From Acidimicrobiia bacterium (GTDB lineage Bacteria; Acidobacteriota; Vicinamibacteria; Vicinamibacterales; UBA2999), in assembly GCA_038144855.1 (NCBI GenBank), contig JAYQOO010000001.1, forward strand, positions 74,931 through 138,930: a DNA stretch of 64,000 bases, in the 5' to 3' direction. The notes beneath the pieces were generated by a model. That model was not told the origin of the DNA, did no database searches, and worked only from the letters and a program-made list of their open reading frames with translations. How positions within the stretch are numbered: the first letter of the stretch is position 1; each line of letters starts with the position of its first letter. Positions 1 through 64,000 of this stretch are shown here, piece after piece. The position numbers were made by a program, and so were the translations under genes.

Positions 1-470
1 GTCGCACGCTCGAAGTCGATCACGCCCAGTTCTGGACCGAGATCCCAGTGCGCCTTGGGTTCGAAGTCGAACGCGCGCGGGTCACCCCAGGTCCGCACGA
101 CCTGGTTGTCGGCCGCGCTCTTCCCCACCGGCACGCTGCTGTGGGGGATGTTCGGCAGGGTCTCGAGCAGGTTGGTACGGCGCTGCTCCACCGCCTCGAG
201 CTCAACGTCAAGCTGCTTGATCTGCTGGCCACGCTGCTTGTTGGCTTCGAAAATGTGCGAGACGTCGATCCCCTGTTTCTTGGCGCGCGCGACCTCTTCA
301 CCGGACGCGTTCTGCTCGCGCTTCATTGCTTCGCTTTGCTGAATCAGGCGCCGGCGATCGGCCTCCGCCGTGGCAAGGGTCTGCAACTCGGCCGTCACGT
401 TCAGGCCGCGGTTGGCCATCCCGGTCTGGACCGCATCAAGGTTGTCGCGAACGAAGTTGGGATCGAGCAT
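1..470 (-). CDS. serS: Seryl-tRNA synthetase, N-terminal part (runs off the window start)
   Basis: Hand translation from the ATG at 470: MLDPNFVRDNLDAVQ...LLETLPNIPHSSVPVGKSAADNQVVRTWGDPRAFDFEPKAHWDLG...IDFERA, the typical SerRS coiled-coil arm plus the PN.PH.SVP.G and HW motifs. Absent from the ORF track. Confidence 0.95.
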   Translation of the reverse strand, partial: MLDPNFVRDNLDAVQTGMANRGLNVTAELQTLATAEADRRRLIQQSEAMKREQNASGEEVARAKKQGIDVSHIFEANKQRGQQIKQLDVELEAVEQRRTNLLETLPNIPHSSVPVGKSAADNQVVRTWGDPRAFDFEPKAHWDLGPELGVIDFERA

Positions 471-494
471 AGACGCCGCTGGTATTCTAGTGGA

Positions 495-1370
495 GTGAGC
501 GCCAGAATTCGTAAGGCTGTGTTCCCTGCCGCGGGTCTCGGGACCCGTTTCCTGCCCGCCACCAAGGCGCAACCTAAGGAAATGCTGCCGCTCGTCGACA
601 AGCCGACCATTCAATACGGCGTCGAGGAAGCGGTCGCTGCCGGCATTCCCAACATTGTCGTCGTCACCGGACGCGGCAAGAACGCCATCGAGGACCACTT
701 CGACGTGTCGAAGGAGCTCGAGGCCTTCCTCGAGAGCCGCGGCAAGCAGGACCTTGCCGACGAAGTTCGCAAGATCTCCGAATTGATCCAGGTGTCGTAC
801 GTGCGCCAGGGGGAACCGCTCGGCCTCGGTCACGCCGTGCTCGTCACGGAGACGATCGTGGGTGACGAGCCCTTCGCCGTCATCCTCGCGGATGACGTGT
901 ACGACGCCACGCCGGCGGCACTCAAGCAGATGGTCGACGTGTTCGATCGCGCGGGCGGGCCGGTGCTGGCCGTCGAGCGGGTGCCGATGGAGAACGTCTC
1001 GGCGTACGGCGTGATTGCGGGTGAACCGGCGCCGGAGTTCGGCAAGGGCGTCTACCGGATCACGGACCTGGTCGAGAAGCCGCCCCGCGAACAAGCCCCC
1101 TCGGATCTGGCCATTGTCGGGCGATACCTGCTGACCCCGGACATCTTCCCCGCCCTGCACGAGACGGCCAAGGACAAGTCCGGCGAGATTCAGTTGACCA
1201 ATGGGCTACGCCGGCTGCTCAAGACGCGCCCGCTCTACGCCCTGGAGATCGACGGTGTCAGGCACGACACCGGCAACAAGCTGGGGTTCCTGAAGGCGAG
1301 TGTCTATTTCGCGTTGAAGCGACCGGACATCGCGGACGCGTTTCGGGAATATCTGAAGACAGTGAAATGA
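495..1370 (+). CDS. galU: UTP-glucose-1-phosphate uridylyltransferase
   Basis: IRKAVFPAAGLGTRFLPATKAQPKEMLPLVDKP signature. Real start taken as GTG 495; the upstream part of ORF 48..1370 is the antisense shadow of serS. Confidence 0.95.
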   Translation: MSARIRKAVFPAAGLGTRFLPATKAQPKEMLPLVDKPTIQYGVEEAVAAGIPNIVVVTGRGKNAIEDHFDVSKELEAFLESRGKQDLADEVRKISELIQVSYVRQGEPLGLGHAVLVTETIVGDEPFAVILADDVYDATPAALKQMVDVFDRAGGPVLAVERVPMENVSAYGVIAGEPAPEFGKGVYRITDLVEKPPREQAPSDLAIVGRYLLTPDIFPALHETAKDKSGEIQLTNGLRRLLKTRPLYALEIDGVRHDTGNKLGFLKASVYFALKRPDIADAFREYLKTVK

Positions 1371-1374
1371 CGGC

Positions 1375-1392
1375 GTCCGGCTTCAGCCGGAC
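1375..1392. repeat. REP-like palindrome GTCCGGCTTCAGCCGGAC (family copies at 37838, 44237, 59150, 59216)
   Basis: 7-bp arms with a 4-nt loop between convergent galU and the FmdB-like gene; near-identical copies occur elsewhere. Confidence 0.8.
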
Positions 1393-1396
1393 TGTC

Positions 1397-1675
1397 CTAG
1401 TCGCTCTTGGTTTCGGACTTCGTTTCGGTCTTCGTCTCAGTCTTGGTTTCCGTCTTCGTTTCACTCGACGCGGGCGTCGTGGCGCTGTCGCTGCCCTTCT
1501 TGGCGTAGTCGGTGATGTACCAGCCGGATCCCTTGAACTGAATCGCCGGCGACGACAATAACTTCACCACCGGTCCACCGCACTTCGGGCACACCTCGAT
1601 TGGCGCGTCCGAGAACTTCTGGATCACTTCGAAACGGTGTGCGCACTTCTCGCACTGATACTCGTAAAGAGGCAT
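1397..1675 (-). CDS. FmdB-family zinc-ribbon protein with TETK low-complexity tail
   Basis: MPLYEYQCEKC...CPKCGG...LLSSPAIQFKGSGWYITDY; ATG 1675 preceded by CAGGAAAG. Confidence 0.9.
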   Translation of the reverse strand: MPLYEYQCEKCAHRFEVIQKFSDAPIEVCPKCGGPVVKLLSSPAIQFKGSGWYITDYAKKGSDSATTPASSETKTETKTETKTETKSETKSD

Positions 1676-1713
1676 GTTGTCTTTCCTGTCGGCCCGTTGG
1701 CCTGTTGGCCCGA
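1676..1713 (-). repeat. Octamer tandem repeat (C[AG]GGCC[AG]A units ending in CAGGAAA)
   Basis: Minus strand reads TAA TCGGGCCAA CAGGCCAA CGGGCCGA CAGGAAAG ACAAC ATG. Confidence 0.8.
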
Positions 1714-3369
1714 TTACTCCAACACTGCGTCGTCGTGTGACTTGAGCATCAACTTGCGCAAGGCCCAAAACGGCGCGGCACCGTGCGACATGAACGCGTC
1801 GTGGAAATTGCGCAGCGACGGCTTGCCGCCCTGCTCTTCGTACCAATCGCGGCGCAGTTTGAGCAGCATCAACTTACCCGCCGAGTAGACCAGGTACGTG
1901 GGATCGAACGTTCCGCGCTCGGCCTCGCGACGGGCGTTGGCGTCTTCCAGGTAGGCTTCGTCGCGGAAGAAGCGCACGCCCTGTTCGACCGACCAGTCTT
2001 CGGTGTGGAGACGGATGCCGACGATGAATCGCGCCAGCCGCACCAGCGATTCGGCGAGCTGTCCGAGCTTCATTGAATGATCGCGACCGCCAAAGCCGGC
2101 TTCGATCATCATCTGCTCGCAGTAGTGCGCCCAGCCTTCCATGTAGGACGAGGGTGCGAAGAACGTCGAGCGGCGCACCTTCGACTCCACCTTGCGCAGG
2201 AACTGGTAGTGGAGGAAGTGCCCGGGGTAGACCTCATGAATCGAGATTGCCCAGAGCGTCGGCAGGTTGAAATCGCGCAGGTGTTCGGCCTTGCGTTCGG
2301 CGTCCCACTTCGGATCGACGTCGGTGAGGTAGTACATCGCGCGGGATGCGCGGGCTTCGAACGGCCCGGGCGTCCACATGCTGGCTGACGACCAGCGGAA
2401 GAACTCCGGCGTCGGGCCGACGGCAACCTCACCTCGATCGGGCAGGGTGATGATCTGGTTGCGTTCGAGAAACGTCTGCAGCTCGCTCACCTGTTCGCGC
2501 GCGGTCGCCATCAGCTTGCCGGCGTCAGGATGCTGTTGCTTTGCCTTGCGCCAGGCTTCGATCGAATCGACGCCGTTCTTGCCGGCGAGCTGGCGGAACT
2601 CTTCCTGCGTTCGGGCCAGCTCGCGTTCGGCGATCGCCAGCAGGCGGTCAACGGGAAGGTTCAGGCCTTCTTCGAGGCGAAGCTTCTGCTCGAAGCGATC
2701 GCGTCCGAGACGGAATGTCCCTTTGGCTTTCGGGCGAATGTCGTTCTCGAGATCTTCGACATAGGCGCCAATCGTTCGGACCGCTTCCCTGCAGGCGTCG
2801 TCAAGGTCTCCGAGCAGGTGGATGTCGTCGACACCGGAAAAGGCGCGCGGCAGATCTGCGTCGATGAACGACATGCAACCGCGCCAGGTATCGATGCCGA
2901 CCTTGACGTACATGGCCGGCGGTTCCTTGATGTTGTCGCGAGCGGCCTGCACGAGGCGCGGCACCTGGCGAAGTTTCGACAGGACGCGGCGCGCACGATC
3001 GGTTTCGGGCGATGAGGTGAAGATCGCCTGTGCCGCGAGGCTTGCCGCCAGCGTGTCGGCATAGATGTGCGGATTGCGTTCCCACGACCGTACCGCCTCC
3101 AGTTCGAACTGACGCGCGCGGATGTTGGCCGACACGATCTCGTGCTCGATCTTCTCCTTCGCGGGAAGTTGATCGAGGGGAATGCTGTCGAGACGCCTGG
3201 CAAATCCTGCGAGCGCGCTGACGTGCGTATCAATCGCCGAACGCCGGAAGTCCTCGAGCAGATCGTCGTGAATGTGGACCCCATCCATGGTGGCGCCGGT
3301 GGGGTGCACCTCGTAGAGAAAGGAAAGGTAGTCGTCTACGAAGTGGGGTAGTGGTTCAGCCGCGTGCAT
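1714..3369 (-). CDS. DUF885-family protein (putative metallopeptidase-like)
   Basis: HEVYPGHFLH and EGWAHYCE motifs; C-terminal YLVYSAGKL...LR...FHDAF pattern. Confidence 0.85.
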   Translation of the reverse strand: MHAAEPLPHFVDDYLSFLYEVHPTGATMDGVHIHDDLLEDFRRSAIDTHVSALAGFARRLDSIPLDQLPAKEKIEHEIVSANIRARQFELEAVRSWERNPHIYADTLAASLAAQAIFTSSPETDRARRVLSKLRQVPRLVQAARDNIKEPPAMYVKVGIDTWRGCMSFIDADLPRAFSGVDDIHLLGDLDDACREAVRTIGAYVEDLENDIRPKAKGTFRLGRDRFEQKLRLEEGLNLPVDRLLAIAERELARTQEEFRQLAGKNGVDSIEAWRKAKQQHPDAGKLMATAREQVSELQTFLERNQIITLPDRGEVAVGPTPEFFRWSSASMWTPGPFEARASRAMYYLTDVDPKWDAERKAEHLRDFNLPTLWAISIHEVYPGHFLHYQFLRKVESKVRRSTFFAPSSYMEGWAHYCEQMMIEAGFGGRDHSMKLGQLAESLVRLARFIVGIRLHTEDWSVEQGVRFFRDEAYLEDANARREAERGTFDPTYLVYSAGKLMLLKLRRDWYEEQGGKPSLRNFHDAFMSHGAAPFWALRKLMLKSHDDAVLE

Positions 3370-3432
3370 GCCTTCCTGTGTCAGTTAGTTAGGGAAGCGA
3401 CCATCCTCGCAATGGTACCTTAAAATGCGCCC

Positions 3433-4293
3433 ATGGCCCGCGACTCCCACGGAGTTCTTTATGTAGTCGCCACGCCCATTGGCAATCTCGACGACATGAC
3501 GCTGCGGGCGCTGAAGGTGCTCAAGCAGGTGCAATTGGTGGCCGCCGAAGACACCCGGCGAACCGGTATTTTGCTCAGGCATTTCGGGATTGAGACCTCG
3601 ATTCTGAGCGTCCACGAGCACAACGAAAGCGCCCGCGTCGAGCGAGTCACCGCTCGGCTGGCAAGAGGCGAGTCGGTCGCCCTCGTGACGGACGCCGGAA
3701 CGCCTGGGATCTCTGATCCGGGGGCCGCACTGGTGGCGGCCGTCAGGCAGGCAGGCTTCACGGTCGAGCCGATCCCGGGTGCCTGCGCGGTCGTCGCGGC
3801 CATTTCCGCCTCAGGAGTCTCGTCACAGGGCTTTGTCTTCCTTGGGTTTCCACCAGTTAGGTTAAAAGACCGTAAAAAATGGTTGGACGAGCTCTCCAGG
3901 TCGTCAAATGATCGGCTTGTGGTGTTCTTTGAGGCCCCCCACAAAGTCAGGAAAACACTGGAAGATTTAGCTAAATTGGTTAAACGACAAATTATTATCG
4001 CTCGTGAGTTGACCAAGCTTCACGAAGAGTTTGCTCAGGGGACCCCAGACGAACTCCTGGCGAAGTTTCAGGAGCCGCAAGGCGAGTTTACGGTGCTGGT
4101 TCCGCCGGCCGATGCATCAGAGATCGAAAGGGATCGGCCCTCAGACGCAGAAGTAGTAATTGTTTTTGGTCAAACAGCAGAAAATACCGTTTTTGGCTCA
4201 AAACGAGAGGTGGCCAGAGCTGTTGGGGAGCAACTTGGAATGACGGCGAAGGAGGTTTACGACATCGTAGAGCGGAGCAAATTGGTTGATTGA
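3433..4293 (+). CDS. rsmI: 16S rRNA (cytidine1402-2'-O)-methyltransferase
   Basis: LYVVATPIGNLDDMTLRA...AAEDTR...DAGTPGISDPG...FFEAPH...RELTKLHEE. Confidence 0.95.
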   Translation: MARDSHGVLYVVATPIGNLDDMTLRALKVLKQVQLVAAEDTRRTGILLRHFGIETSILSVHEHNESARVERVTARLARGESVALVTDAGTPGISDPGAALVAAVRQAGFTVEPIPGACAVVAAISASGVSSQGFVFLGFPPVRLKDRKKWLDELSRSSNDRLVVFFEAPHKVRKTLEDLAKLVKRQIIIARELTKLHEEFAQGTPDELLAKFQEPQGEFTVLVPPADASEIERDRPSDAEVVIVFGQTAENTVFGSKREVARAVGEQLGMTAKEVYDIVERSKLVD

Positions 4294-4327
4294 CATAATT
4301 TCACAACAACCTTGTCGGAATAGAATT

Positions 4328-5737
4328 GTGCGCTTGGCTCCCTCACCAGTCTCAGACATCCACGTAGTCATTCTTGCCGCCGGGAAGGGCACGCGGATGA
4401 AGTCGCAGTTGCCCAAGGTGCTGCACCAGATCGGCGGGCTGACGCTCATCGAGCGCGTGCTTAGAACCGCGTCGGCGCTGTCACCCGCCAGCATCACGAT
4501 GGTCGTCGGCCATGGCGCCGACGAGGTCAAGCAATCCCTCAGCGCGCGGTCGACGCTGCAATTCGTCACCCAGGAACAACAGCTCGGCACCGGCCACGCG
4601 CTATTGCAGACCCGTCAGTTACTCGAAGGCAAGGCCGGCACAGTGGTCCTGCTGTCAGGTGACGTGCCGTTGCTGACCGTGGACTCGCTCGAGGGCATGC
4701 TGGCGACCCACGTGGACGCTGCCGCCGCCGCAACGGTGATGACGGCAATCTTCGCGAGGCCGTTTGGTTATGGTCGCATCGTTCGCAGCAGCGGCCGAAT
4801 TTCGAAAATCGTCGAGGAGCGGGACACGACCGACGCGCAGAAGGCGATCAACGAAATCAATTCCGGCATCTACGCCTTTGATTTGAGCGGCCTGTTTACG
4901 GCGCTGGATTCGATTGGCACCGCCAACAAGCAGGGGGAGTACTACCTGCCCGATCTCGTGGCGATCTATCGCAAGCAGAAGCGAGAGGTCGCCACCTGGA
5001 CGATCTCACGTCCCGACGATATTCGCGGCATCAACAGCCGCACCGAACTCGCAGAGGTTGCCACTATGGTCCGCCAGCAGAAGAACGAAGAGTTGATGGC
5101 CGCGGGCGTTACGCTGATCGATCCCGCCACGACCTACGTCGACGCCGACGTCGTCGTCGGGCCGGATACCGTGATCTACCCCTGCGTGTTTCTTGAAGGC
5201 TCAACCAAGATCGGCGCCGCGTGCGAAATTCACTCTGGCACTCGAATCGTCAACTCGACGATCGGCGATCGTGTGTGTGTCAGAAACCACACTGTGGTCA
5301 CAGACTCCACAGTGGAGGCCGGCGCATTCCTCGGGCCGTTCGCGCACATTCGCCCTGGATCAGCGGTTGGTCCGGACGCCCACATCGGTAACTTTGTCGA
5401 ACTCAAGAAGACGTCGATGGGGAAGGGCGCAAAAGCGAATCACCTCGCCTACCTGGGCGACGCAGTGATTGGCGAGAAGACCAACGTCGGCGCCGGCACC
5501 ATCACCTGTAACTACGACGGAGAGAAGAAACACCAGACAACGATCGGCGCCGGAGTGTTTGTCGGGAGCAATAGCACACTTGTCGCGCCAGTGACGCTGG
5601 CTGATGGCTCGTACATTGCAGCAGGCTCCGCCATTACTTCGGATGTACCGTCCGGTGCTCTCGCTCTTGGCCGTTCGCGCCAGGAGAATAAGGACGGATG
5701 GGTCGCTAAACGGAAGCAGAAGAGAAATAGCCAGTAG
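4328..5737 (+). CDS. glmU: Bifunctional UDP-GlcNAc pyrophosphorylase / GlcN-1-P acetyltransferase
   Basis: [19 protein letters not shown] motif and hexapeptide-repeat C-terminus. Start uncertain (GTG 4328 or TTG 4334). Confidence 0.95.
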
Positions 5738-5805
5738 CCAGACGCCAGGATTACTCTTCTGGCAACTGCGTTTTCTGGATACCGGCTACTGGATACTGGC
5801 TACTG
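5726..5805. repeat. Heptamer-arm hairpin element (AGTAGCC / GGCTACT family), copy between glmU and glmS
   Basis: 5' arm TAGCCAGTAGCCAG and 3' arm CTGGATACCGGCTACTGGATACTGGCTACTG; overlaps the glmU stop. Confidence 0.85.
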
Positions 5806-5808
5806 ACT

Positions 5809-7650
5809 ATGTGCGGAATCGTCGGCTATATCGGACCAAAGCCTGTTGTGCCCGTCCTGATCGATGGGTTGAGACGTCTGGAGTACCGCGGCTATGACTC
5901 AGCCGGCGTTGCGGTCGTCCAGAGCGGCGCCATTGAAATCCGGCGCAGTGCCGGCAAGTTGATCAATCTCGAGAACGCGATCCAGGGCCAGCCGCTTAAC
6001 GGTGCCTATGGGCTTGGGCACACGCGGTGGGCGACTCACGGACGACCAACCGAAGAAAACGCTCACCCGCATCGCGATGGCAGCGGCCGCATTGTCGTGG
6101 TCCACAACGGCATCATCGAGAACTACCTCGAGATCAAGCGCGAGCTGATCGCCGACGGCCACAAGTTCGAATCAGAGACCGACACCGAAGTCGTCGCCCA
6201 TCTGGTCCAGAAGGAGTGGAAGAACGACGGCCTCGAGAAGGCGGTCCAGCGCGCGATGAAACGCGTCCGCGGACTGTTCGCACTCGTGCTGCTCTCTGCT
6301 GATGATCCCAACAAGCTGGTCACGGTTCGCAACGGTCCGCCAATCGTCGTCGGCATCGGCGACGGAGAATACTTCGTCGCCTCGGACGTGCCCGCGATCC
6401 TGAGCCACACCCGCGACGTCGTGTTCCTGGATGACAAGGAGATCGCCGTCCTGACCGAGACGGGTGTGACCTTCTCGACGCTGGACGGCACACCCGTGTC
6501 CCGCAAGCCGACCCGCGTCACATGGGATCCGATTTCAGCCGAGAAGGCCGGCTACAAGCACTTCATGCTCAAGGAAATCTTTGAGCAGCCCTCCGCCGTC
6601 CGCGAGACGGTCCTCGGGCGCGCGTCGCTCGAAACCGGCCAGATCCATCTCAACGAGATGGCCATCTCGGACGCGGATCTCGCCGGCATCGAGAAGATCA
6701 CCATGCTGGCGTGTGGCACTTCGTGGCACGCCGCGCTGGTCGGCAAGTTCATGATCGAAGAGCTGGCCAAGATCCCGGTCGAAGTCGACTACGGCTCTGA
6801 ATACCGCTACCGCGATCCGATCATCAGCAACAAGACGCTCGCCGTCGCCATCACCCAGTCCGGAGAAACGGCCGACACGCTGGCGGCGCTCCGTGAGGCG
6901 AAGGGTAAAGGCGCGCGCAGCCTTGCCGTCTGCAACGTGGTCGGCAGCATGGCCACCCGCGAGGCCGAAGGAACGATCTACACCCATGCGGGGCCGGAGA
7001 TTGGCGTCGCCTCGACCAAGGCGTTCACGACGCAGTTGGTCGCGCTGTATCTGTTCGCGCTCAAGATGGCCGAGGTGCGCGGCACCCTGTCACAGGCCGA
7101 CCGGGTCGACCACATCAAGGCGCTGATGGGCTTGCCGCAGGTCCTGGAAGACACGCTCAAGGTCACCAAGCCGATCGAGGAGATCGCGGCCAGGTTCCAC
7201 AGCCGTTCGGACTTCCTTTACCTGGGCCGCGGCATCAACTATCCGATCGCGCTCGAAGGCGCGCTGAAGCTGAAGGAAATCTCCTACATCCACGCCGAAG
7301 GCTATCCGGCCGGCGAAATGAAACACGGCCCGATCGCGCTGATCGACGAGCAAATGCCGGTGGTCGCGCTCGCGACGCACGATCACGTGTTCGAGAAGAT
7401 GCAGGGCAATATCCAGGAAGCCAAGGCGCGCGGGGGCTCGATCATCGCCATCACCTCGATCGGGGACACCACCCTCAAGGATCTGCTCGGTGAAGGCGAT
7501 CGCCTGATCGCCATTCCAGAGACGCATCGGCTCCTGATGCCGGTCGTGATCTCGCTGCCGCTGCAGTTGTTGTCGTACTACATTGCCGTTCGTCGCGGCT
7601 GTGATGTCGATCAACCGAGGAATCTGGCGAAGTCAGTCACGGTAGAATAG
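5809..7650 (+). CDS. glmS: Glutamine-fructose-6-phosphate aminotransferase
   Basis: MCGIVGY...[18 protein letters not shown]-terminal [15 protein letters not shown]. Confidence 0.98.
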
Positions 7651-7716
7651 TAGCCAGTAGCCGGTAGCCAGCAAAGACAGATGTTCTTCTGGATACTGGC
7701 TACTGACATCTGGCCA
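7649..7716. repeat. Heptamer-arm hairpin element, copy between glmS and pcrA
   Basis: AGTAGCCAGTAGCCGGTAGCCAG-CAAAGACAGATGTTCTT-CTGGATACTGGCTACTG. Confidence 0.85.
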
Positions 7717-7720
7717 CTTC

Positions 7721-10024
7721 ATGGATCTCCTTTCATCCCTTAATCCCGCGCAACAGGAAGCCGTGCGCCAGACAGAAGGTCCCCTTCTGATCCTGGCAGG
7801 AGCGGGATCGGGGAAGACGCGCGTCATCGCGCATCGCATCGCGTATCTCGTCTCCGAGCAGATCGCGAGTCCCGACCAGATCATGGCGGTGACCTTTACC
7901 AACAAGGCCGCCCAGGAAATGCGCGAGCGCGTCGAGAAGATTCTCAACGTCGACTGCCGCGCGATGTGGATCTCCACCTTCCACGCGCTGTGCGCGCGCC
8001 TGTTGCGGCGCGAGTCCCACAACATCGGGCTGAGCCGCGACTTCACGATTTACGACTCCGCCGACCAGCAGTCGGTGATCAAGCAGTTGCTCAAGGAGTA
8101 TCACCTCGCCGACGAGACGTATCAGCCGCGCATGGTTCTCAGCCGCATCAGCGCCGCGAAGAACCGGATGGAGGGTCCGGAAAGCTTCAACAACACCTGG
8201 AACCCGCGCGACAAGGAGATCGGCAAGCTGTACGACGGCTATATCAAGGCGCTCAAGAACGCCAGCGCGCTCGACTTCGACGACCTGCTGCTTGCCACCG
8301 TGGAGCTGTTCAACCAGAATCCTGGCGTCCGCGAGCGCTATGCCCACCGCTTCAAGTACGTGATGGTGGACGAGTATCAGGACACCAACCGGCCGCAGTA
8401 CCTGCTGATTACCCAGATCGCCGGCAAGCACCGCAACCTGGCAGTGGTCGGTGATCCCGACCAGTCGATCTACAAGTGGCGGGGTGCCGACCTGCGCAAC
8501 ATCATGGACTTCGAGTCGGACTTCTCGGATGCGCAGATCGTGCGTCTCGAGCAGAACTACCGGTCGACCGAAGTCATCCTCGATGCGGCCTCGGCGGTCA
8601 TTGCCAACAACAAGAACCGCAAGAAGAAGGAACTCTGGACCGACCTCAAGGGCGGCGCCAAGATCAAGTTGTTCCGAGGCTCCGATGAACTTGAGGAGGC
8701 CGAATACATCACGCGGACTGTCCGAAAGGCCCTCGAGGACGACTACAAGTCACTGACCGCGGTGTTGTATCGCACCAACGCGCAGTCGCGTGCCGTGGAA
8801 GATTCCCTGCGGGCTGCTGGCATTGCCTACGTGATCCTGGGTGGCGTCGGATTCTACGAGCGCCGCGAGGTCAAGGACGCCCTTTCGTATCTGAAGCTGA
8901 TCCTGAATCCGCATGACGACGTCGCTGTTCGCCGGGTGATCAATGTTCCGGCACGAGGCATTGGCAAAGGCGTCATGGATGCGCTCGAGGCGGTCGATGT
9001 CTCGGAGGTCGATCCCAACCTGCTGGCCGGACTGGCGCCGACGGTGTCGCAGAATTCGCTGTGGACGAAGCTGGTGACCGCCGTTGACGGTCGGTGCCTG
9101 AGTTCGAGGCAGGTGGCGTCGCTGGCGGCATTTCGCGACCTGATCACCGGACTTGCCGACGTCGCTCGCCGTGAGCCGGTGTCGATCCTCCTGGGCAAGG
9201 TCCTCGATCAGTCCGGTTACCTGCGTGACCTCCGCGAGGACAGGAGTGAGGAATCGGAAGCCCGCATCGAGAACCTGATGGAACTCGTGTCGGCCGCAAA
9301 CGAGTACGAGTCTCGTGAAGCGGAGCCGTCCCTCGGCGGGTTTGTCGATCGTCTGGCGCTGCTCTCGGACGTGGATAAAGACCAGGGCCAGAAGACTGAG
9401 CCTAAGGTCATGATGATGACCCTGCACTCTGCAAAGGGTCTTGAGTTTCCGACGGTCGTGCTCGCCGGCCTCGAGGAAGGTCTCTTTCCGCATTCGCGAT
9501 CACGGGATGACGAGGCGGAGATGGAGGAAGAACGCCGTCTCTGCTATGTGGGCATCACCCGCGCGCGCAAGCAGCTGGTCCTGACGAGCGCCGCCCGCCG
9601 CCGCGTGTTTGGGGAGTACCAAAACACTGAAGCGTCACGGTTTATCGACGAGATCCCGCCCGATCTGATTGAGCAGGAGTTCCCGGCGACGACGCAGCGC
9701 TACAACAATGGCGGCGGTACCGATTGGAGCTATCGGCCGAATCCGTACGGCCGCGGTGGCGGAAGCAGTAGCGGATACGGCGGCTTCCGGCGTCGCAAAG
9801 AGGAAGACAGCGACGCGAAGGTTCCGACTCAGAATTTCCGCTATGAAGAGGAGGACCAGACGCCGGGTCTGCGTCCAGGAGCGCGTGTGTCGCACGCCCA
9901 GTTCGGACCCGGCACGGTGGTCAGCGTCGAAGATCTCGAGGACGACCAGAAGCTGGTCGTGAAGTTTGCTTCGGTCGGCACGAAGACCCTTCGCGCCAAG
10001 TACGCGAAGCTTACAGCCCGCTAA
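7721..10024 (+). CDS. pcrA: UvrD/PcrA family DNA helicase
   Basis: LAGAGSGKTRV, TFTNKAA, VDEYQDTN, VGDPDQSIY.WRGA, LEQNYRST, TLHSAKGLEF, EEERRLCYVGITRA, plus a C-terminal Tudor-like domain. Confidence 0.95.
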   Translation: MDLLSSLNPAQQEAVRQTEGPLLILAGAGSGKTRVIAHRIAYLVSEQIASPDQIMAVTFTNKAAQEMRERVEKILNVDCRAMWISTFHALCARLLRRESHNIGLSRDFTIYDSADQQSVIKQLLKEYHLADETYQPRMVLSRISAAKNRMEGPESFNNTWNPRDKEIGKLYDGYIKALKNASALDFDDLLLATVELFNQNPGVRERYAHRFKYVMVDEYQDTNRPQYLLITQIAGKHRNLAVVGDPDQSIYKWRGADLRNIMDFESDFSDAQIVRLEQNYRSTEVILDAASAVIANNKNRKKKELWTDLKGGAKIKLFRGSDELEEAEYITRTVRKALEDDYKSLTAVLYRTNAQSRAVEDSLRAAGIAYVILGGVGFYERREVKDALSYLKLILNPHDDVAVRRVINVPARGIGKGVMDALEAVDVSEVDPNLLAGLAPTVSQNSLWTKLVTAVDGRCLSSRQVASLAAFRDLITGLADVARREPVSILLGKVLDQSGYLRDLREDRSEESEARIENLMELVSAANEYESREAEPSLGGFVDRLALLSDVDKDQGQKTEPKVMMMTLHSAKGLEFPTVVLAGLEEGLFPHSRSRDDEAEMEEERRLCYVGITRARKQLVLTSAARRRVFGEYQNTEASRFIDEIPPDLIEQEFPATTQRYNNGGGTDWSYRPNPYGRGGGSSSGYGGFRRRKEEDSDAKVPTQNFRYEEEDQTPGLRPGARVSHAQFGPGTVVSVEDLEDDQKLVVKFASVGTKTLRAKYAKLTAR

Positions 10025-10709
10025 TCTTCGTGATCAGCGGCCGGCCCTCGCGGCCGCCACCGGAGACGCGCTCGATGGTCACCACCAGCGTCTTCTCTGA
10101 CGTTTGCCCTTCAGGCGACTTGAACTGCGCCTTCACGGTCACGTCCTTCTTGATCGTCTCGCCTTCAAACGTCTTCGGATCGAGCGCGGCCTGACCAGGC
10201 TGCGTCAGCGACGCTTCGGCAACGCTCGTCGCGCGCTTGATCGCGGCTCCGGCGCTGGCCGTGGCACGCGCGTGATTCGAGATGCCTTCGCGCCACTTGT
10301 CCCACTCAGCTTTCACCTTCTGCTGAGCGGCGTTGTACTTCGGCTCCGCCATCGCCTCGATCTTCAGCACTTCTTCGATCGCCTTGATGTTGGCATTCTG
10401 ATATTCGATCTTCGTCTTCAGGAACGCCGTCTCCTCGTCCTTGGCCTTCTGCTCGGCCTCGAACAGCGGCTTGAAGGTCAGCGGCGTGCGGGTTTCTTCG
10501 CTGATGCCCTCGATCGAGAAGTCTTCGACCGAACCCTGCGTTCGCGGATCGAGTTCCACGGCCGACATGCGTCCGACCGTGGTGTTGTCGCGGCCGCGTG
10601 ACGCGCGGAAATACTGCGTCAGGAATTGCTGTTCGGGCGGACGCGAACAGCCGATCACGAAGACCATCGACGGAACGATCAACAGGGCCGCAGCAATCAG
10701 TTTCTTCAC
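10011..10709 (-). CDS. Hypothetical lipoprotein
   Basis: Signal peptide with lipobox (MKKLIAAALL...VIGC); overlaps the gyrA stop by 4 nt. Confidence 0.75.
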   Translation of the reverse strand: MKKLIAAALLIVPSMVFVIGCSRPPEQQFLTQYFRASRGRDNTTVGRMSAVELDPRTQGSVEDFSIEGISEETRTPLTFKPLFEAEQKAKDEETAFLKTKIEYQNANIKAIEEVLKIEAMAEPKYNAAQQKVKAEWDKWREGISNHARATASAGAAIKRATSVAEASLTQPGQAALDPKTFEGETIKKDVTVKAQFKSPEGQTSEKTLVVTIERVSGGGREGRPLITKISGL

Positions 10710-13228
10710 TGGTTTTCTCTCTCAGTTGGAGGCGCTTCAGTCACGGGGGCTTCGGCGGCCGGCGGAGCTTCCTCAACTGCAGCTTCCACGAGCGCCACCG
10801 ACACGATCTTGTCCTCGCCATCGAGGTCCATCAACCGGACGCCCTGAGTAGCGCGGCCGACGGTGCGGATCTCGTTGGCGGGCGTGCGCAGGATTTTGCC
10901 CTGCTCCGTCATCACCAGCAACTCTTCGTTGGCGTGAATCTGGGCAATGGCGACGACCTGGCCGTTCTTCTCGGTCACTTCGACGTTCTTGACGCCGAGG
11001 CCGCCGCGGCCGGTCACGCGATACTCGTCGAGCAGCGTGTTCTTGGCGTAACCCTTCTCGGTCACGGTCAACAACATGCCGCCGGGCTTGGCCACCTGCA
11101 TCGCCACGACTTCGTCGTTCTCGCGCAACTGGATGCCGCGCACGCCATAGGCGGTGCGGCCCATCGAGCGGACGTCTTCTTCGCCGAAACGGATCGCTTT
11201 GCCGTCGCGGGTGCCGATCAGGATCTCGCTCTGGCCGTCGGAGAGTTGGACGTCGATGACCGCGTCGCCCTCCTCGATGCCCATGGCGATGATGCCGCCG
11301 GCGCGTGGATTCGAGAACGCGGAGAGCTCGGTCTTCTTGATCGTGCCGCGACGGGTGCCCATGACGATGAAGCGCTGGTCGTCGAACTCCTGCACCGCCA
11401 GCATGGCCGCCAGCTTCTCGCCGGACTCCATCTGCACGAGGTTGGCGATCGACTTGCCCTTGCCGTCGGCGCCGACGTCGGGAATCTCGTGCACCTTCAG
11501 CCAGTACGCACGGCCGCGATCCGAGAAGATCATCATGTACGAGTGCGTCGACGCCACGAACAGGTGGTTGACGACGTCCTCCTCTCGCGTGCGCATGCCG
11601 ATGCGGCCCTTGCCGCCGCGGTTCTGCGTGCGATACGTGGTGATCGGCGTGCGCTTGATGTAGCCGGTGTCGGTGACCGTCACCGCGACGTCTTCCTCGG
11701 TGATCAGGTCCTCGATGCTGAAGTCGCCTTCCTCGTCGATCAACTGCGTGCGACGCGGATCGGCAAATTTCTCCTTAATGTTCTTCAGCTCGTCGACGAT
11801 GATCTGCAGCAGCTTCTTCTGGTCGGCGAGGATCCCGCGAAGGTGCGTGATTAACGCGGTCAGCTCCGCCAGCTCGTCGAGGATCTTCTGCCGTTCCAGG
11901 CCGGTGAGGCGCTGGAGCTGCATGTCGAGAATCGCCTGCGCCTGGATGTCGCTGAGGCCGAAGTTGCCCGTCAGCCCGGCCTTGGCTTCCGGCGGGGTCT
12001 TCGATGCACGAATCAACTTGATGACGGCGTCGAGGTTATCGAGCGCGATCCGCAGACCTTCGAGAATGTGCGCGCGCGCCTCGGCCTTCCGCAGTTCGAA
12101 CTCGATGCGCCGGCGCACAACGTCGCGCCGGAAGTCGACGAAGTTCTCGATGACCTCGAGCAGGCTCAGCACCTTCGGACGGCCGCCGACGATCGCCAGC
12201 GTGATGATGCCGAACGACTGCTGCAGCTGGGTGTGCTTGTAGAGGTTGTTGAGGATGACCTCCGCCACCTCACCGCGCTTCAGCTCGATGACGATCCGCA
12301 TGCCCGAACGATCGGACTCGTCGCGGAGATCGGAAATCCCTTCGATCGTCTTCTCGCGCACCAGTTCGGCAATTCGCTCGAGCAGGCGCGCCTTGTTCAC
12401 CTGGTAGGGGATCTCGGTGACGATGATCTGTTCGCGGTCGCCCTTGCGCGTGGTTTCGACTTCGGCCTTGGCGCGGACCTGGATCGAGCCGCGGCCGCTG
12501 ACATAGGCCTCGTGAATGCCGCGTCGGCCGACGATCATCCCGCCAGTCGGGAAATCCGGACCGGGCACGAGACGAATCAATTCCTTGAGCTTGGCTTCGC
12601 GGCTCAACCCGCCGCCGTCGCCCATCAGCGTCGTCTCGATGAACCAGATCACGCCGTCCACGACCTCGCAGAGGTTGTGGGGCGGGATATTCGTGGCCAT
12701 GCCGACCGCAATGCCGGTCGATCCGTTGACCAACAGGTTGGGGTATGGCGCCGGCAGCACCGTGGGCTCGGTGGTGGTCTCGTCGAAGTTCGGCTGGAAG
12801 TCGACAGTGTCCTTGTCGAGATCCGCCATGAGGCTCTCGGCAAGCGCCTCGAGCCTGGCTTCCGTGTATCGATACGCAGCCGGTGGATCGCCGTCGACCG
12901 AGCCGAAGTTACCCTGGCCGTCGACCAGGGTCTGGCGCATGTTGAAGTCCTGCGCGAGACGGACGAGCGTGTCGTAGGCGGGCGCGTCGCCGTGCGGGTG
13001 GTAGTTACCGATGACTTCGCCGACGATCTTCGCGCACTTGCGATACGCGCGATTCGACGCGAGACCCATCTGGCGCATCGCATACAGCACGCGTCGATGC
13101 GCAGGCTTCAAGCCGTCGCGGACGTCTGGCAGCGCACGACCAATGATCACGCTCATCGCGTAATCGAGGTACGAGCGCTTCATCTCGTCTTCGATATTTA
13201 CCGGCGTACGATTTACGTTTACATCCAT
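10706..13228 (-). CDS. gyrA: DNA gyrase subunit A
   Basis: SYLDYAMSVI..RALPDVRDGLKP, catalytic AAYRYTE, GyrA-box QNRGGKG, acidic tail. Confidence 0.98.
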   Translation of the reverse strand: MDVNVNRTPVNIEDEMKRSYLDYAMSVIIGRALPDVRDGLKPAHRRVLYAMRQMGLASNRAYRKCAKIVGEVIGNYHPHGDAPAYDTLVRLAQDFNMRQTLVDGQGNFGSVDGDPPAAYRYTEARLEALAESLMADLDKDTVDFQPNFDETTTEPTVLPAPYPNLLVNGSTGIAVGMATNIPPHNLCEVVDGVIWFIETTLMGDGGGLSREAKLKELIRLVPGPDFPTGGMIVGRRGIHEAYVSGRGSIQVRAKAEVETTRKGDREQIIVTEIPYQVNKARLLERIAELVREKTIEGISDLRDESDRSGMRIVIELKRGEVAEVILNNLYKHTQLQQSFGIITLAIVGGRPKVLSLLEVIENFVDFRRDVVRRRIEFELRKAEARAHILEGLRIALDNLDAVIKLIRASKTPPEAKAGLTGNFGLSDIQAQAILDMQLQRLTGLERQKILDELAELTALITHLRGILADQKKLLQIIVDELKNIKEKFADPRRTQLIDEEGDFSIEDLITEEDVAVTVTDTGYIKRTPITTYRTQNRGGKGRIGMRTREEDVVNHLFVASTHSYMMIFSDRGRAYWLKVHEIPDVGADGKGKSIANLVQMESGEKLAAMLAVQEFDDQRFIVMGTRRGTIKKTELSAFSNPRAGGIIAMGIEEGDAVIDVQLSDGQSEILIGTRDGKAIRFGEEDVRSMGRTAYGVRGIQLRENDEVVAMQVAKPGGMLLTVTEKGYAKNTLLDEYRVTGRGGLGVKNVEVTEKNGQVVAIAQIHANEELLVMTEQGKILRTPANEIRTVGRATQGVRLMDLDGEDKIVSVALVEAAVEEAPPAAEAPVTEAPPTERENQ

Positions 13229-13313
13229 TCAGTCGCCAGTAGCCGGTAGCCAGCAGCCAGACCGGAAAGACACATGCCTTTCTGGATACCGGCTACTGGA
13301 TACTGGCTACTCA
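13229..13313. repeat. Heptamer-arm hairpin element, copy between gyrB and gyrA
   Basis: CAGTAGCCGGTAGCCAGCAGCCAG...GGAAAGACACATGCCTTTCTGG-ATACCGGCTACTGGATACTGGCTACT; fills the whole intergenic gap. Confidence 0.85.
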
Positions 13314-15848
<2,535 letters not shown>

Positions 15849-15872
15849 TCAGTGCTTTCCGTGTAATTGCGT

Positions 15873-16982
15873 TCACACGCGCATCGGCATGATCACGTAG
15901 GTGTAGTCGTATCCGTCCGCACCCACGGGTTTCATCACCGCCTGGCTGACTTCATCCTTCAACTCGAGCGCCACGACTTCCGATTCCACGACGTTCAGGA
16001 AATCGAGCACATACTGCGCGTTGAAGCAGATCGTCAGGGACGGACCGCTGTATTCCACAGGGATGGGTTCGTGCGCTTCGCCAAATTCGGGACTGCTCGA
16101 CGTGACTTCGACCTTGCCCTTCTCGACGATCATCTTGACGGCGCGCGAGCGCTCGTTCGAGAGAATGGCGACGCGCTTGACCGCCTGTGTCAGCCGATCG
16201 CGCTCAAACTCCACGGTCTTGTCGTTCCCCTTCGGAATCACGCGATCGTAGGCCGGGAACTGTCCGTCGATCATGCGCGAGATCAGCAGCCGCGGGCCAA
16301 TCTCGAAGAAGAGATGGTTCTCGCCGCGCTCATACTTCACGTCGGTATCCGCTTCGGCAAGCTGCCGCGAAAGCTCCGACAGCGTCTTGCGCGGCAGGAT
16401 CGCCTTGATGTCGTCGCCTTTCTTGCCGTCGTGCTTGCTGGTCACCAGGGCGAGACGATGGCCATCCGTGGCAACGAGCGTCATGTCGTCTGGCTTCAGG
16501 ATGAACTGCGCGCCGTTGAGATAGAAGCGCGTGTCTTCGCCGGTGATCGCAAACTGCGTCTTGGCCACCATCTGCAGCAACGACTTGCCGTTGATGGTGG
16601 CCTTCACGCCACCGCCGGCCTCGGGCAGGCTCGGGAAGTCTTCGCGCGGCAGAGTCGGCATCTTCGAGCTGAACTGACCGCCGGAGACCTTGACGCTCGT
16701 CCCGTTCTTGTCGGTCTCGATGTTGACGTCGCCGTCCGGCAGCGCCCTGACCACTTCGTAGAGCTTCTTGGCGGGGAGGGTGACCGAGCCAGGCTTGTTC
16801 ACCGCAGCCTCGCAGCGGCTCCGTAGAGCGACTTCAAGGTCTGTGGCGAGCAACGTGCACTCGTTGCCGGTCCCTTCCAGCAGGACGTTTGCCAGGATAG
16901 GAATCGTGTTCTTGCGCTCTACGATCTGCTGGAAAAATTGCAGTTCCCGCACAAGATCGGCTTTCCTGGCGACCAGTTCCAT
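15873..16982 (-). CDS. dnaN: DNA polymerase III beta sliding clamp
   Basis: ATDLE, VATDGHRLA, SRMIDGQFP, FNAQY, C-terminal VIMPMRV. Confidence 0.97.
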   Translation of the reverse strand: MELVARKADLVRELQFFQQIVERKNTIPILANVLLEGTGNECTLLATDLEVALRSRCEAAVNKPGSVTLPAKKLYEVVRALPDGDVNIETDKNGTSVKVSGGQFSSKMPTLPREDFPSLPEAGGGVKATINGKSLLQMVAKTQFAITGEDTRFYLNGAQFILKPDDMTLVATDGHRLALVTSKHDGKKGDDIKAILPRKTLSELSRQLAEADTDVKYERGENHLFFEIGPRLLISRMIDGQFPAYDRVIPKGNDKTVEFERDRLTQAVKRVAILSNERSRAVKMIVEKGKVEVTSSSPEFGEAHEPIPVEYSGPSLTICFNAQYVLDFLNVVESEVVALELKDEVSQAVMKPVGADGYDYTYVIMPMRV

Positions 16983-17207
16983 AGGGCCTGCTTAACCTCT
17001 GAGAATTGAGTAAGAAGCGAAGATATAAAAGTATACAAGATATAGGTCTTGTTTACGAAATTTCCAACGCCGATAAAGTCTTTAATTTCAGTTATTTAAC
17101 CTGTGTATTTTTCTGTGTGTGGAATACGTGAAGATGCCCCGACACCACAGGGGTCTTTCGCCCCATCCTCAGCCTCCGCAATCCATGCACATTGAGGCTG
17201 TGGAAAA
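16983..17207. other. Probable oriC (dnaA-dnaN intergenic region)
   Basis: AT-rich stretch 17000-17112; DnaA-box-like TGTGGAATA 17118-17126 and TGTGGAAAA 17199-17207; canonical position. Confidence 0.65.
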
Positions 17208-17289
17208 GTATCCGGATAGCCTGTAGCCTGTAGCCAGTAGCCAGAAATGCTCATTTCTTCCAGCTACTCGCATCTGGCTACTGGCTACT
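17208..17289. repeat. Heptamer-arm hairpin element overlapping the dnaA stop
   Basis: GATAGCC TGTAGCC TGTAGCC AGTAGCC-AGAAATGCTCATTTCT-...TGGCTACTGGCTACT. Confidence 0.8.
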
Positions 17290-18667
17290 TGATGGAATCG
17301 AGCAAATTCGAAATCTGCTTGTCGAATTCGCTGCTCTTCGTGCGAAGTTCTTCGACCTTCTTGATCGAGTGAATAACGGTCGAGTGATGCTTGCCGCCAA
17401 ACGCACGACCAATTTCAGGCAGCGACGCGTGCGTGAGTGACTTACTGAGATACATCGCGACCTGGCGCGGCATGGCCACCGACTTGGCGTTGTTGCGCGA
17501 GCGCAGATCCGCGGGCTTCAGGCGGTAGTAGTCAGCCACCTTCTTCTGGATCTGTTCGATCGTGATCGCCTTTTCATCGTGATCGATCACGTTGCGCAGC
17601 ACTTCCTGCGCCAGTTCGATCGTCAGCGGCTTCGTGGTGAGCGACGAATACGCAATCAGGCGAATTAACGACCCTTCGAGTTCGCGGATGTTGGTCTTCA
17701 CCCGGCTGGCGAGGTACATCGCCAGGTTGTCGGGTAGTGGCACGCCTTCATCTTCGGCCTTGCGCTTCAGAATGGCGGCTTTGGTCTCGACATCAGGCGG
17801 CTGAATATCGGCGATCAATCCCCACTCAAAACGGGAGCGCAAGCGTTCTTCGAGAGCCGGAATTTCATGGGGCGGACGGTCACTGCTGATGACGATCTGC
17901 TTCTGTGCGTCGTGCAGCGCGTTGAACGTGTGGAAGAACTCGTTCTGGGTACCTTCGCGCCCCGAGACGAACTGGATGTCGTCGACCAGCAGCACATCCA
18001 CGCTGCGATAGCGGGAGCGGAAATCCAGGATGCGATCAAAACGCACGGCGTTGATCATCTCGTTCATGAAGCGCTCGGAAGAGATGTAGAGCAGCTTCAA
18101 TGACGGGTGATGCCGCATCACGTAGTGACCAATGGCATGCATCAAGTGCGTCTTGCCAAGACCGACGCCGCCATGAATAAACAGCGGGTTGTACGAACGC
18201 GACGGCGTTTCCGCGACGGCACGGCACGCGGCGTGCGCAAACTGGTTCGATGGTCCGACGATGAACGTGTCGAAGGTGTAGCGGGGGATCAGGCTGCCGC
18301 GCGGCGCGGTGTCGTCTTGTGCGGCGTCAGGCGCCGCGGTCTCCGTCGTGATCTCGGCGACCGACAGTTCGGGGCTCGAGGACCTGCCACTTGCGGCAAC
18401 ACGGCCCTCCTCGCGGGCGCCAGGGGTATCCGGCACGAAGACCAGCTTCACATCGGGCCGGCCCACATCGCGCAGCGCCTCGGCCATTACGACCGAATAG
18501 TGTTTGGGAAGCCACTCGACAAAGAGCGGGTTTGGCACCCGGATGGAGAGGCTCTGGCCGCCATCTGTCAGCAGGGAGGTCGGCTTGAACCACGTCGAAA
18601 AGCTGTGCTTTCCGACCTGATCCTCGATTCGGCTCAAGACCTGATCCCAGACGGTCGTGCTCTGCAT
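17285..18667 (-). CDS. dnaA: Chromosomal replication initiator
   Basis: YTFDTFIVGPSNQFA, GGVGLGKTHL, LLVDDIQF, RLRSRFEWGL, GGKHHSTVIH. Start taken at MQSTTVWDQVL. Confidence 0.97.
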   Translation of the reverse strand: MQSTTVWDQVLSRIEDQVGKHSFSTWFKPTSLLTDGGQSLSIRVPNPLFVEWLPKHYSVVMAEALRDVGRPDVKLVFVPDTPGAREEGRVAASGRSSSPELSVAEITTETAAPDAAQDDTAPRGSLIPRYTFDTFIVGPSNQFAHAACRAVAETPSRSYNPLFIHGGVGLGKTHLMHAIGHYVMRHHPSLKLLYISSERFMNEMINAVRFDRILDFRSRYRSVDVLLVDDIQFVSGREGTQNEFFHTFNALHDAQKQIVISSDRPPHEIPALEERLRSRFEWGLIADIQPPDVETKAAILKRKAEDEGVPLPDNLAMYLASRVKTNIRELEGSLIRLIAYSSLTTKPLTIELAQEVLRNVIDHDEKAITIEQIQKKVADYYRLKPADLRSRNNAKSVAMPRQVAMYLSKSLTHASLPEIGRAFGGKHHSTVIHSIKKVEELRTKSSEFDKQISNLLDSIK

Positions 18668-18717
18668 CACCTTTAAGCTTATGAAATAAAAGGACTTAAA
18701 GCTTAATAATCGCTGGC

Positions 18718-18748
18718 TTTTCCACACAGTTTCCACAGGTGTGGAAAA
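18718..18748. promoter_or_regulatory. Cluster of three DnaA boxes upstream of dnaA
   Basis: TTTTCCACA 18718-18726, GTTTCCACA 18729-18737, TGTGGAAAA 18740-18748. Confidence 0.75.
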
Positions 18749-18796
18749 CTCGCCTGGATCCGGAAGCCCGAATTTCAAGGAACCAAGGGAGGTGTC

Positions 18797-18847
18797 ACTT
18801 TAGCACGCCGGTTCGACCTATCCTGCTCGACCATCCCGGTCTATAAT
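18797..18847. promoter_or_regulatory. Divergent promoters for dnaA (extended -10 TGCTAAAGT, minus strand 18805-18797) and rpmH (-10 TATAAT 18842-18847)
   Basis: Motif matches only. Confidence 0.5.
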
Positions 18848-18870
18848 CGAAAGTTCGACCGAGGAGAAAA

Positions 18871-19035
18871 ATGGCCAGATCTAAGAAGGGCAAGCGCACG
18901 TTTCAACCTAACACCAGCCGTCGCGCCAAGCGGCACGGCTTCCTGGTTCGCATGGCGACCAAGGATGGCCGGCAGGTGTTGAAGCGCCGCCGCGCCAAAG
19001 GCAGAAAGCGTCTTACCGTCTCTGACGAGAAGTAA
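18871..19035 (+). CDS. rpmH: 50S ribosomal protein L34 (54 aa)
   Basis: [54 protein letters not shown] with a GAGGAG SD; below the ORF-track length cutoff. Confidence 0.97.
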
Positions 19036-19043
19036 ACACGCGC

Positions 19044-19394
19044 GTGTCAGGTTTCAGGCCCGCTGAGCACGTCCGGAAGCGGGCCGACTTCGAGCTCATC
19101 TACAAGACAGGTTTCAAGCGCTCCGGGCGCCTCATGACAATGTTCACGAGGGAACGCGACACGGGCCCGGCCCGTCTCGGGATAGCAGCGACGCGAAAGA
19201 TGGGCGCCGCTGTCGAGCGCAATCGTGCGAAGAGACTTGTCCGGGAGTTGTTCCGGCACCACAAGCCTGTCACCGCCGTGGATGTCGTCGTCGTGCCGAG
19301 GAGGGAGATCCTCGCGGCGCCGTTCGATCGCATCGAAGCCGAGTTTCGATCGCTGCTGACCAAACGCGGCGTGACCAAGACCGCACATGCTTAG
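19044..19394 (+). CDS. rnpA: RNase P protein component
   Basis: RLGIAATRKMGAAVERNRAKRLVRE (RNR motif); position after rpmH. Confidence 0.93.
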   Translation: MSGFRPAEHVRKRADFELIYKTGFKRSGRLMTMFTRERDTGPARLGIAATRKMGAAVERNRAKRLVRELFRHHKPVTAVDVVVVPRREILAAPFDRIEAEFRSLLTKRGVTKTAHA

Positions 19395-19608
19395 CCGAGC
19401 GGCTCTCGCGTTGATTCGCGTCTACAAGCTGACGCTGTCGCCGTGCTTTGCGGGCAGTTGCCGCTACACGCCCGGCTGCGCGGATTACATGAGCGAATCG
19501 ATCGCGCGCCATGGACTACTGCGTGGCGGATGGCTGGGCACCAGGCGCCTGTGCCGGTGCCACCCGTTCGGCGGGCACGGCTACGACCCGGTCCCAACCA
19601 AAAACTAA
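19387..19608 (+). CDS. yidD: Membrane protein insertion efficiency factor
   Basis: CRYTPGCADY...RLCRCHPFGGHGYDPVP. Confidence 0.93.
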   Translation: MLSRAALALIRVYKLTLSPCFAGSCRYTPGCADYMSESIARHGLLRGGWLGTRRLCRCHPFGGHGYDPVPTKN

Positions 19609-19634
19609 CCCCACGAGTTCACAAGAATCACCAG

Positions 19635-21347
19635 ATGGAACGCCGCGTCCTCATCGCAATCACCCTCTCGTTCTTAGTGCTGTTCTTGTTTCAGCGCTTC
19701 GTGATGCCGCCGCCGGCCGAGCTGCCTGGCAATACCAGCGCGCCGATTGCGCCGATTGCGCAGAGCGCTCCGGCACCGGGCGCCACCGCGGCGTCACCCG
19801 CCACTTCCGCGTCTTCCGCCTCTCCCTCTTCACCCGAGGCGCCGCCGGCCCCAGCGTCATTGGTGAGCGAGACGTCTGCGCGTGAGGTCGTCGTCGAGAC
19901 GGCGAAGGTCAAGGCGGTCTTCTCGAACCGTGGCGCGACGGTCGTGCACTGGATCCTCAAGGACTATCGCGACGACCGCGGCCAGCCGCTGGACCTGGTG
20001 CCCTCGAGCGCCGGCGCGGATGCGGTCAAGCCTTTCACGCTGGCGGTTGACGATCCAGCCATCAGCGCCCGTCTGAAGGACGCGACCTATCGCGTCACCG
20101 TGGATGGAACTCCAGCCGGGGAGATGGTCGACGCGACGGCCTCGCCGAAGAGCATCGTCTTCGAGGCGGTGTCGGCGGATGGGCTCAACGTCAAGAAGAC
20201 GTTCTCGGTCGAGCCAACCAGCTACATCGTGAGTTTCAGCCCCGTCGTGATGATGGGCTCACAGCGGCTGAACCCGATCATTCACTGGGGACCCGGGCTC
20301 GGTGACGACATCGCCCGTTCGCCGCCCGCGTCGTTCTTCTCGCCCAGCTACAACACGCCCGCGCAGGCGATCGTGCACAAAGACGGCTCGGTTGAGCGCA
20401 TCGCCGCAGCAACCTCGGGCTCGCAGGACGGCGTCTTCCGCTACGCCGGCGTGGACGATCACTACTTTGTGTCGATGCTGCTCAACGAGCAGAACTCACA
20501 GCAGTTCCGCGTCGAGTACACGCCGACGATCGTGCCGCAGACCGACGTTCCGGATCTGATGGGCAAGTACGTCAGTTATTCCATCCGCTTCAACCAGCCG
20601 TTTGACCAGGCGCGCTTCTTCTTCGGACCGAAGGCCTTCGACGACCTGAAGAACATCGACGCCGAAGCGACGCGCGTCATCAACTTCGGCATCTTCTCGT
20701 GGCTGGCCGTGCCGCTGCTCGGCGCGCTGAAATGGGTGCACGGTTACATCGGCAACTGGGGCTGGGCGATCATCGTCCTGACCTTCTTCATCAATGCCGC
20801 GATGTTCCCGCTGCGCCACAAGAGCGTGGTCTCGATGCGCAAGATGCAGGAGATCCAGCCGCAGATGAAGGCGATCCAGGATCGCTACGCGAAGTACAAG
20901 ATCACCGATCCCGAACGCCAGAAGATGAACACGGAAGTGATGGAGCTGTACAAGGCCAAGGGTGTCAACCCGGCCAGCGGCTGCATCCCGACCCTGCTGA
21001 CCTTCCCGTTCCTGTTTGGCTTCTACAACATGCTGTCGCAGTCGATCGAGATTCGCGGCGCTGACTTTGCTCTTTGGATCCACAACCTGTCGGGACCGGA
21101 TCCGTACTACGTGCTGCCGCTCGTGTTCGGCGCGATCCAGGTTTACCAGATGAAGATCACACCCATGCAGGGCGACCCGGCCCAGCAGAAGGTGATGATG
21201 TTCATGCCGGTCATGTTCACCCTGATGTCGCTTTCGTTCCCAAGCGGCTTGGTGCTCTACTGGCTGGTCAGCACGGTGCTGACGATTCTGCAGCAGCAGT
21301 TGACGACGCGTATTACTGGCGCGCCGGTAAAAACTGCAGCAAAATAA
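19635..21347 (+). CDS. yidC: Membrane protein insertase
   Basis: MERRVLIAI start; GNWGWAIIVLT, PLRHKS..SMRKMQ..QP, NPASGCIP.L. Confidence 0.95.
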   Translation: MERRVLIAITLSFLVLFLFQRFVMPPPAELPGNTSAPIAPIAQSAPAPGATAASPATSASSASPSSPEAPPAPASLVSETSAREVVVETAKVKAVFSNRGATVVHWILKDYRDDRGQPLDLVPSSAGADAVKPFTLAVDDPAISARLKDATYRVTVDGTPAGEMVDATASPKSIVFEAVSADGLNVKKTFSVEPTSYIVSFSPVVMMGSQRLNPIIHWGPGLGDDIARSPPASFFSPSYNTPAQAIVHKDGSVERIAAATSGSQDGVFRYAGVDDHYFVSMLLNEQNSQQFRVEYTPTIVPQTDVPDLMGKYVSYSIRFNQPFDQARFFFGPKAFDDLKNIDAEATRVINFGIFSWLAVPLLGALKWVHGYIGNWGWAIIVLTFFINAAMFPLRHKSVVSMRKMQEIQPQMKAIQDRYAKYKITDPERQKMNTEVMELYKAKGVNPASGCIPTLLTFPFLFGFYNMLSQSIEIRGADFALWIHNLSGPDPYYVLPLVFGAIQVYQMKITPMQGDPAQQKVMMFMPVMFTLMSLSFPSGLVLYWLVSTVLTILQQQLTTRITGAPVKTAAK

Positions 21348-21355
21348 CGACTCCC

Positions 21356-21799
21356 ATGGCTACAGCAGACATCACCACCTTCGTCCAGAAAATCGTCGAC
21401 GCGATGGACCTCGATCTCGAGGCCAGCGCCGAGGAGATGCCCGATGGCCTCCGCATCAACCTGACTGGCGAGGATGGCAACGTCCTGATCCGCCGCCAGG
21501 GCGAGGCCCTCGCCGCGCTCCAGCACATTGTCGCGGCCGCCTACCGCAGCGAGTCGACCGAAGGCCGCCGCCTCGTTGTTGATTGCATGGGCTATCGCAA
21601 GGGCAAGGACGACGAGCTGCGCCAGATGGCGCTGTTTCTCGGCGGCAAGGCCAAGGACACCGGCCTCGCTCAGGAAATCGGTCCGCTGAACCCGTACGAG
21701 CGCCGCATCGTGCACCTGGCAATCGCCGAGATCGAATCGGTGACGTCGGAGAGCATCGGCGACGCGTTCGAGAAGACGGTCATTATTTCCGTGAAATAG
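21356..21799 (+). CDS. jag: Jag/KhpB-like RNA-binding protein (KH + R3H, no Jag_N domain)
   Basis: LIRRQGEALAALQH and PLNPYERRIVHLAI (R3H); conserved position after yidC. Confidence 0.85.
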   Translation: MATADITTFVQKIVDAMDLDLEASAEEMPDGLRINLTGEDGNVLIRRQGEALAALQHIVAAAYRSESTEGRRLVVDCMGYRKGKDDELRQMALFLGGKAKDTGLAQEIGPLNPYERRIVHLAIAEIESVTSESIGDAFEKTVIISVK

Positions 21800-21870
21800 C
21801 GAGTAGCCAGTAGCCGGTAGCCAGAGAAAACCGTCTTTCTGGATACTGGCTACTGGATACTGGCTACCTG
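21797..21870. repeat. Heptamer-arm hairpin element between jag and mnmE
   Basis: AGTAGCCAGTAGCCGGTAGCCAGAGAAAACCGTCTTTCTGGATACTGGCTACTGGATACTGGCTAC, then CTG ATG. Confidence 0.85.
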
Positions 21871-23208
21871 ATGTTCTCCACCTCAGACACCATCGTCGCG
21901 ATCGCGACGCCTCCGGGCCGCGGAGGTCTTGGTGTCATCCGTATCAGCGGCGCCGACGCATCGAGGATCGGCTGTGAGCTGACCGCCCGTACCAGCCCCC
22001 TCCAACCAAGACTCGCAACGTTCGCGCATTCCAACAGCGATCAAGTCGTGCTGACCTACTTCGTCGCTCCTGCTTCCTACACGGGAGAGGACGTCGTCGA
22101 AATTTCAGCGCACGGCAGTCCGGTGATCTTGAACGGGATCCTTCGCGCGGCGATGGATGCCGGAGCCAGACTGGCCGAGCCCGGTGAGTTCACTTTGCGA
22201 GCGTTCCTGAACGGGAAGGTCGACCTGATCCAGGCCGAAGCCGTCGGGGACCTGATCGACGCAGTGACGCCAACCCAGGCGCGCGCAGCCTTTGATCAGC
22301 TCGAGGGTACGCTGACCAGGGAGATCTCCTCGATCGACCAGGCGCTGTTTGACACCATGGCAAAGCTCGAGGCCTCGCTGGATTTTCCCGACGAGGGCTA
22401 TCACTTCGTGGCGCCAACGGAAGCGCGCGCAGCGATCGCCACGGTGATCGGTCGCATCGAGACCCTGCTGGCGCAAGCCGCTCGCGGCCGGCTGATTCGA
22501 GAGGGCGCAGCGATCGCGATTGTCGGGACGCCGAACGCGGGGAAGTCGAGCCTGTTTAATGCGCTGCTGAACGCCAACCGTGCCATCGTGACGCCGATCC
22601 CAGGCACGACGCGGGATCTGCTGACCGAGCGCGCTGACATCGGGGGCGTGTTGCTGTCCCTGAGCGACACCGCTGGCGTCCGTCAGACGACTGACCTGGT
22701 GGAACAGGAAGGTGTGGCGCGGGCGAAGGCCGCCGTCGGCGTGGCCGACGTCACGATCCTCCTGCTGGACCGCTCGTGTCACCTCTCAATGGACGACCGG
22801 GAGTTGCTGGGGATCACCGCCGACCGGCCGCGCGTGGTGGCGTGGAACAAGATCGACCTGCCGCCGGCGTTACCCCTCGAGCCCCTTGATCCAATCGAGG
22901 CGGTCGCGATCTCCGCGACGACGGGTGCCGGCATCGACAAATTGATCGCGGCGATCGGCAAAGTGCTCGGCGGCAGCGAACCAACTCGCGACCATCCGCA
23001 GATTACCAACGTGCGTCACACGGCGCTGCTCGAGAAGGCCAGGGATGCACTCACGCGTGCGTCTGTGGCGTTGGAGTCCAGTGTCTCGGAGGAGTTTCCG
23101 TTGCTGGATCTTCAAGAGGCAAGTGCCGCGCTCCAGGAGATCACGGGTAAGCGCACGAGCGACGATCTGCTACGTCACATCTTCGAACGGTTTTGCATCG
23201 GCAAGTAG
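21871..23208 (+). CDS. mnmE: tRNA modification GTPase
   Basis: DTIVAIATPPGRGG, SYTGEDVVE, AEPGEFTLRAFLNGK, GTPNAGKSSL, GTTRD, C-terminal FCIGK. Confidence 0.97.
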   Translation: MFSTSDTIVAIATPPGRGGLGVIRISGADASRIGCELTARTSPLQPRLATFAHSNSDQVVLTYFVAPASYTGEDVVEISAHGSPVILNGILRAAMDAGARLAEPGEFTLRAFLNGKVDLIQAEAVGDLIDAVTPTQARAAFDQLEGTLTREISSIDQALFDTMAKLEASLDFPDEGYHFVAPTEARAAIATVIGRIETLLAQAARGRLIREGAAIAIVGTPNAGKSSLFNALLNANRAIVTPIPGTTRDLLTERADIGGVLLSLSDTAGVRQTTDLVEQEGVARAKAAVGVADVTILLLDRSCHLSMDDRELLGITADRPRVVAWNKIDLPPALPLEPLDPIEAVAISATTGAGIDKLIAAIGKVLGGSEPTRDHPQITNVRHTALLEKARDALTRASVALESSVSEEFPLLDLQEASAALQEITGKRTSDDLLRHIFERFCIGK

Positions 23209-23266
23209 TCAGCGCAAGATCCGCTCAGGGACAGCCGATCGCCCGCGCCGGCGCGGCGCCTGCTCT

Positions 23267-23486
23267 GCGGCGAAGTTGGGCACAGGGGCAGGTCCCGCGC
23301 CGCTCGCCCTCCGCTCGCCGGACAAACGTCACTCGGCGGATCAAGTGCGCTCAAGCGAACTCGCGTGACACCCTGCTCAGACATCGCCCGTCGTGGCCTC
23401 CGCTCCGTTTGTCGGAACTACGAATGCAGAGTCGGCTCGGTCGGAGCTCGCCGCGCGAGACCTGCCCCTGTGCCCAACTTCGCCGC
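23267..23486. repeat. ~220-bp element bounded by 34-bp inverted repeats (MITE-like or structured RNA)
   Basis: Arm 23267-23300 GCGGCGAAGTTGGGCACAGGGGCAGGTCCCGCGC matches the reverse complement of 23453-23486 at 33/34. Confidence 0.75.
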
Positions 23487-23557
23487 GCCCCGCGCGAGTG
23501 ACCAGCGCCGCTGGCGTTCGGCGAGCGGGGTATCCTGTAAGTGGCAGTCGCCGTGAG

Positions 23558-23586
23558 TTGCAATAAAGAGATAAGACACACATAAT
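23558..23586 (+). promoter_or_regulatory. Sigma70-like promoter upstream of mnmG
   Basis: TTGCAA-17 nt-CATAAT, but only 2 nt from the ATG, so the geometry is odd. Confidence 0.4.
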
Positions 23587-23588
23587 CA

Positions 23589-25430
23589 ATGATTGAATTA
23601 GATGTAATAGTGATCGGCGCTGGACACGCCGGGGTCGAGGCGGCGTGGGCCGCGGCGCGTCTCGGCTGCAGTGTCGGACTCTGCACGCTCAATCGAGAAA
23701 CCGTCGCGCACATGCCGTGCAATCCGGCGGTCGGCGGTACCGCGAAGGGGCATCTGGTTCGGGAGATCGATGCTCTGGGCGGATTGATGGGTAGAGCAAT
23801 CGACGCTACAGGAATACAATTCAAGTTGCTCAATCGCAGCCGCGGCCCGGCCGTGTGGTCACCGCGGGCGCAAGCGGACAAGCCGCGCTACGGGCAGTGG
23901 GTGCGTGCGACCCTCGAGGCGGAGCCGAGAATCGAGTGGATTCTTGGCCGCGCCGGACGAATCTTGACCGATGGTGGCCGAATCTGCGGCCTTGCCCTCG
24001 AGGATGGGCGCAATTTCCGCTGCAGGTCGCTGGTCATCACGACTGGGACGTTCCTGAATGGCCTGATTCACATCGGTCGCGAGCAGAAGCCAGCCGGCCG
24101 GGCGGACGAACCGCCGTCGCGGGACCTTGCCGAGTCGATCAAGTCGTTCGGATTCAACTGGGGCCGTTTGAAGACGGGGACCCCACCCCGCCTCGCCAGG
24201 AAGTCGATTGATTTCGAATCGGGTGTGAAGCGCGGAGTGTTCCACGTGGAACATGGCGACGAGTCGCCCATCCCGTTCTCTTTCACAGCGACTCAGAACC
24301 CCGTTAACTCCGCCGCGTGTTTCGTGCTCCACACGACTGACCGCGTCCACAGCCTGGTCCGAGACAAGATCGCCGAGTCCCCGCTCTATAACGGGCAGAT
24401 CGCCGGCATCGGCCCCCGCTATTGCCCCTCCCTCGAAGACAAGGTGATGCGATTCCCTGATCGGGAGCGGCACCAGCTGTTCCTCGAGCCGGAGGGCCTC
24501 GACGTGGAGGAGATTTACGTAAACGGGTTCTCTATGAGCCTGCCTGCGGAGACCCAGCGTAGTTTGATCCACGCACTCCCTGGCCTGGAGTCGGCGGAGA
24601 TGATGCGGCCTGGCTATGCCGTGGAATACGACTTCGTTCAGCCGACTGAGTTGCGATCAACCCTCGAAACACGCCGCGTCCCGGGTCTCTTCTTTGCCGG
24701 TCAGCTCAACGGGACGTCAGGTTACGAAGAGGCCGCTGGTCAGGGGCTCGTGGCAGGCCTGAATGCCGCATTAGCGGTGCAAGGCCGTGAGCCGCTCTCG
24801 TTCCGTCGCGATGAAGCGTATCTGGGCATCATGGTCGACGATCTGGTTACCAAGGGCTGCCTCGAGCCCTATCGCATGTTCACCTCCAGGGCCGAGTTCC
24901 GGCTGTTGCTTCGCACGGATAACGCCGACTTGAGGTTGACTCCGAAGGGTCGGGAAGCCGGGCTGGTCGATGATGAGCGCTGGGAGCGATTCCAGGCTCG
25001 AAAGCTGCGGTTTGACCACAATCTCGACACCCTGAACCGCAGTTGGGTGCGTGTTGAAGGCGGCGCCAGAAATCCAGCCTCCCAGGCGTTGAAGCGGCCA
25101 GAAATTACCCTCGAAAGCCTCGAGGCCAAGGGCGACGTCTCGATTCGGACATCTCCTCAGGATCGGATGCTGGACATCGCTTCGGTGGAGACGGCCATCA
25201 AGTACGAGGGCTACTTACTCCGTCAAAACCAGGCTGTTGCGCGCGCGCAGCACGCTGAGCGTCGCCGTATTCCAGAGGATTTCCCCTTCGAACGGGTCCC
25301 TGGGCTCTCGAACGAGATGGTGCAGCGCTTTTCAGAGGCCCGTCCTGAAACCCTGGGACAGGCCCAGCGCATCCCAGGGGTCACGCCTGCCGCAGTCGCT
25401 GTTGTCGGAGCCTACCTGAACCGGTTCTGA
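23589..25430 (+). CDS. mnmG: tRNA uridine-5-carboxymethylaminomethyl modification enzyme (GidA)
   Basis: VIGAGHAGVEAA, MPCNPAVGG, RLKTGTPPRL, GPRYCPSLEDK, GQLNGTSGYEEAA. Confidence 0.97.
   Translation: MIELDVIVIGAGHAGVEAAWAAARLGCSVGLCTLNRETVAHMPCNPAVGGTAKGHLVREIDALGGLMGRAIDATGIQFKLLNRSRGPAVWSPRAQADKPRYGQWVRATLEAEPRIEWILGRAGRILTDGGRICGLALEDGRNFRCRSLVITTGTFLNGLIHIGREQKPAGRADEPPSRDLAESIKSFGFNWGRLKTGTPPRLARKSIDFESGVKRGVFHVEHGDESPIPFSFTATQNPVNSAACFVLHTTDRVHSLVRDKIAESPLYNGQIAGIGPRYCPSLEDKVMRFPDRERHQLFLEPEGLDVEEIYVNGFSMSLPAETQRSLIHALPGLESAEMMRPGYAVEYDFVQPTELRSTLETRRVPGLFFAGQLNGTSGYEEAAGQGLVAGLNAALAVQGREPLSFRRDEAYLGIMVDDLVTKGCLEPYRMFTSRAEFRLLLRTDNADLRLTPKGREAGLVDDERWERFQARKLRFDHNLDTLNRSWVRVEGGARNPASQALKRPEITLESLEAKGDVSIRTSPQDRMLDIASVETAIKYEGYLLRQNQAVARAQHAERRRIPEDFPFERVPGLSNEMVQRFSEARPETLGQAQRIPGVTPAAVAVVGAYLNRF
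24238..24253. promoter_or_regulatory. parS site inside mnmG
   Basis: Perfect palindrome TGTTCCACGTGGAACA, matching the bacterial parS consensus. Confidence 0.85.
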
Positions 25431-25511
25431 GAAGCCTCGTCAAGGACGGGCCACCCGCTCACCGAAAATGCTCTGTGTCTCGGCGACAGCTGTGGTTAAA
25501 GTACGCCTCAG

Positions 25512-26171
25512 ATGGCGAACCGGGAATTTCGCGAGCGGCTGATCCGGCGGGCAAAGACCGCCGGCATCTCGCTTGAGACCGAGCTGATCGATCAGCTCGA
25601 GATCTACTATCAACTCCTGACGAAGTGGAATATCAAGATCAATCTAACGGCCTTCCGACTCAGCCCAGAGGGAACTGATGAGGCGATCGATCGGCTGCTG
25701 ATCGAGCCTGTCAGCGCCGCCAGCTATGTGCCAGAGAACGCTCGGTCCTTGCTGGATGCGGGCTCTGGTGGCGGATCGCCTGCGATTCCACTCAAACTTG
25801 CCAGCGCGAATCTCTCCCTTCGGATGGTGGAGGTGAAAACGCGGAAGGCAGTATTCCTCCGGGAGGCCGTGAGAGAACTTGGCCTTCGCGACGCGTTTGT
25901 TGAAACCTCGAGGTTTGAAGAGCTTCTTCCGAGAGCAGAACTTCACGAAGCCCTGGATCTTGTCTCGATTCGAGCCGTCCGCGTCGAGACTCGCACACTC
26001 AACACGCTCCAAGCGTTCCTGCGGCCAGGCGGGAAGCTGCTCTTGTTTCGCGGATCCAGCAAGAACGATCTCGAGGATTCGCCTCCGCCACCCTTGGCCT
26101 GGATGGCGACGTATCCGCTCGTCGACTCCCTTCACTCGAAACTCGTCGTCCTAAGCAAAACCCGCGTTTAG
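25512..26171 (+). CDS. rsmG: 16S rRNA (guanine527-N7)-methyltransferase (GidB)
   Basis: KWNIKINLTA, LDAGSGGGSPAIPL; position after mnmG. Confidence 0.92.
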   Translation: MANREFRERLIRRAKTAGISLETELIDQLEIYYQLLTKWNIKINLTAFRLSPEGTDEAIDRLLIEPVSAASYVPENARSLLDAGSGGGSPAIPLKLASANLSLRMVEVKTRKAVFLREAVRELGLRDAFVETSRFEELLPRAELHEALDLVSIRAVRVETRTLNTLQAFLRPGGKLLLFRGSSKNDLEDSPPPPLAWMATYPLVDSLHSKLVVLSKTRV

Positions 26172-26179
26172 CCATTGAA

Positions 26180-26195
26180 TGTTCCACGTGGAACA
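26180..26195. promoter_or_regulatory. parS site between rsmG and parA
   Basis: TGTTCCACGTGGAACA. Confidence 0.9.
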
Positions 26196-26261
26196 GGCTA
26201 GATTGATACCTCGCCGCACCGGAAACATACGATTAGGTTTTATAACAGAATCAACAATTAA

Positions 26262-27058
<797 letters not shown>

Positions 27059-27097
27059 CAGGCGAACAGGCGAACAGGAGAACAGGCCGACAGGAAA
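27059..27097 (+). repeat. Octamer tandem repeat between parA and parB
   Basis: CAGGCGAA CAGGCGAA CAGGAGAA CAGGCCGA CAGGAAA, then TACGTC ATG. Confidence 0.85.
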
Positions 27098-27103
27098 TAC
27101 GTC

Positions 27104-28003
27104 ATGGAAAAGAGACCAGCACTTGGCAAGGGATTGAGCGCGCTCATTCCCGACGCCGCCGACACGCTCACTGCGCCGGCGCGCGCATCGCTTGAGGTCG
27201 ACGTCGACCAACTCGAGCCGAACCACTACCAGCCGCGTGGACCGATCGACGCCGGAAAGCTTGAAGAACTCTCGCGGTCAATCAAGGCCAATGGCGTGAT
27301 TCAACCGATCGTCGTGCGCCGTATGGACGCGGCTGTTAGCGGCGGCCGCGAGCGCTACCAGATCATTGCCGGTGAACGCCGCTGGCGTGCCGCCCAGCTC
27401 GCCCAGCTCGCCAAGGTGCCGATCGTCGTCAAGGACGTACCGCCCGCGGAAAAGAAGCGGCTCCTCGAGATGGCGCTGATCGAGAACATCCAGCGCGAAG
27501 ATCTCAACCCAATGGAATCGGCTGCCGCTTATCAGCGGCTCGTCGACGAGTTTCAACTAAAGCAGGACGACATCGCCGTCCAGGTCGGCAAGGACCGCGC
27601 GACGGTGGCCAACTACCTCCGCCTGCTCAAGCTCCCAGAGGAAGTGCGTGGCAACGTCGCCTCGGGCGCATTGTCGATGGGCCATGCGCGCGCGATCGTC
27701 GCCCTGCCGTCGGACGTCGACCAGAAGCGCCTCGCGCGCGATGTGGTGGCGCGAGGGCTCTCCGTTCGCGAAACCGAAGCGCTCCTCAAGAAAGAGATTG
27801 GCACCAAGCCGGGCGAAGCCAGGCCGGAGCCGATGAAGCCCAAGAAGGACGTGCACACCCGCGCTGCGGAAGATCAGCTGCGCATGTCGCTTGGCACGCC
27901 GGTCGAGATCAAGCGCAAAGGCAAGGGCGGCACGATCGCTATCGCCTTCAACAACGAAACGGAACTCCAGCGCCTCTACGAGTATCTAACGGAGAAGAAG
28001 TAG
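27104..28003 (+). CDS. parB: Chromosome partitioning protein
   Basis: GVIQPIVVR, IIAGERRWRAAQ, LIENIQREDLNP, HTH region. Confidence 0.97.
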   Translation: MEKRPALGKGLSALIPDAADTLTAPARASLEVDVDQLEPNHYQPRGPIDAGKLEELSRSIKANGVIQPIVVRRMDAAVSGGRERYQIIAGERRWRAAQLAQLAKVPIVVKDVPPAEKKRLLEMALIENIQREDLNPMESAAAYQRLVDEFQLKQDDIAVQVGKDRATVANYLRLLKLPEEVRGNVASGALSMGHARAIVALPSDVDQKRLARDVVARGLSVRETEALLKKEIGTKPGEARPEPMKPKKDVHTRAAEDQLRMSLGTPVEIKRKGKGGTIAIAFNNETELQRLYEYLTEKK

Positions 28004-28027
28004 CAAGAAGCAGGTATCAAGAACACG

Positions 28028-29077
28028 ATGACAGACCAACAGAGGCGGCGGCTGACCGAGATGGTCGGCTGCGCCGGTTGAGCGAGCAAACTCGCTGCCG
28101 GCGAGCTCGCTCAGGTCCTGAGCGGCATACCAACTCAAACGGATCCACGCATCCTGGTCGACTACAGGACTGCGGACGATGCAGGTGTGTACGCGCTCGG
28201 CGACGATGGACCGGCGCTCGTGCAGACGGTCGACTTCTTTACGCCGATCGTCGACGATCCGTACTTGTATGGCCAGATCGCCGCCGCCAACTCGGTGAGC
28301 GACGTCTACGCGATGGGGGGCCGTCCGATAACGGCGCTCGCGATCGCGGCGTTCCCGCAAGACGGCCTGCACACCGACGACATCGCGCAGATCTTCCGCG
28401 GCGGATTCGACAAGCTGCGCGAAGCGGGCGTGGCGTTGCTTGGCGGTCACACCGTTCAGGACAAGGAGATCAAGTTCGGGTACTCGGTGACTGGCACCAT
28501 CGATCCGAAACGGATTCTTGCCAACACCGGGGCGAAGCCAGGCGACCGGCTGATCCTCACGAAAGCCCTTGGCGCCGGCATTGTCGGAACGGCGATCAAG
28601 TTTGGCCGGGCGTCGGAAGATCTGATCGCGCGCGCCGTCGATCAGATGAAGACGCTGAACAAGGCGGCAGCGGAAGCCATGTTGAGCGTCGAGGGCGTGC
28701 ACGCCTGCACCGACATCACCGGATTTGGGCTCGCCGGCCACGGATCGGAAATGGCGGCCGGCAGCAACGTCACGATCGAATTCGACACGCAAGAGTTACC
28801 GATCATTCCGGGGGTTCGCGAAATTGCCTCGTCGAATCTTTCTGGTGGCCTGAAAACCAACCGGCACCATTTTGGGAAGGGCGTCGAATTTGGCGGATCG
28901 GTTGAGGCCGTGTTCCACGATCTCGCCTACGACCCGCAAACATCTGGCGGACTCCTGATCTCGGTAGCGCCCGAATCCGCGTCGATTTTGGCCGAAAAAC
29001 TCGCAAAATCAGGAATTCAGCCCTATCTTGTTGGAACGGTCAGGTCACCAGGAGAGAAGCATCTGATTTTCGGGTAA
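28028..29077 (+). CDS. selD: Selenophosphate synthetase, selenoprotein form (UGA=Sec at 28079-28081)
   Basis: MTDQQRRRLTEMVGCAG-UGA-ASKL continues in frame into DDAGVY, QTVDFFTPIVDDPY.YGQIAAANSVSDVYAMGG, TDITGFGLAGH, DPQTSGGLL. Confidence 0.92.
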
Positions 29078-29162
29078 ATACCAGAAACACGCCCCTTCGC
29101 CCGGCGCATGCGCTCTCCGCGCCCCCTGCGGCTACTTCTGCGGCCGTGATACGATTAAACGT

Positions 29163-29588
29163 TTGTTAACGCCAGACATAACTGCACTTTGGGTCGTCGG
29201 CTTCCTGCTGTTGTGCACCTACCTGCTCAACTCGCTGGTCTTCCAGCCGATCCTGCGTGTCATCGACGAGCGCACCACCGCTGTTCGCAGCGCCAAGGAG
29301 CTCGCCGATTCCGCGGCGCACAAGGCGACCGCGGCCGCTGCTGAATACGATCACAAACTCAACGCTGCGCGTACCGAGGTCTATCGACAGATGGACGATA
29401 TGCGCAAGACGGCGCTCGACAAGCGCGCCGAAATCCTCGCGTCCACGCGCGCGACCGTCGACAAGGAATTGTCGGAGGCAACCGCTCGCGTGAAGCAGGA
29501 ATCAAACGCTGCGCGCGCCGCGCTGGATGGCGACGCCGCAAACCTGGCGGGCGCGATCGTGACGCGCGTGCTCGGCCGGGCCTCCTAA
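29163..29588 (+). CDS. atpF: ATP synthase F0 subunit b' (TTG start)
   Basis: One N-terminal TM helix, FQPILRVIDER, long coiled coil; first gene of the atp cluster. Confidence 0.8.
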   Translation: MLTPDITALWVVGFLLLCTYLLNSLVFQPILRVIDERTTAVRSAKELADSAAHKATAAAAEYDHKLNAARTEVYRQMDDMRKTALDKRAEILASTRATVDKELSEATARVKQESNAARAALDGDAANLAGAIVTRVLGRAS

Positions 29589-29597
29589 GTAACAACG

Positions 29598-30233
29598 GTG
29601 CATAGGGATTTCGAAATGCAGACGACGCTTCGCGCCGCTTGTGAATTAAAGAACAAAGTCCGAACTGCTTTGTTCGCAGCCGTTTTGCTGTCGTACGCTC
29701 CGGTGATGTTTGCGCAGGAGCACGCAGCTGAAGGCGGGCACGATCAAAGCATCGGCGGCATGATTCTCGCGATGGGCTGGCCGGTCGCCAACTTCATCGT
29801 GTTTCTCTGGGTGCTGAATCGCTTTCTGAAGAAGCCCTTCCAGGACTACCTCGCGACGCGCAGCGCCACGATCCGCAAGGACCTGGTTGAAGCTGCCGAG
29901 CTGAAGAAGAACGCCACCACCCAGCTCGCCACCATCGAACAGAAATTGCAGTCACTGCCAGGCGAACTGGCCGCGCTTCGCACCCGAGGTGCCGAAGAGA
30001 TCACGGCCGAGGAACAGCGCATCGCCACGCAAGCCGCCGCGGATCGCGATCGCCTGCTCGAACAGACGCGCCGCGAAATCGAACTACAGGTGCGCCTCGC
30101 GAAGAAGGACATCCTCGAACACGCCGCCGCGCTCTCGGTGCAGCTGGCGACCGAGCGCATCAAGAAGGAAGCCACGCCGGCGGACCAGGATCGTCTCGTT
30201 GATCGCTACCTCACGCAGGTGAAGGAAAGCTAA
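29598..30233 (+). CDS. atpF: ATP synthase F0 subunit b (start uncertain; ATG 29616 possible)
   Basis: WPVANFIVFLWVLNRFLKKP followed by a coiled coil. Confidence 0.85.
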   Translation: MHRDFEMQTTLRAACELKNKVRTALFAAVLLSYAPVMFAQEHAAEGGHDQSIGGMILAMGWPVANFIVFLWVLNRFLKKPFQDYLATRSATIRKDLVEAAELKKNATTQLATIEQKLQSLPGELAALRTRGAEEITAEEQRIATQAAADRDRLLEQTRREIELQVRLAKKDILEHAAALSVQLATERIKKEATPADQDRLVDRYLTQVKES

Positions 30234-30778
30234 TGTCGCTACGCACGTCGGCCAATCGTTACGCCAAGGCGCTGTTCGACGTCGCGCTCGAGGAGAAGGC
30301 CGATCTTGCCAAGATCGCCGAGGACCTCGCCGCCGTCGTCCTGATGATGCAGGGCAGCCCCGAGTTAGAGCGCGCGGCAGGTTTCTCATCGACGACCGAC
30401 GCGCAGCGCCAGGCGCTGATGGAGTCGGTCGCGACAGCAATGGCGCTGTCGACCCACGTGACCAAGACCCTGGTGTTGCTGGCCAAGGGCGGCAGACTGA
30501 ACCTGCTGCCGGGTCTGGCGGAGTCCTATCGCGAACGTCTGCTTGCGCACCAGAACATCGTCCGTGCCGAGGTGACGAGCGCGGCGCCTCTCTCACCGGA
30601 GAAGACGAAGGCGCTTGAAGAGAGCCTCTCGAAGGTGACGGGCAAGAAAGTCGAAATCACCGCCAGTGTCGACCCCGAGTTGCTGGGCGGCGTGGTGGCT
30701 CGAATCGGTAGCACGGTGTACGACGGAAGCGTGAAAACGCAACTGGCGCAGATGCGCCAAGAGTTGGTCAAGCAGTAG
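30233..30778 (+). CDS. atpH: ATP synthase delta subunit
   Basis: [36 protein letters not shown]. Confidence 0.95.
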
Positions 30779-30815
30779 GCCGGCAGGCCGACAGGCCGAC
30801 GGGCAAACAGGAAAA
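30776..30815 (+). repeat. Octamer tandem repeat between atpH and atpA
   Basis: TAGGCCGG CAGGCCGA CAGGCCGA CGGGCAAA CAGGAAAA, then GCAT ATG. Confidence 0.85.
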
Positions 30816-30819
30816 GCAT

Positions 30820-32352
30820 ATGAGCATTAAGGCCGACGAGATTTCCAAGATTATCCGCGAGCAGATCGGTAGCTTCGCGGTGGCGGTTGACGTCGCTGAA
30901 GTTGGCACCGTCGTCAGCCTCGGTGACGGCATTGCGCGCGTCCACGGCTGCCAGCGCGCCATGGCGGGCGAGATGCTCGAGTTCCCGCACGGCGTGTTCG
31001 GCATCGCGCTGAACCTCGAAGAGGACAGCGTCGGCGCCGTGTTGCTCGGCGACTACACCGCCATCCGTGAAGGCGATCCGGTCAAGCGCACCGGCCGCAT
31101 CATTTCCGTGCCGGTCGGCGAAGCGATGCTTGGTCGCGTCGTCAACGCGCTCGGCCAGCCGATCGACGGCAAGGGTCCGATCCTGACGAAGGACAGCGCG
31201 CCGATTGAAAGGATCGCGCCCGGCGTCGTCGACCGCCAGCCGGTTCGTGAACCGATGCAGACCGGCCTGAAGTCGATCGACGGCATGGTGCCGATCGGCC
31301 GCGGCCAGCGCGAGTTGATCATCGGCGACCGCCAGACCGGCAAGACCGCGGTGGCGATCGACACGATCCTCAACCAGAAGGACACCGGCGTCATCTGTAT
31401 TTACAACGCGATCGGTCAGAAGCAGTCGACGGTCGCGCAGGTCGTGCGCACGCTCGAAGAAGCCGACGCGATGCGTTACACGATCGTGGTCGCCGCAACC
31501 GCATCCGACCCGGCGCCGATGCTCTACATCAGCCCGTACTCGGCGACCGCGATGGGCGAGTACGTCCGCGCCTCGGACCGTCACGCGCTGTTGATCTACG
31601 ACGACCTGTCGAAGCACGCGCAGTCGTACCGCGAAATTTCGCTGCTGCTCCGCCGTCCGCCAGGCCGCGAGGCGTATCCCGGCGACGTCTTCTATCTGCA
31701 CTCACGTTTGCTGGAGCGTGCGGCAAAGATGAACGACAAGCTGGGCGGCGGTTCGCTGACCTCGCTGCCGATCATTGAAACGCAGGCCGGCGACTTGTCG
31801 GCCTACATCCCGACCAACGTCATCTCGATTACCGACGGCCAGATCTTCCTGGAAGCGGACCTCTTCAACCAGGGCGTCCGCCCGGCGATCAACGTCGGCA
31901 ACTCCGTGTCGCGCGTCGGCGGCTCGGCGCAGATCAAGGCGATGCGCCAGGTGGCCGGCACCCTGCGGCTGTCGCTTGCGCAGTATCGCGAGCTGGCGGC
32001 CTTCGCGCAGTTCGGTTCGAGCGACCTCGACAAGGCGACGCAGCAGCAGTTGAACCGCGGCGCGCGCCTCGTCGAATTGCTGAAGCAGCCGCAGTATTCC
32101 CCGCTGTCGGTCGAACAGCAGGTCGCCGTGCTCTACGCCGGCGTCAACGGCTTCTTCGACACCATCCCGGTGCCGGACGTGCGCGCGGCGGAAACCGAAC
32201 TGGTCAAGTTCATGTCGACCCGCTTCGGCAACGTGCTGGCGGCCATCAAGGAAAAGAAGACGATCGACGACACCATTAAGGGCAATCTCGAAGCCGCCCT
32301 CAAGGAATTCGTCGAGCACTTCATGGCGATGAAGGGATTGGCGAAGGCGTAA
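30820..32352 (+). CDS. atpA: ATP synthase alpha subunit
   Basis: [31 protein letters not shown]. Confidence 0.98.
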
Positions 32353-32355
32353 GCA

Positions 32356-34766
<2,411 letters not shown>

Positions 34767-34775
34767 AGGACGAAC

Positions 34776-35189
34776 ATGGCTCTACCGACCAAGCTGACAC
34801 TCAACATCGTCTCGCCGGATCAGTCCATCTCGCAAGAGGTGGACGAGGCCTCATTGCCAGGTGTCGAAGGTGACTTCGGCGTCCTGCCCGGCCACACGCC
34901 GTTCTTCACCTCGCTCCGCACCGGCGCGATGTGGTACCGGCAAGGCAGCGAGAAGCGATTCCTGATGGTGTCGGTCGGTTTTGTGGAAGTGCTGCCGACC
35001 TCGGTGTCGGTGCTCGCGCAGGTGGCCGAACGCGCAGAGGATCTCGACCAGGAACGCGCCGAAGCCGGCATGAAGCGAGCGGAAGAAGTGCTCGGCGCGG
35101 TGCCGCACGACATCGACTTCGAGCGCGCTCGACTGGCAATGCTGCGCACGCTGCAGCAGCTCCAGGCGGAAAGCCGGAGAGGTGTTTAA
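34776..35189 (+). CDS. atpC: ATP synthase epsilon subunit
   Basis: LNIVSPD, PGVEGDFGVLPGHTP, GFVEV. Confidence 0.93.
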   Translation: MALPTKLTLNIVSPDQSISQEVDEASLPGVEGDFGVLPGHTPFFTSLRTGAMWYRQGSEKRFLMVSVGFVEVLPTSVSVLAQVAERAEDLDQERAEAGMKRAEEVLGAVPHDIDFERARLAMLRTLQQLQAESRRGV

Positions 35190-35976
35190 GAATCTCGCAG
35201 CGCTCTTCAGATATCGCGGGCTGATCCAGACGCTCGTCGTCCGCGATCTGAAAGCCCGCTACCGTGGCTCGGTACTCGGTTTTTTCTGGTCGTTCTTCAA
35301 CCCGCTCCTCCTTCTTCTCATCTACTCGTTCGTCTTCACCCAGGTCCTGGTCGGCGCGCACGACAAGGAGATGGAGCCGTACGCGCTGTTCATGTTCTGC
35401 GGCATCCTGCCGTGGACGTGGTTCTCCTCGTCGGTGCTCGAATCGTCGAATACGCTGATCGCCGGCGGGAACCTGATCAAGAAGGTGCTATTTCCAGCCG
35501 AAGTGCTGCCGATCGTCACCGTGATGGCGAACATGGTGCACTTCCTCTTCGGCCTGCCGGTGCTGGTCGGATTCCTGATCTACTATCAGCGCCCGGTCGA
35601 TCCGCTCGAGTTGCTGTGGTTCCCGGTGATCGTGCTCGTGCAGCTGACCTTCACGATCGGCCTGGCGCTGCTTCTTTCGGCGCTGACGGTGCACTTCCGC
35701 GACCTGAAAGATCTCCTCGCCAACATGGTGCAGTTGTGGTTTTTTGCCACGCCGATCATCTATCCGATGCTCCAGGCGCCGGCCAACATGCGTCAGTGGC
35801 TGAACTTCAACCCGATGACGCACCTGATGATCTCCTATCAGGAAGTGCTGTTCTTCCCTGGACCGCATGGGCATTGGAAGTGGCTGGTCGCGCTCGCCTT
35901 CGCGTCGATAGCCGTGTTCCTGTTCGGCTATTTCGTGTTCGATCGGCTGCGTGATTCGTTTGCGGAGGAGGTCTAG
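35182..35976 (+). CDS. wzm: Wzm-type ABC-2 permease (glycan export)
   Basis: RDLKARYRGSVLGFFWSFFNPL, FRDL, NPMTHL..SYQ. Confidence 0.9.
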   Translation: MFKNLAALFRYRGLIQTLVVRDLKARYRGSVLGFFWSFFNPLLLLLIYSFVFTQVLVGAHDKEMEPYALFMFCGILPWTWFSSSVLESSNTLIAGGNLIKKVLFPAEVLPIVTVMANMVHFLFGLPVLVGFLIYYQRPVDPLELLWFPVIVLVQLTFTIGLALLLSALTVHFRDLKDLLANMVQLWFFATPIIYPMLQAPANMRQWLNFNPMTHLMISYQEVLFFPGPHGHWKWLVALAFASIAVFLFGYFVFDRLRDSFAEEV

Positions 35977-37359
35977 GTGACTCCCGCAATTGACGTCGTC
36001 AACGTCTCCAAGGTCTATCGCCGCTACCAGCAGAAGAAACAGTTTGCGACGCTGAAGTCGGCGATCCTCAGCGGCACGCTGATCGGCGATCTCAAGCCTG
36101 ACGAAACATTCCAGGCGCTGCGCGGTGTCTCTCTCTCCGTGCCGAAAGGCTGCACCTACGGTGTCATCGGTCGCAACGGATCCGGCAAGAGCACGCTGCT
36201 GAAGTGCGTTGCCGGCATCACCAGGCCGACCACGGGAACCGTGACCGTGGACGGGCGCATCTCGGCCCTGATTGAGCTGGGTGCCGGCTTCCACCCGGAG
36301 ATCTCTGGCCGCGAGAACATCTTCATCAATGGCGTCATGCTGGGGCTCACCAAGAAAGAGATCCAGTACCGCTTCGACGAGATTGTCGAGTTCGCGGAGA
36401 TGCAGGAGTTCATTGACGCGCCGGTCAAGACGTATTCATCCGGCATGTACATGCGTCTTGGCTTTGCCGTGGCGGTGCACGTTGACCCGGAAGTGTTGCT
36501 CGTCGACGAGGTGCTGGCGGTCGGCGACCAGGGCTTTACCCACAAGTGCCTGGACAAGTTTGCCGAGTTCCGCCGGCGCAACAAGTCGATCCTGCTGGTG
36601 ACGCACTCCCTCGACCTGGTCGAGAAGTTCTGCGACACGGCGCACTGGCTCGATCACGGCGTCAGCAGGGGCGAAGGCGATCCCAAGCGCATTGTCGCCG
36701 CCTACATCATCAACGTTGAGGACTCGGAAGAAAACGAACTGGCGAAGGCCGAAGCCGCGAGAGTTGCGGCTGCGGCGAAAGCCGTCTCGACGCCGGACCC
36801 GGTTGAGGGTGTTGAGCCGAAAGCCGAGAGCGGACAGTCGCCCGCCGAAAGCGGCGAGGGTCCGGCGCCTGCCGAACCCGAAGGTCCAAAGGACGGGTTC
36901 AAATCCGACGAAGGACGTTGGGGCACCCGCGAGATCGAGATCACCAACGTTACGATCAGCGGTCCCGACGGCGAAGCCGGTCACGTGTTTCAGAGCGGCG
37001 ACTCCATCAAAGTCCGCATGGATGTGACGTCGAAGGACACGATCACCGACTTCGTGTTCGGCCTTGGCCTGTTCAACGCCGACAACGTCTGCGTCTACGG
37101 CACGAACACCAACCTCGAAGAGTTCCGGCCGACGGAGATCAACGGCGCGGGTAGCGTCACCTTCACGATCGACAAACTCGATTTGGTTGAGGGCACCTAC
37201 CGCCTGGATCTGGCCGCGCACAAGGCCGATGGCTATCCCTACGACTACCATCGCCTGCTCTACACGTTTCGTGTGAAGTCACGGATCCGGGACGTCGGGA
37301 TCTACCGCCCGGATCACTCCTGGTCGTTCAGCGGCGGGATCAAAATCAGTAGCCAGTAG
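35977..37359 (+). CDS. wzt: Wzt-type ABC ATPase with C-terminal carbohydrate-binding domain
   Basis: GRNGSGKSTLL, ALIELGAGFHPEISGRENI, YSSGMYMRLGFA, DEVLAVGD, Wzt_C-like C-terminus. Confidence 0.92.
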   Translation: MTPAIDVVNVSKVYRRYQQKKQFATLKSAILSGTLIGDLKPDETFQALRGVSLSVPKGCTYGVIGRNGSGKSTLLKCVAGITRPTTGTVTVDGRISALIELGAGFHPEISGRENIFINGVMLGLTKKEIQYRFDEIVEFAEMQEFIDAPVKTYSSGMYMRLGFAVAVHVDPEVLLVDEVLAVGDQGFTHKCLDKFAEFRRRNKSILLVTHSLDLVEKFCDTAHWLDHGVSRGEGDPKRIVAAYIINVEDSEENELAKAEAARVAAAAKAVSTPDPVEGVEPKAESGQSPAESGEGPAPAEPEGPKDGFKSDEGRWGTREIEITNVTISGPDGEAGHVFQSGDSIKVRMDVTSKDTITDFVFGLGLFNADNVCVYGTNTNLEEFRPTEINGAGSVTFTIDKLDLVEGTYRLDLAAHKADGYPYDYHRLLYTFRVKSRIRDVGIYRPDHSWSFSGGIKISSQ

Positions 37360-37396
37360 CCAGTAGCCAGTAGCCAGTAGCCAGATGCCGGATAGC
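37347..37396 (+). repeat. Heptamer tandem (CAGTAGC x5) carrying the wzt stop and leading into the rfaE2 start
   Basis: Five exact CAGTAGC units 37347-37381, then CAG ATG CCG GAT AGC. Confidence 0.9.
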
Positions 37397-37834
37397 CGCC
37401 AACAGACCGTCGTCTTCACGAATGGCGTTTTCGACATTCTGCATCCTGGCCACGTGCGCTATTTGCAGGCCGCACGCGCGTTGGGCGACAAGCTGATCGT
37501 CGGCATCAACTCCGACCGCTCGGTGCGAGAACTTGGCAAGGCGCCCGACCGCCCCATCAACCCAGAGCACGAACGTGCAGAAGTCCTGCGCGCGCTTCGC
37601 TGCGTGGATGAGGTCGTGATCTTCGACGAAGCCGATCCCCACTCGATCATCACCAAGATCCAGCCGGATATTCTCGTGAAGGGTGCCGACTGGGCCGCGG
37701 ACGCGATCATCGGGCGCGATGTGGTCGAGGCGAAGGGTGGCAAGGTCGTACGCATCCCCCTCGCCGAGGGATACTCGACAACGAGCATCATCGAAAAGGT
37801 CCGGCAAAAGCCGGACTCCGAAAGCAACGGTTAG
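37385..37834 (+). CDS. rfaE2: ADP-heptose synthase-type cytidylyltransferase domain (RfaE domain II)
   Basis: [50 protein letters not shown]. Confidence 0.88.
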
Positions 37835-37907
37835 GATGTCCGCCTTCAGGCGGACCACTGTGAGACAATAAAAAGCTCGGCTCGTTGTCACGAGCCTTGC
37901 AGTAAGG

Positions 37908-40900
37908 ATGGCTAGCGCTCCGTCACTCGCGTTACGGTCGCTGCTGACAGGCGTTCTTCGGGAAACGGGGCTGCAATCCCCCCTCAAACGCCTCAGCGGT
38001 GCGACGTCCCCTGTACGGGCGCTGGCCGTGGCGGCAGCCGCCAAGCGACTTGGCGACCAGACAATTCTCCTGGTGCTGCCCACCGACGCCGAGATCGAGA
38101 ACACGGTCGGCGACATCTCCTTCTTCCTGTCGGTGCTCGAGGGATCAGCGGCAACCGTCGTCGAGCGGCAGGTGCTGCCATTTCCATCGACGCAGGTCGA
38201 TCCCTACCGAGGATTCCAGCCGCACTTCAAGGTGGCTTCCGCTCGCGCGAGGGTGCTCCACGCCCTGACCACGAAGACCGCGCGTGTCGTCGTGGCATCC
38301 GCAGCGGCGCTCCTGACGAAGCTGCCTGAACCGGCATCGATCCTGTTGTCGTCCTGCGAGATCAAGCCAGGCATCGACATCGACCCACATGAACTCGCAA
38401 ACACGCTCGTGCTCGGCGGGTATGAACCGGCCGACCCCGTGGATGCGCACGGCGAGTTCGGCCGCCGCGGCGGCATTTTCGACGTCTTTCCTGCGGGCGA
38501 AGAACTCCCGATCCGCATCGAGTTTATCGGCGACACCGTTGAATCCATCCGCCGCTTCGATCCGGGAACGCAGCGCTCGGTTGAAACACTCGACCGCTTC
38601 GGCCTGATTCCCGTCCGCGAATTGTCACAGGGACAGACATCGCTCCCATCGAACCTGTTTCAATTCCTGCGTACCAAGGACGCCCAGGTGTGGCTGTCCG
38701 AGCCAACCGATGTGGATAACCACGTGAAGGCGGCGTGGGAGCAGATCGCAACGTCCTACTCCGACGCGGTGGAGCGATCGAGGGGCGTTGATCCGCCAGA
38801 TCCGATGAGCCTCCTGATGACGGAGGACGAAGTCGCGCACGCACTCACCGACGCGGTCGTACTCGAGGAGCTGGCGCTTGGAGATCAGGGACCCGGACCC
38901 GGCGATCAGGGTGCGCTTACGCTTTCAGTGCAGCCGACGGCGGTGTTTCACGGTCGCATTCCCGACTGGGTTGCGGACATCAAGGCCGCGCAGAAGAACG
39001 GCGATCACGTCGTGTTTGTCGCAAGCTCCGGTGGCCGCGCCGATCGCACAGCCGAGCTGCTGAACGACTACGACATTCGTGCGCTGAAGGCGTCCGACAC
39101 TGGCGATGTGGTGCGCGGCGCCGCGTTGGTTGCGGAAGGTTGGCTGTCGAAGGGATTTCGACTTCGGCACGAATCGGGCTCGCTGCTGATCTACGCCGAA
39201 GCGGACGTATTCGACGAGGAACGTCGGAAGACTGGCGCCGGCAAGAAACGGTCCGCGTCGGCGGCTTTCCTGTCCGACCTTCGCGACCTCAAGGTCAACG
39301 ACCTGATCGTTCATGTCGATCACGGCATCGGCCAGTTCGTTGGCCTGAAGCAGATCTCTGTCGCCGGCGGCGACGTCGTCCAGGAGTTTCTGGAGCTCCG
39401 CTATCACGGCGATGCGAAGTTGTTCGTGCCGGTCGAGCGGCTCGACCTCATCCAGAAATACACCGGTGGCGCGAATCCGCCGCTGGACCGTCTTGGCGGC
39501 ACGACCTGGGAAAAGGCCAAGTCCAAGGTCAAGAAGGCGATGCGCGACATGGCGGAGGAGCTGCTCAAGCTCTACGCTGCGCGCAAGGCTGTGCCGGGCT
39601 ACGCCTTCAGCGCCGACACGCACTGGCAGGAAGAGTTCGAGGACGCTTTCGAATACAACCTGACCGTGGACCAGGCGACCGCGATTGCCGACATCAAGCG
39701 CGACATGGAATCGTCGACGCCGATGGATCGCCTGCTCTGCGGCGACGTTGGCTACGGGAAGACGGAAGTGTCGATGCGCGCCGCCTTCAAGGCGGTGATG
39801 GAGGGCAAGCAGGTCGCCTTCCTTGCGCCGACGACGGTGCTGGCGGCGCAGCACCTGAAGACGCTCACCGAGCGCTTTGCCGCGTTCCCGGCCAAGATCG
39901 ACATGGTCAGCCGCTTCCGAACGAAGCAGGAGATCAAGGAAACGCTAGAGGCGTTGTCCGCCGGCCGACTCGACGTGATCGTCGGCACGCATCGCCTCCT
40001 GTCGAAAGACGTCACCTTCAAGGATCTCGGCCTGCTGGTCGTCGACGAGGAACAGCGATTCGGTGTCGCGCACAAGGAACGCATCAAGCAGATGCGCAAG
40101 AAGGTCGACGTCCTGACGATGACAGCGACCCCGATCCCGCGAACCTTGAACATGTCGCTGGTCGGCATCCGCGACATGTCGGTGATCGAGACGCCGCCGA
40201 AGGATCGTCTTGCGATTCAAACCAACGTCGTCAAATTCGACTCCACCGTGCTGGTGCGGGCCATTCGTGCCGAGATGGATCGTGGCGGCCAGGTCTTCTT
40301 CGTCCATAACCGCGTCGAGTCGATCTACTCGATGGGCAATTTGCTGCAGCGGTTGGTGCCTGACGCGCGCATTGTGATCGGCCACGGCCAGATGGCGGAG
40401 GATGCGCTCGAGCGCGCAATGCTCGACTTCATGACGCACAAGGCCGACATCCTGTTGGCGACGACGATCGTGGAGAACGGCCTCGATATCCCGAACGCGA
40501 ACACGATCATCATCAACCGGGCGGATCGCTACGGCCTGGCGCAGCTCTATCAGTTGCGTGGTCGCGTCGGTCGAAGCGACCGCGCGGCCTACGCCTACCT
40601 GTTGATCCCGCCCGAAGAAGCGCTGTCGCCGATTGCCCGCAAGCGGTTGACGGCCATGAAGGAGTTCAGCGACCTCGGCAGCGGATTCCGCGTCGCCGCA
40701 CTCGACCTGGAGATCCGCGGCGCCGGCAACTTGCTGGGTGGTGAACAGAGCGGCACCATTGATGCGGTCGGCTTCGAGATGTACATGAAGCTGCTTGAAG
40801 AGACGATCAAGGAGCTGAAGGGCGAGGACCTCGAAGACGACATCAGGGCCACGGTCAACCTGAAGGTGGACTTCCGGCTTGACGACGCCTACGTGCCAGA

Positions 40901-41456
40901 CATGAATCAGCGCCTGATGATCTATCGGCGCATGGCCGGGGCGCGCAGCGAGGAAGAGATCGGGCGCATCGTGGACGAGGTGCGTGATCGCTACGGTCCG
41001 CCGCCCGTGCCGGTGTTGAACCTTGCGGACTTCGCGCGCATTCGCGTGCTTGCCGACGGACTTGGCGTGGAAACGATCGACCGTGCCGACTCAACGGTCG
41101 TGATCAAGTTCCGCCAGAAGACGAAGGTCGAGCTGACGCAGGTGATTGCGCTCGTGCAGGACCGGGGCGATCTGGAACTGCTGCCGCCAAGCTCGTTGAA
41201 GCTGGACTTGAAGTACCGCGAGCCCGAAGCCAGGTCCCAGCTCCAGATCCTGGCCGAAAGCCGCAAGCCCAAGGCGGGGTCACGAATACCGAAAGTTCAG
41301 CGAAAGCCATCCTGGTGGACCGCACGAGCGACCGCGGGAGAGGTAACGGCTGGCTTCACAAAAGCCGAAATTCTCAGAAAGGCACCGGAAGACCCACGGG
41401 CCCCCGACGGAGTCCTAGTAAAGGTCACAGATTTACTCGAAAGCCTTGAACCCTGA
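37908..41456 (+). CDS. mfd: Transcription-repair coupling factor
   Basis: RRGGIFDVF, VHVDHGIG, CGDVGYGKTEV, DEEQRFGV, TATPIPRTL, QLRGRVGRS, DLEIRGAGNLLG. Confidence 0.97.
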   Translation: MASAPSLALRSLLTGVLRETGLQSPLKRLSGATSPVRALAVAAAAKRLGDQTILLVLPTDAEIENTVGDISFFLSVLEGSAATVVERQVLPFPSTQVDPYRGFQPHFKVASARARVLHALTTKTARVVVASAAALLTKLPEPASILLSSCEIKPGIDIDPHELANTLVLGGYEPADPVDAHGEFGRRGGIFDVFPAGEELPIRIEFIGDTVESIRRFDPGTQRSVETLDRFGLIPVRELSQGQTSLPSNLFQFLRTKDAQVWLSEPTDVDNHVKAAWEQIATSYSDAVERSRGVDPPDPMSLLMTEDEVAHALTDAVVLEELALGDQGPGPGDQGALTLSVQPTAVFHGRIPDWVADIKAAQKNGDHVVFVASSGGRADRTAELLNDYDIRALKASDTGDVVRGAALVAEGWLSKGFRLRHESGSLLIYAEADVFDEERRKTGAGKKRSASAAFLSDLRDLKVNDLIVHVDHGIGQFVGLKQISVAGGDVVQEFLELRYHGDAKLFVPVERLDLIQKYTGGANPPLDRLGGTTWEKAKSKVKKAMRDMAEELLKLYAARKAVPGYAFSADTHWQEEFEDAFEYNLTVDQATAIADIKRDMESSTPMDRLLCGDVGYGKTEVSMRAAFKAVMEGKQVAFLAPTTVLAAQHLKTLTERFAAFPAKIDMVSRFRTKQEIKETLEALSAGRLDVIVGTHRLLSKDVTFKDLGLLVVDEEQRFGVAHKERIKQMRKKVDVLTMTATPIPRTLNMSLVGIRDMSVIETPPKDRLAIQTNVVKFDSTVLVRAIRAEMDRGGQVFFVHNRVESIYSMGNLLQRLVPDARIVIGHGQMAEDALERAMLDFMTHKADILLATTIVENGLDIPNANTIIINRADRYGLAQLYQLRGRVGRSDRAAYAYLLIPPEEALSPIARKRLTAMKEFSDLGSGFRVAALDLEIRGAGNLLGGEQSGTIDAVGFEMYMKLLEETIKELKGEDLEDDIRATVNLKVDFRLDDAYVPDMNQRLMIYRRMAGARSEEEIGRIVDEVRDRYGPPPVPVLNLADFARIRVLADGLGVETIDRADSTVVIKFRQKTKVELTQVIALVQDRGDLELLPPSSLKLDLKYREPEARSQLQILAESRKPKAGSRIPKVQRKPSWWTARATAGEVTAGFTKAEILRKAPEDPRAPDGVLVKVTDLLESLEP

Positions 41457-41488
41457 TGGCCTGTTGGTCCGATGGCCCGTTGGCCTGA
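41457..41488 (-). repeat. Octamer tandem repeat (reverse orientation) between mfd and the surA-like gene
   Basis: TGGCCTGT TGGTCCGA TGGCCCGT TGGCCTGA. Confidence 0.75.
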
Positions 41489-41503
41489 TAATTAGAGATT
41501 CCG

Positions 41504-42580
41504 ATGAAGCACAGATTTTCGGCCGTGGTTGGGTTGATGATGTTGGTCCTGGCGGCCTCGAACGCGGCGGCCCAGGGCACCATCATTCTCGAGCAGGTGC
41601 TCGTGAAGGTGAATGGCGAGATCATCACCAAGACCGATCTCGAAGCGCGCCAGATCGCGGCGCTGCGTCAGCGCAATCCTAACCTCCGTCCGAACAACGA
41701 CGCCGAGTTGCAGCAGGCGCTGAATGAGGTGACGCCGTCGGTCATCCTCGACGCGGTTGACGAACTGTTGATGGTGCAGCGCGGCAAGGAGCTCGGCTAC
41801 ACGATGAGCCCCGACCGCTTCAACAGCATCCTCGAGAACATCAAGAAGGAAAACAAGATCGAGACCGATGAGCAGCTGCAGGCGGCCCTCAAGCAGGAAG
41901 GCATGACGATGGCCGACCTCCGCCGCCAGCTCGAAAAGACGATGCTGGTGCAGCAGGTTCAGCAGTCGGAGATCATGCAGAAGCTGCAGGTCACCGACAC
42001 GGAACTCAAGGCGTACTACGAGGCGCACAAGGACGAATTCGGCACCACGCCGAGCGTGACGCTGCGTGAGATCACGATCAACGTGCCGACAACAGCGGCG
42101 GGCGTGAACGTCGGCCAGGATGACGCCGCGAAGGCCAAAGCCGAGGAAGTCCGCGCGAAGATCATTGCCGGCGAGCCGTTCCCGCGGCTGGCGGCGGACT
42201 ACTCGGATTCCGGCTCGAAGGCCAACGGCGGCCTCGTGGGTCCGTTGCAGAAGACCGATCTTTCAGAGGAACTGCAGAAGGCCATCGCCGGTCTCAAGAC
42301 CGGTGGCGTGACGCCGGTGCTGCGCACGTCACGCGGCTACCAGATCATCAAGATCGAGAACCTGCAGGAAACCACGACGAAGCCGTTCGACGAGGCGCGC
42401 AACGAGATCGCCGACAAGATTGCCAACGACAAGCGCGGTGGCGAGTACCAGAAGTTCATTACGCGCCTGCGTAGCGACGCGATCATCGACTGGAAGAACG
42501 ACGAGATCAAGAAGGCGTACGAAGTGGGATTGAAGCAGGAAGAAGCCGAGCTCGCGAAGTTGCCGCAGCAACCGCAGTAG
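41504..42580 (+). CDS. SurA/PrsA-like parvulin peptidyl-prolyl isomerase
   Basis: Signal peptide, VKVNGEIIT, FPRLAADYSD...NGGLVG, RGYQIIK. Confidence 0.88.
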   Translation: MKHRFSAVVGLMMLVLAASNAAAQGTIILEQVLVKVNGEIITKTDLEARQIAALRQRNPNLRPNNDAELQQALNEVTPSVILDAVDELLMVQRGKELGYTMSPDRFNSILENIKKENKIETDEQLQAALKQEGMTMADLRRQLEKTMLVQQVQQSEIMQKLQVTDTELKAYYEAHKDEFGTTPSVTLREITINVPTTAAGVNVGQDDAAKAKAEEVRAKIIAGEPFPRLAADYSDSGSKANGGLVGPLQKTDLSEELQKAIAGLKTGGVTPVLRTSRGYQIIKIENLQETTTKPFDEARNEIADKIANDKRGGEYQKFITRLRSDAIIDWKNDEIKKAYEVGLKQEEAELAKLPQQPQ

Positions 42581-42612
42581 TATTTCGCGAACCCCCGGGT
42601 TCGCCTGTCGCC

Positions 42613-43110
42613 ATGGATCCTCACTGGTTTGCCATCTGGACGCGCTCGCGTCACGAAAAGATCGTTCGCGACCAGTTGGCGAAGAAGTCCAACGTCGACG
42701 TCTTTCTCCCGACCATCTGCAAGTGGAGCCGCTGGAAGGATCGCAAGAAGAAGATCGACTGGCCGCTGTTTCCCGGCTACGTGTTTGCGCGATTTGTGCC
42801 GGATGACCGCATTGGCGTGTTGAAGGTCGACGGCGTCGTGCAGATCATCAGCAACAACGGCATCCTGTCGCCGATTCCCGATGAGGAGATCGACAGCATT
42901 CGCCTGCTGGTGGAAAGCGAGTTGGCCTACGATCCGGTGCCGCTCATCAAGGAAGGCGACATGGTGAAGGTCACCTCAGGTCCGCTGAAGGGCGTCGCCG
43001 GCCGTTTGATACAGAAGAAGGGCGCCGCCGCGCGCCTCGTATTGTCAGTAGATTTGATTGGACAAGCGGTGTCGGTGGAAGTAGATGCTGCCGACGTGAA
43101 GCCCTATTAG
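42613..43110 (+). CDS. NusG paralogue (UpxY/RfaH/LoaP-like antiterminator)
   Basis: WFAIWTRSRHEK, WKDRKKKIDWPLFPGYVF, KOW motif GDMVKVTSGPLKG. Confidence 0.88.
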   Translation: MDPHWFAIWTRSRHEKIVRDQLAKKSNVDVFLPTICKWSRWKDRKKKIDWPLFPGYVFARFVPDDRIGVLKVDGVVQIISNNGILSPIPDEEIDSIRLLVESELAYDPVPLIKEGDMVKVTSGPLKGVAGRLIQKKGAAARLVLSVDLIGQAVSVEVDAADVKPY

Positions 43111-43184
43111 TAACCAGATGCCAGTAGCCAGTATCCAGAAAGACAAGTGTTCTTCTGGCTACCGGCTACTGGATACTGGCTACT
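43108..43184. repeat. Heptamer-arm hairpin element between the NusG paralogue and dusB
   Basis: CCAGTAGCCAGTATCCAGAAAGACAAGTGTTCTTCTGGCTACCGGCTACTGGATACTGGCTACT. Confidence 0.88.
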
Positions 43185-43196
43185 TCTGAATCCCTT

Positions 43197-44264
43197 ATGA
43201 AGATCGGATCCATCGAACTCGCCTCGCCCTTCGTCGTCTCGCCCATGGCGGGCATGACCGACACAGCGTTTCGCCGCCTGGTCAAACGCCAGGGCGGCTG
43301 CGGGCTCGTCGTGTCTGAGATGGTCAGCAGCGAAGGCCTGGTGCGCGGCATTGACCGTACGCTCGAGTACGCCGAGTACACCGAAGAAGAACGTCCAGTC
43401 TCCATCCAGATCTTCGGCGGCGAGCCGGCCAAGATGGCCGAAGCCGCGCGCGTCGTCGAACAGACGGGCGCCAACATTGTCGACGTCAACATGGGCTGTC
43501 CGGTGCCGAAGATCGCCAAGCACAACGCCGGCTGCAGCCTGATGCGCGAACCGGCGCACGCCGCCGAGATCATTTCGGCGATGTCGAAGGCGGTGAAGAT
43601 TCCCGTCACCGTGAAGATGCGCAAGGGATGGGACGAAGGCGAAATGAACGCCGGCGAGCTCGCCAGGCGCGTCGAGGACGCAGGCGCGAAGGCGATCGCG
43701 ATTCACGGCCGGACCGCAAAGCAGAGCTACAGCGGCGTTGCTGACTGGGACTTTGTGTCCGAGATTGCGGAGACCGTTTCGATTCCGGTGTTTGGATCCG
43801 GAGACTGCGTCGAGCCCGAAGACATCGTCACGAGGATGAAGTCGGGCGTCAGCGGCGTCTACGTCGGCCGCGGAGTGCTGAGGAATCCATGGATCCTCGC
43901 GCAGGCACGCGATCTGATGGAGGGCCGTCAGGCTCGCGTCATCTCGCACGAGGAGCGCGGCCAGTTCTTGTTGGATTACATGAATCTGTTGCTCACCGAG
44001 AGCGCAGATGAAGCCGAGGGCTTTCGGCACAAGGCCAACGGGCGAACAGGCGAACAGGCGAACGGCGTTGCCGTCGGCCGCGAGCGGTGGGTCATAAACA
44101 AGATTCGCGCGCTCTGCAGCTGGTACACCAAGGGCTTCGAAGGCGGCGCGCAGTTTCGAATTGGCGTGAACACCACGAAGTCGATTCCCGAGCTGAAAGA
44201 TTTGATCGAGAGATTCTTTCTTCTGACTCCCGCGGCGTCCGGCTTGAGCCGGACTGACGTATGA
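43197..44264 (+). CDS. dusB: tRNA-dihydrouridine synthase
   Basis: [46 protein letters not shown]. Confidence 0.9.
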
Positions 44265-45301
44265 CACCAGAACTCACGATCGCAGGCCGAAAGATCGGTG
44301 CCGCTCACAAGCCCCTGGTCATCGCCGAGATTGGTATCAACCACGAGGGCAGCCTCGCCGTGGCGAAGGAGATGGTTGACGCAGCGGCGCGCGCGGGCGT
44401 CGAAGTCGTCAAGCATCAAACGCACATCGTCGAAGACGAGATGAGCGGCGCGGCGAAGAAGGTGGTGCCGGGCAACGCCACCGTGTCGATCTACGAGATC
44501 ATGGCGCGCTGCGCGCGGTCGGAAGCCGACGAGCGCGAATTGCAGCGATACGTCGAAGCGAACGGGATGATCTTCATCTCGACGCCGTTTTCCAGGGCCG
44601 CAGCGGATCGCCTGCGCGGCATGGACGTGCCGGCGTACAAGATCGGTTCCGGCGAGTGCAACAACTATCCGCTACTGAAACACATTGCGTCGTTTGGCAA
44701 GCCGATCATTCTCAGTACGGGGATGAACACGATCGAGAGCGTGCGCAGGGCCGTCGATATTTTCGAGGCATCGAACGTGCCGTACGCGTTGATGCACACC
44801 ACGAATCTGTATCCCACGCCGCCGCACCTGGTGCGACTCGGCGCGATGGTGGAGCTGAAGAACGCGTTTCCAAATTCGGTCGTCGGATTGTCGGACCACA
44901 CGACCGACAACATCGCGTGCCTTGGCGCGGTGGCGCTTGGCGGGTCGATCCTCGAGCGGCACTTCACCGATCACATGTTCCGGCAGGGGCCCGACATCGT
45001 CTGTTCGATGGACGAGAAGGCGTGTCGCGAGCTGATCGAGTCGAGTGCGAAGCTGCATAGCGAGCTTGGCGGGACGAAGGGTCCAGCGAAGGAAGAGCAA
45101 GTGACGATCGACTTCGCGTTCGCAACCGTCGTCACCATCGCGCCGGTGAAAGCCGGCGAGGCGTTCACCCCGGCGAACTTGTGGGTGAAGCGTCCGGGCA
45201 CGGGCGCGATCCTGGCCGAGCAATACGAATCGCTCCTCGGCAAAAAGGCCGCCCGCGACATTCCAGCCGACGAGCACCTGGCGCCGTCCGATATCGCCTA
45301 A
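44261..45301 (+). CDS. neuB: N-acetylneuraminate synthase family protein with C-terminal SAF domain
   Basis: [51 protein letters not shown]. Confidence 0.9.
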
Positions 45302-45779
45302 GCGGGCCTTTTGTGGCTAGGACGGACGTGCTTGGACCTGCACCTCGCCCGCCGTTATTGCTGAGCTAGCTTTGAGCCCCCTGTTGTCTACGGAGTCGTC
45401 CGTTGATAAACCGGCTGGGGCCCTCAAACGGCAAACCACGCCTTTGGCATTTTCCGGGATTTTCTTAAGGAAAATGCACGGTGTTATCCCTCTTTTGGGG
45501 CGTCCCAACTCCGTTGCCTCCGCGATACAATTCGCGCACTCCAAATCGACTGCCGGACCCCAAAAATCCGTGCAACCCGAACCAGACGCCGATGGTCTGA
45601 GGGTTAGCGGATCCCTCGCCTTGGTGTCCGGCAGATAGGCTTGCAGCCTGCCCTGGACGAGAAGAGTCGTTCGCGATTGCCGAATGTTCTTCTTGAACGG
45701 GCTGCCCCTGTGTCGTGGAAGGCGAAGCGTTTCCGTACGCCTTTTTTGGCATGGCTGTAAGTCAGAGGGCGGAGCTGTG

Positions 45780-45947
45780 TATAAGAATGCATACCCGGTC
45801 GCCTTCTCGACCAAGAACGCCAACCTTGAAGGCGATTTCTTCGATGGCATCCCGGTCGATTGCGCCGCGGGTGACGACTACACGCACCAGCTCGGCGACA
45901 CGGCAGAAGCCTCGTTTGCGGAAGCGCTGCAGTTCATCCGCACTGGG
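45780..45947 (+). pseudogene. C-terminal fragment of an S41-family peptidase
   Basis: YPVAFSTKNANLEGDFFDGIPVDCAAGDDYTHQLGDTAEASFAEALQFIRTG resembles S41 peptidase C-termini from memory; no start or catalytic region present. Confidence 0.55.
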
Positions 45948-45952
45948 GTCGT

Positions 45953-47484
45953 CGATAACCGTCGACGAACTTGCTGACCGCGTCGCGAAGTCCGAGACTG
46001 CCCTGATGGATCGATTGAAGACCATCAAGCCGATTATGGAGGTCTACGTCCAGCACACCGACCCTCACCCGACGTCGGGTACGGTGCCGAGCCGGGACGA
46101 GTACTTCCTCGGTCAGTTCGAATGGACAGATCGCACGGGTCCGTCCATGAAGCGACTCACGCCTCAAAAGGCCACCAGCCAGAAAATGACTGAGTGGCTA
46201 TCCGGCCGAAGCGTTTGCCGCGATGCCGGTGCCTGACTGGCGCGTGATGAACGCGTCCAATCACCAGTTCACCCTCGTCAGACGCGAATTCCTCGGCGAA
46301 GTCCGCTGCATAGTCCTCGACGTAGCACCAAAGGATCCCCAGAAGGGCTTCACCGGGCGCATCTGGATCGAGGACAAGGACTTCGTGATTGTCCGGTTCA
46401 ACGGCGTCACGAGAGGCATCCGAATTCAGGCAAGAAAGACACCTTTAACGTCGACAGCTGGCGCGTCAATGTGTCGCCAGGGATGTGGCTGCCGTCCTAT
46501 CTCTATGCCGAACAACAGATCGTCGAAGAGATGCGGACGATCCGGCTGAAGGGCCAGGTCCGCTTCTGGGGCTACGACCTGAAGAACCCGAAGCGCTCGC
46601 AGGAGTTCACCACCATCCAGATCGGCGACGGCGCGCTGGACGCGGCAGGTAGCCCGCAGCAGCTATCCCCCACAGAGAGTCATCGCGTGTGGGAAAAGCA
46701 GGCCGAAGAAAATGTCCTGGACCGTCTGACGAAAGCCGGCCTGCTGGCGCCGCCAGGCGAAGTCGACAAGATTCTCGAAACCGTGATCCGCAACCTGCGG
46801 ATCACCAACAACCTACCAGTGGATCCGCCGATTCGCGCACGTGTCTTGCTGACGTCGCCGCTCGAGTCGTTCACGGTCGGCCGCACGATCGTGCTGAGCC
46901 GAGGGTAGATCGACGTCTTGCCGGACGAGGCCACGCTCGCCATGATGCTGGCACACGAACTGGCGCACATCACCCTCGGCCAGCGCGTGATCAATTCGCA
47001 CTTCGCATTCGCCGACAAGCTCATGGTCCCGGACGACGAGCTGCTTGGCACGGTGAGAGTGGCCGTCAATCCAAGCGAAGAGATTGTCGCCGATCCAAAG
47101 ATCATCGAGTTCATGAAGAACTCGCCCTACAAGGACAAGCTTCGCGACGCCGGCCTGTTCGTGCGCGTGGTCAGCGAGAACAGCTTGAAGCTGAAGAACC
47201 TCGTTCAGGCCCACGTCGGTCAGTACATCGGCCGCGAGAGCTTGCTGAAGCGTATCAACGAGGAGTTCGGTAACAACGCCACCGGTGACGCAGGCGCAGC
47301 CGAGCAGGTCACTGCGCTGCAGCTGGGCGGTCGCATCATGCTGAACCCCTGGAGCAGCGAAGTCGAACTCCTGCGCGCGGCCGCTGTTGCGCCGACGACC
47401 GACCGCGAGAAGAACACACTCGCCGTCTCGCCATTGATTCCCTACTTGCGTTATGCAGACGCGAAAGGCCAGACTCAGGACTGA
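45953..47484 (+). pseudogene. Acidobacterial M48-like metalloprotease, N-truncated, with two frameshifts (~46215, ~46425) and an in-frame TAG (46906-46908)
   Basis: Pieces join into RREFLGEVRCIVLDV...GRIWIED...FNVDSWRVNV.PGMWLPSY...IVLSRG*IDVLPDEATLAMMLAHELAH (HEXXH). Confidence 0.75.
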
Positions 47485-47987
47485 TGTCGAGCGCTCCGCC
47501 GCACAAGATCTATGACGAGCTGATTTCAGCAGTCGGCTCCGCCTGCCAGGCGCACTACGGCAACAGACTGATCAGCGTGGCGGTGTTCGGGTCGGTCGGC
47601 CGCGGTGCCCCGTCTCGGGACTCCGACATTGATCTGTTGATTGTCGCCGATCCGCTCCCGCTAGGCCGCGTGGCACGATCGGATGAGTTTGCTGAAGTCG
47701 AGAAGACCGTTGAGCCTCTGCTCGCAGGCGCTCGCGAGGTTGGTCTGAGCCCAGAGCTGTCAGCCGTCTTCAAGACGCCGGCGGAAGTCTCGGCTGGCAG
47801 CCCGCTGTTTCTCGACATGCTGGAGGACGCCAGGATCGTGCTCGATCGCGACGGCTTTCTGCGCGAGGCGTTCGATGCCTTTGCCGCCCGCCTCGCTCGC
47901 CTGGGTGCTCGCCGCATCTGGCGCGGCAACAATTGGTTCTGGGACCTGAAGCCCGACTACAAACCAGGTGAGGTCTTCGAGCTGTGA
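47484..47987 (+). CDS. Minimal nucleotidyltransferase (MNT) antitoxin-like protein
   Basis: VAVFGSVGRGAPSRDSDIDLLIV (GS-x10-DxD); overlaps the HEPN start by 4 nt. Confidence 0.88.
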   Translation: MSSAPPHKIYDELISAVGSACQAHYGNRLISVAVFGSVGRGAPSRDSDIDLLIVADPLPLGRVARSDEFAEVEKTVEPLLAGAREVGLSPELSAVFKTPAEVSAGSPLFLDMLEDARIVLDRDGFLREAFDAFAARLARLGARRIWRGNNWFWDLKPDYKPGEVFEL

Positions 47988-48412
47988 CGAATCGGGCCCT
48001 GGCGACGAGCTATCTAGTCAAGGCGCGGAAACGCCTGCTGGTGCTGGAACTCTTGCTACGCGAGGACGCCTATTCAGACGTGGTGCGCGAAGCGCAGGAG
48101 TTGGTCGAGCCCGCCCTCAAGGGACTGTTGCGCCATGCGGCCATCGAGCCCCCGAAGTGGGACGACGTAGGCGGTGCCGTTCGTTAGTTCCATGCGCGGT
48201 TTCCGTCAATAACCCTCAGCGAACTCGAACAGATCGTCGCGGCGTCGGCGTGGCTCCGCAAAGAACGCGAAGCGGCGCTGTATGGCGATATTGACTTCAT
48301 CCCTACAGAACAATACGGTATACCGGACGCGCAACGCGCCATTGCTGACACGAAGTTGGTGCTGGACGTCGTGACGCGTGCCATTGCACAGAGCGGCGAT
48401 ACCCAGTCATGA
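47984..48412 (+). pseudogene. HEPN-domain protein with an in-frame TAG at 48185-48187
   Basis: YSDVVREAQELVEPALKG...PPKWDDVG...*...WLRKEREAALYGDIDFIPTEQY; the frame stays open after the TAG until TGA 48410-48412. Confidence 0.8.
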
Positions 48413-48420
48413 CATCCGCG

Positions 48421-48774
48421 TCACGCATTTTCGTTGCCGGCCAGCAGGTCGTCCACCGACACCTGCTCGAAATCGTAGGCCAGTACCGCTTCGGCGGATG
48501 TAAAAAGCAACTTCCCTAGTTCACTGTGCGACGGATGATCCAGGTACGCACGTAGGTCGGCTTCGGAATCGAAGTCGAGAATGGCCGAGTACTCAAAGTG
48601 CTCGGCCATTGCTGTTTCATAGCCAGGCCGGTGCAGAAGAACGCGACGTCCGACGCGCGCCTGCCTGATCTGCGGTATGCCATCGATGGCGTGCTTCAAC
48701 GCGTCGATGAGCGCAGCCTGCTCGCTGACCGGCAACGTAGGCCTGGGCCGAAACAAGACGACGTGGGAAATCAC
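48421..48774 (-). CDS. Dabb (stress-responsive A/B barrel) family protein
   Basis: MISHVVLFRP...IPQI...FDSEADLRAYLDHPSH. Confidence 0.85.
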   Translation of the reverse strand: MISHVVLFRPRPTLPVSEQAALIDALKHAIDGIPQIRQARVGRRVLLHRPGYETAMAEHFEYSAILDFDSEADLRAYLDHPSHSELGKLLFTSAEAVLAYDFEQVSVDDLLAGNENA

Positions 48775-49673
48775 TCGTCACCCTTCTTCTTGCCCTTTGC
48801 CTCCCACCGTGAGCGAATGTTCTTCTTGAAGCGCGTCCACTTCGCCTTCTTCGCGTCCTTGTACTTTTGACGCGGATCCTTGTGCTCACCGCCGGGACGC
48901 CAGTTCTTGTCGCGCTTCGCCTCGATGCCCAATGCCTTCTTGTATTCCTCCTTGGGCACCCACTTCCTTTTTGGCGGAGCGTCGCTGGACCCGCCCTTGG
49001 GCTTCCATTCGAGCTTCCCCTGGGTGTTTGACGCTCGATCGCCGGCCGCTGACGAGCGCTTCGGCCGCCACTCGGCGTTGCGCCCACGATCGTTCGAGCT
49101 CTTCGGCTTCCATGCCGGCTTAGCCCCGCGATCGAACGAGCCTTTCGGCTTCCACGCGGGCTTGCCGTCGCGCTCGCCTGATGCCTTTGGCTTCCACTCA
49201 GGCTTTCGCTCTCGATCAAAGGAGCGCGGCCGCTCGGCCCGGTCGGCACGTTTCGGGGCCGGCACGAATTCGCCCTTGGGTTTCCATTCCAGCTTGTCGT
49301 TGGCATCTCGAGCCGGCGGCGGAGTGGACGGTTCGCCGCGCGGGGTCCAAGCCGAACGCTTCGCGCCGTCGGCGCGATCACGAAACGGCTTGCGCTCCCG
49401 GTCACCGAACGGCTTTCGATCGCGGTCGCGGAAGCCGCCCCCGCTCTGCCGAGAGTCGCCGCGCCGTCCCATCTCGCCGCGCATGTGCATCGCGTCCTGC
49501 GCCTCGTGCCGGGAACTCCACAACTTGCCGTTTTGCCACCACATCATCTTGGCGGTCGCGTTCTTGGCTTGCAGCCGCTTCAGGGTCGGCATCAGGTCCT
49601 CCTGCGCGGACGCCCTGAACGCGGTCGGCTGATCGTCGACGATGATGGTCCAATACGCGTAGCGCGGAGGCAT
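48771..49673 (-). CDS. Hypothetical basic low-complexity protein with WKPK repeats
   Basis: Open frame with coding-like codon usage; nine W-x-P-[KRG] motifs. Confidence 0.75.
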   Translation of the reverse strand: MPPRYAYWTIIVDDQPTAFRASAQEDLMPTLKRLQAKNATAKMMWWQNGKLWSSRHEAQDAMHMRGEMGRRGDSRQSGGGFRDRDRKPFGDRERKPFRDRADGAKRSAWTPRGEPSTPPPARDANDKLEWKPKGEFVPAPKRADRAERPRSFDRERKPEWKPKASGERDGKPAWKPKGSFDRGAKPAWKPKSSNDRGRNAEWRPKRSSAAGDRASNTQGKLEWKPKGGSSDAPPKRKWVPKEEYKKALGIEAKRDKNWRPGGEHKDPRQKYKDAKKAKWTRFKKNIRSRWEAKGKKKGDE

Positions 49674-49693
49674 AAGGAACTATCCTAGCTTGA

Positions 49694-50374
49694 ATGGAGT
49701 TGGTCGGAGCGCCCGTCGCCGAGCTGAGGTCGCTGTTGTCGGCATCGTTCGAAGATTGGTCGAACTCGAGCGACAAGCGCCAATCATGTGGATTGTTGGG
49801 TGGTGCTACCGCGCTGATCTTCCTCGGGGCCCTTCGCCAGGCGCAAGTTGACTGGCGCCAGATTACGCTGTTCTGGGTCGACGAACGAGCGGTCTCACCT
49901 GAAGATCCAGAATCCAATTTCGGCGTCGCGGAACGCATGCTGCTCCAGCCCCTTGGCGCCAAGGCGCCGACCGCGATCCGGATGGCGACCGACAAGATGC
50001 CCCTCGGCCAGGCCGCGCTCTGGTACGACGATGCGCTTGCGACGTACCTGCACAATGGACCGCTTGATCTTGCGTTGCTCGGTGTTGGAGAAGACGGGCA
50101 CATCTGTTCGCTGTTCCCGGGCCACCGGGCGTTGATGTACGACGACTTGAGGGTCGTGGCGATTGAAGACGCGCCCAAGCCGGAGGCGAGGCGCCTGTCG
50201 TTGTCTTTGAGGTTCGTGACGCAGACCAAGAAGATCTGGTTGATCGCGCTCGGCCCGCGCAAGCTGCCCGTCCTGCAGGCGGCGATCAAGAAGACCAGCA
50301 ACGCCACGCCGCTGGATCTTCTCCTCCGTCAAGCGAAGGACGTCACCGTGTTTACGGATCAGGCCATCAGGTAG
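49694..50374 (+). CDS. pgl: 6-phosphogluconolactonase
   Basis: FWVDERAV...ESNF, DLALLGVGEDGHICSLFPG, RLSLSL. Confidence 0.88.
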   Translation: MELVGAPVAELRSLLSASFEDWSNSSDKRQSCGLLGGATALIFLGALRQAQVDWRQITLFWVDERAVSPEDPESNFGVAERMLLQPLGAKAPTAIRMATDKMPLGQAALWYDDALATYLHNGPLDLALLGVGEDGHICSLFPGHRALMYDDLRVVAIEDAPKPEARRLSLSLRFVTQTKKIWLIALGPRKLPVLQAAIKKTSNATPLDLLLRQAKDVTVFTDQAIR

Positions 50375-51803
50375 CCAGGCGTTTCAGCTTCTCCACCAGG
50401 GTCGTTCGCTTGAGGCCCAGCAGCCGCGCGGCGGCACCCTTGTTTTGTTCGGTGCGCGCCAGCGCGCGCTCGATCATGTCCCTTTCGATCTGCGCGACCA
50501 GCCCGGGAAGGTCAAGCCCATCGGGCGGCAGGTCGAGGGTCGGCTTGACGCTTGCCGCCCCGGTGGCCTGGACGTCGGCCGGAAGATCGGCGACTTCGAT
50601 CTGCGTGCGGCTGCCGATCATCGCCAGAGCGCGCTCCATCGCGTTTTCGAGTTGCCGCACGTTGCCGGGCCACGCAAACGCCATCAAGTGCCGCATCGCG
50701 TCCTGGGCCACGGTCACCGCAACCACGTCCTTGTCGAGCCCGGACTCCTTGTCAATCCGGCGGTACTTCTTGATGAACGAATTCACCAGCAGCGGAATGT
50801 CTTCGACACGCTCTCTGAGCGGTGCGAGCTGAACCGGGATCACGTTCAATCGGTAGTAAAGATCCTCCCTGAACGTTCCGTCCTTCACCATTTTCCAGAG
50901 ATCAGCGTTCGTCGCGGCCACCACGCGCACGTCGACCTTGATGGTGTGCGTATCACCAAGGCGCTCGAACTCGCGTTCCTGCAGGACGCGCAGCATCTTC
51001 ATCTGCAAGGCCATCGGCATCGTTCCGACTTCGTCAAGGAACAGCGTGCCGCCATCCGCCTGCTCAAGCCGTCCCTGGCGCATGGCCACTGCGCCGGTGA
51101 AGGCGCCACGCGCGTGGCCGAAGAGTTCAGCATCGAGCAGCGTTTCGGGAATGGCGCTGACGTTGATGGCCACGAACCGGCCGCGATGGCGGGGGCTGGT
51201 CTGGTGGATCGCGCGGGCCACCATTTCCTTGCCGGTGCCGGTCTCCCCGGTGATCAGGATCGTGGCCGGTGCCGGGGCCACGGTTTCAATCAACTGGAAC
51301 AACGCGCGCATCGGCGCGCTCTTGCCAACCATCGACCCGAGACCGAACCGCTCGTCAAGCTGTTGATGCAGATATGCGTTCTCACTCTGCAGGCGCCGCT
51401 GTTCCAGTGCCTTGGTGAGCACGTGCATCAACTCATCGAATTGGAAGGGCTTGGCGATGAAGTCAGCGGCGCCAAGTTTCATCATGCCGACGGCATCCTT
51501 CACCGTGCCGTAGCCGGTCACGACGATTGCGACAATGCCGGGATAGCGTTCGAGTGCCGCCTCGATGACGCCTCGGCCCTCTTCGGCCAGGGCGACCGAC
51601 TCGCCTGAGGATTCACTCTGTGCGCCGGTGACGCGGGGAAGACGCAGGTCGGAAATGATGACATCGAAGGCAAAGCCGTCGAGTGCCTTGCGAGCTGACT
51701 CGGCATCTGCCGCCTGCGTGACGTTGAAGCCGGCGTCGACGAGGCGCTCCGCCACGACGCTACGGAGCGCTTCTTCATCGTCGACAAGGAGAATGTGGGT
51801 CAC
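50367..51803 (-). CDS. Sigma54-dependent two-component activator (REC + AAA+ + HTH)
   Basis: ILLVDDE...IISDLRLP; ITGETGTGKE, ELFGHARGAFTGA, LFLDEV, FREDLYYRLNV, WPGNVRQLEN, AARLLGLKRTTL. Start taken at GTG 51803. Confidence 0.95.
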   Translation of the reverse strand: MTHILLVDDEEALRSVVAERLVDAGFNVTQAADAESARKALDGFAFDVIISDLRLPRVTGAQSESSGESVALAEEGRGVIEAALERYPGIVAIVVTGYGTVKDAVGMMKLGAADFIAKPFQFDELMHVLTKALEQRRLQSENAYLHQQLDERFGLGSMVGKSAPMRALFQLIETVAPAPATILITGETGTGKEMVARAIHQTSPRHRGRFVAINVSAIPETLLDAELFGHARGAFTGAVAMRQGRLEQADGGTLFLDEVGTMPMALQMKMLRVLQEREFERLGDTHTIKVDVRVVAATNADLWKMVKDGTFREDLYYRLNVIPVQLAPLRERVEDIPLLVNSFIKKYRRIDKESGLDKDVVAVTVAQDAMRHLMAFAWPGNVRQLENAMERALAMIGSRTQIEVADLPADVQATGAASVKPTLDLPPDGLDLPGLVAQIERDMIERALARTEQNKGAAARLLGLKRTTLVEKLKRLAT

Positions 51804-51845
51804 GTTATTTGGCTCAATCTGTGAAAACAGGCCAATATCTGCGAA

Positions 51846-51861
51846 TGTCAAAGTATTGACA
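51846..51861. promoter_or_regulatory. Dyad TGTCAA-AGTA-TTGACA overlapping a likely sigma70 promoter of the activator gene
   Basis: Perfect 6-bp inverted repeat; minus strand has TTGACA (51880-51875)-17-AATACT (51857-51852). Confidence 0.65.
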
Positions 51862-51940
51862 GTGTGCTCACGGCTGTCAAGACCTGCATGGCTAATCCCA
51901 AAAAGGCAGGCACCGATACAACCTCTGGAGGCAAACCCCA

Positions 51941-52132
51941 GTGGAACGGCAAACAGTCAGCATCATGAAGGCGTGCGAAATGGTCGGCGTGAGCCGCCGC
52001 ACGATCTACAACTGGATCGCAGCGAACAAAGTCGAGTATCTGCGTACCGCAGGCGGCAGCATACGCATTTTCGTGGACACGCTGTGGCGCGAGCCGGACG
52101 GCACCAAGCACCCGAATCATCCTGCTGCCTAG
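51941..52132 (+). CDS. Small excisionase/MerR-like HTH DNA-binding protein
   Basis: SIMKACEMVGVSRRTIYNWIAANKVEYLRTAGGSIRI; GGAGG SD. Confidence 0.85.
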   Translation: MERQTVSIMKACEMVGVSRRTIYNWIAANKVEYLRTAGGSIRIFVDTLWREPDGTKHPNHPAA

Positions 52133-52164
52133 TTGCGAGCGGCTCGTAGTTCGTAGTTAGCCGG

Positions 52165-52356
52165 ATGCACACCAACTCGAAAGAGCTGCTGCACAAGCTC
52201 AATAATCAACTCGGCGTGATACTTGCACACGCCGAGTTGCTCGAGACCAAGGCGCAGGACGCGTCGCAGAAGTCGCGCGCGTCCCTGGTCGTCAACGCCG
52301 CACTGCAGGCGATGGCCGTGTCGCGCGAACTGCGCGAAACTGTCGGCGAGAAGTAG
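52165..52356 (+). CDS. Stand-alone HisKA/DHp-like protein (63 aa)
   Basis: ELLHKLNNQLGVILAHAELL, an H-box pattern with no ATPase domain. Confidence 0.75.
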   Translation: MHTNSKELLHKLNNQLGVILAHAELLETKAQDASQKSRASLVVNAALQAMAVSRELRETVGEK

Positions 52357-52479
52357 CTAGGCCCTCAGGCCTGCGGCCGACGGTCCTCGCGGCCACTGCT
52401 TTCCCATCCCACCTCAAATTTCTGGCGGATTCTCGGTCTGATCACCGATCTGTGAGTGTCTGTTCAAGAACGGAATATA

Positions 52480-52673
52480 CGTCAAAAAAATGGCAACACT
52501 CCCGAAAAAAGCGTCAAAACATTGTTAGTAAAAACTTGATCCTGAGACGCCGTTGCCCACGTGCTTGGATGCGCAGCAGCGTATAAACACAGCTAAATCA
52601 AGCGCTTACATCGACAAGATTGCTTCGCTGCACACTCTTGACCACGGTTATACGGCCTTGGCACTCTGGTTGC
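52480..52673 (+). promoter_or_regulatory. Sigma54 promoter with two enhancer-like sites and an IHF site
   Basis: CGTCAAAAAAATGGCA 52480-52495, CGTCAAAACATTGTTA 52512-52527, IHF-consensus AATCAAGCGCTTA 52596-52608, TGGCAC-TCTGG-TTGC 52659-52673. Confidence 0.8.
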
Positions 52674-52688
52674 GTTAGGGCAGGCAAC

Positions 52689-53765
52689 ATGAAAACCGAA
52701 ACTGTCCTGAAGGCCGACGCGAGCCCCGCTAGCCGCGTGGAAACCGGTCTACCGTTCGTGGAGGCGCTCGCCCGCCGCATGGCCGCGACCATGCCGCATT
52801 CGATCGACCTGAGCGACCTGGTGCAGGACGGTGTCATCGGCTTGATCGACGCCGCGCATCGTTTTGACGATTCGAGGGGGATCAAGTTCGAGACCTTCGC
52901 CGAGCGGCGGATTCGTGGCGCCATGATCGACGCGCTGCGCAAGGATGCGTGGCCACGCGGCGTGCGACGCGTTCGGCGCGAGCTTGAGGCCGCGCGCGAG
53001 AAGCTGCGCGCGACCCTCGGGCACGAGCCCTCGCTGGCAGACCTCGCTGAAGCCATTGGCTCTGATGAGAAGCGGCTGGGCAAGACGATCGTGCGCATCA
53101 ACACGATCGAATCGACGTCGCCGTTCTCGAGCGCCGAAAGCGTTGATGAATCACAGTTGCCGGCCGTGCTGGTGCCGGCGGAGCCGGAGCGTCCCGACAC
53201 GCAGTACGAGCGCGACGAGGTCAAGAACCGCGTGCGCAACGCGATTGCGACGTTGCCGGTGCGCGAGCAGAAGGTGATCGCGCTCTACTACTACCGCGAA
53301 GTCACGATGAAAGACATCGGCGCCGAGCTTGGCGTCAACGAATCACGCGTTTCGCAGTTGCATGCGCGCGCAATTCGCCGCCTGCGCGAGGCGCTCGGCG
53401 CAGACGTCACGCCGATGGCGGCGTCGGAGGCGTTGCGTGACGCGATCGCGATGATGGAGGCCAAGCCGCGCATGGCCAAGGCATCCATTCCAATGCCCGA
53501 GTCCGATACGCGCGTCTCACTCGCCGCGCAGAAGCGAGCGGGTCTCGTGCTGGTAAAGGCGGGAAGCCGCGAGACCAACGCCGAACAGGATCAGGTGAGC
53601 GTGTCCCTAGCCGCACGCAGCAAGTCTCCCAACCTGAAAGGCTTGGAGAGCCAGCGGCAGCCCGTCTCTTCGAGGAAGCGTTCGGCGTCCGTGCCGGCGA
53701 CATCGCCGGTGACGAATATGACGCGTCGCGCCAGGGCGGGCGTCGCGGCCGCCATCGCGCGGTAG
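52689..53765 (+). CDS. FliA/WhiG (sigma28)-family RNA polymerase sigma factor
   Basis: DLSDLVQDGVIGLIDAA.RFD..RGIKFETFAERRIRGAMIDALR, MKDIGAELGVNESRVSQLH. Start ATG 52689 or GTG 52737; the 3' end overlaps the convergent kinase. Confidence 0.9.
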   Translation: MKTETVLKADASPASRVETGLPFVEALARRMAATMPHSIDLSDLVQDGVIGLIDAAHRFDDSRGIKFETFAERRIRGAMIDALRKDAWPRGVRRVRRELEAAREKLRATLGHEPSLADLAEAIGSDEKRLGKTIVRINTIESTSPFSSAESVDESQLPAVLVPAEPERPDTQYERDEVKNRVRNAIATLPVREQKVIALYYYREVTMKDIGAELGVNESRVSQLHARAIRRLREALGADVTPMAASEALRDAIAMMEAKPRMAKASIPMPESDTRVSLAAQKRAGLVLVKAGSRETNAEQDQVSVSLAARSKSPNLKGLESQRQPVSSRKRSASVPATSPVTNMTRRARAGVAAAIAR

Positions 53766-55135
53766 AACTGCATGCCGTCAATACGCGGCATCTTGAGATC
53801 GCACACGATCAAGTCGTAACGCTGCTCGGTGAGGCGGGTGAGCCCCTCCTCACCGTCGCCGGCCCGGTCGACCGCAAAGCCCGCATCGCCGAGCGCTTCG
53901 GATACCGCGACGGCGAGCGCGGGCTCATCCTCCACCACCAGCACGCGCAATCCCTTGAAGGCTTCGAGCGAGATCGGTTGCTGCGGCACGCGCGCCGGCG
54001 GCGTATTCAAGTGCTGCCCGGTGACCGGCAGCTCGATGAAAAAGCTCGCACCTGATCGGCCGCCGTCTGCCTGCACTGATTTCGACTCGAGCCAGATGCG
54101 TCCGCCGTGCTCCTGCACGATGGCGTACGCGACCGTCAGTCCGAGCCCCGTGCCCTGGCCGACCTCCTTCGTCGTGAAGAACGGATCGAACACCTTGCCA
54201 ACACGGTCCTCCGGAATCCCCGGCCCGTCGTCACTGACTTCGAGGACCGCGGAACCACGATCGCGGTCGTGCGTGGTGCGCACGACGATCGTGCCCTTCC
54301 CGTTGGCGCCAATGCAGGCCTGCTCGGCGTTGATCAACAGATTCAGCAAGACCTGCTTGATCTGGTGGCCATCGGCAAACACTTCCGGTAAGCCAGTGGT
54401 CAGGGCTTCGACAACATGAATGTTGGAGACCTTCTGCTCATACGCACGGAGAGCGAGCGTCTCGCGCACCACCTGGTTCAGATCCACCATCGCGCGCGTG
54501 GTCTGTCGTTTGCGCGCGAAGGTCAGGAGATTGCGGACGATCCGCGCGGCGCGCTCTGACTCGGCGAGGATGACTTCCAGTCCCTGCCTGGTCTTGTCAT
54601 CGACGTTGCGCTCCGCAAGACGTTCGGCCCACGACAGGATCGTCGCGAGCGGATTGTTCAGCTCGTGCGCAACGCCCGAGATCGTCTGGCCGAGGGCCGC
54701 CATTTTTTCGGCCTGCAACATCTGGTAGCGGCCATCGCGGGTCTGATCCTCACGCTTCTTGCGTTCGGAGACGTCGCGGACGAGCGCCGTGATCTGAAGT
54801 GCCTGCACCTCCGCCTCGTAGCCAGCTGAGGCAGTCACCTCAACCCAGATCGGCACGTTGTCCACGCGCCGCAGTCGGATCAGGTAATCCTGGACGCCGC
54901 CTTCGCGGTCCAGGAGCTCAATGAACGTTTGCCGTGCCTGCGGATCAACGAATCGGGATGGTTCGAACGGTTGCACGACGCTTTCGGCAGCGTCAGGGGC
55001 GTAACCAAAGATCTGCTTGAGGTGCGGATTCGCCGACAGCGTGGAAGATGAATTCGCCGCGAGCGTGCCAAGGTAAACACCCTCGCGGACGGACTCAAAG
55101 AGGCGTTCGACGAACGTTCGACGGTCGTTCGACAT
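53591..55135 (-). CDS. Hybrid sensor histidine kinase (PAS + HisKA + HATPase + REC)
   Basis: GVAHELNNPL, QVLLNLLINA, DDGPGI, DPFFTTKEVGQGTGLGL, LVVEDE...VCDLKMP. Confidence 0.95.
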   Translation of the reverse strand: MSNDRRTFVERLFESVREGVYLGTLAANSSSTLSANPHLKQIFGYAPDAAESVVQPFEPSRFVDPQARQTFIELLDREGGVQDYLIRLRRVDNVPIWVEVTASAGYEAEVQALQITALVRDVSERKKREDQTRDGRYQMLQAEKMAALGQTISGVAHELNNPLATILSWAERLAERNVDDKTRQGLEVILAESERAARIVRNLLTFARKRQTTRAMVDLNQVVRETLALRAYEQKVSNIHVVEALTTGLPEVFADGHQIKQVLLNLLINAEQACIGANGKGTIVVRTTHDRDRGSAVLEVSDDGPGIPEDRVGKVFDPFFTTKEVGQGTGLGLTVAYAIVQEHGGRIWLESKSVQADGGRSGASFFIELPVTGQHLNTPPARVPQQPISLEAFKGLRVLVVEDEPALAVAVSEALGDAGFAVDRAGDGEEGLTRLTEQRYDLIVCDLKMPRIDGMQFYRAMAAATPALARRVIFVTGDVAGTDAERFLEETGCRWLSKPFRLGDLLRAARDTLT

Positions 55136-55167
55136 TCGTTCGGCGAACGTTCAGCTGCCGTTCTTCG

Positions 55168-55725
55168 TCAGTGTGACGTCTTCTTCGCGGGTGGCTGAGG
55201 TGTCGGCGTCTTGCCGGCCTCGTTGCCAGGCGTCCACTTACGTTCGATGGCGGCACGGATCGAGCGAACGTCGGCGCCCGAGGTGTACATCTGCATGGCT
55301 TCACGCGCGACGTCGACACAGATGGTGCAACCGAAGCCGTGCGTGTCCCACTCGAGCACGTTGCCCTTGTTATCACGCCGCGCGACGAAGCACGACTCGT
55401 TGGCCTTGTGACCCTGGGCGCCGCAGCCGCAGTAGCACGGCACGAAGCTGAGGATCTCCGGGTGTTGCGCGGCGAAGTCGTAGGTTGCGCGGACGATATC
55501 CATTGGACGCACCGGCGCAAAGCCGACATTCGGCAGAGGCGGCACGCTCACGCGCGGCTTGGCGGCTGCGGCCGCCTTTGGCGCCGGCGCGGCGGCCTGG
55601 GCCTTCACTGTTGGCCGGACGGCAGACGCCTTTTGTGGGGTCACCTGGGCGGCGACCACGACGGTTGCAATCAGCGCCATGGTTGCCAACGCGAGCAAAG
55701 CGGAGACGAATTTCACAGATTTCAT
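55168..55725 (-). CDS. PCYCGC-motif-containing exported protein
   Basis: Signal peptide; FVPCYCGC..GH..NESCF and C-terminal GCTIC. Confidence 0.85.
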   Translation of the reverse strand: MKSVKFVSALLALATMALIATVVVAAQVTPQKASAVRPTVKAQAAAPAPKAAAAAKPRVSVPPLPNVGFAPVRPMDIVRATYDFAAQHPEILSFVPCYCGCGAQGHKANESCFVARRDNKGNVLEWDTHGFGCTICVDVAREAMQMYTSGADVRSIRAAIERKWTPGNEAGKTPTPQPPAKKTSH

Positions 55726-55783
55726 AGGGGGACACTTTAGCAGCTAGTGAGCTAACTGGCCAGCTGGTGTCCAGCGGTGGGCT

Positions 55784-55914
55784 GGCGAAGCGCTGACGAT
55801 CCACCGCGAGCTTCGGGCTCGCGCAAACGCAGCCAGACGTCAACGTTCAAGGTTTGATCGCGCGTGCCGACGCATCGCTGTATCGCGCGAAGATGATGGA
55901 CGGAATTGGTCCGC
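55784..55914 (+). pseudogene. Remnant of a GGDEF (diguanylate cyclase) domain C-terminus
   Basis: With small indels reads GEALTI-TASFGLA...LIARADASLYRAK-(D)DGRN. Confidence 0.7.
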
Positions 55915-55995
55915 GTCGCGGCCGAATTTCCGACACGCGCCTAGTTCAACCTTCGCGACTCTTCGCCGATTACGAACCCAACAGGGGTTCGTAAC

Positions 55996-56505
55996 ATGCG
56001 CTCTTTCGTCTTGATTGTCGCCATTACTCTGTTAACTGCCGTTCCGTCGTTCGCGCAAACCGACGCGGTCGATCCATCCGTCCTCGGACGCGTCGATCCA
56101 GCGGGGGATGAAACTGCGAACGCCGATCGGAATCAGCCACCCCGGCGCGGAGTGTCGAAGTGGTGGTCGATCGCGATGGCTTCGGGATACATGGCCGATG
56201 GCGCCACCGCTTGGTGGGCGATGAGTCAGTCGGGGCCGGCAGCCAAGATTCGCGAGGCCAACGGCTTCTACCACAAGCTCTTCGGTCCTGACGTTAAGGG
56301 CTGGCAGGTCATGGCCTTCAAGACCGGTCAAGCTGCGGTCTTGGGATTCGGACTGCACCAGATCGCCAAGCACACCCCCGGCAAAGAACGCGTCGTCTAT
56401 GTCGCCGTGTTGCACACGGTAGTGTCCGGGGTGATCAGCACGGTCAACATCAAGCGCGGCCTGAGCGCCCGCAGGCTGAACGCCGCTTACGCGGTGCAGT
56501 GGTAG
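55996..56505 (+). CDS. Hypothetical exported/membrane protein (DUF5658-like D..T...EAN pattern)
   Basis: Signal peptide, hydrophobic helices, ADGATAWWAM...REANG. Confidence 0.55.
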   Translation: MRSFVLIVAITLLTAVPSFAQTDAVDPSVLGRVDPAGDETANADRNQPPRRGVSKWWSIAMASGYMADGATAWWAMSQSGPAAKIREANGFYHKLFGPDVKGWQVMAFKTGQAAVLGFGLHQIAKHTPGKERVVYVAVLHTVVSGVISTVNIKRGLSARRLNAAYAVQW

Positions 56506-56525
56506 AGCGGACCGCCGCCGCCGTT

Positions 56526-57407
56526 CTATCGGCGCCCGACGATCCAAGTACCAGCAAAGACCAATGCCGCTGCGACGAGGATGCGCGCTGAAAGGGGTTC
56601 GTTCAACAGCAGCGTGCCGAGCGCTACCGCAATCATCGGGTTAATGTAGGCGTAAAGCGAGACGAGTGGCAGCGGCAGGTGCTGGATCGCATAGATGTAG
56701 GCCGAGTACGCGACAAGCGAGCCGGCGATGCTCAAATACAACATGGCGCTGATCGTGCGCGGCGTGAACGACAACTGCACCCAGTCGCCATGCGCGGTCG
56801 CCGCCGTTAGCAGCATTGTGCCGCTGAACACCATTTGCAACGCGGCCGAGCGGAACGGGTTATCGCCAAGCTCGTGCCGCTTGGCGAAGGATGTGCCGAT
56901 CACCCACCCGACGCACGCCAACTGGATGGCAATGACGCCGCCTACAAACGCCGCCCCCTCAGCCCCGCCATGCGTCATCTCCGGCCACACCAGCACTACG
57001 ATGCCGCCGAAGCCAAGCGCGAGGCCGAAAAGTGAACGCCTGGTGAAGCGCTCACCGTTCGGCAGCAATCGCTCGACCAGCGCTGACCAGAACGGCGTGG
57101 TGGCGATCAGGACGGCCGTGAGCCCGCTTGCCACGAGCTGTTGCGCGTAGACCACGAAGCCGTTGCCGACGATATTCATCAGGAAGCCGAGCAGCGCAAG
57201 CGGTCCCCAGAATCGCGGCTTCGGCAGGCCGCGTCCGGTGGCCAGCATCGCGACTGACATCACCACACCGGCAAACATCCAGCGGAGGCCGGCCACGAGC
57301 AGTACAGGCACCGTCTCGAGCGCCACACTGATGGCAAGGTAGGTCGTGCCCCAGATGACGCAGACGGTGAAAAACGCGAGATAGGCGAGTGATGGAGGCG
57401 AGGCCAT
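56526..57407 (-). CDS. EamA/DMT family transporter
   Basis: VCVIWGTTY, two EamA repeats, YAYINPMIAV.LG.LLLNEP. Confidence 0.92.
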   Translation of the reverse strand: MASPPSLAYLAFFTVCVIWGTTYLAISVALETVPVLLVAGLRWMFAGVVMSVAMLATGRGLPKPRFWGPLALLGFLMNIVGNGFVVYAQQLVASGLTAVLIATTPFWSALVERLLPNGERFTRRSLFGLALGFGGIVVLVWPEMTHGGAEGAAFVGGVIAIQLACVGWVIGTSFAKRHELGDNPFRSAALQMVFSGTMLLTAATAHGDWVQLSFTPRTISAMLYLSIAGSLVAYSAYIYAIQHLPLPLVSLYAYINPMIAVALGTLLLNEPLSARILVAAALVFAGTWIVGRR

Positions 57408-57906
57408 CTACTTCGCGCCGGCCTGGACCGTCAGTTCCTTCGGAATCGCGATGCGTGGGTCCTCCTTGACGGTTTCAAGCACGATCGTCGTCCTGGTGGA
57501 GATCACCGACGGTGCGGCCGCGATCTGCTGCCGCAGGATCTGGCCCAGATGCTCGGCGTCACGCGCCCGGACCTTCAGCAGGTAGCAGTCATCCCCGGCG
57601 ACGTGGTGCACTTCCAGGACTTCGGGAATGCGTGACATCATCGTAGGCCGAGGGCATCTCCGGACCGTGCTCCGACGTTCGAACGGAGACAAACGCCAGC
57701 ATGGCCCGTTCAACGACGTGAGGGTCGATTAGCGCGACGTAATCCTTGATAATGCCCCTGGCTTCGAGCTTGCGAAGACGTTCGAGCACGGCTGAGGGCG
57801 CGAGCCCGACAGCCTTGGCAAGCTCGGCCTGGGTTGTTCTCGCGTTGTACTGAAGAATATCCAGTATTGAGCCGTCGATTTCGTCGATCGTTCGCTCGTT
57901 AGCCAT
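57408..57906 (-). pseudogene. Lrp/AsnC family regulator with a frameshift near 57640-57665
   Basis: N-half IDEIDGSILDILQYNARTTQAELAKAVGLAPSAVLERLRKLE; C-half in another frame IPEVLEVHHVAGDDCYLLKV...TRTTIVLETVKE. Confidence 0.85.
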
Positions 57907-57920
57907 TTGGACAGAATTAT

Positions 57921-59147
57921 ATGACTTTTTGGCGTGAGGCCTCACCAGAGGCGAAGAGGGCGCTTGTCGCTGCATCCCTGGGATGGCTGCTCGACGCCTT
58001 TGACGTGATGCTCTATGCCCTCATCCTGACCGCGGTGATCGCGGATCTGGGGATCGACCGGGCGACAGGCGGAATGATGGCATCGCTCACCCTGGGCGCC
58101 TCAGCGCTCGGCGGGCTGATCTTCGGGGTCATTGCCGACAAGCTCGGCCGGACTCGTGCGCTCTCGCTCAGCATCCTGCTCTATTCAGTGTTCACGTTCG
58201 CGTGTGGCCTCGCGCAGAACGTATGGCAGTTCGCGATCTTCCGCGTGCTCCTTGGCCTGGGGATGGGCGGCGAGTGGGCGAGCGGCGCGACGCTGATCAG
58301 CGAGACGTGGCCAGAGAAGCACAGAGGCAAGGCGATGGGCATCATGCAGAGTTGCTGGGCCATCGGCTACGGCATCGCCGCGGTGGTCGTGGCCATCGTG
58401 CTGCCGCGATTCGGTTGGCGGGCGGTGTTCTTTGTTGGCGTCCTGCCGGCGATCTTCACGCTGTGGATCCGGCGAAGCGTGAAAGAGCCAGAGATGTGGG
58501 TGAGTGCGCGGGGTGCGAAACGTGCGAAGGCTGCAGAAGGTGCGACAGGTGCGCGGGGTGCGCGCTTCCCGCTTCGTATCGCGCTGTTTCTCACCACGAT
58601 GAACGCCGCCACGATGTTTGCGTGGTGGGGGCTGAACCTCTGGGTGCCGTCCTACCTGTCGTTGCCGACGACGCAGGGAGGCATTGGCCTGTCGACCGAG
58701 ACGATGTCGTTGTTTATCGTCGCCATGCAGGTTGGAATGTGGCTGGGGTACGTCACATTCGGCTTCATCAGTGACTCCCTGGGGCGTCGTCCGACCTACG
58801 TGGGGTACTTGCTGATCGCATCCGGGCTCGTCTGGTATTACGGCTTCGCTCGGGAGCCGTGGGTGCTGCTGGTGCTTGGTCCTTTTGTCGCCTTCTTCGG
58901 AACCGGCTACTTCAGCGGCTTCGGCGCGGTGGCATCGGAACTGTTCCCGACCTCCATTCGCGCCACCGCCCTTGGGGTCACCTACAACAGCGGACGATTG
59001 CTGAGCGCGGTTGCGCCGTTTGTGGTGGGCACCATGGCGCAGAACCGTGGCTTCGGTGCGGCGTTCACGCTCACGGCGATCGCTTTTGTGATCGCGGCGG
59101 TGTTGTGGGTCGGGATTCCAGAGACGAAGGGAAGCAATATGACGTGA
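57921..59147 (+). CDS. MFS transporter (aromatic acid/sialate-like)
   Basis: GWLLDAFD, GVIADKLGR motif A, GLGMGGEW, ELFPTSIRATA. Confidence 0.93.
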   Translation: MTFWREASPEAKRALVAASLGWLLDAFDVMLYALILTAVIADLGIDRATGGMMASLTLGASALGGLIFGVIADKLGRTRALSLSILLYSVFTFACGLAQNVWQFAIFRVLLGLGMGGEWASGATLISETWPEKHRGKAMGIMQSCWAIGYGIAAVVVAIVLPRFGWRAVFFVGVLPAIFTLWIRRSVKEPEMWVSARGAKRAKAAEGATGARGARFPLRIALFLTTMNAATMFAWWGLNLWVPSYLSLPTTQGGIGLSTETMSLFIVAMQVGMWLGYVTFGFISDSLGRRPTYVGYLLIASGLVWYYGFAREPWVLLVLGPFVAFFGTGYFSGFGAVASELFPTSIRATALGVTYNSGRLLSAVAPFVVGTMAQNRGFGAAFTLTAIAFVIAAVLWVGIPETKGSNMT

Positions 59148-59223
59148 CTGTCCGCCTAAGGCGGACGCCGCAGTAGTGGATATGACGCGGCTGATGCCAA
59201 AACAATCCCTGCGGCATCCGGCT

Positions 59224-60192
59224 TTAGCCGGATTGTCCCTTGTAGAGAACTCGTCCCAGCCGCTTATTCCACGCCGTGAATTCGTCGTCCGACGGATCTT
59301 CGGCGATCGCCTTCCTGACCTGATTCAGCTTTGCATCCAGTTCATCGACCGAGGCCAGGATAAAAGCCTCGATCGACTTCGGTTCAACAGGTGAACCGTG
59401 CTCGCGGATGCCGTGGTGCGAGGCAACCATGTGTTCGATCTGCGCGCGGAGGTCGTGAGGAAAGCCGCTGATGCCGTTGCACGCCTCACGCACCATCATC
59501 ATGCCGATGGCGATGTGGCCCACCATGTTGCCGTCGCGCGTGTAGCTTGTGGCGCCGCCGTCGTAGGCGAGCTCGTGGAGCTTGCCGATGTCGTGCAGGA
59601 TCACGCCTGCGAGGACAAGGTCCTCGTCGGCGCCATACGAACGCGCGAGGTAGCGACCGACCTCGGCCATCTTCGTGATGTGCTCGAGGAATCCACCCCG
59701 ATAGGCGTGATGGATCTGCTGCGCGGCCGGCCAGATCCTGAGTTGCTCCGCATTGTCCGAGACCACGCGATTCAGCAGCACGCGGATGTGGTCGTTCTTG
59801 ATGCCGCGAAGGTGGCCCTGCAGCTCTTCCCACATCTCGTCGATCGGACGTGGTGCACTGAGCACGCAGTCCTCTTCGCGGAAACCCTGCAGGCGATCTT
59901 GCTCCGGGCTCACGCGCCGGATGCTCGAGAGCACAAGTTGCGTCTGACCGTTGTAAATGCTGCCGCGCCCCTCGACGCGCACGTACTCGCCGGCGTCGAA
60001 TTCGTTCTTGTAGCGCTCGACGTCGTGCATCAACTTCGCGACGATCTGCGCGGATGCATCCTGCAGCGACAAGAAAAGAAACTCTCCGCCGCTGCGGCCG
60101 GTACGCACCTCGCGATAGGTGCAGAGGAAGTAGCCCCAGCCCTCGTCGGTCTCGGTCAGCGACGCGAGCTTCGGAAGTTTATTCGGAGCCAA
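59224..60192 (-). CDS. OB-fold + HD-domain 3'-5' exoribonuclease, YhaM-like
   Basis: LSLQDAS (OB), HHAYRGGFLEH, LHDIGK, MVGHI, SHHG, DELDAK. Confidence 0.88.
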   Translation of the reverse strand: MAPNKLPKLASLTETDEGWGYFLCTYREVRTGRSGGEFLFLSLQDASAQIVAKLMHDVERYKNEFDAGEYVRVEGRGSIYNGQTQLVLSSIRRVSPEQDRLQGFREEDCVLSAPRPIDEMWEELQGHLRGIKNDHIRVLLNRVVSDNAEQLRIWPAAQQIHHAYRGGFLEHITKMAEVGRYLARSYGADEDLVLAGVILHDIGKLHELAYDGGATSYTRDGNMVGHIAIGMMMVREACNGISGFPHDLRAQIEHMVASHHGIREHGSPVEPKSIEAFILASVDELDAKLNQVRKAIAEDPSDDEFTAWNKRLGRVLYKGQSG

Positions 60193-60622
60193 GGGCGAAC
60201 GTCATTGTGCCGTGTGCGACCGCTCTACCGTTCACCGTGGCCAGGCCTTCGAGCACACCCATGCGGCTGCGGAGACGTTTGACGAAGGCCTCAATCACCA
60301 CCACATCGCCGGCGTAGACCGGCGCGCGGAAACGGACCCGTTCCATGCCCCGGAAGAAGATCAGCTGGTTCTTGTTCTCGGGCTTGGCGAGGATCAGGAT
60401 GGCGCCGACCTGCGCGACGGCTTCGGTCAGGATCGTTGGCGGCAGCGACACCCGCCCATTCACCGGGCGCGACAGGTACGGCTCGGTGCTAGCGACGTTC
60501 TTGACGCCCACAATCCGCTTGTCCGGCACAAATTCGGTGATCCGGTCCACGAGCAGGAAGGGGTAGCGATGCGGAAGAATCCGTTCGATTGCCGAGTAGT
60601 CGAGCGGAAGTGTCAGATCCAT
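60179..60622 (-). CDS. fabZ: 3-hydroxyacyl-ACP dehydratase
   Basis: ILPHRYPFLLVDRI, EAVAQ, RFRAPV..GD. Confidence 0.85.
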   Translation of the reverse strand: MDLTLPLDYSAIERILPHRYPFLLVDRITEFVPDKRIVGVKNVASTEPYLSRPVNGRVSLPPTILTEAVAQVGAILILAKPENKNQLIFFRGMERVRFRAPVYAGDVVVIEAFVKRLRSRMGVLEGLATVNGRAVAHGTMTFALGSE

Positions 60623-60623
60623 T

Positions 60624-60654
60624 CAGTAGCCAGTATCCAGTAGCCGGTAGCCAG
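60624..60654 (-). repeat. Heptamer tandem half-element directly upstream of the fabZ ATG
   Basis: Minus strand CTGGCTACCGGCTACTGGATACTGGCTACTG A ATG. Confidence 0.85.
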
Positions 60655-60692
60655 AAGGGAAATTATACTGCGCTCGCCTGGAGGACTTCGAA

Positions 60693-62723
60693 ATGCGTAA
60701 GACGCTGGCCATAGCCGCCTTTGCCCTATCCATAGCCCTGACGGCCTCGGCGCAGACCAAGCGCCCCGCCGTATTTGACGACGTGCTGAACATCAAGGCC
60801 GTGCAGGGCGCCACGGTGTCGCCGGACGGCAAGCTGGCGATCTACTCGGTGCGCAAGTGGGTTGATGAACAGGATCGGAAAGAAGCGCGCACGCACATCT
60901 GGCGCGTGGCCACCGACGGCAATTCGCCGGCCCGCCAGATCTCGTTTGGCGAACGCGGCGACAGCCAGCCGCAGTTCTCGCCGGACGGCAAGTTCATCAG
61001 CTTTGTGTCATCGCGCGGCGGCGCCGAAGCGAAGGCGCAAATCTACCTGATGCCGATCGACGGCGGCGAGTCGTGGAAGCTCACCGACGCGAAGGAAAGC
61101 GTCTCGTCATACACCTGGGCGCCGGACGGCGCGTCGATCGCGTACGTTGCAACCGATCCACGCACGCCGGAAGAGGAAGCCAATATCAAGAAGCGAGACG
61201 ACGAGCGCGTGTTTGAGGGCGACTTCCGCTACGCGCACGTGTGGGTCGTCAACGTCGACAGCAAGCAGGCGACGCGCATTACAGAAGGCACACAGTGGAC
61301 CGTGCAGGGCGCGCCGTCGTGGTCGCCGGACGGCAAGCAGTTCGTGTTTGGAACGGCCACTACGCCAATGCTGCGGGACAACCGGCGTGATGTCTACATG
61401 GCGACCGTCGCCAGCAAGCAAGTCGAAAAGCTCAGCACCAATTGGGGCAGCGACGGTCAGCCGCGCTGGTCGCAGGACGGCGCCACGATCGCGTGGGTGG
61501 GTGAGCCCAACACGACGGCGCCTATGCCGGACGGAACCGCCCACGGCGTGGTGATGCAGCAGCGCCTGATGCTCTACGACGTCAAGGCCAAGACGATCAA
61601 GGACACGTTGACGCCGCAGTTCGACAGCGACGCGGGCAACCCGATCTGGACCAACGAGGGCAAGCGCGTGATGTTCGTGACGGGTAAGCGCGCCTACAAC
61701 GAAGCGTTCGCCTACGACCTCACCACCGGCGCGTACACGCAACTGTCGCAGAAGCGCACGATCAACGGCACGTCGATCAGCAAGGATGGCCGCACCATCG
61801 TCCTGACGATGGATGCGCCGGATTCGGCGACGGAGGTCTACGTCACCGATCCGTCGTTCGCAAACCTGAAGCGCTTGACCAACACCAATCCGCAGCTTGC
61901 CGACGTCGCGCAGGGCGAGACCGAAGTCATCACCTGGAAAAGCAGCGACGGAGTTGAGGTCGAGGGCGTGTTGCTGAAGCCGGTTGGCTTTCAGGCAGGC
62001 CGCAAGTACCCAACCCTGGTGGTGGCGCACGGAGGGCCAGCCGGCGCGTATGTGAACGGGTTCCGCCTGGGCGGTCTCGAGGGTGGCCAGGTGTGGGCGG
62101 GCAAGGGCTGGGCGGTGTTCTATCCGAACCCGCGAGGCAGCTCGAACTACGGCCAGAAGACGCTGGCCGCCAACGTCAACGACTGGGGCGGTGGCGACTA
62201 CAAGGACATCATGACCGGCGTGGACGCGCTCGTCGCGCGCGGCATCTCCGATCCCGACAAGCTCGCGCACATCGGCTGGAGCTACGGCGGCTACATGACC
62301 GCCTGGGTGATCACGCAGACCTCACGCTTCAAGGCGGCCATGGTCGGCGCCGGTCTCACCAACATGTGGAGCATGTATGGCACCAACGACATTCCGAGCG
62401 TGCTGATTGCCTACTTTGGGGGCATTCCGAACAAGCAGACGCTGCCGCTCTACCTGGATCGTTCCGCGATGACGCACATCGACAAGGTAACCACGCCGAC
62501 GCTGATCCTGCACGGCGCCAACGATGAGCGCGTGCCGACCGGCCAGGCCTACGAGCTGTATCGCGGCCTCAAGGATCGCGGGAAGCCGACCGAACTGGTG
62601 TTCTACCCGCGCGAAGGCCACGGCATTGGCGAGTACTACCACCAGAAGGATCGAATGGAGCGCATCTACAGCTGGGTGACGAAGTACACTTTAGGGACCG
62701 GTGGAACGAACACAGCACAGTAG
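60693..62723 (+). CDS. S9 (prolyl oligopeptidase / acylaminoacyl peptidase) family serine peptidase, exported
   Basis: Signal peptide, PD40 repeats, HGGP, GWSYGG (catalytic Ser), DERVP, EGHG. Confidence 0.95.
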   Translation: MRKTLAIAAFALSIALTASAQTKRPAVFDDVLNIKAVQGATVSPDGKLAIYSVRKWVDEQDRKEARTHIWRVATDGNSPARQISFGERGDSQPQFSPDGKFISFVSSRGGAEAKAQIYLMPIDGGESWKLTDAKESVSSYTWAPDGASIAYVATDPRTPEEEANIKKRDDERVFEGDFRYAHVWVVNVDSKQATRITEGTQWTVQGAPSWSPDGKQFVFGTATTPMLRDNRRDVYMATVASKQVEKLSTNWGSDGQPRWSQDGATIAWVGEPNTTAPMPDGTAHGVVMQQRLMLYDVKAKTIKDTLTPQFDSDAGNPIWTNEGKRVMFVTGKRAYNEAFAYDLTTGAYTQLSQKRTINGTSISKDGRTIVLTMDAPDSATEVYVTDPSFANLKRLTNTNPQLADVAQGETEVITWKSSDGVEVEGVLLKPVGFQAGRKYPTLVVAHGGPAGAYVNGFRLGGLEGGQVWAGKGWAVFYPNPRGSSNYGQKTLAANVNDWGGGDYKDIMTGVDALVARGISDPDKLAHIGWSYGGYMTAWVITQTSRFKAAMVGAGLTNMWSMYGTNDIPSVLIAYFGGIPNKQTLPLYLDRSAMTHIDKVTTPTLILHGANDERVPTGQAYELYRGLKDRGKPTELVFYPREGHGIGEYYHQKDRMERIYSWVTKYTLGTGGTNTAQ

Positions 62724-64000
62724 CCCTTCGCAGGGAGCGTCGGATGCCGAGCTCCTTGCCATCCTCGCCGAACTGGCCCGAGAGGTCAGTTCGGTGTTGG
62801 ATCTCGATGATCTGCTCGCAAAGATCCCCAACCTCATTTCGCGGCTGACGCAGTTCACGGTGTTCTCCGTCTACTTACTGGACGAGCAACGCGAGGAACT
62901 GAGCATTGCCTACGCCGTCGGCTACCCCGAGGAGATCGTCCGCCACTTCACGCTGAAGCTGGGACAGGGCACGGTCGGCAGCGCCGTTGCCGAGCAACGA
63001 CCCATCAAGCTGGACGACGTTGACGCCGATCCGCGCTACCTGGCGGTGGTGCCTGGCGCGAAATCGCAACTGGCCGTGCCGCTCCGTAACAAGGGCAAGG
63101 TGATCGGCGCGCTGAACCTGCTGAGCGAAAAGCCGGCGGCGTTCACCGACCGCGACGAGTGGATCCTGCGCCAGTTCGGCGCGCACGTCGCCCAGGCCAT
63201 TGCCACCGCCCGGCTGTTCGAGTCCGAGCGCGAGTACGCCGAAACGCTGGAAACGCTGGCCGAGATTGGCCGGGAAATGAGCGCGATCCTGGATCCTGAC
63301 GAGCTGCTGACCAGGCTTGCGCAGTTGATCAAGCGGGTCATCGACTATCGCATCTTCGGCATCGCGCTGCTCGACGAAGAGACGCAGTCACTCGACCTCA
63401 AGGTGACGATCAGGTTCGGTGATGATCCACGCGCGGTGACGCCCGTCAAGCTGGGTGACGGGCTGGTCGGCTACGCGGCGCTTCACAAAGAAGTGGTGCT
63501 GGTCCCGGACGTGACCAAAGATCCCCGCTACATAGACGCGGTGCCGGGCGTGCGTTCGGAGCTGGTGGTGCCGCTGCTGCTGAAGGATCGCTGCATCGGC
63601 GTGTTCGACCTCGAGAGCCCCGAAGTAAATGCGTTCAACAAAAAGCACGTGAAACTGTTGACGCTGCTGGCCTCGGAAGCGGCCGTGGCGATCGAGAATG
63701 CGCGGCTGGTCGAGTCGATCAAAGCCAACGAGGCACGATTCGAAAAGGAACTGCGCTTCGCACAGCGCGTGCAGATGGCGCTATTGCCGCAGGAGCTGCC
63801 AAAGCGGCTGCGCGGCGTGGACGTCGCCTGGCACTTCGACCCGGCGCGCGAACTGGGCGGCGACCTTTGCGACTTCCTGTCACCGGAACCGAACACTCTG
63901 GTCGTGGCTCTCGGCGACGTGTCGGGCAAGGGTGTGCCGGCGGCGCTGTACAGCGCCGCGATTGGCGAGATGGTGCGCGGCCGTACCTTCAGGCGACGGC
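62701..64000 (+). CDS. GAF-GAF-SpoIIE (PP2C-type) phosphatase, partial (runs off the window end)
   Basis: Hand translation from GTG 62701: LAELAREVSSVLDLDDLL (GAF), second GAF, ELRFAQRVQMALLP, GGDLCDF, LGDVSGKGVPAAL. Absent from the ORF track. Confidence 0.92.
   Translation, partial: MERTQHSSPSQGASDAELLAILAELAREVSSVLDLDDLLAKIPNLISRLTQFTVFSVYLLDEQREELSIAYAVGYPEEIVRHFTLKLGQGTVGSAVAEQRPIKLDDVDADPRYLAVVPGAKSQLAVPLRNKGKVIGALNLLSEKPAAFTDRDEWILRQFGAHVAQAIATARLFESEREYAETLETLAEIGREMSAILDPDELLTRLAQLIKRVIDYRIFGIALLDEETQSLDLKVTIRFGDDPRAVTPVKLGDGLVGYAALHKEVVLVPDVTKDPRYIDAVPGVRSELVVPLLLKDRCIGVFDLESPEVNAFNKKHVKLLTLLASEAAVAIENARLVESIKANEARFEKELRFAQRVQMALLPQELPKRLRGVDVAWHFDPARELGGDLCDFLSPEPNTLVVALGDVSGKGVPAALYSAAIGEMVRGRTFRRR

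Follow-up and report, generated by a model that had tools for sequence, protein, structure and literature searches.

About one hundred intergenic AGTAGCC hairpins in an aquatic bacterial genome are probably gene-less versions of a single larger, IVP-bearing element

Why should hairpins built from one repeated 7-nt word fill the junctions of core operons, and is there a gene to which they belong? The question arises from a window of 64,000 nucleotides (the whole stretch of DNA analysed here) of an aquatic host genome (G000), for which the first-pass annotation had listed ten related copies of such a hairpin. All ten sites hold the repeat as described, and period-7 arrays were called by TRF at every one of them (Table 1). 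Nine are AGTAGCC hairpins or half-hairpins; the tenth, at 28001-28025, had been taken for a weak AGTAGCC variant and is actually an array of a sister word, AGTAGCA, that has decayed here and is clean at the orthologous site of the closest relative (G043, used for the orthologous-junction comparison). The two-unit pattern AGTAGCCNGTAGCC, allowing at most one mismatch, has 33 matches in the window compared with 0.01 expected from shuffles. Seven copies are full hairpins and two (37347 and 60624) are one-armed. RNA folding energies of the seven full hairpins lie between -30.7 and -47.3 kcal/mol, with z scores between -4.1 and -9.1; none of 200 shuffles folded as well. For the copies inside core-operon junctions, the flanking gene names were borne out by Pfam (glmU, glmS, pcrA/uvrD, gyrB, gyrA, dnaA, dnaN, yidC, jag, mnmE, atpD and atpC). 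The genes flanking the half-element at 37347 were also considered as one split gene, a reading that was rejected in favour of two separate genes, one for a wzt-type ABC ATPase and one for a cytidylyltransferase.

Table 1. Word arrays and hairpins in the window and the state of the orthologous site in G043. The seven AGTAGCC-arm hairpins are the full copies.
Feature	Position	Strand	Context	RNA fold	Site in G043
AGTAGCC-arm hairpin	5726..5805		glmU/glmS; glmU stop TAG 5735-5737 within left arm; glmS ATG 5809	-30.7 kcal/mol, z -4.1	merely an unrelated 30-nt spacer
AGTAGCC-arm hairpin	7649..7716		glmS/pcrA; glmS stop 7648-7650; pcrA ATG 7721		AGTAGCA hairpin, identical 3F+loop+4R layout
AGTAGCC-arm hairpin	13229..13313		gyrB stop/gyrA start; operon on minus strand	-47.3 kcal/mol, z -6.1	8-mer GCTRGCCY array
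AGTAGCC-arm hairpin	17208..17289		dnaA stop/dnaN (minus strand); adjoins origin region		AGTAGCA hairpin with similar loop
AGTAGCC-arm hairpin	21797..21870		jag (KH/R3H) stop/mnmE; mnmE ATG 21871, 2 nt past arm	-45.1 kcal/mol, z -9.1	GAGAAGT-word hairpin
Second-family array, 8-mer CAGGCGAA	27059..27095	+	immediately 5' of parB ATG		
Decayed AGTAGCA (sister word) array	28001..28025	+	directly 3' of parB stop		clean (AGTAGCA)4
AGTAGCC-arm hairpin	34689..34766		atpD/atpC; left arm partly degenerate; element supplies atpD stop TAG; atpC ATG 34776		empty site, 2-nt gap
Half-element, (AGTAGCC)5 + variant units AGATGCC, GGATAGCC	37347..37396	+	wzt-type ABC ATPase stop/cytidylyltransferase, whose ATG 37385 falls within a variant unit		(AGTAGCC)2 + (AGGAATC)3
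AGTAGCC-arm hairpin	43108..43184		NusG-family gene/dus; loop of AAGACAAGTGTTCTTCT subfamily	-40.6 kcal/mol, z -7.0	unrelated GC hairpin
Second-family 8-mer array	44032..44067	+	within 3' tail of dus ORF		
Four-unit half-element	60624..60654	+	divergent spacer; abuts start codon of minus-strand FabA-like gene		orthologous array with two additional substitutions

The scan of the whole host genome yielded about 102 clusters, with 44 carrying a forward and a reverse array, 27 a forward array only and 26 a reverse array only. The orientation is invariably (AGTAGCC)n-loop-(GGCTACT)n, the reverse order being found in none. Arrays number 155, compared with 38 for reversed-unit controls. The conserved core that had been proposed holds for the inner stem, CCAGAA...TTCTGG, and not for the loop, which is variable; the AAGACAAGTGTTCTTCT loop marks one subfamily of ~7 copies. 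Common ancestry read from a shared core is correct for that subfamily and not for the family as a whole, in which 13 pairs of loops reach at least 0.8 identity where 3 are expected. Unit number varies, as claimed, with 7-nt polymorphism among metagenome strains: one unit is deleted at 5800 in metagenome X14, and the glmS-pcrA hairpin (7-nt indel at 7648) has one more AGTAGCC unit in X4, X9 and X14, and not in X8.

No mobilising gene is visible in the window, and the candidate partner sits outside it. We use the name IVP for the PF05635/TIGR02436 four-helix-bundle ("23S rRNA intervening-sequence") protein. The search for a small protein of this type flanked by the repeat was positive: the sole intact PF05635 gene of the host genome (E = 1.3e-37; TIGR02436, 132 bits) occupies the loop between AGTAGCC hairpin arms at G000:C13:44059-44583. 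This full-length cassette reads (AGTAGCC)n, CCAGAA, a leader of ~110 nt, the 116-aa IVP gene, TTCTGG and (GGCTACY)n, with four units in each arm and the inner stem extending to CCAGAAA/TTTCTGG. The cassette matches the gene-less hairpins both in its arms, which are identical to theirs, and in the CCAGAA/TTCTGG inner stem. A second, internally deleted IVP remnant, on contig C61, is flanked by the 8-mer word CAGGCGAA, which forms the second largest repeat family of the genome. No catalytic motif is known in IVP; its two PDB homologues were deposited with five chains each. Its fold is homologous to that of Avd of the diversity-generating retroelements. Avd binds nucleic acid and is a basic four-helix bundle that assembles as a pentamer. 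The identification of IVP as Avd was rejected: the match to NF033474 scores 35.3 bits, below the cut-off of 80; reverse transcriptase (PF00078) is absent from the host genome and seven relatives; and the system differs from such retroelements in having no template/variable repeat pair in the host genome.

We consider it fairly probable that the hairpins are non-autonomous, gene-less members of a repeat family whose full-length form is the IVP cassette. The intact IVP gene inside an AGTAGCC hairpin favours one of the options first suggested for the element, a non-autonomous mobile element at gene junctions with its partner gene elsewhere. By analogy with REPINs and RAYT, the hairpins would form a population tied to a single-copy cassette. 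IVP would recognize the tandem word in nucleic acid that is single-stranded or folded into a hairpin, and arrays that match might thereby be preferentially copied, expanded or retained, much as with a RAYT and its REPINs, minus a recognizable nuclease or reverse transcriptase. Because neither is recognizable in the IVP system, host replication or repair would do the chemistry, through slippage and template switching at hairpins; no transposase, reverse transcriptase or associated Y1 gene in the host genome accounts for hairpin insertion. The long stems in mRNA are probably RNase III substrates, like the stems of rRNA intervening sequences, and the hairpins may be tolerated there because AGTAGCC arrays contain stop codons whichever of the three frames is read. 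Bacterial heptamer repeats have long lacked an explanation, and the cassette link offers an origin for them that can be tested.

An order-wide survey of 78 IVP loci in 41 genomes bears on this link. Arrays of 6-9-nt units, nearly all of period 7 or 8, flank 60 of the 78 loci, and 28 of the 35 loci with arrays on both sides carry inverted copies of one word. The fraction of pairs with the same word falls from 56% at IVP protein identities of at least 70% to 1% at 40-50%, and the words require 10 changes on the IVP tree, whereas shuffled labels require 23.3 and none of 200 shuffles gave so low a number. Two-unit matches to AGTAGCC and AGTAGCA, respectively, number 144 and 8 in G000 and 115 and 0 in G012, which have AGTAGCC-armed cassettes, and 18 and 88 in G043 and 6 and 81 in G007, which have AGTAGCA cassettes at the syntenic locus. 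In all four, the arm word of the resident cassette is the dominant hairpin word of the genome. In genomes lacking the clade of these IVPs, the corresponding counts are 0-15 and 0-1. Counter to the link, G010 and G019 are among these genomes with 12-15 matches, and G011 has an AGTAGCC cassette yet only 10. The AGTAGCC word is abundant in just 2 of the first 41 genomes. The host IVP is 65-66% identical to other AGTAGCC-type proteins and just 55-59% identical to the AGTAGCA-type proteins of closer relatives. Matching words and their covariation with the protein are equally expected from simple co-inheritance of a linked cassette and its descendants.

The hairpins might instead have come first and spread independently, with the IVP gene as homing cargo inserted into their loops and the gene-less copies not derived from a cassette. 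Published intervening sequences do occupy helix tips in 23S rRNA, with a 28-bp stem as their border (PMC4990558), low-GC taxa hold many single-direction AGTAGCC arrays without a nearby IVP gene, and IVP genes from three or more distinct lineages lie between AGTAGCC arms; those of other phyla fall outside the genus clade (AU p = 0.006), so the word is not bound to one protein lineage. Against this order of events, the cassette is single-copy and its locus syntenic in four species (G000, G043, G007 and G011), not scattered among the ~100 available loops; the array-flanked remnant on C61 is a case of decay from cassette towards hairpin; and the word of the population follows that of the cassette. 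We regard it as rather unlikely.

How the copies behave at orthologous junctions can be seen from the comparison with G043 and other relatives, in which empty, word-swapped and unrelated-hairpin sites were all found; at glmS-pcrA, most genus members have a 6-nt spacer bearing a Shine-Dalgarno sequence. Between sister species, entire hairpins have appeared, disappeared and given way to others. AGTAGCC hairpins in the host genome occupy 10 of the 17 resolvable AGTAGCA junctions of G043 (p about 1e-11 versus random placement), and where a junction is shared, the two hairpin loops resemble each other no more than loops paired at random do (p = 0.51), which lends no support to conversion of the word in place. 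Arrays of the non-resident word decay reciprocally, that at 28001 in G000 and that at 60624 in G043. In the filled-versus-empty comparisons (atpD-atpC and glmS-pcrA), the spacer was replaced, not interrupted, and no target-site duplication was found. A MITE derived from a DDE transposon was rejected on this ground and because no insertion sequence with these ends was seen. Presence/absence, word differences, 7-nt unit polymorphism and loop subfamilies fit a turning-over repeat family.

The placement of the copies raises a second alternative, that they are cis-acting RNA signals selected by the host (RNase III sites, mRNA stabilizers or translational couplers) and that their link with IVP is incidental. 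The hairpins fill stop-to-start junctions, often in place of a spacer bearing a Shine-Dalgarno sequence, often supplying the TAG stop and ending a few bases 5' of the next ATG; of 51 tandem contexts, 26 have the stop codon within the element and 24 have the start codon no more than 12 nt from it. Divergent (promoter) spacers are depleted, with 5 of 75 copies versus a background of 17% (p = 0.007). Also in line with a role in RNA are co-transcription, with the atpD-atpC hairpin spanned by metatranscriptome contigs of four runs that may contain DNA, and a fold that is more stable on the sense than on the antisense strand (20 versus 6 cases; p = 0.004), a bias for which transcription-linked C-to-T mutation could be the source. 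Heptamer arrays in Beggiatoaceae that end 1 nt 5' of start codons have been proposed as regulator sites (PMC4679880). Placement, co-transcription and the strand bias count for the cassette reading as well. Some copies, however, lie between convergent genes (19 of 75) or are one-armed, sister species have an empty junction, a different word or an unrelated hairpin at the same place, and unit number differs among strains, none of which suits a conserved regulatory role; nor does this alternative explain why arrays so regularly flank IVP genes. We judge selection as RNA signals to be distinctly unlikely.

Highly improbable, and disfavoured, is an ordinary long simple sequence repeat (LSSR) that needs no dedicated protein and owes its existence to polymerase slippage alone. 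LSSRs of 5-11-nt units are dominated by heptamers (Mrazek et al. 2007) and heptamers are the commonest long class in many prokaryotes, both as summarized in PMC4679880. From the same summary, the host arrays resemble LSSRs, cyanobacterial STRRs and the Beggiatoaceae TAACTGA repeat in their tandem, mostly intergenic 7-nt units, in often ending a few nucleotides from a start codon with no ribosome-binding site, in their 7-nt indel steps between strains (exactly 7 nt at 5800 and 7648) and in their sporadic phylogenetic distribution. The published heptamers are described as direct repeats, with one inverted case among 170 in BOGUAY and no partner gene described in that summary (PMC4679880); those of the host form hairpins from mirrored arrays and have a link to an IVP cassette. 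Tandem units with slippage-type length polymorphism characterize only the arms, not the hairpin or the cassette. Slippage cannot yield one word at ~100 loci, always as forward array-loop-reverse array and never the converse, with a common inner stem, and it leaves unexplained both the loop subfamilies and the genome-specific words that match the resident cassette arms.

GTAG is the conserved head tetranucleotide of RAYT-associated REPs. AGTAGCC contains it and the host genome has two PF01797 genes (C11:27181-27522 and C21:2473-2763), but a REP/REPIN family mobilized by a RAYT (Y1 HUH transposase) is barely credible, as neither gene is flanked by the word (isolated hexamers and no arrays within 1.5 kb), the nearest elements are >10 kb away, PF01797 occurs in 20 of 25 relatives irrespective of the word, and each arm is a tandem array where a REP would have one imperfect palindrome. 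With no RAYT association, no Rfam match at gathering score in the 64-kb window and no published description of the hairpin/IVP-cassette family found in the literature, the first-pass annotation's candidate for an undescribed system stands.

As a population, the gene-less hairpins together with the IVP cassette are nevertheless reminiscent of REPIN-RAYT systems, in which a single-copy, vertically inherited gene is flanked by repeats (PMC3116915, PMC3333891): ~100 short, palindromic, non-autonomous extragenic copies are biased to gene 3' ends, and the repeat sequence is lineage-specific. The partner differs, being a 116-aa four-helix bundle without HUH/Y1 motifs and not a transposase. The other likeness is to the rRNA intervening sequences with an S23p/IVP ORF of Coxiella burnetii and Leptospira, suspected by their authors to be mobile elements with a mobility-aiding ORF (PMC4990558). 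In both, terminal inverted repeats pair into a long stem whose loop holds a PF05635 gene, and the element is transcribed inside a host RNA. The rRNA stems are cut by RNase III, of which the hairpin stems are putative substrates only. The copies examined here, in an assembly without rRNA, all lie in mRNA spacers between protein genes and none in a 23S rRNA helix. They also differ from the rRNA elements in that the arms are tandem 7-nt words in variable number, one gene-bearing copy stands beside ~100 gene-less ones, and the word varies by species and tracks the protein.

All ten stretches that the first-pass annotation listed as copies of a heptamer-arm hairpin match its description in sequence, and Tandem Repeats Finder reported period-7 arrays at every one. 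The two-unit pattern AGTAGCCNGTAGCC occurs 33 times in the window with at most one mismatch, compared with 0.01 expected from dinucleotide-preserving shuffles. The RNA of seven copies folds into an extended hairpin, at -30.7 to -47.3 kcal/mol and with z between -4.1 and -9.1, and none of the shuffles was as stable; the copies at 37347 and 60624 are one-armed. The stretch at 28001, taken for a weak variant of AGTAGCC, is a decayed array of the sister word AGTAGCA. Pfam upheld the names of the flanking genes (glmU, glmS, pcrA/uvrD, gyrB, gyrA, dnaA, dnaN, yidC, jag, mnmE, atpD and atpC), and an Rfam scan of the window gave no match.

The arms are built of AGTAGCC and the recurrent variants GGTAGCC, AGTATCC and AGATGCC, and enclose a conserved inner stem (CCAGAA...TTCTGG) with a variable loop. 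The loops fall into subfamilies (13 pairs at ≥0.8 identity versus 3.05 in shuffled interiors), and whole hairpins have therefore been copied. The shared core proposed earlier, AAGACAAGTGTTCTTCT, is real but marks one of these subfamilies only. In the whole source assembly (G000; 4.25 Mb, 64% GC, 224 contigs), about 102 word clusters are present, comprising 44 with an AGTAGCC array, a loop and a GGCTACT array in that order, 27 with AGTAGCC arrays only, 26 with GGCTACT arrays only and none in the reverse order. In a word census of this assembly, AGTAGCC accounts for about 98 of 191 period-7 arrays; among the 75 period-8 arrays, about 31 belong to a second family, whose word is the 8-mer AACAGGCG/C. 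The variant AGATGCC (GGCATCT on the opposite arm) recurs in many copies genome-wide.

The IVS-type four-helix-bundle gene whose association with the repeat had been suggested for follow-up exists: an intact PF05635 gene (hereafter IVP, for the PF05635/TIGR02436 '23S rRNA intervening-sequence' protein) lies between arms of the AGTAGCC word, with (AGTAGCC)4-CCAGAAAA on one side and CCTTTCTGG-(GGCTACY)4 on the other. This locus is the full-length version of the hairpins in the window. PDB homologues of the protein are 2GSC and 2RLD, with five chains deposited for each. The only other PF05635 match in the assembly is the internally deleted remnant on contig C61. From the arms of the C13 and C61 loci, it follows that each IVP locus of the source genome bears the most abundant word of its period. 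The second-family 8-mer CAGGCGAA forms about 31 arrays genome-wide; at the sites orthologous to its two window arrays, the related genome G043 has different words (CAGGCYAG and GGGAGCC).

Locations of IVP loci and of selected arrays (G000 = source assembly; G011 = a related genome)
Feature	Location	Description
Intact IVP gene	G000:C13:44195-44545	116 aa; PF05635 E = 1.3e-37; TIGR02436 132 bits
IVP remnant	G000:C61, about 6230-6560	8-mer arrays of second family around it
G011 cassette (L125)	G011:C4:819926-823246	syntenic with G000:C13:42001-47000; interior inverted relative to both flanks
8-mer array	window 27059-27095	stops 8 nt before parB start
8-mer array	window 44032-44067	within 3' tail of dus ORF
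End of heptamer array	window 37380-37396	AGATGCC unit gives cytidylyltransferase gene its ATG at 37385

The association between IVP genes and tandem words extends well beyond this genome. The survey took in 78 IVP loci, drawn from 41 genomes within the order and from six distant taxa. A word array flanks 60 of them, with a period of 7 or 8 in almost all; arrays stand on both sides at 35 loci, in 28 of which they are inverted copies of one word. The words are diverse (AGTAGCC, AGTAGCA, GAGTGAC, CTAGGAA, CAGGCCT, CCCCAAG, AATAGGCC and others), and the proportion of IVP pairs with a common word falls with protein identity, from 56% at ≥70% identity to 30% at 60-70%, 12% at 50-60% and 1% at 40-50%. 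On a maximum-likelihood IVP tree, eight word groups require 10 changes versus 23.3 with shuffled labels (0 of 200 shuffles as low), and the genus-level AGTAGCC/AGTAGCA proteins form one clade (support 98/93). Linked inheritance of the cassette (an IVP gene between word arrays) would also give such covariation of protein and word. A single protein lineage per word across phyla was rejected (AU test p = 0.006): AGTAGCC-flanked IVPs of Terriglobales, Korobacteraceae, Bryobacterales and a Bacteroidota MAG fall outside the genus clade, and the word is therefore not unique to one protein lineage. A three-unit AGTAGCC pattern was found at no fewer than 116 loci in 185,579 species genomes; the matches listed include hairpins in Acidobacteriota (Vicinamibacterales MAGs among them), Thermomicrobiales and Acidimicrobiia, as well as arrays running in a single direction from many low-GC taxa. 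Metagenomes from estuaries, lakes and drinking water show the source species itself to be widespread. Seven IVP loci from seven genomes (L132, L133, L183, L178, L212, L177 and L196) form a tight PF05635 clade with very short branches and no flanking arrays, which may represent a paralogue that has been domesticated or is embedded in a different way. The AGTAGCC-flanked IVP genes from a Desulfobacca MAG (L033) and from Chloroflexi (L012) appear disrupted, with a frame of only 83 aa compared with about 110 aa in tblastn.

Within the genus, the resident word follows the cassette. By GlmS identity, the closest relative of the source genome is G043 (93%), followed by G007 and G020 (90%), G011 (87%) and G012 (85%). 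The source IVP shares 65-66% identity with the AGTAGCC-type proteins of G011 and G012, which are more distant genomes, yet only 55-59% with the AGTAGCA-type proteins of closer relatives. The cassette occupies one common locus in G000, G043 and G007 and a different place in G012; the inverted interior in G011 is as expected from recombination between inverted arms.

Cassette words and genome-wide word counts (exact two-unit matches, both strands)
Genome	Cassette arms	AGTAGCC	AGTAGCA
G000	AGTAGCC	144	8
G012	AGTAGCC	115	0
G011	AGTAGCC	10	0
G043	AGTAGCA	18	88
G007	AGTAGCA	6	81
Seven genomes without this IVP clade	no cassette word	0-15	0-1

To compare individual junctions, we used 74 kb of synteny and 20 further G043 loci, in which 17 G043 AGTAGCA sites could be placed in the source genome. 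At these, the source genome has an AGTAGCC hairpin in 10, an AGTAGCA-type array in 5 (several decayed) and another element in 2; random placement predicts about 3% co-occupancy (p about 1e-11 for 10 of 17). Because other members of the genus in which families are active have an empty glmS-pcrA junction, inheritance of occupied sites from a common ancestor is likelier than a universal hot spot. The loops at shared junctions are generally unrelated, being no closer than random pairs (p = 0.51). This result speaks against in-place, unit-by-unit word conversion and makes whole-element replacement the likelier general mode. There are two exceptions, one of which keeps a single fossil AGTAGCA unit; orthology over the whole length is apparent only for C1:147704 and the copy at 17208. 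In both species, arrays of the word that is not resident there are decayed (28001 in the source genome, 60624 in G043), and the atpD-atpC site is filled in the source genome and empty in G043. In the glmU-glmS spacer, the heptamer word changes with almost every species of the genus; those seen there (L135-L155, 160 nt upstream of glmS) include AACTGTT, AAGGCTA, CAACCGT, CAACTTT, GGTTACA, GTGAAAA and GAAGTGA, among others, in arrays of which some are hairpins and some one-directional.

A single-copy, syntenic, gene-bearing master thus exists alongside a gene-less population bearing its word, with copy-paste subfamilies, sister-species turnover and microsatellite-type unit changes. We tentatively propose, as a reading that could well prove wrong, that PF05635/TIGR02436 proteins are sequence-specific readers of tandem 7-8-nt words, and that each lineage maintains and spreads its own word-armed hairpins genome-wide by biasing host replication or repair, without a transposase or reverse transcriptase. 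An IVP oligomer would read the tandem word and bias the copying or retention of matching arrays. Insertion would fall to host replication or repair at hairpins, because no reverse transcriptase, associated Y1 transposase or target-site duplication was found. A RAYT/REP system is disfavoured: Y1 genes exist, and they have no flanking word and show no correlation with it. Reverse-transcriptase or DGR-like retro-copying is rejected, as no PF00078 was found in eight genomes (the source and seven relatives) and the IVP scores under the Avd cut-off. At the filled and empty junctions compared, no target-site duplication was seen.

Judged by its parts, the nearest known element is the ORF-bearing 23S rRNA intervening sequence, in which a protein of the same family is encoded within a long terminal stem; to our knowledge, no gene-less population has been described for it. 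That element differs in sitting in rRNA, and its published description does not present the arms as tandem words (PMC4990558). The source assembly, searched for such copies, yielded no rRNA. In behaviour, REPIN-RAYT comes closest, but the transposase that defines it is absent here; the heptamer LSSR category fits the arms alone and does not cover the hairpin architecture or the cassette link. In the full-text literature, of which our coverage was incomplete, we found no published description of IVP genes outside rRNA with word arrays at their flanks, and searches on AGTAGCC, PF05635/S23p and heptamers with four-helix bundles gave no account of the arrangement.

Bacterial tandem heptamers have been catalogued for decades (cyanobacterial STRR, the 2007 LSSR survey, Beggiatoa TAACTGA), and ORF-bearing rRNA intervening sequences have been known since the 1990s; we know of no accepted origin or function for either. 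One syntenic cassette per genome with a gene-less population of its word offers a natural experiment joining the two, and sister species one base apart in the word at shared junctions open the question to simple binding-specificity experiments. If correct, our proposal would establish protein-guided selfish repeats as a new class of system and account both for the scattered bacterial heptamers (LSSR, STRR, TAACTGA) and for how rRNA intervening sequences arose.

Placement was assessed against a crude GC3-based gene call (3223 ORFs, 89.5% of the genome). Spacers between tandem genes hold 51 of 84 elements, convergent spacers 19 and divergent spacers 5 (17% expected, p = 0.007), with six at the very ends of ORFs and three at contig edges. 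Contigs of four freshwater/aquatic metatranscriptomes, samples that can contain DNA, span atpD, the hairpin and atpC; operon transcription therefore continues through the elements, which are not strong terminators. Across 27 full operon hairpins, the sense-strand RNA is more often the more stable (20 versus 6 for antisense; Wilcoxon p = 0.004), and transcription-linked mutation bias could be the source of this asymmetry. Stems of rRNA intervening sequences are RNase III substrates (PMC4990558) and, by analogy, the mRNA stems may be as well.

The elements also bear on translation and annotation. The word contains TAG, and three units give a stop in every frame. In 26 of the 51 tandem contexts the stop codon of the preceding gene falls within the element, and in 24 the next start codon is ≤12 nt away. 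Before the essential genes glmS, gyrA and mnmE, the hairpin ends 1-4 nt from the ATG and replaces the Shine-Dalgarno spacer, as it does before essential pcrA with a 16-nt tail, the same translation puzzle as that of the Beggiatoaceae TAACTGA repeats (PMC4679880). Short-read assemblies are broken by these elements. At empty glmS-pcrA junctions (L136-L155), pcrA starts with TTG 5-6 nt past the glmS stop, after a GGAG-like spacer; in the source genome (window 7651-7720) and G043 a hairpin stands in place of this spacer and the start is ATG. A split bifunctional hldE at 37347 was ruled out, the upstream ORF being a Wzt-type ABC ATPase.

Among metagenome strains of the species, length differences of one 7-nt unit occur at 5800 and 7648. 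In two metagenomes, an alignment joint omits 13227-13316 (gyrB-gyrA), which could reflect an empty or differently filled site. Relative to the window, all four metagenome strains carry a 27-nt in-frame insertion in gyrB at 13599, in two sequence variants, and an in-frame 9-nt insertion in pcrA at 9018.

Follow-up and report, generated by a model that had tools for sequence, protein, structure and literature searches.

The window analysed here, 64,000 nucleotides in length, carries a five-gene control module that consists of a sensor kinase, a sigma-54 activator, a flagellar-type sigma factor, an HTH protein and a small DHp-only protein (Table 1). All five genes, together with an exact sigma-54 promoter, lie where an earlier reading of the sequence alone (the sequence-only reading) had placed them. 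The co-conservation which that reading proposed as a check is also found, the module being kept together by synteny in about 54 of 61 relatives across 19 families. The conservation analysis was based on a sample of 42 loci, and the order that carries the module is probably Vicinamibacterales, soil and water bacteria that are mostly non-flagellated. Five genomes (G008, G017, G037, G052 and G055) have neither the small gene nor the module sigma gene. In G016 the small gene is deleted and the remaining module is intact; in G050 an IS transposase separates the HTH gene from the sigma gene, the small gene is undetected beside the insertion and the rest of the module is retained.

Table 1. Genes and cis-elements of the module, with positions in the window
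Feature	Position	Strand	Evidence or remark
NtrC-type sigma-54 activator	50367–51851	−	REC, Sigma54_activat (1.5e-72), AAA_lid_14, HTH_8
Dyad at activator start/promoter	51846–51861		TGTCAAagtaTTGACA; GTCA-N6-TGAC shape, like the sigma-gene enhancer sites
Sigma-28/sigma-D-type promoter of the HTH–small operon (predicted)	51892–51918	+	−35 CTAATC 51892–51897, −10 CCGATA 51913–51918
HTH_17 (excisionase/MerR-like) protein, 63 aa	51941–52132	+	Pfam HTH_17 8.8e-8, TIGR01764 3.1e-8
Small DHp-only protein, 63 aa	52165–52356	+	H-box helix pair
Two GC-rich hairpins after small gene	52358–52402	+	RNAfold −32.5 kcal/mol
Two enhancer-like dyads	52481–52526		GTCAaaaaaaTGGC 52481–52494, GTCAaaacatTGTT 52513–52526; GTCA-N6-TGAC
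IHF-like site	52596–52608	+	AATCAAGCGCTTA; sequence reading
Sigma-54 promoter	52659–52673	+	TGGCACtctggTTGC, TGGCAC-N5-TTGC; 41/41 loci
FliA/WhiG-family sigma factor paralog, 358 aa	52689–53765	+	TIGR02479
Hybrid histidine kinase, soluble, PAS-like	53591–55135	−	Pfam: weak PAS_9, HisKA, HATPase_c, REC
PCYCGC-domain exported protein	55168–55725	−	Pfam PF13798 6.1e-26

The kinase and the activator

The hybrid kinase contains no hydrophobic segment. It comprises a HisKA histidine (H157), a HATPase_c (CA) domain and a C-terminal receiver (D446) with the DD/D/T/K residues, and H157, D403, D446, T476 and K498 are invariant in the alignment. Every module-bearing genome tested has an ortholog of this kinase, which is adjacent to the other genes in nearly all of them. 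The activator consists of a receiver with the phospho-acceptor D68 (ORF numbering), an AAA+ domain in which GAFTGA and Walker A are readable and a C-terminal HTH_8 domain, and starts at TTG 51851 or GTG 51803. It reaches no NCBIfam equivalog cutoff (AtoC, 424 versus 714). Activator orthologs of 57–88% identity are found in all module loci, and a 16-residue insertion after D68 is unique to the present genome. The sole hint of covariation links these two proteins: in two lineages W169 of the kinase DHp is replaced by C or L together with replacement of L29 of the activator receiver helix by F or Y, while the kinase's own receiver helix is invariant, a pattern expected from direct kinase-to-activator transfer.

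The sigma factor and its sigma-54 promoter

The sigma gene lies in an open reading frame at 52620–53765 and probably starts at the ATG at 52689; over its final 175 nt it overlaps the kinase gene, which is encoded on the other strand. Its product scores 206.9 bits against the FliA/WhiG model (cutoff 189.6), being the only protein in this genome to reach that cutoff, and possesses Sigma70_r2, a weak Sigma70_r3 and Sigma70_r4. A C-terminal tail of 125 residues, ending in AAAIAR, is conserved across orthologs at lengths of 60–140 residues; it gives 0.7% against a FlgM in hhalign and no Pfam match to the FlgM model PF04316.

The sequence-only reading had described a sigma-28-like gene behind a full sigma-54 promoter, and the element is indeed exact and ends 15 nt before the sigma ATG; it is the sole such match in the window, and the 4.25-Mb genome contains six in all. 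The two enhancer-like dyads stand 32 bp apart, approximately 135–180 nt upstream of the −24 element, and dyads of this form are kept upstream of the sigma gene in 41 of 41 loci, mostly as pairs spaced by about 31–32 bp. The IHF-like site between enhancer and promoter is partially conserved within the genus. With rpoN also present in the genome, the promoter and its upstream sites supply what an NtrC-type system requires, and the order-wide −24/−12 element and paired dyads lend weight to the proposed path from the activator through the sigma-54 promoter to the sigma-28-like gene. The dyad beside the activator start, which recurs with at most one mismatch at 30 of 42 loci, is overlapped on the minus strand by a sigma-70-like TTGACA-17-AATACT found in a promoter scan.

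The HTH–small operon and its promoter

The HTH gene is the first gene of a predicted sigma-28-driven operon. A search for sigma-28-type promoters, suggested by the sequence-only reading, yields a predicted one upstream of the HTH–small pair in 42/42 loci, conserved as CTA[AC][AT][GC]-N15/16-CCGATA; the FliA/WhiG-type consensus compared is TAAA-N15-GCCGATAA, and the genome contains no instance of its strict form, TAAA-N14-16-GCCGATA. The pattern CTA-N18/19-CCGATA occurs once per locus, in the same intergenic region and oriented toward the HTH–small pair, in all 42 loci, with zero matches elsewhere in the 1,149,148 nt scanned. The earlier remark that no flagellar genes are adjacent was correct, and the genome, which is 100% complete, lacks flhA (PF00771) altogether. 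Since there is no flhA and only the module sigma exceeds the FliA/WhiG cutoff, this sigma factor is the sole candidate reader of the promoter. The small gene, lying behind a sigma-28-type promoter and thus downstream of the sigma factor, would therefore be a feedback element and more than one step in a one-way relay.

The HTH and small genes are co-transcribed. RNA contigs from four metatranscriptomes cover them, and in one run (X25) a single contig of 484 nt (51941–52424) holds both in one piece. The RNA contigs stop at 52424, past the two GC-rich hairpins, which are a possible weak terminator. No RNA contig covers the sigma gene; as contigs can show presence and not absence, no conclusion follows from the missing sigma mRNA. 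Genome-wide, no enriched sigma-28 regulon is seen (15 PWM matches versus 25–30 in shuffles). A gene for an NlpC/P60 lipoprotein has the same promoter type, which is conserved through the genus and found in four of 12 distant module genomes. An OmpA-like gene was rejected as a sigma-28 target because it has a sigma-70-type promoter in relatives.

The HTH protein is 66–98% identical across the order. The small protein might be its dimerization or regulatory partner, in a complex that would form the real output regulator and whose activity might be set by phosphorylation of His10. The two genes are adjacent and co-transcribed, are paired again in an N-terminally extended subfamily and are in some contigs fused into one ORF (P0182, on a 445-kb contig, and P0211). 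These fusions are nevertheless few and could be frameshift errors, three loci (L013, L015 and L028) keep the small gene without the HTH gene, and no HTH gene is seen adjoining distant small-protein homologs. This is the least probable of the readings considered.

The DHp-only small protein

The small protein has no match in Pfam or NCBIfam, including the Hpt model PF01627 and the FlgM model PF04316; the HisKA model PF00512 does not match the window protein and gives hits in six of 19 orthologs, with a best E value of 0.014, below the cutoff. It is related to the neighbouring kinase in BLASTP (1e-4), with H10 aligned to H157, and a comparison of 19 small-protein orthologs with 17 kinases by hhalign places His10 on His157 of the DHp domain at 92% probability (E = 5.8e-7). 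Within a genome, its nearest relative by sequence is often the DHp of the adjacent kinase itself (in G040, for example, E = 0.0014). The AF2 model (pLDDT 92.7) is a helical hairpin of helices 5–28 and 33–61 that carries the H-box His on helix 1 and aligns with bona fide DHp domains. Its best structural neighbours in Foldseek are the GacS DHp from the RetS–GacS complex (7n0e_A; the best full-length match, TM 0.80), RetS and ShkA, with E values short of significance, since the helical hairpin is a generic shape. The family comprises 220 representative clusters, of which the 150 listed members are all of 51–220 residues and without a CA (ATP-binding) domain; neither the window protein nor its orthologs yielded a CA-like domain, and the longer members examined show no evident one. 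Among 57 diverse members His10 never varies, and N13, N14, L16 and G17 vary rarely or not at all; position H+1 is non-acidic (K/R/Q/S) and H+4 is the invariant Asn14. Judged by sequence and model, the small protein appears to consist solely of the helix pair that carries the phosphate in a kinase.

Such a helix pair may act in several ways. On their own, the DHp domains of EnvZ and NtrB take up phosphate and also remove it from their regulators, and in HisKA kinases an acidic residue at H+1 is needed for kinase activity and T or N at H+4 for phosphatase activity. The small protein shares the H-x-x-x-N signature by which HisKA phosphatases act, and its H+1 is not acidic. Because this H-box signature is kinase-dead and phosphatase-competent, we tentatively favour a role as a drain or phosphatase on a receiver, resetting the activator, without holding it to be likelier than all other actions together. 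In the EnvZ (domain A) and NtrB fragments the helix-pair dimer alone likewise dephosphorylates a receiver, and Spo0E and CheZ are helical-hairpin phosphatases; the fragments, however, are laboratory constructs, and the catalytic motifs of Spo0E and CheZ differ from that of the small protein. Forward phosphotransfer with positive feedback ranks next and is rather unlikely.

A non-catalytic DHp mimic is improbable. It would form a heterodimer with the kinase DHp or cap a receiver, and so be a sigma-28-induced feedback inhibitor, as the position of the promoter allows; the structural neighbours, among them the GacS DHp, and the frequent closeness to the neighbouring kinase's DHp point the same way. 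Contact between DHp domains does inhibit the kinase in RetS–GacS, but RetS is a full hybrid kinase with a dispensable His. A pure binder would need no invariant His and Asn13/Asn14, residues kept here across the order and also by distant homologs from a second Acidobacteriota family, and the Foldseek similarity is not significant.

A proposed phosphorelay through the small protein

The sequence-only reading had proposed a relay from the hybrid kinase through the stand-alone HisKA protein to the activator, with no Hpt partner at hand. Phosphate would pass from kinase His157 to its own receiver Asp446, then to His10 of the small protein and finally to Asp68 of the activator, an Hpt being replaced as in ChpT or Spo0B. 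In ShkA–ShpA–TacA and LuxQ–LuxU–LuxO a phosphotransferase feeds a sigma-54 activator, and these systems are precedents. The invariance of His10 in the H-box, the full set of catalytic residues in the kinase receiver, a non-acidic H+1 that suits a protein never autophosphorylated and the strict co-conservation of all parts are consistent with this relay, as are five genomes (G005, G045, G047, G054 and G060) that carry the module without any Hpt domain. The present genome, however, does encode Hpt proteins elsewhere (three matches, including a 117-residue stand-alone Hpt on contig 30), a correction to that reading. With its sigma-28-type promoter the small gene comes after the very step that it should make possible. 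The kinase H-box is of the NtrB type, which commonly pairs directly with NtrC-type receivers, and the W169/L29 covariation points the same way. In addition, G016, which has lost the small gene, and G050, where it is undetectable next to an IS insertion, otherwise keep the module, and no kinase or activator occurs among the neighbours seen of distant homologs. The gene content and co-conservation of the earlier proposal stand and its one-way order is partly contradicted; we consider the linear relay unlikely. If it were true, sigma-28-dependent expression of the small protein would amount to positive feedback and a bistable switch.

Hybrid kinase, small stand-alone histidine protein and REC–AAA+–HTH sigma-54 activator are likewise combined in ShkA–ShpA–TacA of Caulobacter and LuxQ/LuxN–LuxU–LuxO of Vibrio. 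ShpA and LuxU are, however, Hpt four-helix monomers, whereas the small protein is a hairpin of DHp type that bears a kinase H-box, the sigma factor further down the pathway would drive its gene and its phosphotransfer is hypothetical. ChpT (CckA–ChpT–CtrA) and Spo0B (Spo0F–Spo0B–Spo0A) are, like it, of DHp type, being histidine phosphotransferases that work as dimers and pass phosphate from one receiver to another, but they keep a C-terminal CA-like alpha/beta domain (approximately 190–225 residues in all). The small protein, a bare 63-residue helix pair, lacks the degenerate CA-like domain of this kind, and no sequence relation to ChpT or Spo0B was detected. That such a bare hairpin is the working phosphotransferase of a His–Asp–His–Asp relay, replacing Hpt in a self-locking switch, is quite doubtful. 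If so, a sigma-28-driven phosphotransferase gene would make the module a bistable developmental switch that locks itself, one that arose from the flagellar hierarchy and today controls cell-envelope genes in non-motile Acidobacteriota.

Flagellar context and distant homologs

flhA is absent from 48 of the 61 relatives, and the flagellate relatives possess a second, true FliA (about 230 bits) beside flhA that is distinct from the module sigma, for which no flagellar linkage or co-occurrence was found. Distant homologs of the small protein occur in a small–fliA–flgM locus in a distant Acidobacteriota lineage and, in two further distant genomes, between flgE and fliL; the genes seen beside them include neither a kinase nor an activator. 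These loci suggest that the older tie of the family is to sigma-28 and flagellar genes, and that the small protein could have the sigma factor or a flagellar protein as its partner.

The small protein might accordingly be an anti-sigma factor or co-factor of the FliA paralog, replacing FlgM where the flagellar export apparatus is missing. Its gene lies directly upstream of a fliA-type gene both in the order and in the distant lineage, is lost together with the module sigma gene and has a predicted sigma-28-dependent expression, like flgM in Legionella, which is sigma-28-dependent in flagellate and non-flagellate species (PMC5655016). The operon of the distant lineage, however, also encodes a normal FlgM, so that the small protein is no mere FlgM substitute; two other distant genomes place the gene away from fliA, the small protein contains no FlgM or RsiG motif and the kinase H-box similarity would be left unexplained. 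This role is very improbable.

Proposed circuit

On balance, the module is probably a conserved, self-contained transcriptional switch that resembles a flagellar hierarchy retained in genomes most of which lack flagella, with the small DHp protein closing a feedback loop. The soluble PAS hybrid kinase would set the phosphorylation state of the NtrC-type activator, which, when phosphorylated, would bind the paired GTCA-N6-TGAC dyads and with sigma-54 fire the promoter of the FliA/WhiG paralog. The paralog would transcribe the HTH–small operon from the sigma-28-type promoter and probably a few other genes, the best candidate being that for the NlpC/P60 cell-wall hydrolase. The DHp-only protein, predicted to be a homodimeric four-helix bundle with a kinase H-box, may dock on the receiver of the activator or of the kinase and move phosphate via His10, closing the loop.

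A soluble PAS kinase with an NtrC-type activator, and the sigma-54-dependent fliA and small sigma-28-dependent feedback gene next to fliA that are predicted here, are equally features of flagellar hierarchies (FlrA/FleQ, FlrBC/FleSR, FlgSR). The module differs in that its sigma factor is a paralog with a conserved tail, FlgM is not linked and the feedback genes encode the HTH and DHp-only proteins. Regulators are likewise retained without a flagellum in Legionella oakridgensis, a non-flagellate species that keeps FliA and FlgM (PMC5655016). Upstream of the kinase gene, after a gap of 33 nt, lies the gene for the PCYCGC-domain protein, a frequent conserved neighbour by synteny that probably forms one operon with it.

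Gene content and conservation of the module

Bacteria of the order Vicinamibacterales abound in soils and waters and are difficult to grow; their regulation has hardly been studied. All of the genes that the sequence-only reading had listed at 50367–55135 were recovered there by ORF and domain searches (Table), and the observation of the module is thus confirmed. The order activator (-), HTH (+), small (+), sigma (+) and kinase (-) recurs in all loci examined, from 19 families. The small gene is present in 54 of 61 relatives and in 40 of the 44 good genomes; within a sample of the phylum only members of the order have it (31 of the 37 sampled), and the source names of near-identical proteins are Vicinamibacterales. 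Synteny across the order therefore establishes the co-conservation on which the sequence-only reading depended. Every tested genome encodes a kinase ortholog, nearly always an adjacent one; in genome G045 it lies 92 kb away. The small gene and the module sigma are missing together from five genomes, and the HTH gene is missing in three loci (L013, L015 and L028). Two losses affect the small gene within an otherwise intact module: in G016 it alone is deleted and replaced by a CCGGGAT-type repeat (L040 8236–8565), and in G050, where no small gene was detected at the locus, a 454-aa IS transposase lies between the HTH and sigma genes at the expected place (L039 9327–10691).

Features of the module, with positions in nucleotides of the window
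Feature	Position	Strand	Domains, scores or consensus
NtrC-type activator	50367–51851	-	REC, Sigma54_activat (1.5e-72), AAA_lid_14, HTH_8
Predicted HTH–small promoter	-35 51892–51897, -10 51913–51918	+	CTA[AC][AT][GC]-N15/16-CCGATA
HTH_17/excisionase-type protein, 63 aa	51941–52132	+	
Small protein, 63 aa	52165–52356	+	no Pfam or NCBIfam match
Enhancer-like dyads of sigma gene	52481–52494 and 52513–52526		GTCA-N6-TGAC pair
FliA/WhiG-family sigma gene	ORF 52620–53765, likely ATG 52689	+	TIGR02479 206.9 bits (cutoff 189.6)
Sigma-54 promoter of sigma gene	52659–52673		TGGCACtctggTTGC
Soluble hybrid kinase	53591–55135	-	weak PAS_9, HisKA, HATPase_c, REC

A 300-aa protein encoded at 48771–49673 (-) may also be a module member, since in most families its gene comes directly after that of the activator and on the same strand; in the window a 6-phosphogluconolactonase gene is inserted between the two. 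The protein has a conserved N-terminal domain of 60 aa (MPPRYAYWTIIVD...), then EWKPKG repeats rich in R/K/E/D, and has no Pfam match. The activator receiver carries a 16-aa insertion, TGAQSESSGESVALAEE (51594–51641, residues ~71–87), in the beta3–alpha3 loop directly after the acceptor Asp68, which is confined to this genome among 18 orthologs compared.

The small protein as a predicted DHp-only protein

Residues 10–56 of the small protein align by BLASTP with the helical histidine domain (DHp) of the neighbouring kinase, His10 falling on His157 (E 1e-4), and hhalign of 19 small-protein orthologs against 17 kinase orthologs gives a probability of 92% (E 5.8e-7). Pfam HisKA matches the orthologs weakly (6/19, best E 0.014), no Pfam model matched the family above threshold, and the family profile, searched against PDB sequences, returned a single kinase at E 0.39. 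AlphaFold2, run on a 57-sequence alignment, predicts a two-helix hairpin (H5–28 and H33–61; pLDDT 92.7). No significant Foldseek E-values were obtained with this model, as expected for a hairpin fold; its top matches include the DHp domains of GacS (TM 0.80) and ERS1, as well as RetS and ShkA. His10 is invariant together with L12, L16 and A39, and N13, N14, Q15, G17 and A23-E24-L25 are nearly so. In HisKA kinases the acidic H+1 residue serves autophosphorylation and the H+4 Asn serves phosphatase activity; in the small protein H+1 is K, R, Q or S and never acidic, and the Asn at H+4 is kept. A search of 1.84 billion representatives placed the family in 220 clusters, and the 150 listed are all small proteins (51–220 aa), with no ATP-binding (CA) domain in any of these representatives. 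By sequence comparison and predicted fold, the small protein is identified as a DHp-only protein; it is a genuine and conserved protein of a family not described before, and it would represent the phosphotransfer domain of a kinase in its minimal natural form. An RsiG-type c-di-GMP motif (E-x3-S-x2-R-x3-Q-x3-D) was sought by eye and is absent.

Promoters and the predicted sigma cascade

The full sigma-54 promoter claimed for the sigma gene was borne out: the sequence TGGCACtctggTTGC, which ends 15 nt before the ATG, is the sole exact consensus in the window; the 4.25-Mb genome has six in all, and it also encodes rpoN. The -24/-12 element is retained before the sigma gene in 41/41 loci, with GTCA-N6-TGAC dyads 80–210 nt upstream, usually as two ~31–32 bp apart, and a third dyad (51846–51861) is found at the activator's own start/promoter in 30/42 loci. 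The search for sigma-28-type promoters that the sequence-only reading had proposed yielded CTA-N18/19-CCGATA, with one match in the activator–HTH (or activator–small) intergenic region, directed toward HTH–small, in 42/42 loci; the scan, which covered 1.15 Mb of locus sequence, gave no other match. In its extended form (Table) this element is assigned, as a prediction, to the sigma-28/sigma-D-type promoters. The module sigma would be its obvious reader because this genome has no other FliA-family factor, and this would place the HTH–small operon downstream of the sigma factor and make the small protein a sigma-28-driven feedback element. Comparative evidence gives good support to a predicted cascade from sigma-54 to the sigma-28 paralog. 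Nearly all genomes of the order have the module, whose sigma-54 promoter, enhancer dyads and sigma-28-type promoter are readable and directly testable.

Contigs from four aquatic metatranscriptomes cover the HTH and small genes. In run X25 a single 484-nt contig (51941–52424, 6 differences) spans both and ends after two hairpins, showing that the two are co-transcribed. Short stretches of activator and kinase sequence are represented too; no contig of the sigma gene was found, which does not imply absence of its mRNA.

The sigma paralog and its candidate targets

The search for flagellar genes, also proposed from sequence, found no flhA in this complete genome, and flhA is likewise absent from 48/61 relatives. 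The 13 flagellate relatives have a second FliA (~230 bits) beside flhA, and the module sigma (185–208 bits) is present whether or not a genome has flagella; it is not a flagellar sigma. A precedent is Legionella oakridgensis, which has kept fliA-type regulators in the absence of flagella (PMC5655016). The module would illustrate re-use of the flagellar sigma-54 to sigma-28 hierarchy once the flagellum is lost. The sigma factor has a C-terminal extension (53388–53765) of 60–142 aa in nearly all loci examined (24 aa in G045), with the conserved motifs AVLAFxQKP, GVVLPY and RSRAARSKS and always ending in ...A[AV]A[IVAM]AR. Its last 175 nt (53591–53765) are antisense to the kinase receiver coding region in about half of the loci; in the remainder the sigma gene ends before the kinase gene yet retains the C-terminal motif. 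A fused FlgM was considered for this tail and rejected (hhalign 0.7%, no Pfam match).

The strict sigma-28 consensus TAAA-N14-16-GCCGATA has no genome match, against 1–3 in shuffles, and a PWM built from 42 HTH–small promoters gives 15 genome-wide matches, against 25–30 in shuffles, with no enrichment overall. Most top PWM sites lie 0–30 nt before ORFs, the candidate targets being an NlpC/P60 lipoprotein, an ExeA-like ATPase, a CarboxypepD_reg protein, an Ig-like lipoprotein and an SBP_bac_5 protein; one more is 130 nt upstream of a 480-aa ORF without a Pfam match. The NlpC/P60 candidate promoter is conserved through the genus and present in 4/12 distant module genomes; in G008, a genus member that lacks the module, the corresponding stretch consists of Ns. 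A match before an OmpA-like gene was discarded, being a sigma-70 promoter (TTGACA-17-TAATCT) in relatives. TCAA-N15-GCCGAT was also rejected as a promoter signal: it has 43 genome matches against ~5 in mononucleotide shuffles, but only 6/43 are intergenic, and the excess is most likely a codon-phase artefact inside genes (NTC-AAS ... G-CCG-ATC), by which motif scans of high-GC genomes can be misled. A site TCAA-N15-GCCGATTA (55946–55972), 0.2 kb from the module, is the only intergenic genome match to the relaxed consensus T[AC]AA-N14-16-GCCGAT[AT][AT]. It lies 25 nt before a gene for a 169-aa exported protein (55996–56505), of which the other module loci contain no homolog.

Phosphoryl flow and the place of the small protein

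The small protein may act in the circuit as a shuttle, a drain or a binder. The sequence-only reading, in which it shuttles phosphoryl groups from the kinase receiver to the activator and so acts before the sigma factor, is partly supported. Its gene set and sigma-54 cascade stand; its order is in part contradicted by the predicted promoter, which would put the small gene downstream of the sigma step. A relay is favoured by the invariant His10, by an intact kinase receiver (D403, D446, T476 and K498) and by five module genomes without any Hpt, but Hpt proteins, none of which had been seen in the sequence-only reading, are encoded elsewhere in this genome, one of them a 117-aa stand-alone Hpt. 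The kinase H-box, moreover, is NtrB-type, the usual direct partner of NtrC receivers, and in two lineages kinase W169 changes to C/L with activator L29 to F/Y while the kinase's own receiver helix is unchanged. Mutual information among the small protein, the kinase DHp and both receivers (38 sets, Neff 31) singles out no domain pair; the top pairs follow phylogeny, and the W169/L29 pair is an anecdotal remainder. The Rec_inter signature 'FATGUY' (PMC9981736) did not discriminate between the receivers (kinase FVTGDV, activator VVTGYG). A phosphatase or drain role appears slightly more likely than a forward shuttle because of the H-box signature (non-acidic H+1, Asn at H+4) and the predicted feedback expression. 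The answer would bear on what a DHp can do without an ATP-binding partner and on how hybrid kinases signal in genomes without Hpt.

The ORF of the 117-aa Hpt overlaps, in another frame, the end of a REC-containing ORF on contig 30 of this genome (C30:7089–8091, L044). One possibility is a REC-Hpt protein with a frameshift; the Hpt may also serve hybrid kinases as an alternative partner.

Distant homologs and variant forms

Distant homologs of the small protein (MH[RK]LRNILG...) occur in another Acidobacteriota family, and a search with one as query found 2 proteins. In GCA_040755995.1 the homolog is the first gene of a small–fliA–flgM operon beside a chemotaxis cluster; two others are flanked on one side by flgE or a methyltransferase gene and on the other by fliL–fliO–fliP. 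From these neighbours, the oldest association of the family is read as being with sigma-28 and flagellar genes. The small protein is, by the same gene context, probably not simply an anti-sigma, because a normal FlgM is encoded beside the GCA_040755995.1 homolog. HTH–small fusion ORFs of 147 and 182 aa were also found (P0182, on a 445-kb contig, and P0211; L127 6001–6444), and a small-protein subfamily (L126 227–694) is extended by a long N-terminal stretch (MFAHD...DLSRWIGPLSPAF), with an HTH_17 gene likewise preceding it.

Follow-up and report, generated by a model that had tools for sequence, protein, structure and literature searches.

Sequence and comparative evidence for a conserved sigma-54 promoter upstream of a non-flagellar FliA/WhiG-family sigma factor gene in Vicinamibacterales

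Background

Why would a bacterium of a lineage that is mostly without flagella place a sigma-28-family gene behind what looks like a complete sigma-54 promoter? The question is raised by a locus of an Acidimicrobiia bacterium (GTDB Acidobacteriota/Vicinamibacterales/UBA2999; assembly GCA_038144855.1, contig JAYQOO010000001.1), which we analysed within a stretch of 64,000 nt, hereafter called the window. The cascade from sigma-54 to sigma-28 is known from flagellar hierarchies, and in the literature that we searched no paper connects a FliA-type factor under sigma-54 control with Acidobacteria or Vicinamibacterales. The Vicinamibacterales abound in soils and fresh waters, and their gene regulation is almost unstudied.

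The original prediction, made from the DNA alone, held that a sigma-54 promoter with all its parts in the right order drives a sigma28-family gene away from flagellar genes. By comparing orthologous loci, we found both halves of this statement to be supported at the sequence level: each promoter element is present in the window, and the order and spacing of the elements are conserved in relatives.

Results

The sigma factor gene belongs to a conserved five-gene module

The module comprises genes for an NtrC-type activator, a small HTH protein, a DHp-only protein of 63 aa, the sigma factor and a hybrid kinase (Table 1). Its synteny is kept in 80/80 Vicinamibacterales loci, the DHp-only protein itself being counted in 73 of them. 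The activator gene, present in all 80, is divergent from the sigma operon and probably starts at GTG 51803 rather than at the listed TTG 51851; GAFTGA and GETGTGKE motifs are visible in its translation, and its best NCBIfam matches are AtoC and NtrC, all under their cut-offs. We presume this regulator to be the activator of the sigma-54 promoter and the hybrid kinase to be the sensor of the module; the genome encodes 17 AAA+ sigma-54 activators, another of which may be the cognate one. The best-conserved protein of the module is HTH_17 (65-100% identity overall, 95-100% among close relatives). The last 175 nt of the sigma gene are antisense to the kinase gene, an overlap of the same length being found in 76 of 77 loci.

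Table 1. Features of the locus, with positions in the window
Feature	Position	Strand	Remarks
NtrC-family sigma-54 activator (REC, AAA+ with GAFTGA, Fis-type HTH)	50367..51851	-	Pfam Sigma54_activat 1.5e-72, Response_reg, HTH_8
Third dyad GTCAAAGTATTGAC	51847..51860	.	perfect, extends to TGTCAA-N4-TTGACA; activator/HTH divergent region
FliA-type promoter TAATCCCAAAAAGGCAGGCACCGATA (TAAT-N16-CCGATA)	51893..51918	+	22 nt before HTH_17 start
HTH_17/excisionase-family DNA-binding protein, 63 aa	51941..52132	+	
DHp-only protein (H-box helix pair), 63 aa	52165..52356	+	no Pfam match; 73/80 loci
Distal predicted enhancer dyad GTCAAAAAAATGGC	52481..52494	.	1 mismatch to GYCAA-N4-TTGRC; centre ~-197.5
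Proximal predicted enhancer dyad GTCAAAACATTGTT	52513..52526	.	2 mismatches to GYCAA-N4-TTGRC; centre ~-165.5
Bend-site block, conserved TAA ... AATCAAGCGCTTA	52584..52608	+	includes IHF consensus (52596-52608); centre near -85
Conserved block TGCAC..TTGACCA..TTATAC	52629..52655	+	~-56 to -30, directly upstream of -24
Sigma-54 -24/-12 element TGGCACTCTGGTTGC	52659..52673	+	GG 52660-61, GC 52672-73
FliA/WhiG-family sigma factor paralogue, 358 aa	52689..53765	+	regions 2-4 and ~120-aa tail
Soluble hybrid histidine kinase (PAS, HisKA, HATPase, REC)	53591..55135	-	convergent with sigma gene

The sigma factor is a FliA/WhiG paralogue kept outside flagellar gene clusters

The assignment to the sigma28 family was borne out by a TIGR02479 score of 206.9 bits (cut-off 189.6) and by strong Pfam matches to Sigma70_r2 and r4, region 3 scoring 24.8 versus 25.3; a Pfam scan of the tail and of ORF 55996-56505 gave no family over cut-off. 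The paralogue was present in 11/11 genomes tested, and a second, canonical fliA was found only in the three flagellated ones, where it encodes a better-scoring protein of 246 aa and lies between flhF and fliM, beside flhA. Seven of the ten relatives carrying the paralogue, including one closed chromosome of 5.35 Mb, have neither flhA nor flagellin, and in non-flagellated genomes it is the sole FliA/WhiG-family member. The source genome, in 224 contigs, gave no FlhA, rod-protein or FliG match and retains a single, frameshifted flagellin gene; its nearest relative is flagellated. A flagellar FliA is encoded together with flagellar and chemotaxis genes, which the paralogue is not. Judged by this distribution, the gene is a non-flagellar FliA/WhiG paralogue, and the predicted location away from flagellar genes holds. 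Databases name the paralogue 'sigma factor for flagellar operon FliA', a label that thousands of entries probably bear in error and that could misdirect inferences of motility from metagenomes.

The -24/-12 element is invariant at its key positions

The predicted TGGCAC-N5-TTGC was recovered exactly and is the sole exact match within the 64-kb window. Allowing at most one mismatch gave four promoter-like matches in the window versus 4.68 expected, i.e. not above chance, and among the six exact matches genome-wide the correct spacer was not enriched over wrong spacers. As motif statistics from one genome are weak and chance occurrence is possible, the case was built on conservation across relatives. 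When the 240 nt before each sigma gene were scanned, all 80 orthologous Vicinamibacterales loci scored at least 8/10 with GG and GC invariant, compared to 4% of 1851 control windows passing the same criterion, and no block was more strongly conserved than this element when 81 sequences were aligned without gaps. A search of the + strand between 52357 and 52688 found no sigma-70 promoter for the sigma gene. The genome encodes an intact rpoN on contig C160 (Sigma54_DBD 219.8 bits; a 476-aa ORF with region I and RpoN box) and one IHF-beta-class protein (119.3 versus a cut-off of 115; gene on contig C28), so both factors that the original prediction had asked to be checked are represented. The presence, order, spacing and conservation of the sites, as well as the paralogue status of the sigma factor, can thus be read from sequence and comparison.

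Paired dyads and a predicted bend site precede the promoter

Two related upstream sites, 32 bp apart, had been predicted. They are present at the right spacing as CGTCAAAA words at 52480 and 52512, but rather than simple direct repeats they are halves of 14-bp palindromes of FleQ-box shape (consensus GYCAA-N4-TTGRC), the centres of which are 32 bp apart. The dyads of the window itself are imperfect, with one and two mismatches. A pair 31-33 bp apart occurs in 77/81 loci and at least one dyad upstream of the sigma gene in 80/80, with a background of about one per 9 kb. The centre of the proximal dyad takes one of two positions, -165.5 to -170.5 (63 loci) or -153.5 to -156.5 (14 loci); these distances differ by one helical turn, as face-of-helix looping predicts. 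A third dyad, found in the activator/HTH divergent region of 73/74 loci, overlaps the -10 of a sigma-70-like promoter of the activator gene (minus strand, TTGACA 51880-51875, 17-nt spacer, AATACT 51857-51852), which ties the dyad motif to the module.

Between the dyads and the -24/-12 element, AATCAAGCGCTTA matches the IHF consensus WATCAANNNNTTR without mismatch, as the original prediction had it. This consensus was found three times in the window versus 0.32 expected by chance and hence is not unique to the bend site. At the anchored position an IHF site with at most two mismatches is present in 48/81 loci, and within the IHF core TTA is near-invariant, standing at a fixed ungapped distance from -24. 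In closer relatives the block is dyad-symmetric, a symmetry not required of a site for the heterodimer IHF, so that another dimeric protein is a possible binder.

A near-leaderless mRNA is predicted in one sub-clade

The ATG at 52689 lies 16 nt beyond the C of the -12 GC, and the canonical distance from the -12 element puts +1 at 52685 +/-1, which gives a predicted leader of about 4 nt. The near-leaderless mRNA that had been proposed thus follows from the geometry of the window, but it is confined to the window's sub-clade, of which it is, on the comparison of loci, a derived trait: CAACATGAARA is conserved in 11 close loci, and most relatives have GGAG 8-10 nt ahead of the ATG with a leader of about 18 nt. 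A leader of 3-5 nt is a poor translation substrate in E. coli. The alternative start that had been put forward, GTG 52737, was rejected, the codon being GTC, GTA or GTT in relatives and preceded by no ribosome-binding site.

RNA evidence for the sigma gene consists of one assembled metatranscriptome contig (Logan; depth 3.2, DNA carry-over possible) that covers 52697-52966 with 0 mismatches and begins 12 nt after the predicted +1; among the assembled metatranscriptome contigs none spans 52199-52696. A search of 52357-52688, between the DHp and sigma genes, gave no terminator, and read-through transcription may therefore also contribute.

A FliA-type promoter precedes the HTH and DHp genes

Upstream of HTH_17, TAA[ATG]-N15-17-CCGATA is found in 69/77 loci, compared to one match elsewhere in 656 kb on both strands. 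The FliA/WhiG family reads promoters of the type TAAA-N15-GCCGATAA, and the TAAT-N16-CCGATA of the window has the same spacing. The sigma factor of the module probably acts on this site, the conservation of which before the HTH and DHp genes suggests feedback. In the source genome, the TAAA-N-GCCGATAA pattern had 0 matches, and neither the flagellin-type -10 of the lineage (CCGATTA) nor the HTH_17-type promoter motif was enriched over permuted controls. Individual candidate targets left are ORF 55996-56505, a Pal-like lipoprotein on contig C17 and a lipoprotein on contig C23, with candidate promoters at 55946-55973 and at the Pal-like gene; for the Pal-like candidate, the promoter motif was absent in metagenome matches, which were all distant relatives.

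Discussion

Taken as a whole, the region 52480-52688 is in our judgement very probably a functional enhancer-dependent sigma-54 promoter driving a non-flagellar sigma-28 paralogue. In the mechanism that we infer, which extends to the binding of proteins to sites, the transcript's 5' end, its dependence on rpoN and the regulon, RNA polymerase with sigma-54 would bind the TGGCAC-N5-TTGC element at 52659-52673, and an AAA+ activator would bind the two FleQ-box-like dyads near -197 and -165. This activator would most likely be the divergent NtrC-type regulator (50367-51851), phosphorylated via the neighbouring hybrid kinase. An IHF-type protein would bend the DNA near -85, upon which the activator could touch the closed complex and open it. 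The transcript from about 52685 would encode the non-flagellar FliA/WhiG-family paralogue, its ATG lying some 4 nt past the start in the sub-clade of the window, where the mRNA would be near-leaderless, and behind a leader of some 18 nt with GGAG in most relatives. The new sigma factor most probably reads the TAAT-N16-CCGATA promoter (51893-51918) ahead of the HTH and DHp-only genes, by which the module would feed back on itself, read-through as far as the sigma factor's own gene being possible.

Three other explanations have to be weighed against this mechanism. The sigma-54 promoter may be real while the dyads are bound by another protein, either one of the other AAA+ activators or HTH_17, a small HTH protein that could occupy the dyads in place of the activator. 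The 17 AAA+ paralogues in the genome and the 95-100% conservation of HTH_17 among close relatives, as expected for a reader of an invariant DNA word, point in this direction. We nevertheless regard it as unlikely, because a helically phased pair near -165 and -197, spaced by 32 bp, is the classic arrangement for an activator, the dyad matches the box read by one sigma-54 activator that is known, and the activator gene is divergent in 80/80 loci with the same dyad over its own -10. Less likely by some distance is the explanation that most expression of the sigma gene comes from read-through of the HTH/DHp operon, from the FliA-type or another promoter, TGGCAY-N5-TTGC being the site of another factor or a minor promoter and AGGGCAGG before the ATG a weak ribosome-binding site, so that the mRNA would not be leaderless. 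The missing terminator in 52357-52688, the conserved FliA-type promoter upstream of the operon and the conservation of GGGCAGG right before the ATG would all fit. Against it, the invariant positions coincide with the GG and GC doublets of a sigma-54 promoter, exactly spaced, and the whole enhancer and bend-site geometry is conserved along with them. Moreover, GGGCAGGCAAC is equally conserved in relatives with a separate GGAG further down and is hence not conserved as a ribosome-binding site; the sole RNA contig, weak evidence in itself, starts downstream of the predicted +1, and the intergenic region is crossed by none.

The explanation to which we give hardly any credence is that the gene is a flagellar fliA, its missing flagellar partners being an artefact of an incomplete metagenome-assembled genome. 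The fragmentation into 224 contigs, the retained frameshifted flagellin gene, the flagellated nearest relative and the database label all speak for it. The three flagellated relatives, however, have the second, better-scoring FliA besides the paralogue. Identity between the sigma factor of the window and the canonical FliA of the nearest of the three is only 41%, and the seven relatives with the paralogue but without flhA or flagellin include the closed chromosome.

If the preferred reading of an enhancer-dependent sigma-54 promoter holds, a "flagellar-style" two-sigma cascade would be reused here for a purpose other than motility. Going further, we tentatively suggest, as a speculation that may well prove wrong, that the module is a self-contained, order-wide two-sigma switch, in which the kinase would signal to the activator, possibly via the DHp-only protein, the activator to the sigma-54 promoter of the sigma-28 paralogue (the tail of whose gene is antisense to the kinase receiver domain), and the paralogue to a sigma-28-type promoter from which the two small proteins (HTH and DHp-only) and, through read-through, more of the paralogue would be made. 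Such a switch would have feedback and possibly bistability, near-leaderless translation in one sub-clade, and an envelope or lifestyle output unrelated to motility. The locus offers a directly testable regulatory circuit, each cis-element of which is readable and conserved, and its FleQ-like box, phased pair, bend site and -24/-12 element make it a clean system in which to study the geometry of enhancers beyond the Proteobacteria.

At enteric glnAp2, NtrC has two strong sites, spaced by 32 bp, near -140 and -108. The locus resembles it in having a dyad pair three helical turns apart upstream of -24/-12 and a REC-AAA+-HTH activator, in phosphorylated form the binder at glnAp2 and here the predicted one; in both systems a further site lies at the sigma-70 promoter of the activator gene. 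The half-site sequence differs from that of glnAp2, the sites are farther from the promoter (about -165 and -197), from which a predicted bend site separates them, and the product is a sigma factor instead of a metabolic enzyme. The dyad has the shape of the box of FleQ, a sigma-54 activator of P. aeruginosa with the published consensus GTCaNTAAAtTGAC (cited in PMC6120874): the same 14-bp dyad GTCA-N6-TGAC is read there by a Fis-HTH sigma-54 activator. The Vicinamibacterales activator, the binding of which to the dyad is predicted, differs from FleQ in having a receiver domain of the NtrC type and no FleQ N-domain.

In the flagellar hierarchy of Vibrio cholerae, class II expression of fliA depends on FlrA and sigma-54 (PMC6504787). 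There too, a sigma-54 activator turns on a sigma-28-family gene, the product of which then reads its own promoter class, and both tiers serve flagellar assembly, fliA lying inside the flagellar cluster. The Vicinamibacterales sigma factor, in contrast, is a separate paralogue that non-flagellated genomes retain, encoded among five signalling genes, and of its predicted targets this module is the best supported. WhiG of Streptomyces is a sigma-28-family member with a non-flagellar role (PMC12871210), both it and the paralogue being FliA/WhiG-family sigma factors outside motility. WhiG has no other member of the family beside it in its genome, and it is governed by an anti-sigma factor that c-di-GMP arms, whereas control of the Vicinamibacterales paralogue would be at least transcriptional, via sigma-54; the paralogue ends in a tail of some 120 aa, and flagellated relatives have a canonical FliA along with it.

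Genomes and loci compared

The source genome (4.25 Mb, 224 contigs, G+C 64.4%), of which the window covers C1:74931-138930, was compared with 80 orthologous loci of 68-87% protein identity, found in a scan with one genome per species. The synteny of the module, consisting of an NtrC-type activator, an HTH_17 protein, a 63-aa DHp-only protein, the sigma factor and a hybrid kinase, was mapped by tblastn with the window proteins over these 80 loci, and gene order and orientation proved identical in all of them. The locus was found in DNA runs from estuary and freshwater metagenomes. Some module-bearing records of 71-85% identity carry the titles Cyanobacteriota, Acidimicrobiia, Gemmatimonadaceae, Steroidobacter or Bifidobacteriaceae (loci L005, L007, L011, L012, L041, L054, L057, L062, L065 and L066), and the metagenome bins behind them are probably chimeric or wrongly labelled.

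Features of the module and its regulatory regions (window positions)
Feature	Position	Strand	Remark
Activator, REC-AAA+-HTH_8	50367-51851	-	divergent gene; GAFTGA and Walker A readable in translation; all loci
Third dyad, perfect copy TGTCAAAGTATTGACA	core 51847-51860		between activator gene and HTH gene
FliA-type promoter TAATCCCAAAAAGGCAGGCACCGATA (TAAT-N16-CCGATA)	51893-51918		22 nt 5' of HTH_17 start
HTH_17 protein		+	77/80 loci
DHp-only protein		+	73/80 loci
CGTCAAAA words	52480 and 52512		read in the window sequence
Dyad GTCAAAAAAATGGC	52481-52494		alignment of close relatives
Dyad GTCAAAACATTGTT	52513-52526		alignment of close relatives
IHF-type site AATCAAGCGCTTA	52596-52608		exact match to WATCAANNNNTTR
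-24/-12 element TGGCACTCTGGTTGC	52659-52673		single exact TGGCAC-N5-TTGC match in window
Sigma factor	52689-53765	+	all loci
Hybrid PAS-HisKA-HATPase-REC kinase		-	all loci

The promoter of the sigma gene and its upstream sites

The original prediction of a sigma-54 promoter driving a sigma-28-family gene is supported by the conservation of promoter, sites and geometry, and it is probable that a functional sigma-54 promoter drives this non-flagellar sigma-28 paralogue. In one genome alone the motif is not beyond chance: with at most one mismatch, the window holds 4 promoter-like matches against 4.68 expected, and the whole genome has 6 exact matches, the right spacer being no commoner than wrong ones. 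Across the relatives, a match of at least 8/10 with GG and GC intact is present within 240 nt 5' of the sigma gene in 80/80 loci (score 8 in 26, 9 in 45 and 10 in 9); of 1851 control windows taken within those loci, only 4% reach 8. The commonest form is TGGCAT-N5-TTGC, some clades having TGGTAY, or ATGC at -12, and in an ungapped alignment of 81 sequences anchored on -24 the element is by far the most informative block. Both host factors of the predicted promoter have a counterpart in the source genome, namely an intact rpoN (476 aa, with region I and RpoN box) and, among three HU/IHF-fold genes, one whose product exceeds the NCBIfam IHF-beta cut-off (119.3 vs 115 bits).

The exact IHF consensus was likewise borne out; it occurs three times in the window against a chance expectation of 0.32 and hence is not unique to the promoter site. 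Throughout the order the TTA of its core stands at a constant, gap-free spacing to -24; the full consensus with at most two mismatches is found in 48/81 loci. Closer relatives show the bend block as TAAGTG.CTGA-N4-TCAG.CACTTA, i.e. two mirror-image IHF-like cores, a pattern that would fit an IHF-type protein and equally another dimer. Directly 5' of -24 lies a conserved block, TGCAC..TTGACCA..TTAYACA (52629-52655, approximately -56 to -30), which looks like a TG(A)CAC-like word repeated two or three times at intervals of about 10 bp.

The two related sites predicted further upstream stood, as did their spacing, and alignment of the 22 closest intergenic regions refined each of them to one half of a 14-bp palindromic dyad, GYCAA-N4-TTGRC, with 32 bp between the dyad centres in the window. 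At least one dyad (at most one mismatch) lies 5' of the sigma gene in 80/80 loci, compared to 73 matches elsewhere in 656 kb, and a pair spaced 31-33 bp is present in 77/81. In 63 loci the proximal centre falls between -165.5 and -170.5, and in another 14 between -153.5 and -156.5; these distance classes differ by one helical turn, as expected if the activator must occupy one helix face to loop onto the promoter.

Although the source genome encodes 17 AAA+ domains of the sigma-54 activator type, the neighbouring regulator is likely to be the activator of this promoter. The third dyad has a copy between the activator and HTH genes in 73/74 loci and in the window shares bases with the -10 of a sigma-70-like promoter directed into the activator gene, a position suggestive of autoregulation, with autorepression likely. 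The listed TTG start of the activator, 51851, sits upstream of the predicted sigma-70-like transcription start, and translation more probably begins at GTG 51803 (MTHILLVDDEE...). An insert of about 20 aa following the DLRLP motif splits the Pfam match of the activator's receiver domain into two segments.

Start codon, leader and RNA

Taking the C of GC as -12 places the predicted +1 at 52685 and leaves a leader of about 4 nt before ATG 52689. GTG 52737, put forward originally as an alternative start, did not hold, as this codon is GTC, GTA or GTT in relatives; since, in addition, starting at the following Met would truncate region 2, ATG 52689 is taken as the start. Downstream of -12, close relatives share TTAGGGCAGGCAAC, which runs directly into ATGAARA in the window sequence and in ten loci close to it, and which is followed by GGAG, 8-10 nt and then ATG in other close relatives (L009, L013-L023 and L076). 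In relatives further away the leaders are longer and unrelated, again with a GGAG-type site. These GGAG leaders argue that the near-leaderless state is derived and limited to one sub-clade, for which we consider a near-leaderless mRNA moderately likely. One freshwater metatranscriptome yielded a 270-nt contig identical to 52697-52966 (depth 3.2) and no contigs across 52199-52696, a pattern weakly consistent with a transcription start near 52685.

A non-flagellar paralogue and its tail

The sigma product comprises regions 2, 3 and 4 and scores 206.9 bits against TIGR02479 FliA_WhiG (cut-off 189.6). The source genome gave no match to FlhA, rod protein or FliG, and its one flagellin gene (C132:9335-10054 (-), locus L002) is short and split by one frameshift that puts the N- and C-domains in different frames. 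This gene, preceded by TCAAG-N14-TCTGATTA, one base off the T[AC]AAG-N15-16-CCGATTA of flagellated relatives, may be a remnant of recent flagella loss or an assembly error. Of ten module-bearing relatives tested, three have flhA and flagellins and seven neither, the closed chromosome OY970174.1 being among these seven. The module sigma factor is present in 11/11 genomes (201-208 bits), and 3/3 flagellated relatives have in addition a FliA of higher score (228-236 bits), located less than 2 kb from flhA. In the nearest relative this second FliA (246 aa, between flhF-like and fliM-like genes) shares only 41% identity with the window protein. Because the module sigma factor is kept without flagella, and a separate FliA lies beside flhA only in flagellated relatives, the window gene is an ancient paralogue whose occurrence does not follow that of flagella, in line with the predicted sigma-28-family gene away from flagellar genes. 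In public sources the window gene nevertheless goes under the name 'sigma factor for flagellar operon FliA'. Databases contain over 6600 proteins of this long type (340-410 aa); those with a name are called 'RNA polymerase sigma factor for flagellar operon FliA', a functional label that is probably wrong for Vicinamibacterales without flagella.

The sigma ORF extends about 120 codons beyond region 4 and ends 175 nt into the convergent kinase gene in 76/77 loci (53591-53765 in the window), with the third codon positions of both genes always coinciding. In the window its stop codon faces the Tyr codon within FY of the QFYRAM segment, in the receiver domain of the kinase. Ahead of the overlap lies a linker of variable length that never acquires a stop or frameshift, which argues for genuine translation of the basic, roughly 58-aa tail. 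A Pfam scan assigned the tail to no family.

Candidate targets of the sigma factor

A TAA[ATG]-N15-17-CCGATA motif precedes the HTH_17 gene in 69/77 loci (spacer of 16 nt in 64 of these); a search of both strands over 656 kb gave one match outside this position. Its spacing equals that of TAAA-N15-GCCGATAA. As the module sigma factor is the sole family member in non-flagellated genomes, it is the natural reader of this promoter, suggesting that it would feed back on its own module. No terminator was found between the DHp and sigma genes, so that read-through could give positive autoregulation of the sigma gene.

Sigma-28-type motifs show no genome-wide enrichment in the source genome. Within the window, ORF 55996-56505 (169 aa, signal-peptide-like N-terminus, no Pfam family in a Pfam scan) is preceded by TCAACCTTC..GCCGATTAC at 55946-55973 and a small hairpin; -35 TCAACCTTC and -10 GCCGATTAC are conserved in L003 and L008 with a diverged spacer, and match nowhere else in 656 kb of related loci. 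Sites of the TAAT/TAAA-N16/17-CCGATA type also precede two genes with a ribosome-binding site on other contigs, encoding a 191-aa Pal/OmpA-like lipoprotein (CTAATCT..GCCGATAA, C17:28663 (-)) and a 405-aa lipoprotein (C23:12486 (+)), both possible targets of the module sigma factor. When metagenomes were scanned for the Pal-like gene, only distant relatives came up, none with the motif.

Comparison with known systems

In the literature searched, no description was found of a sigma-54 to sigma-28 paralogue arrangement in Acidobacteria. The enhancer pair shares its geometry with that of NtrC at glnAp2, while half-site sequence and promoter distance differ. The window dyads share word and dyad shape with the FleQ box, for which the consensus GTCaNTAAAtTGAC, proposed for P. 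aeruginosa, is quoted in PMC6120874; FleQ, a sigma-54 activator, has the same Fis-type HTH as the module activator, whose binding at the window dyads is predicted. WhiG (PMC12871210) is likewise a sigma-28-family factor used outside motility, but it is controlled by an anti-sigma factor, in contrast to the sigma-54 control predicted for the window sigma gene.
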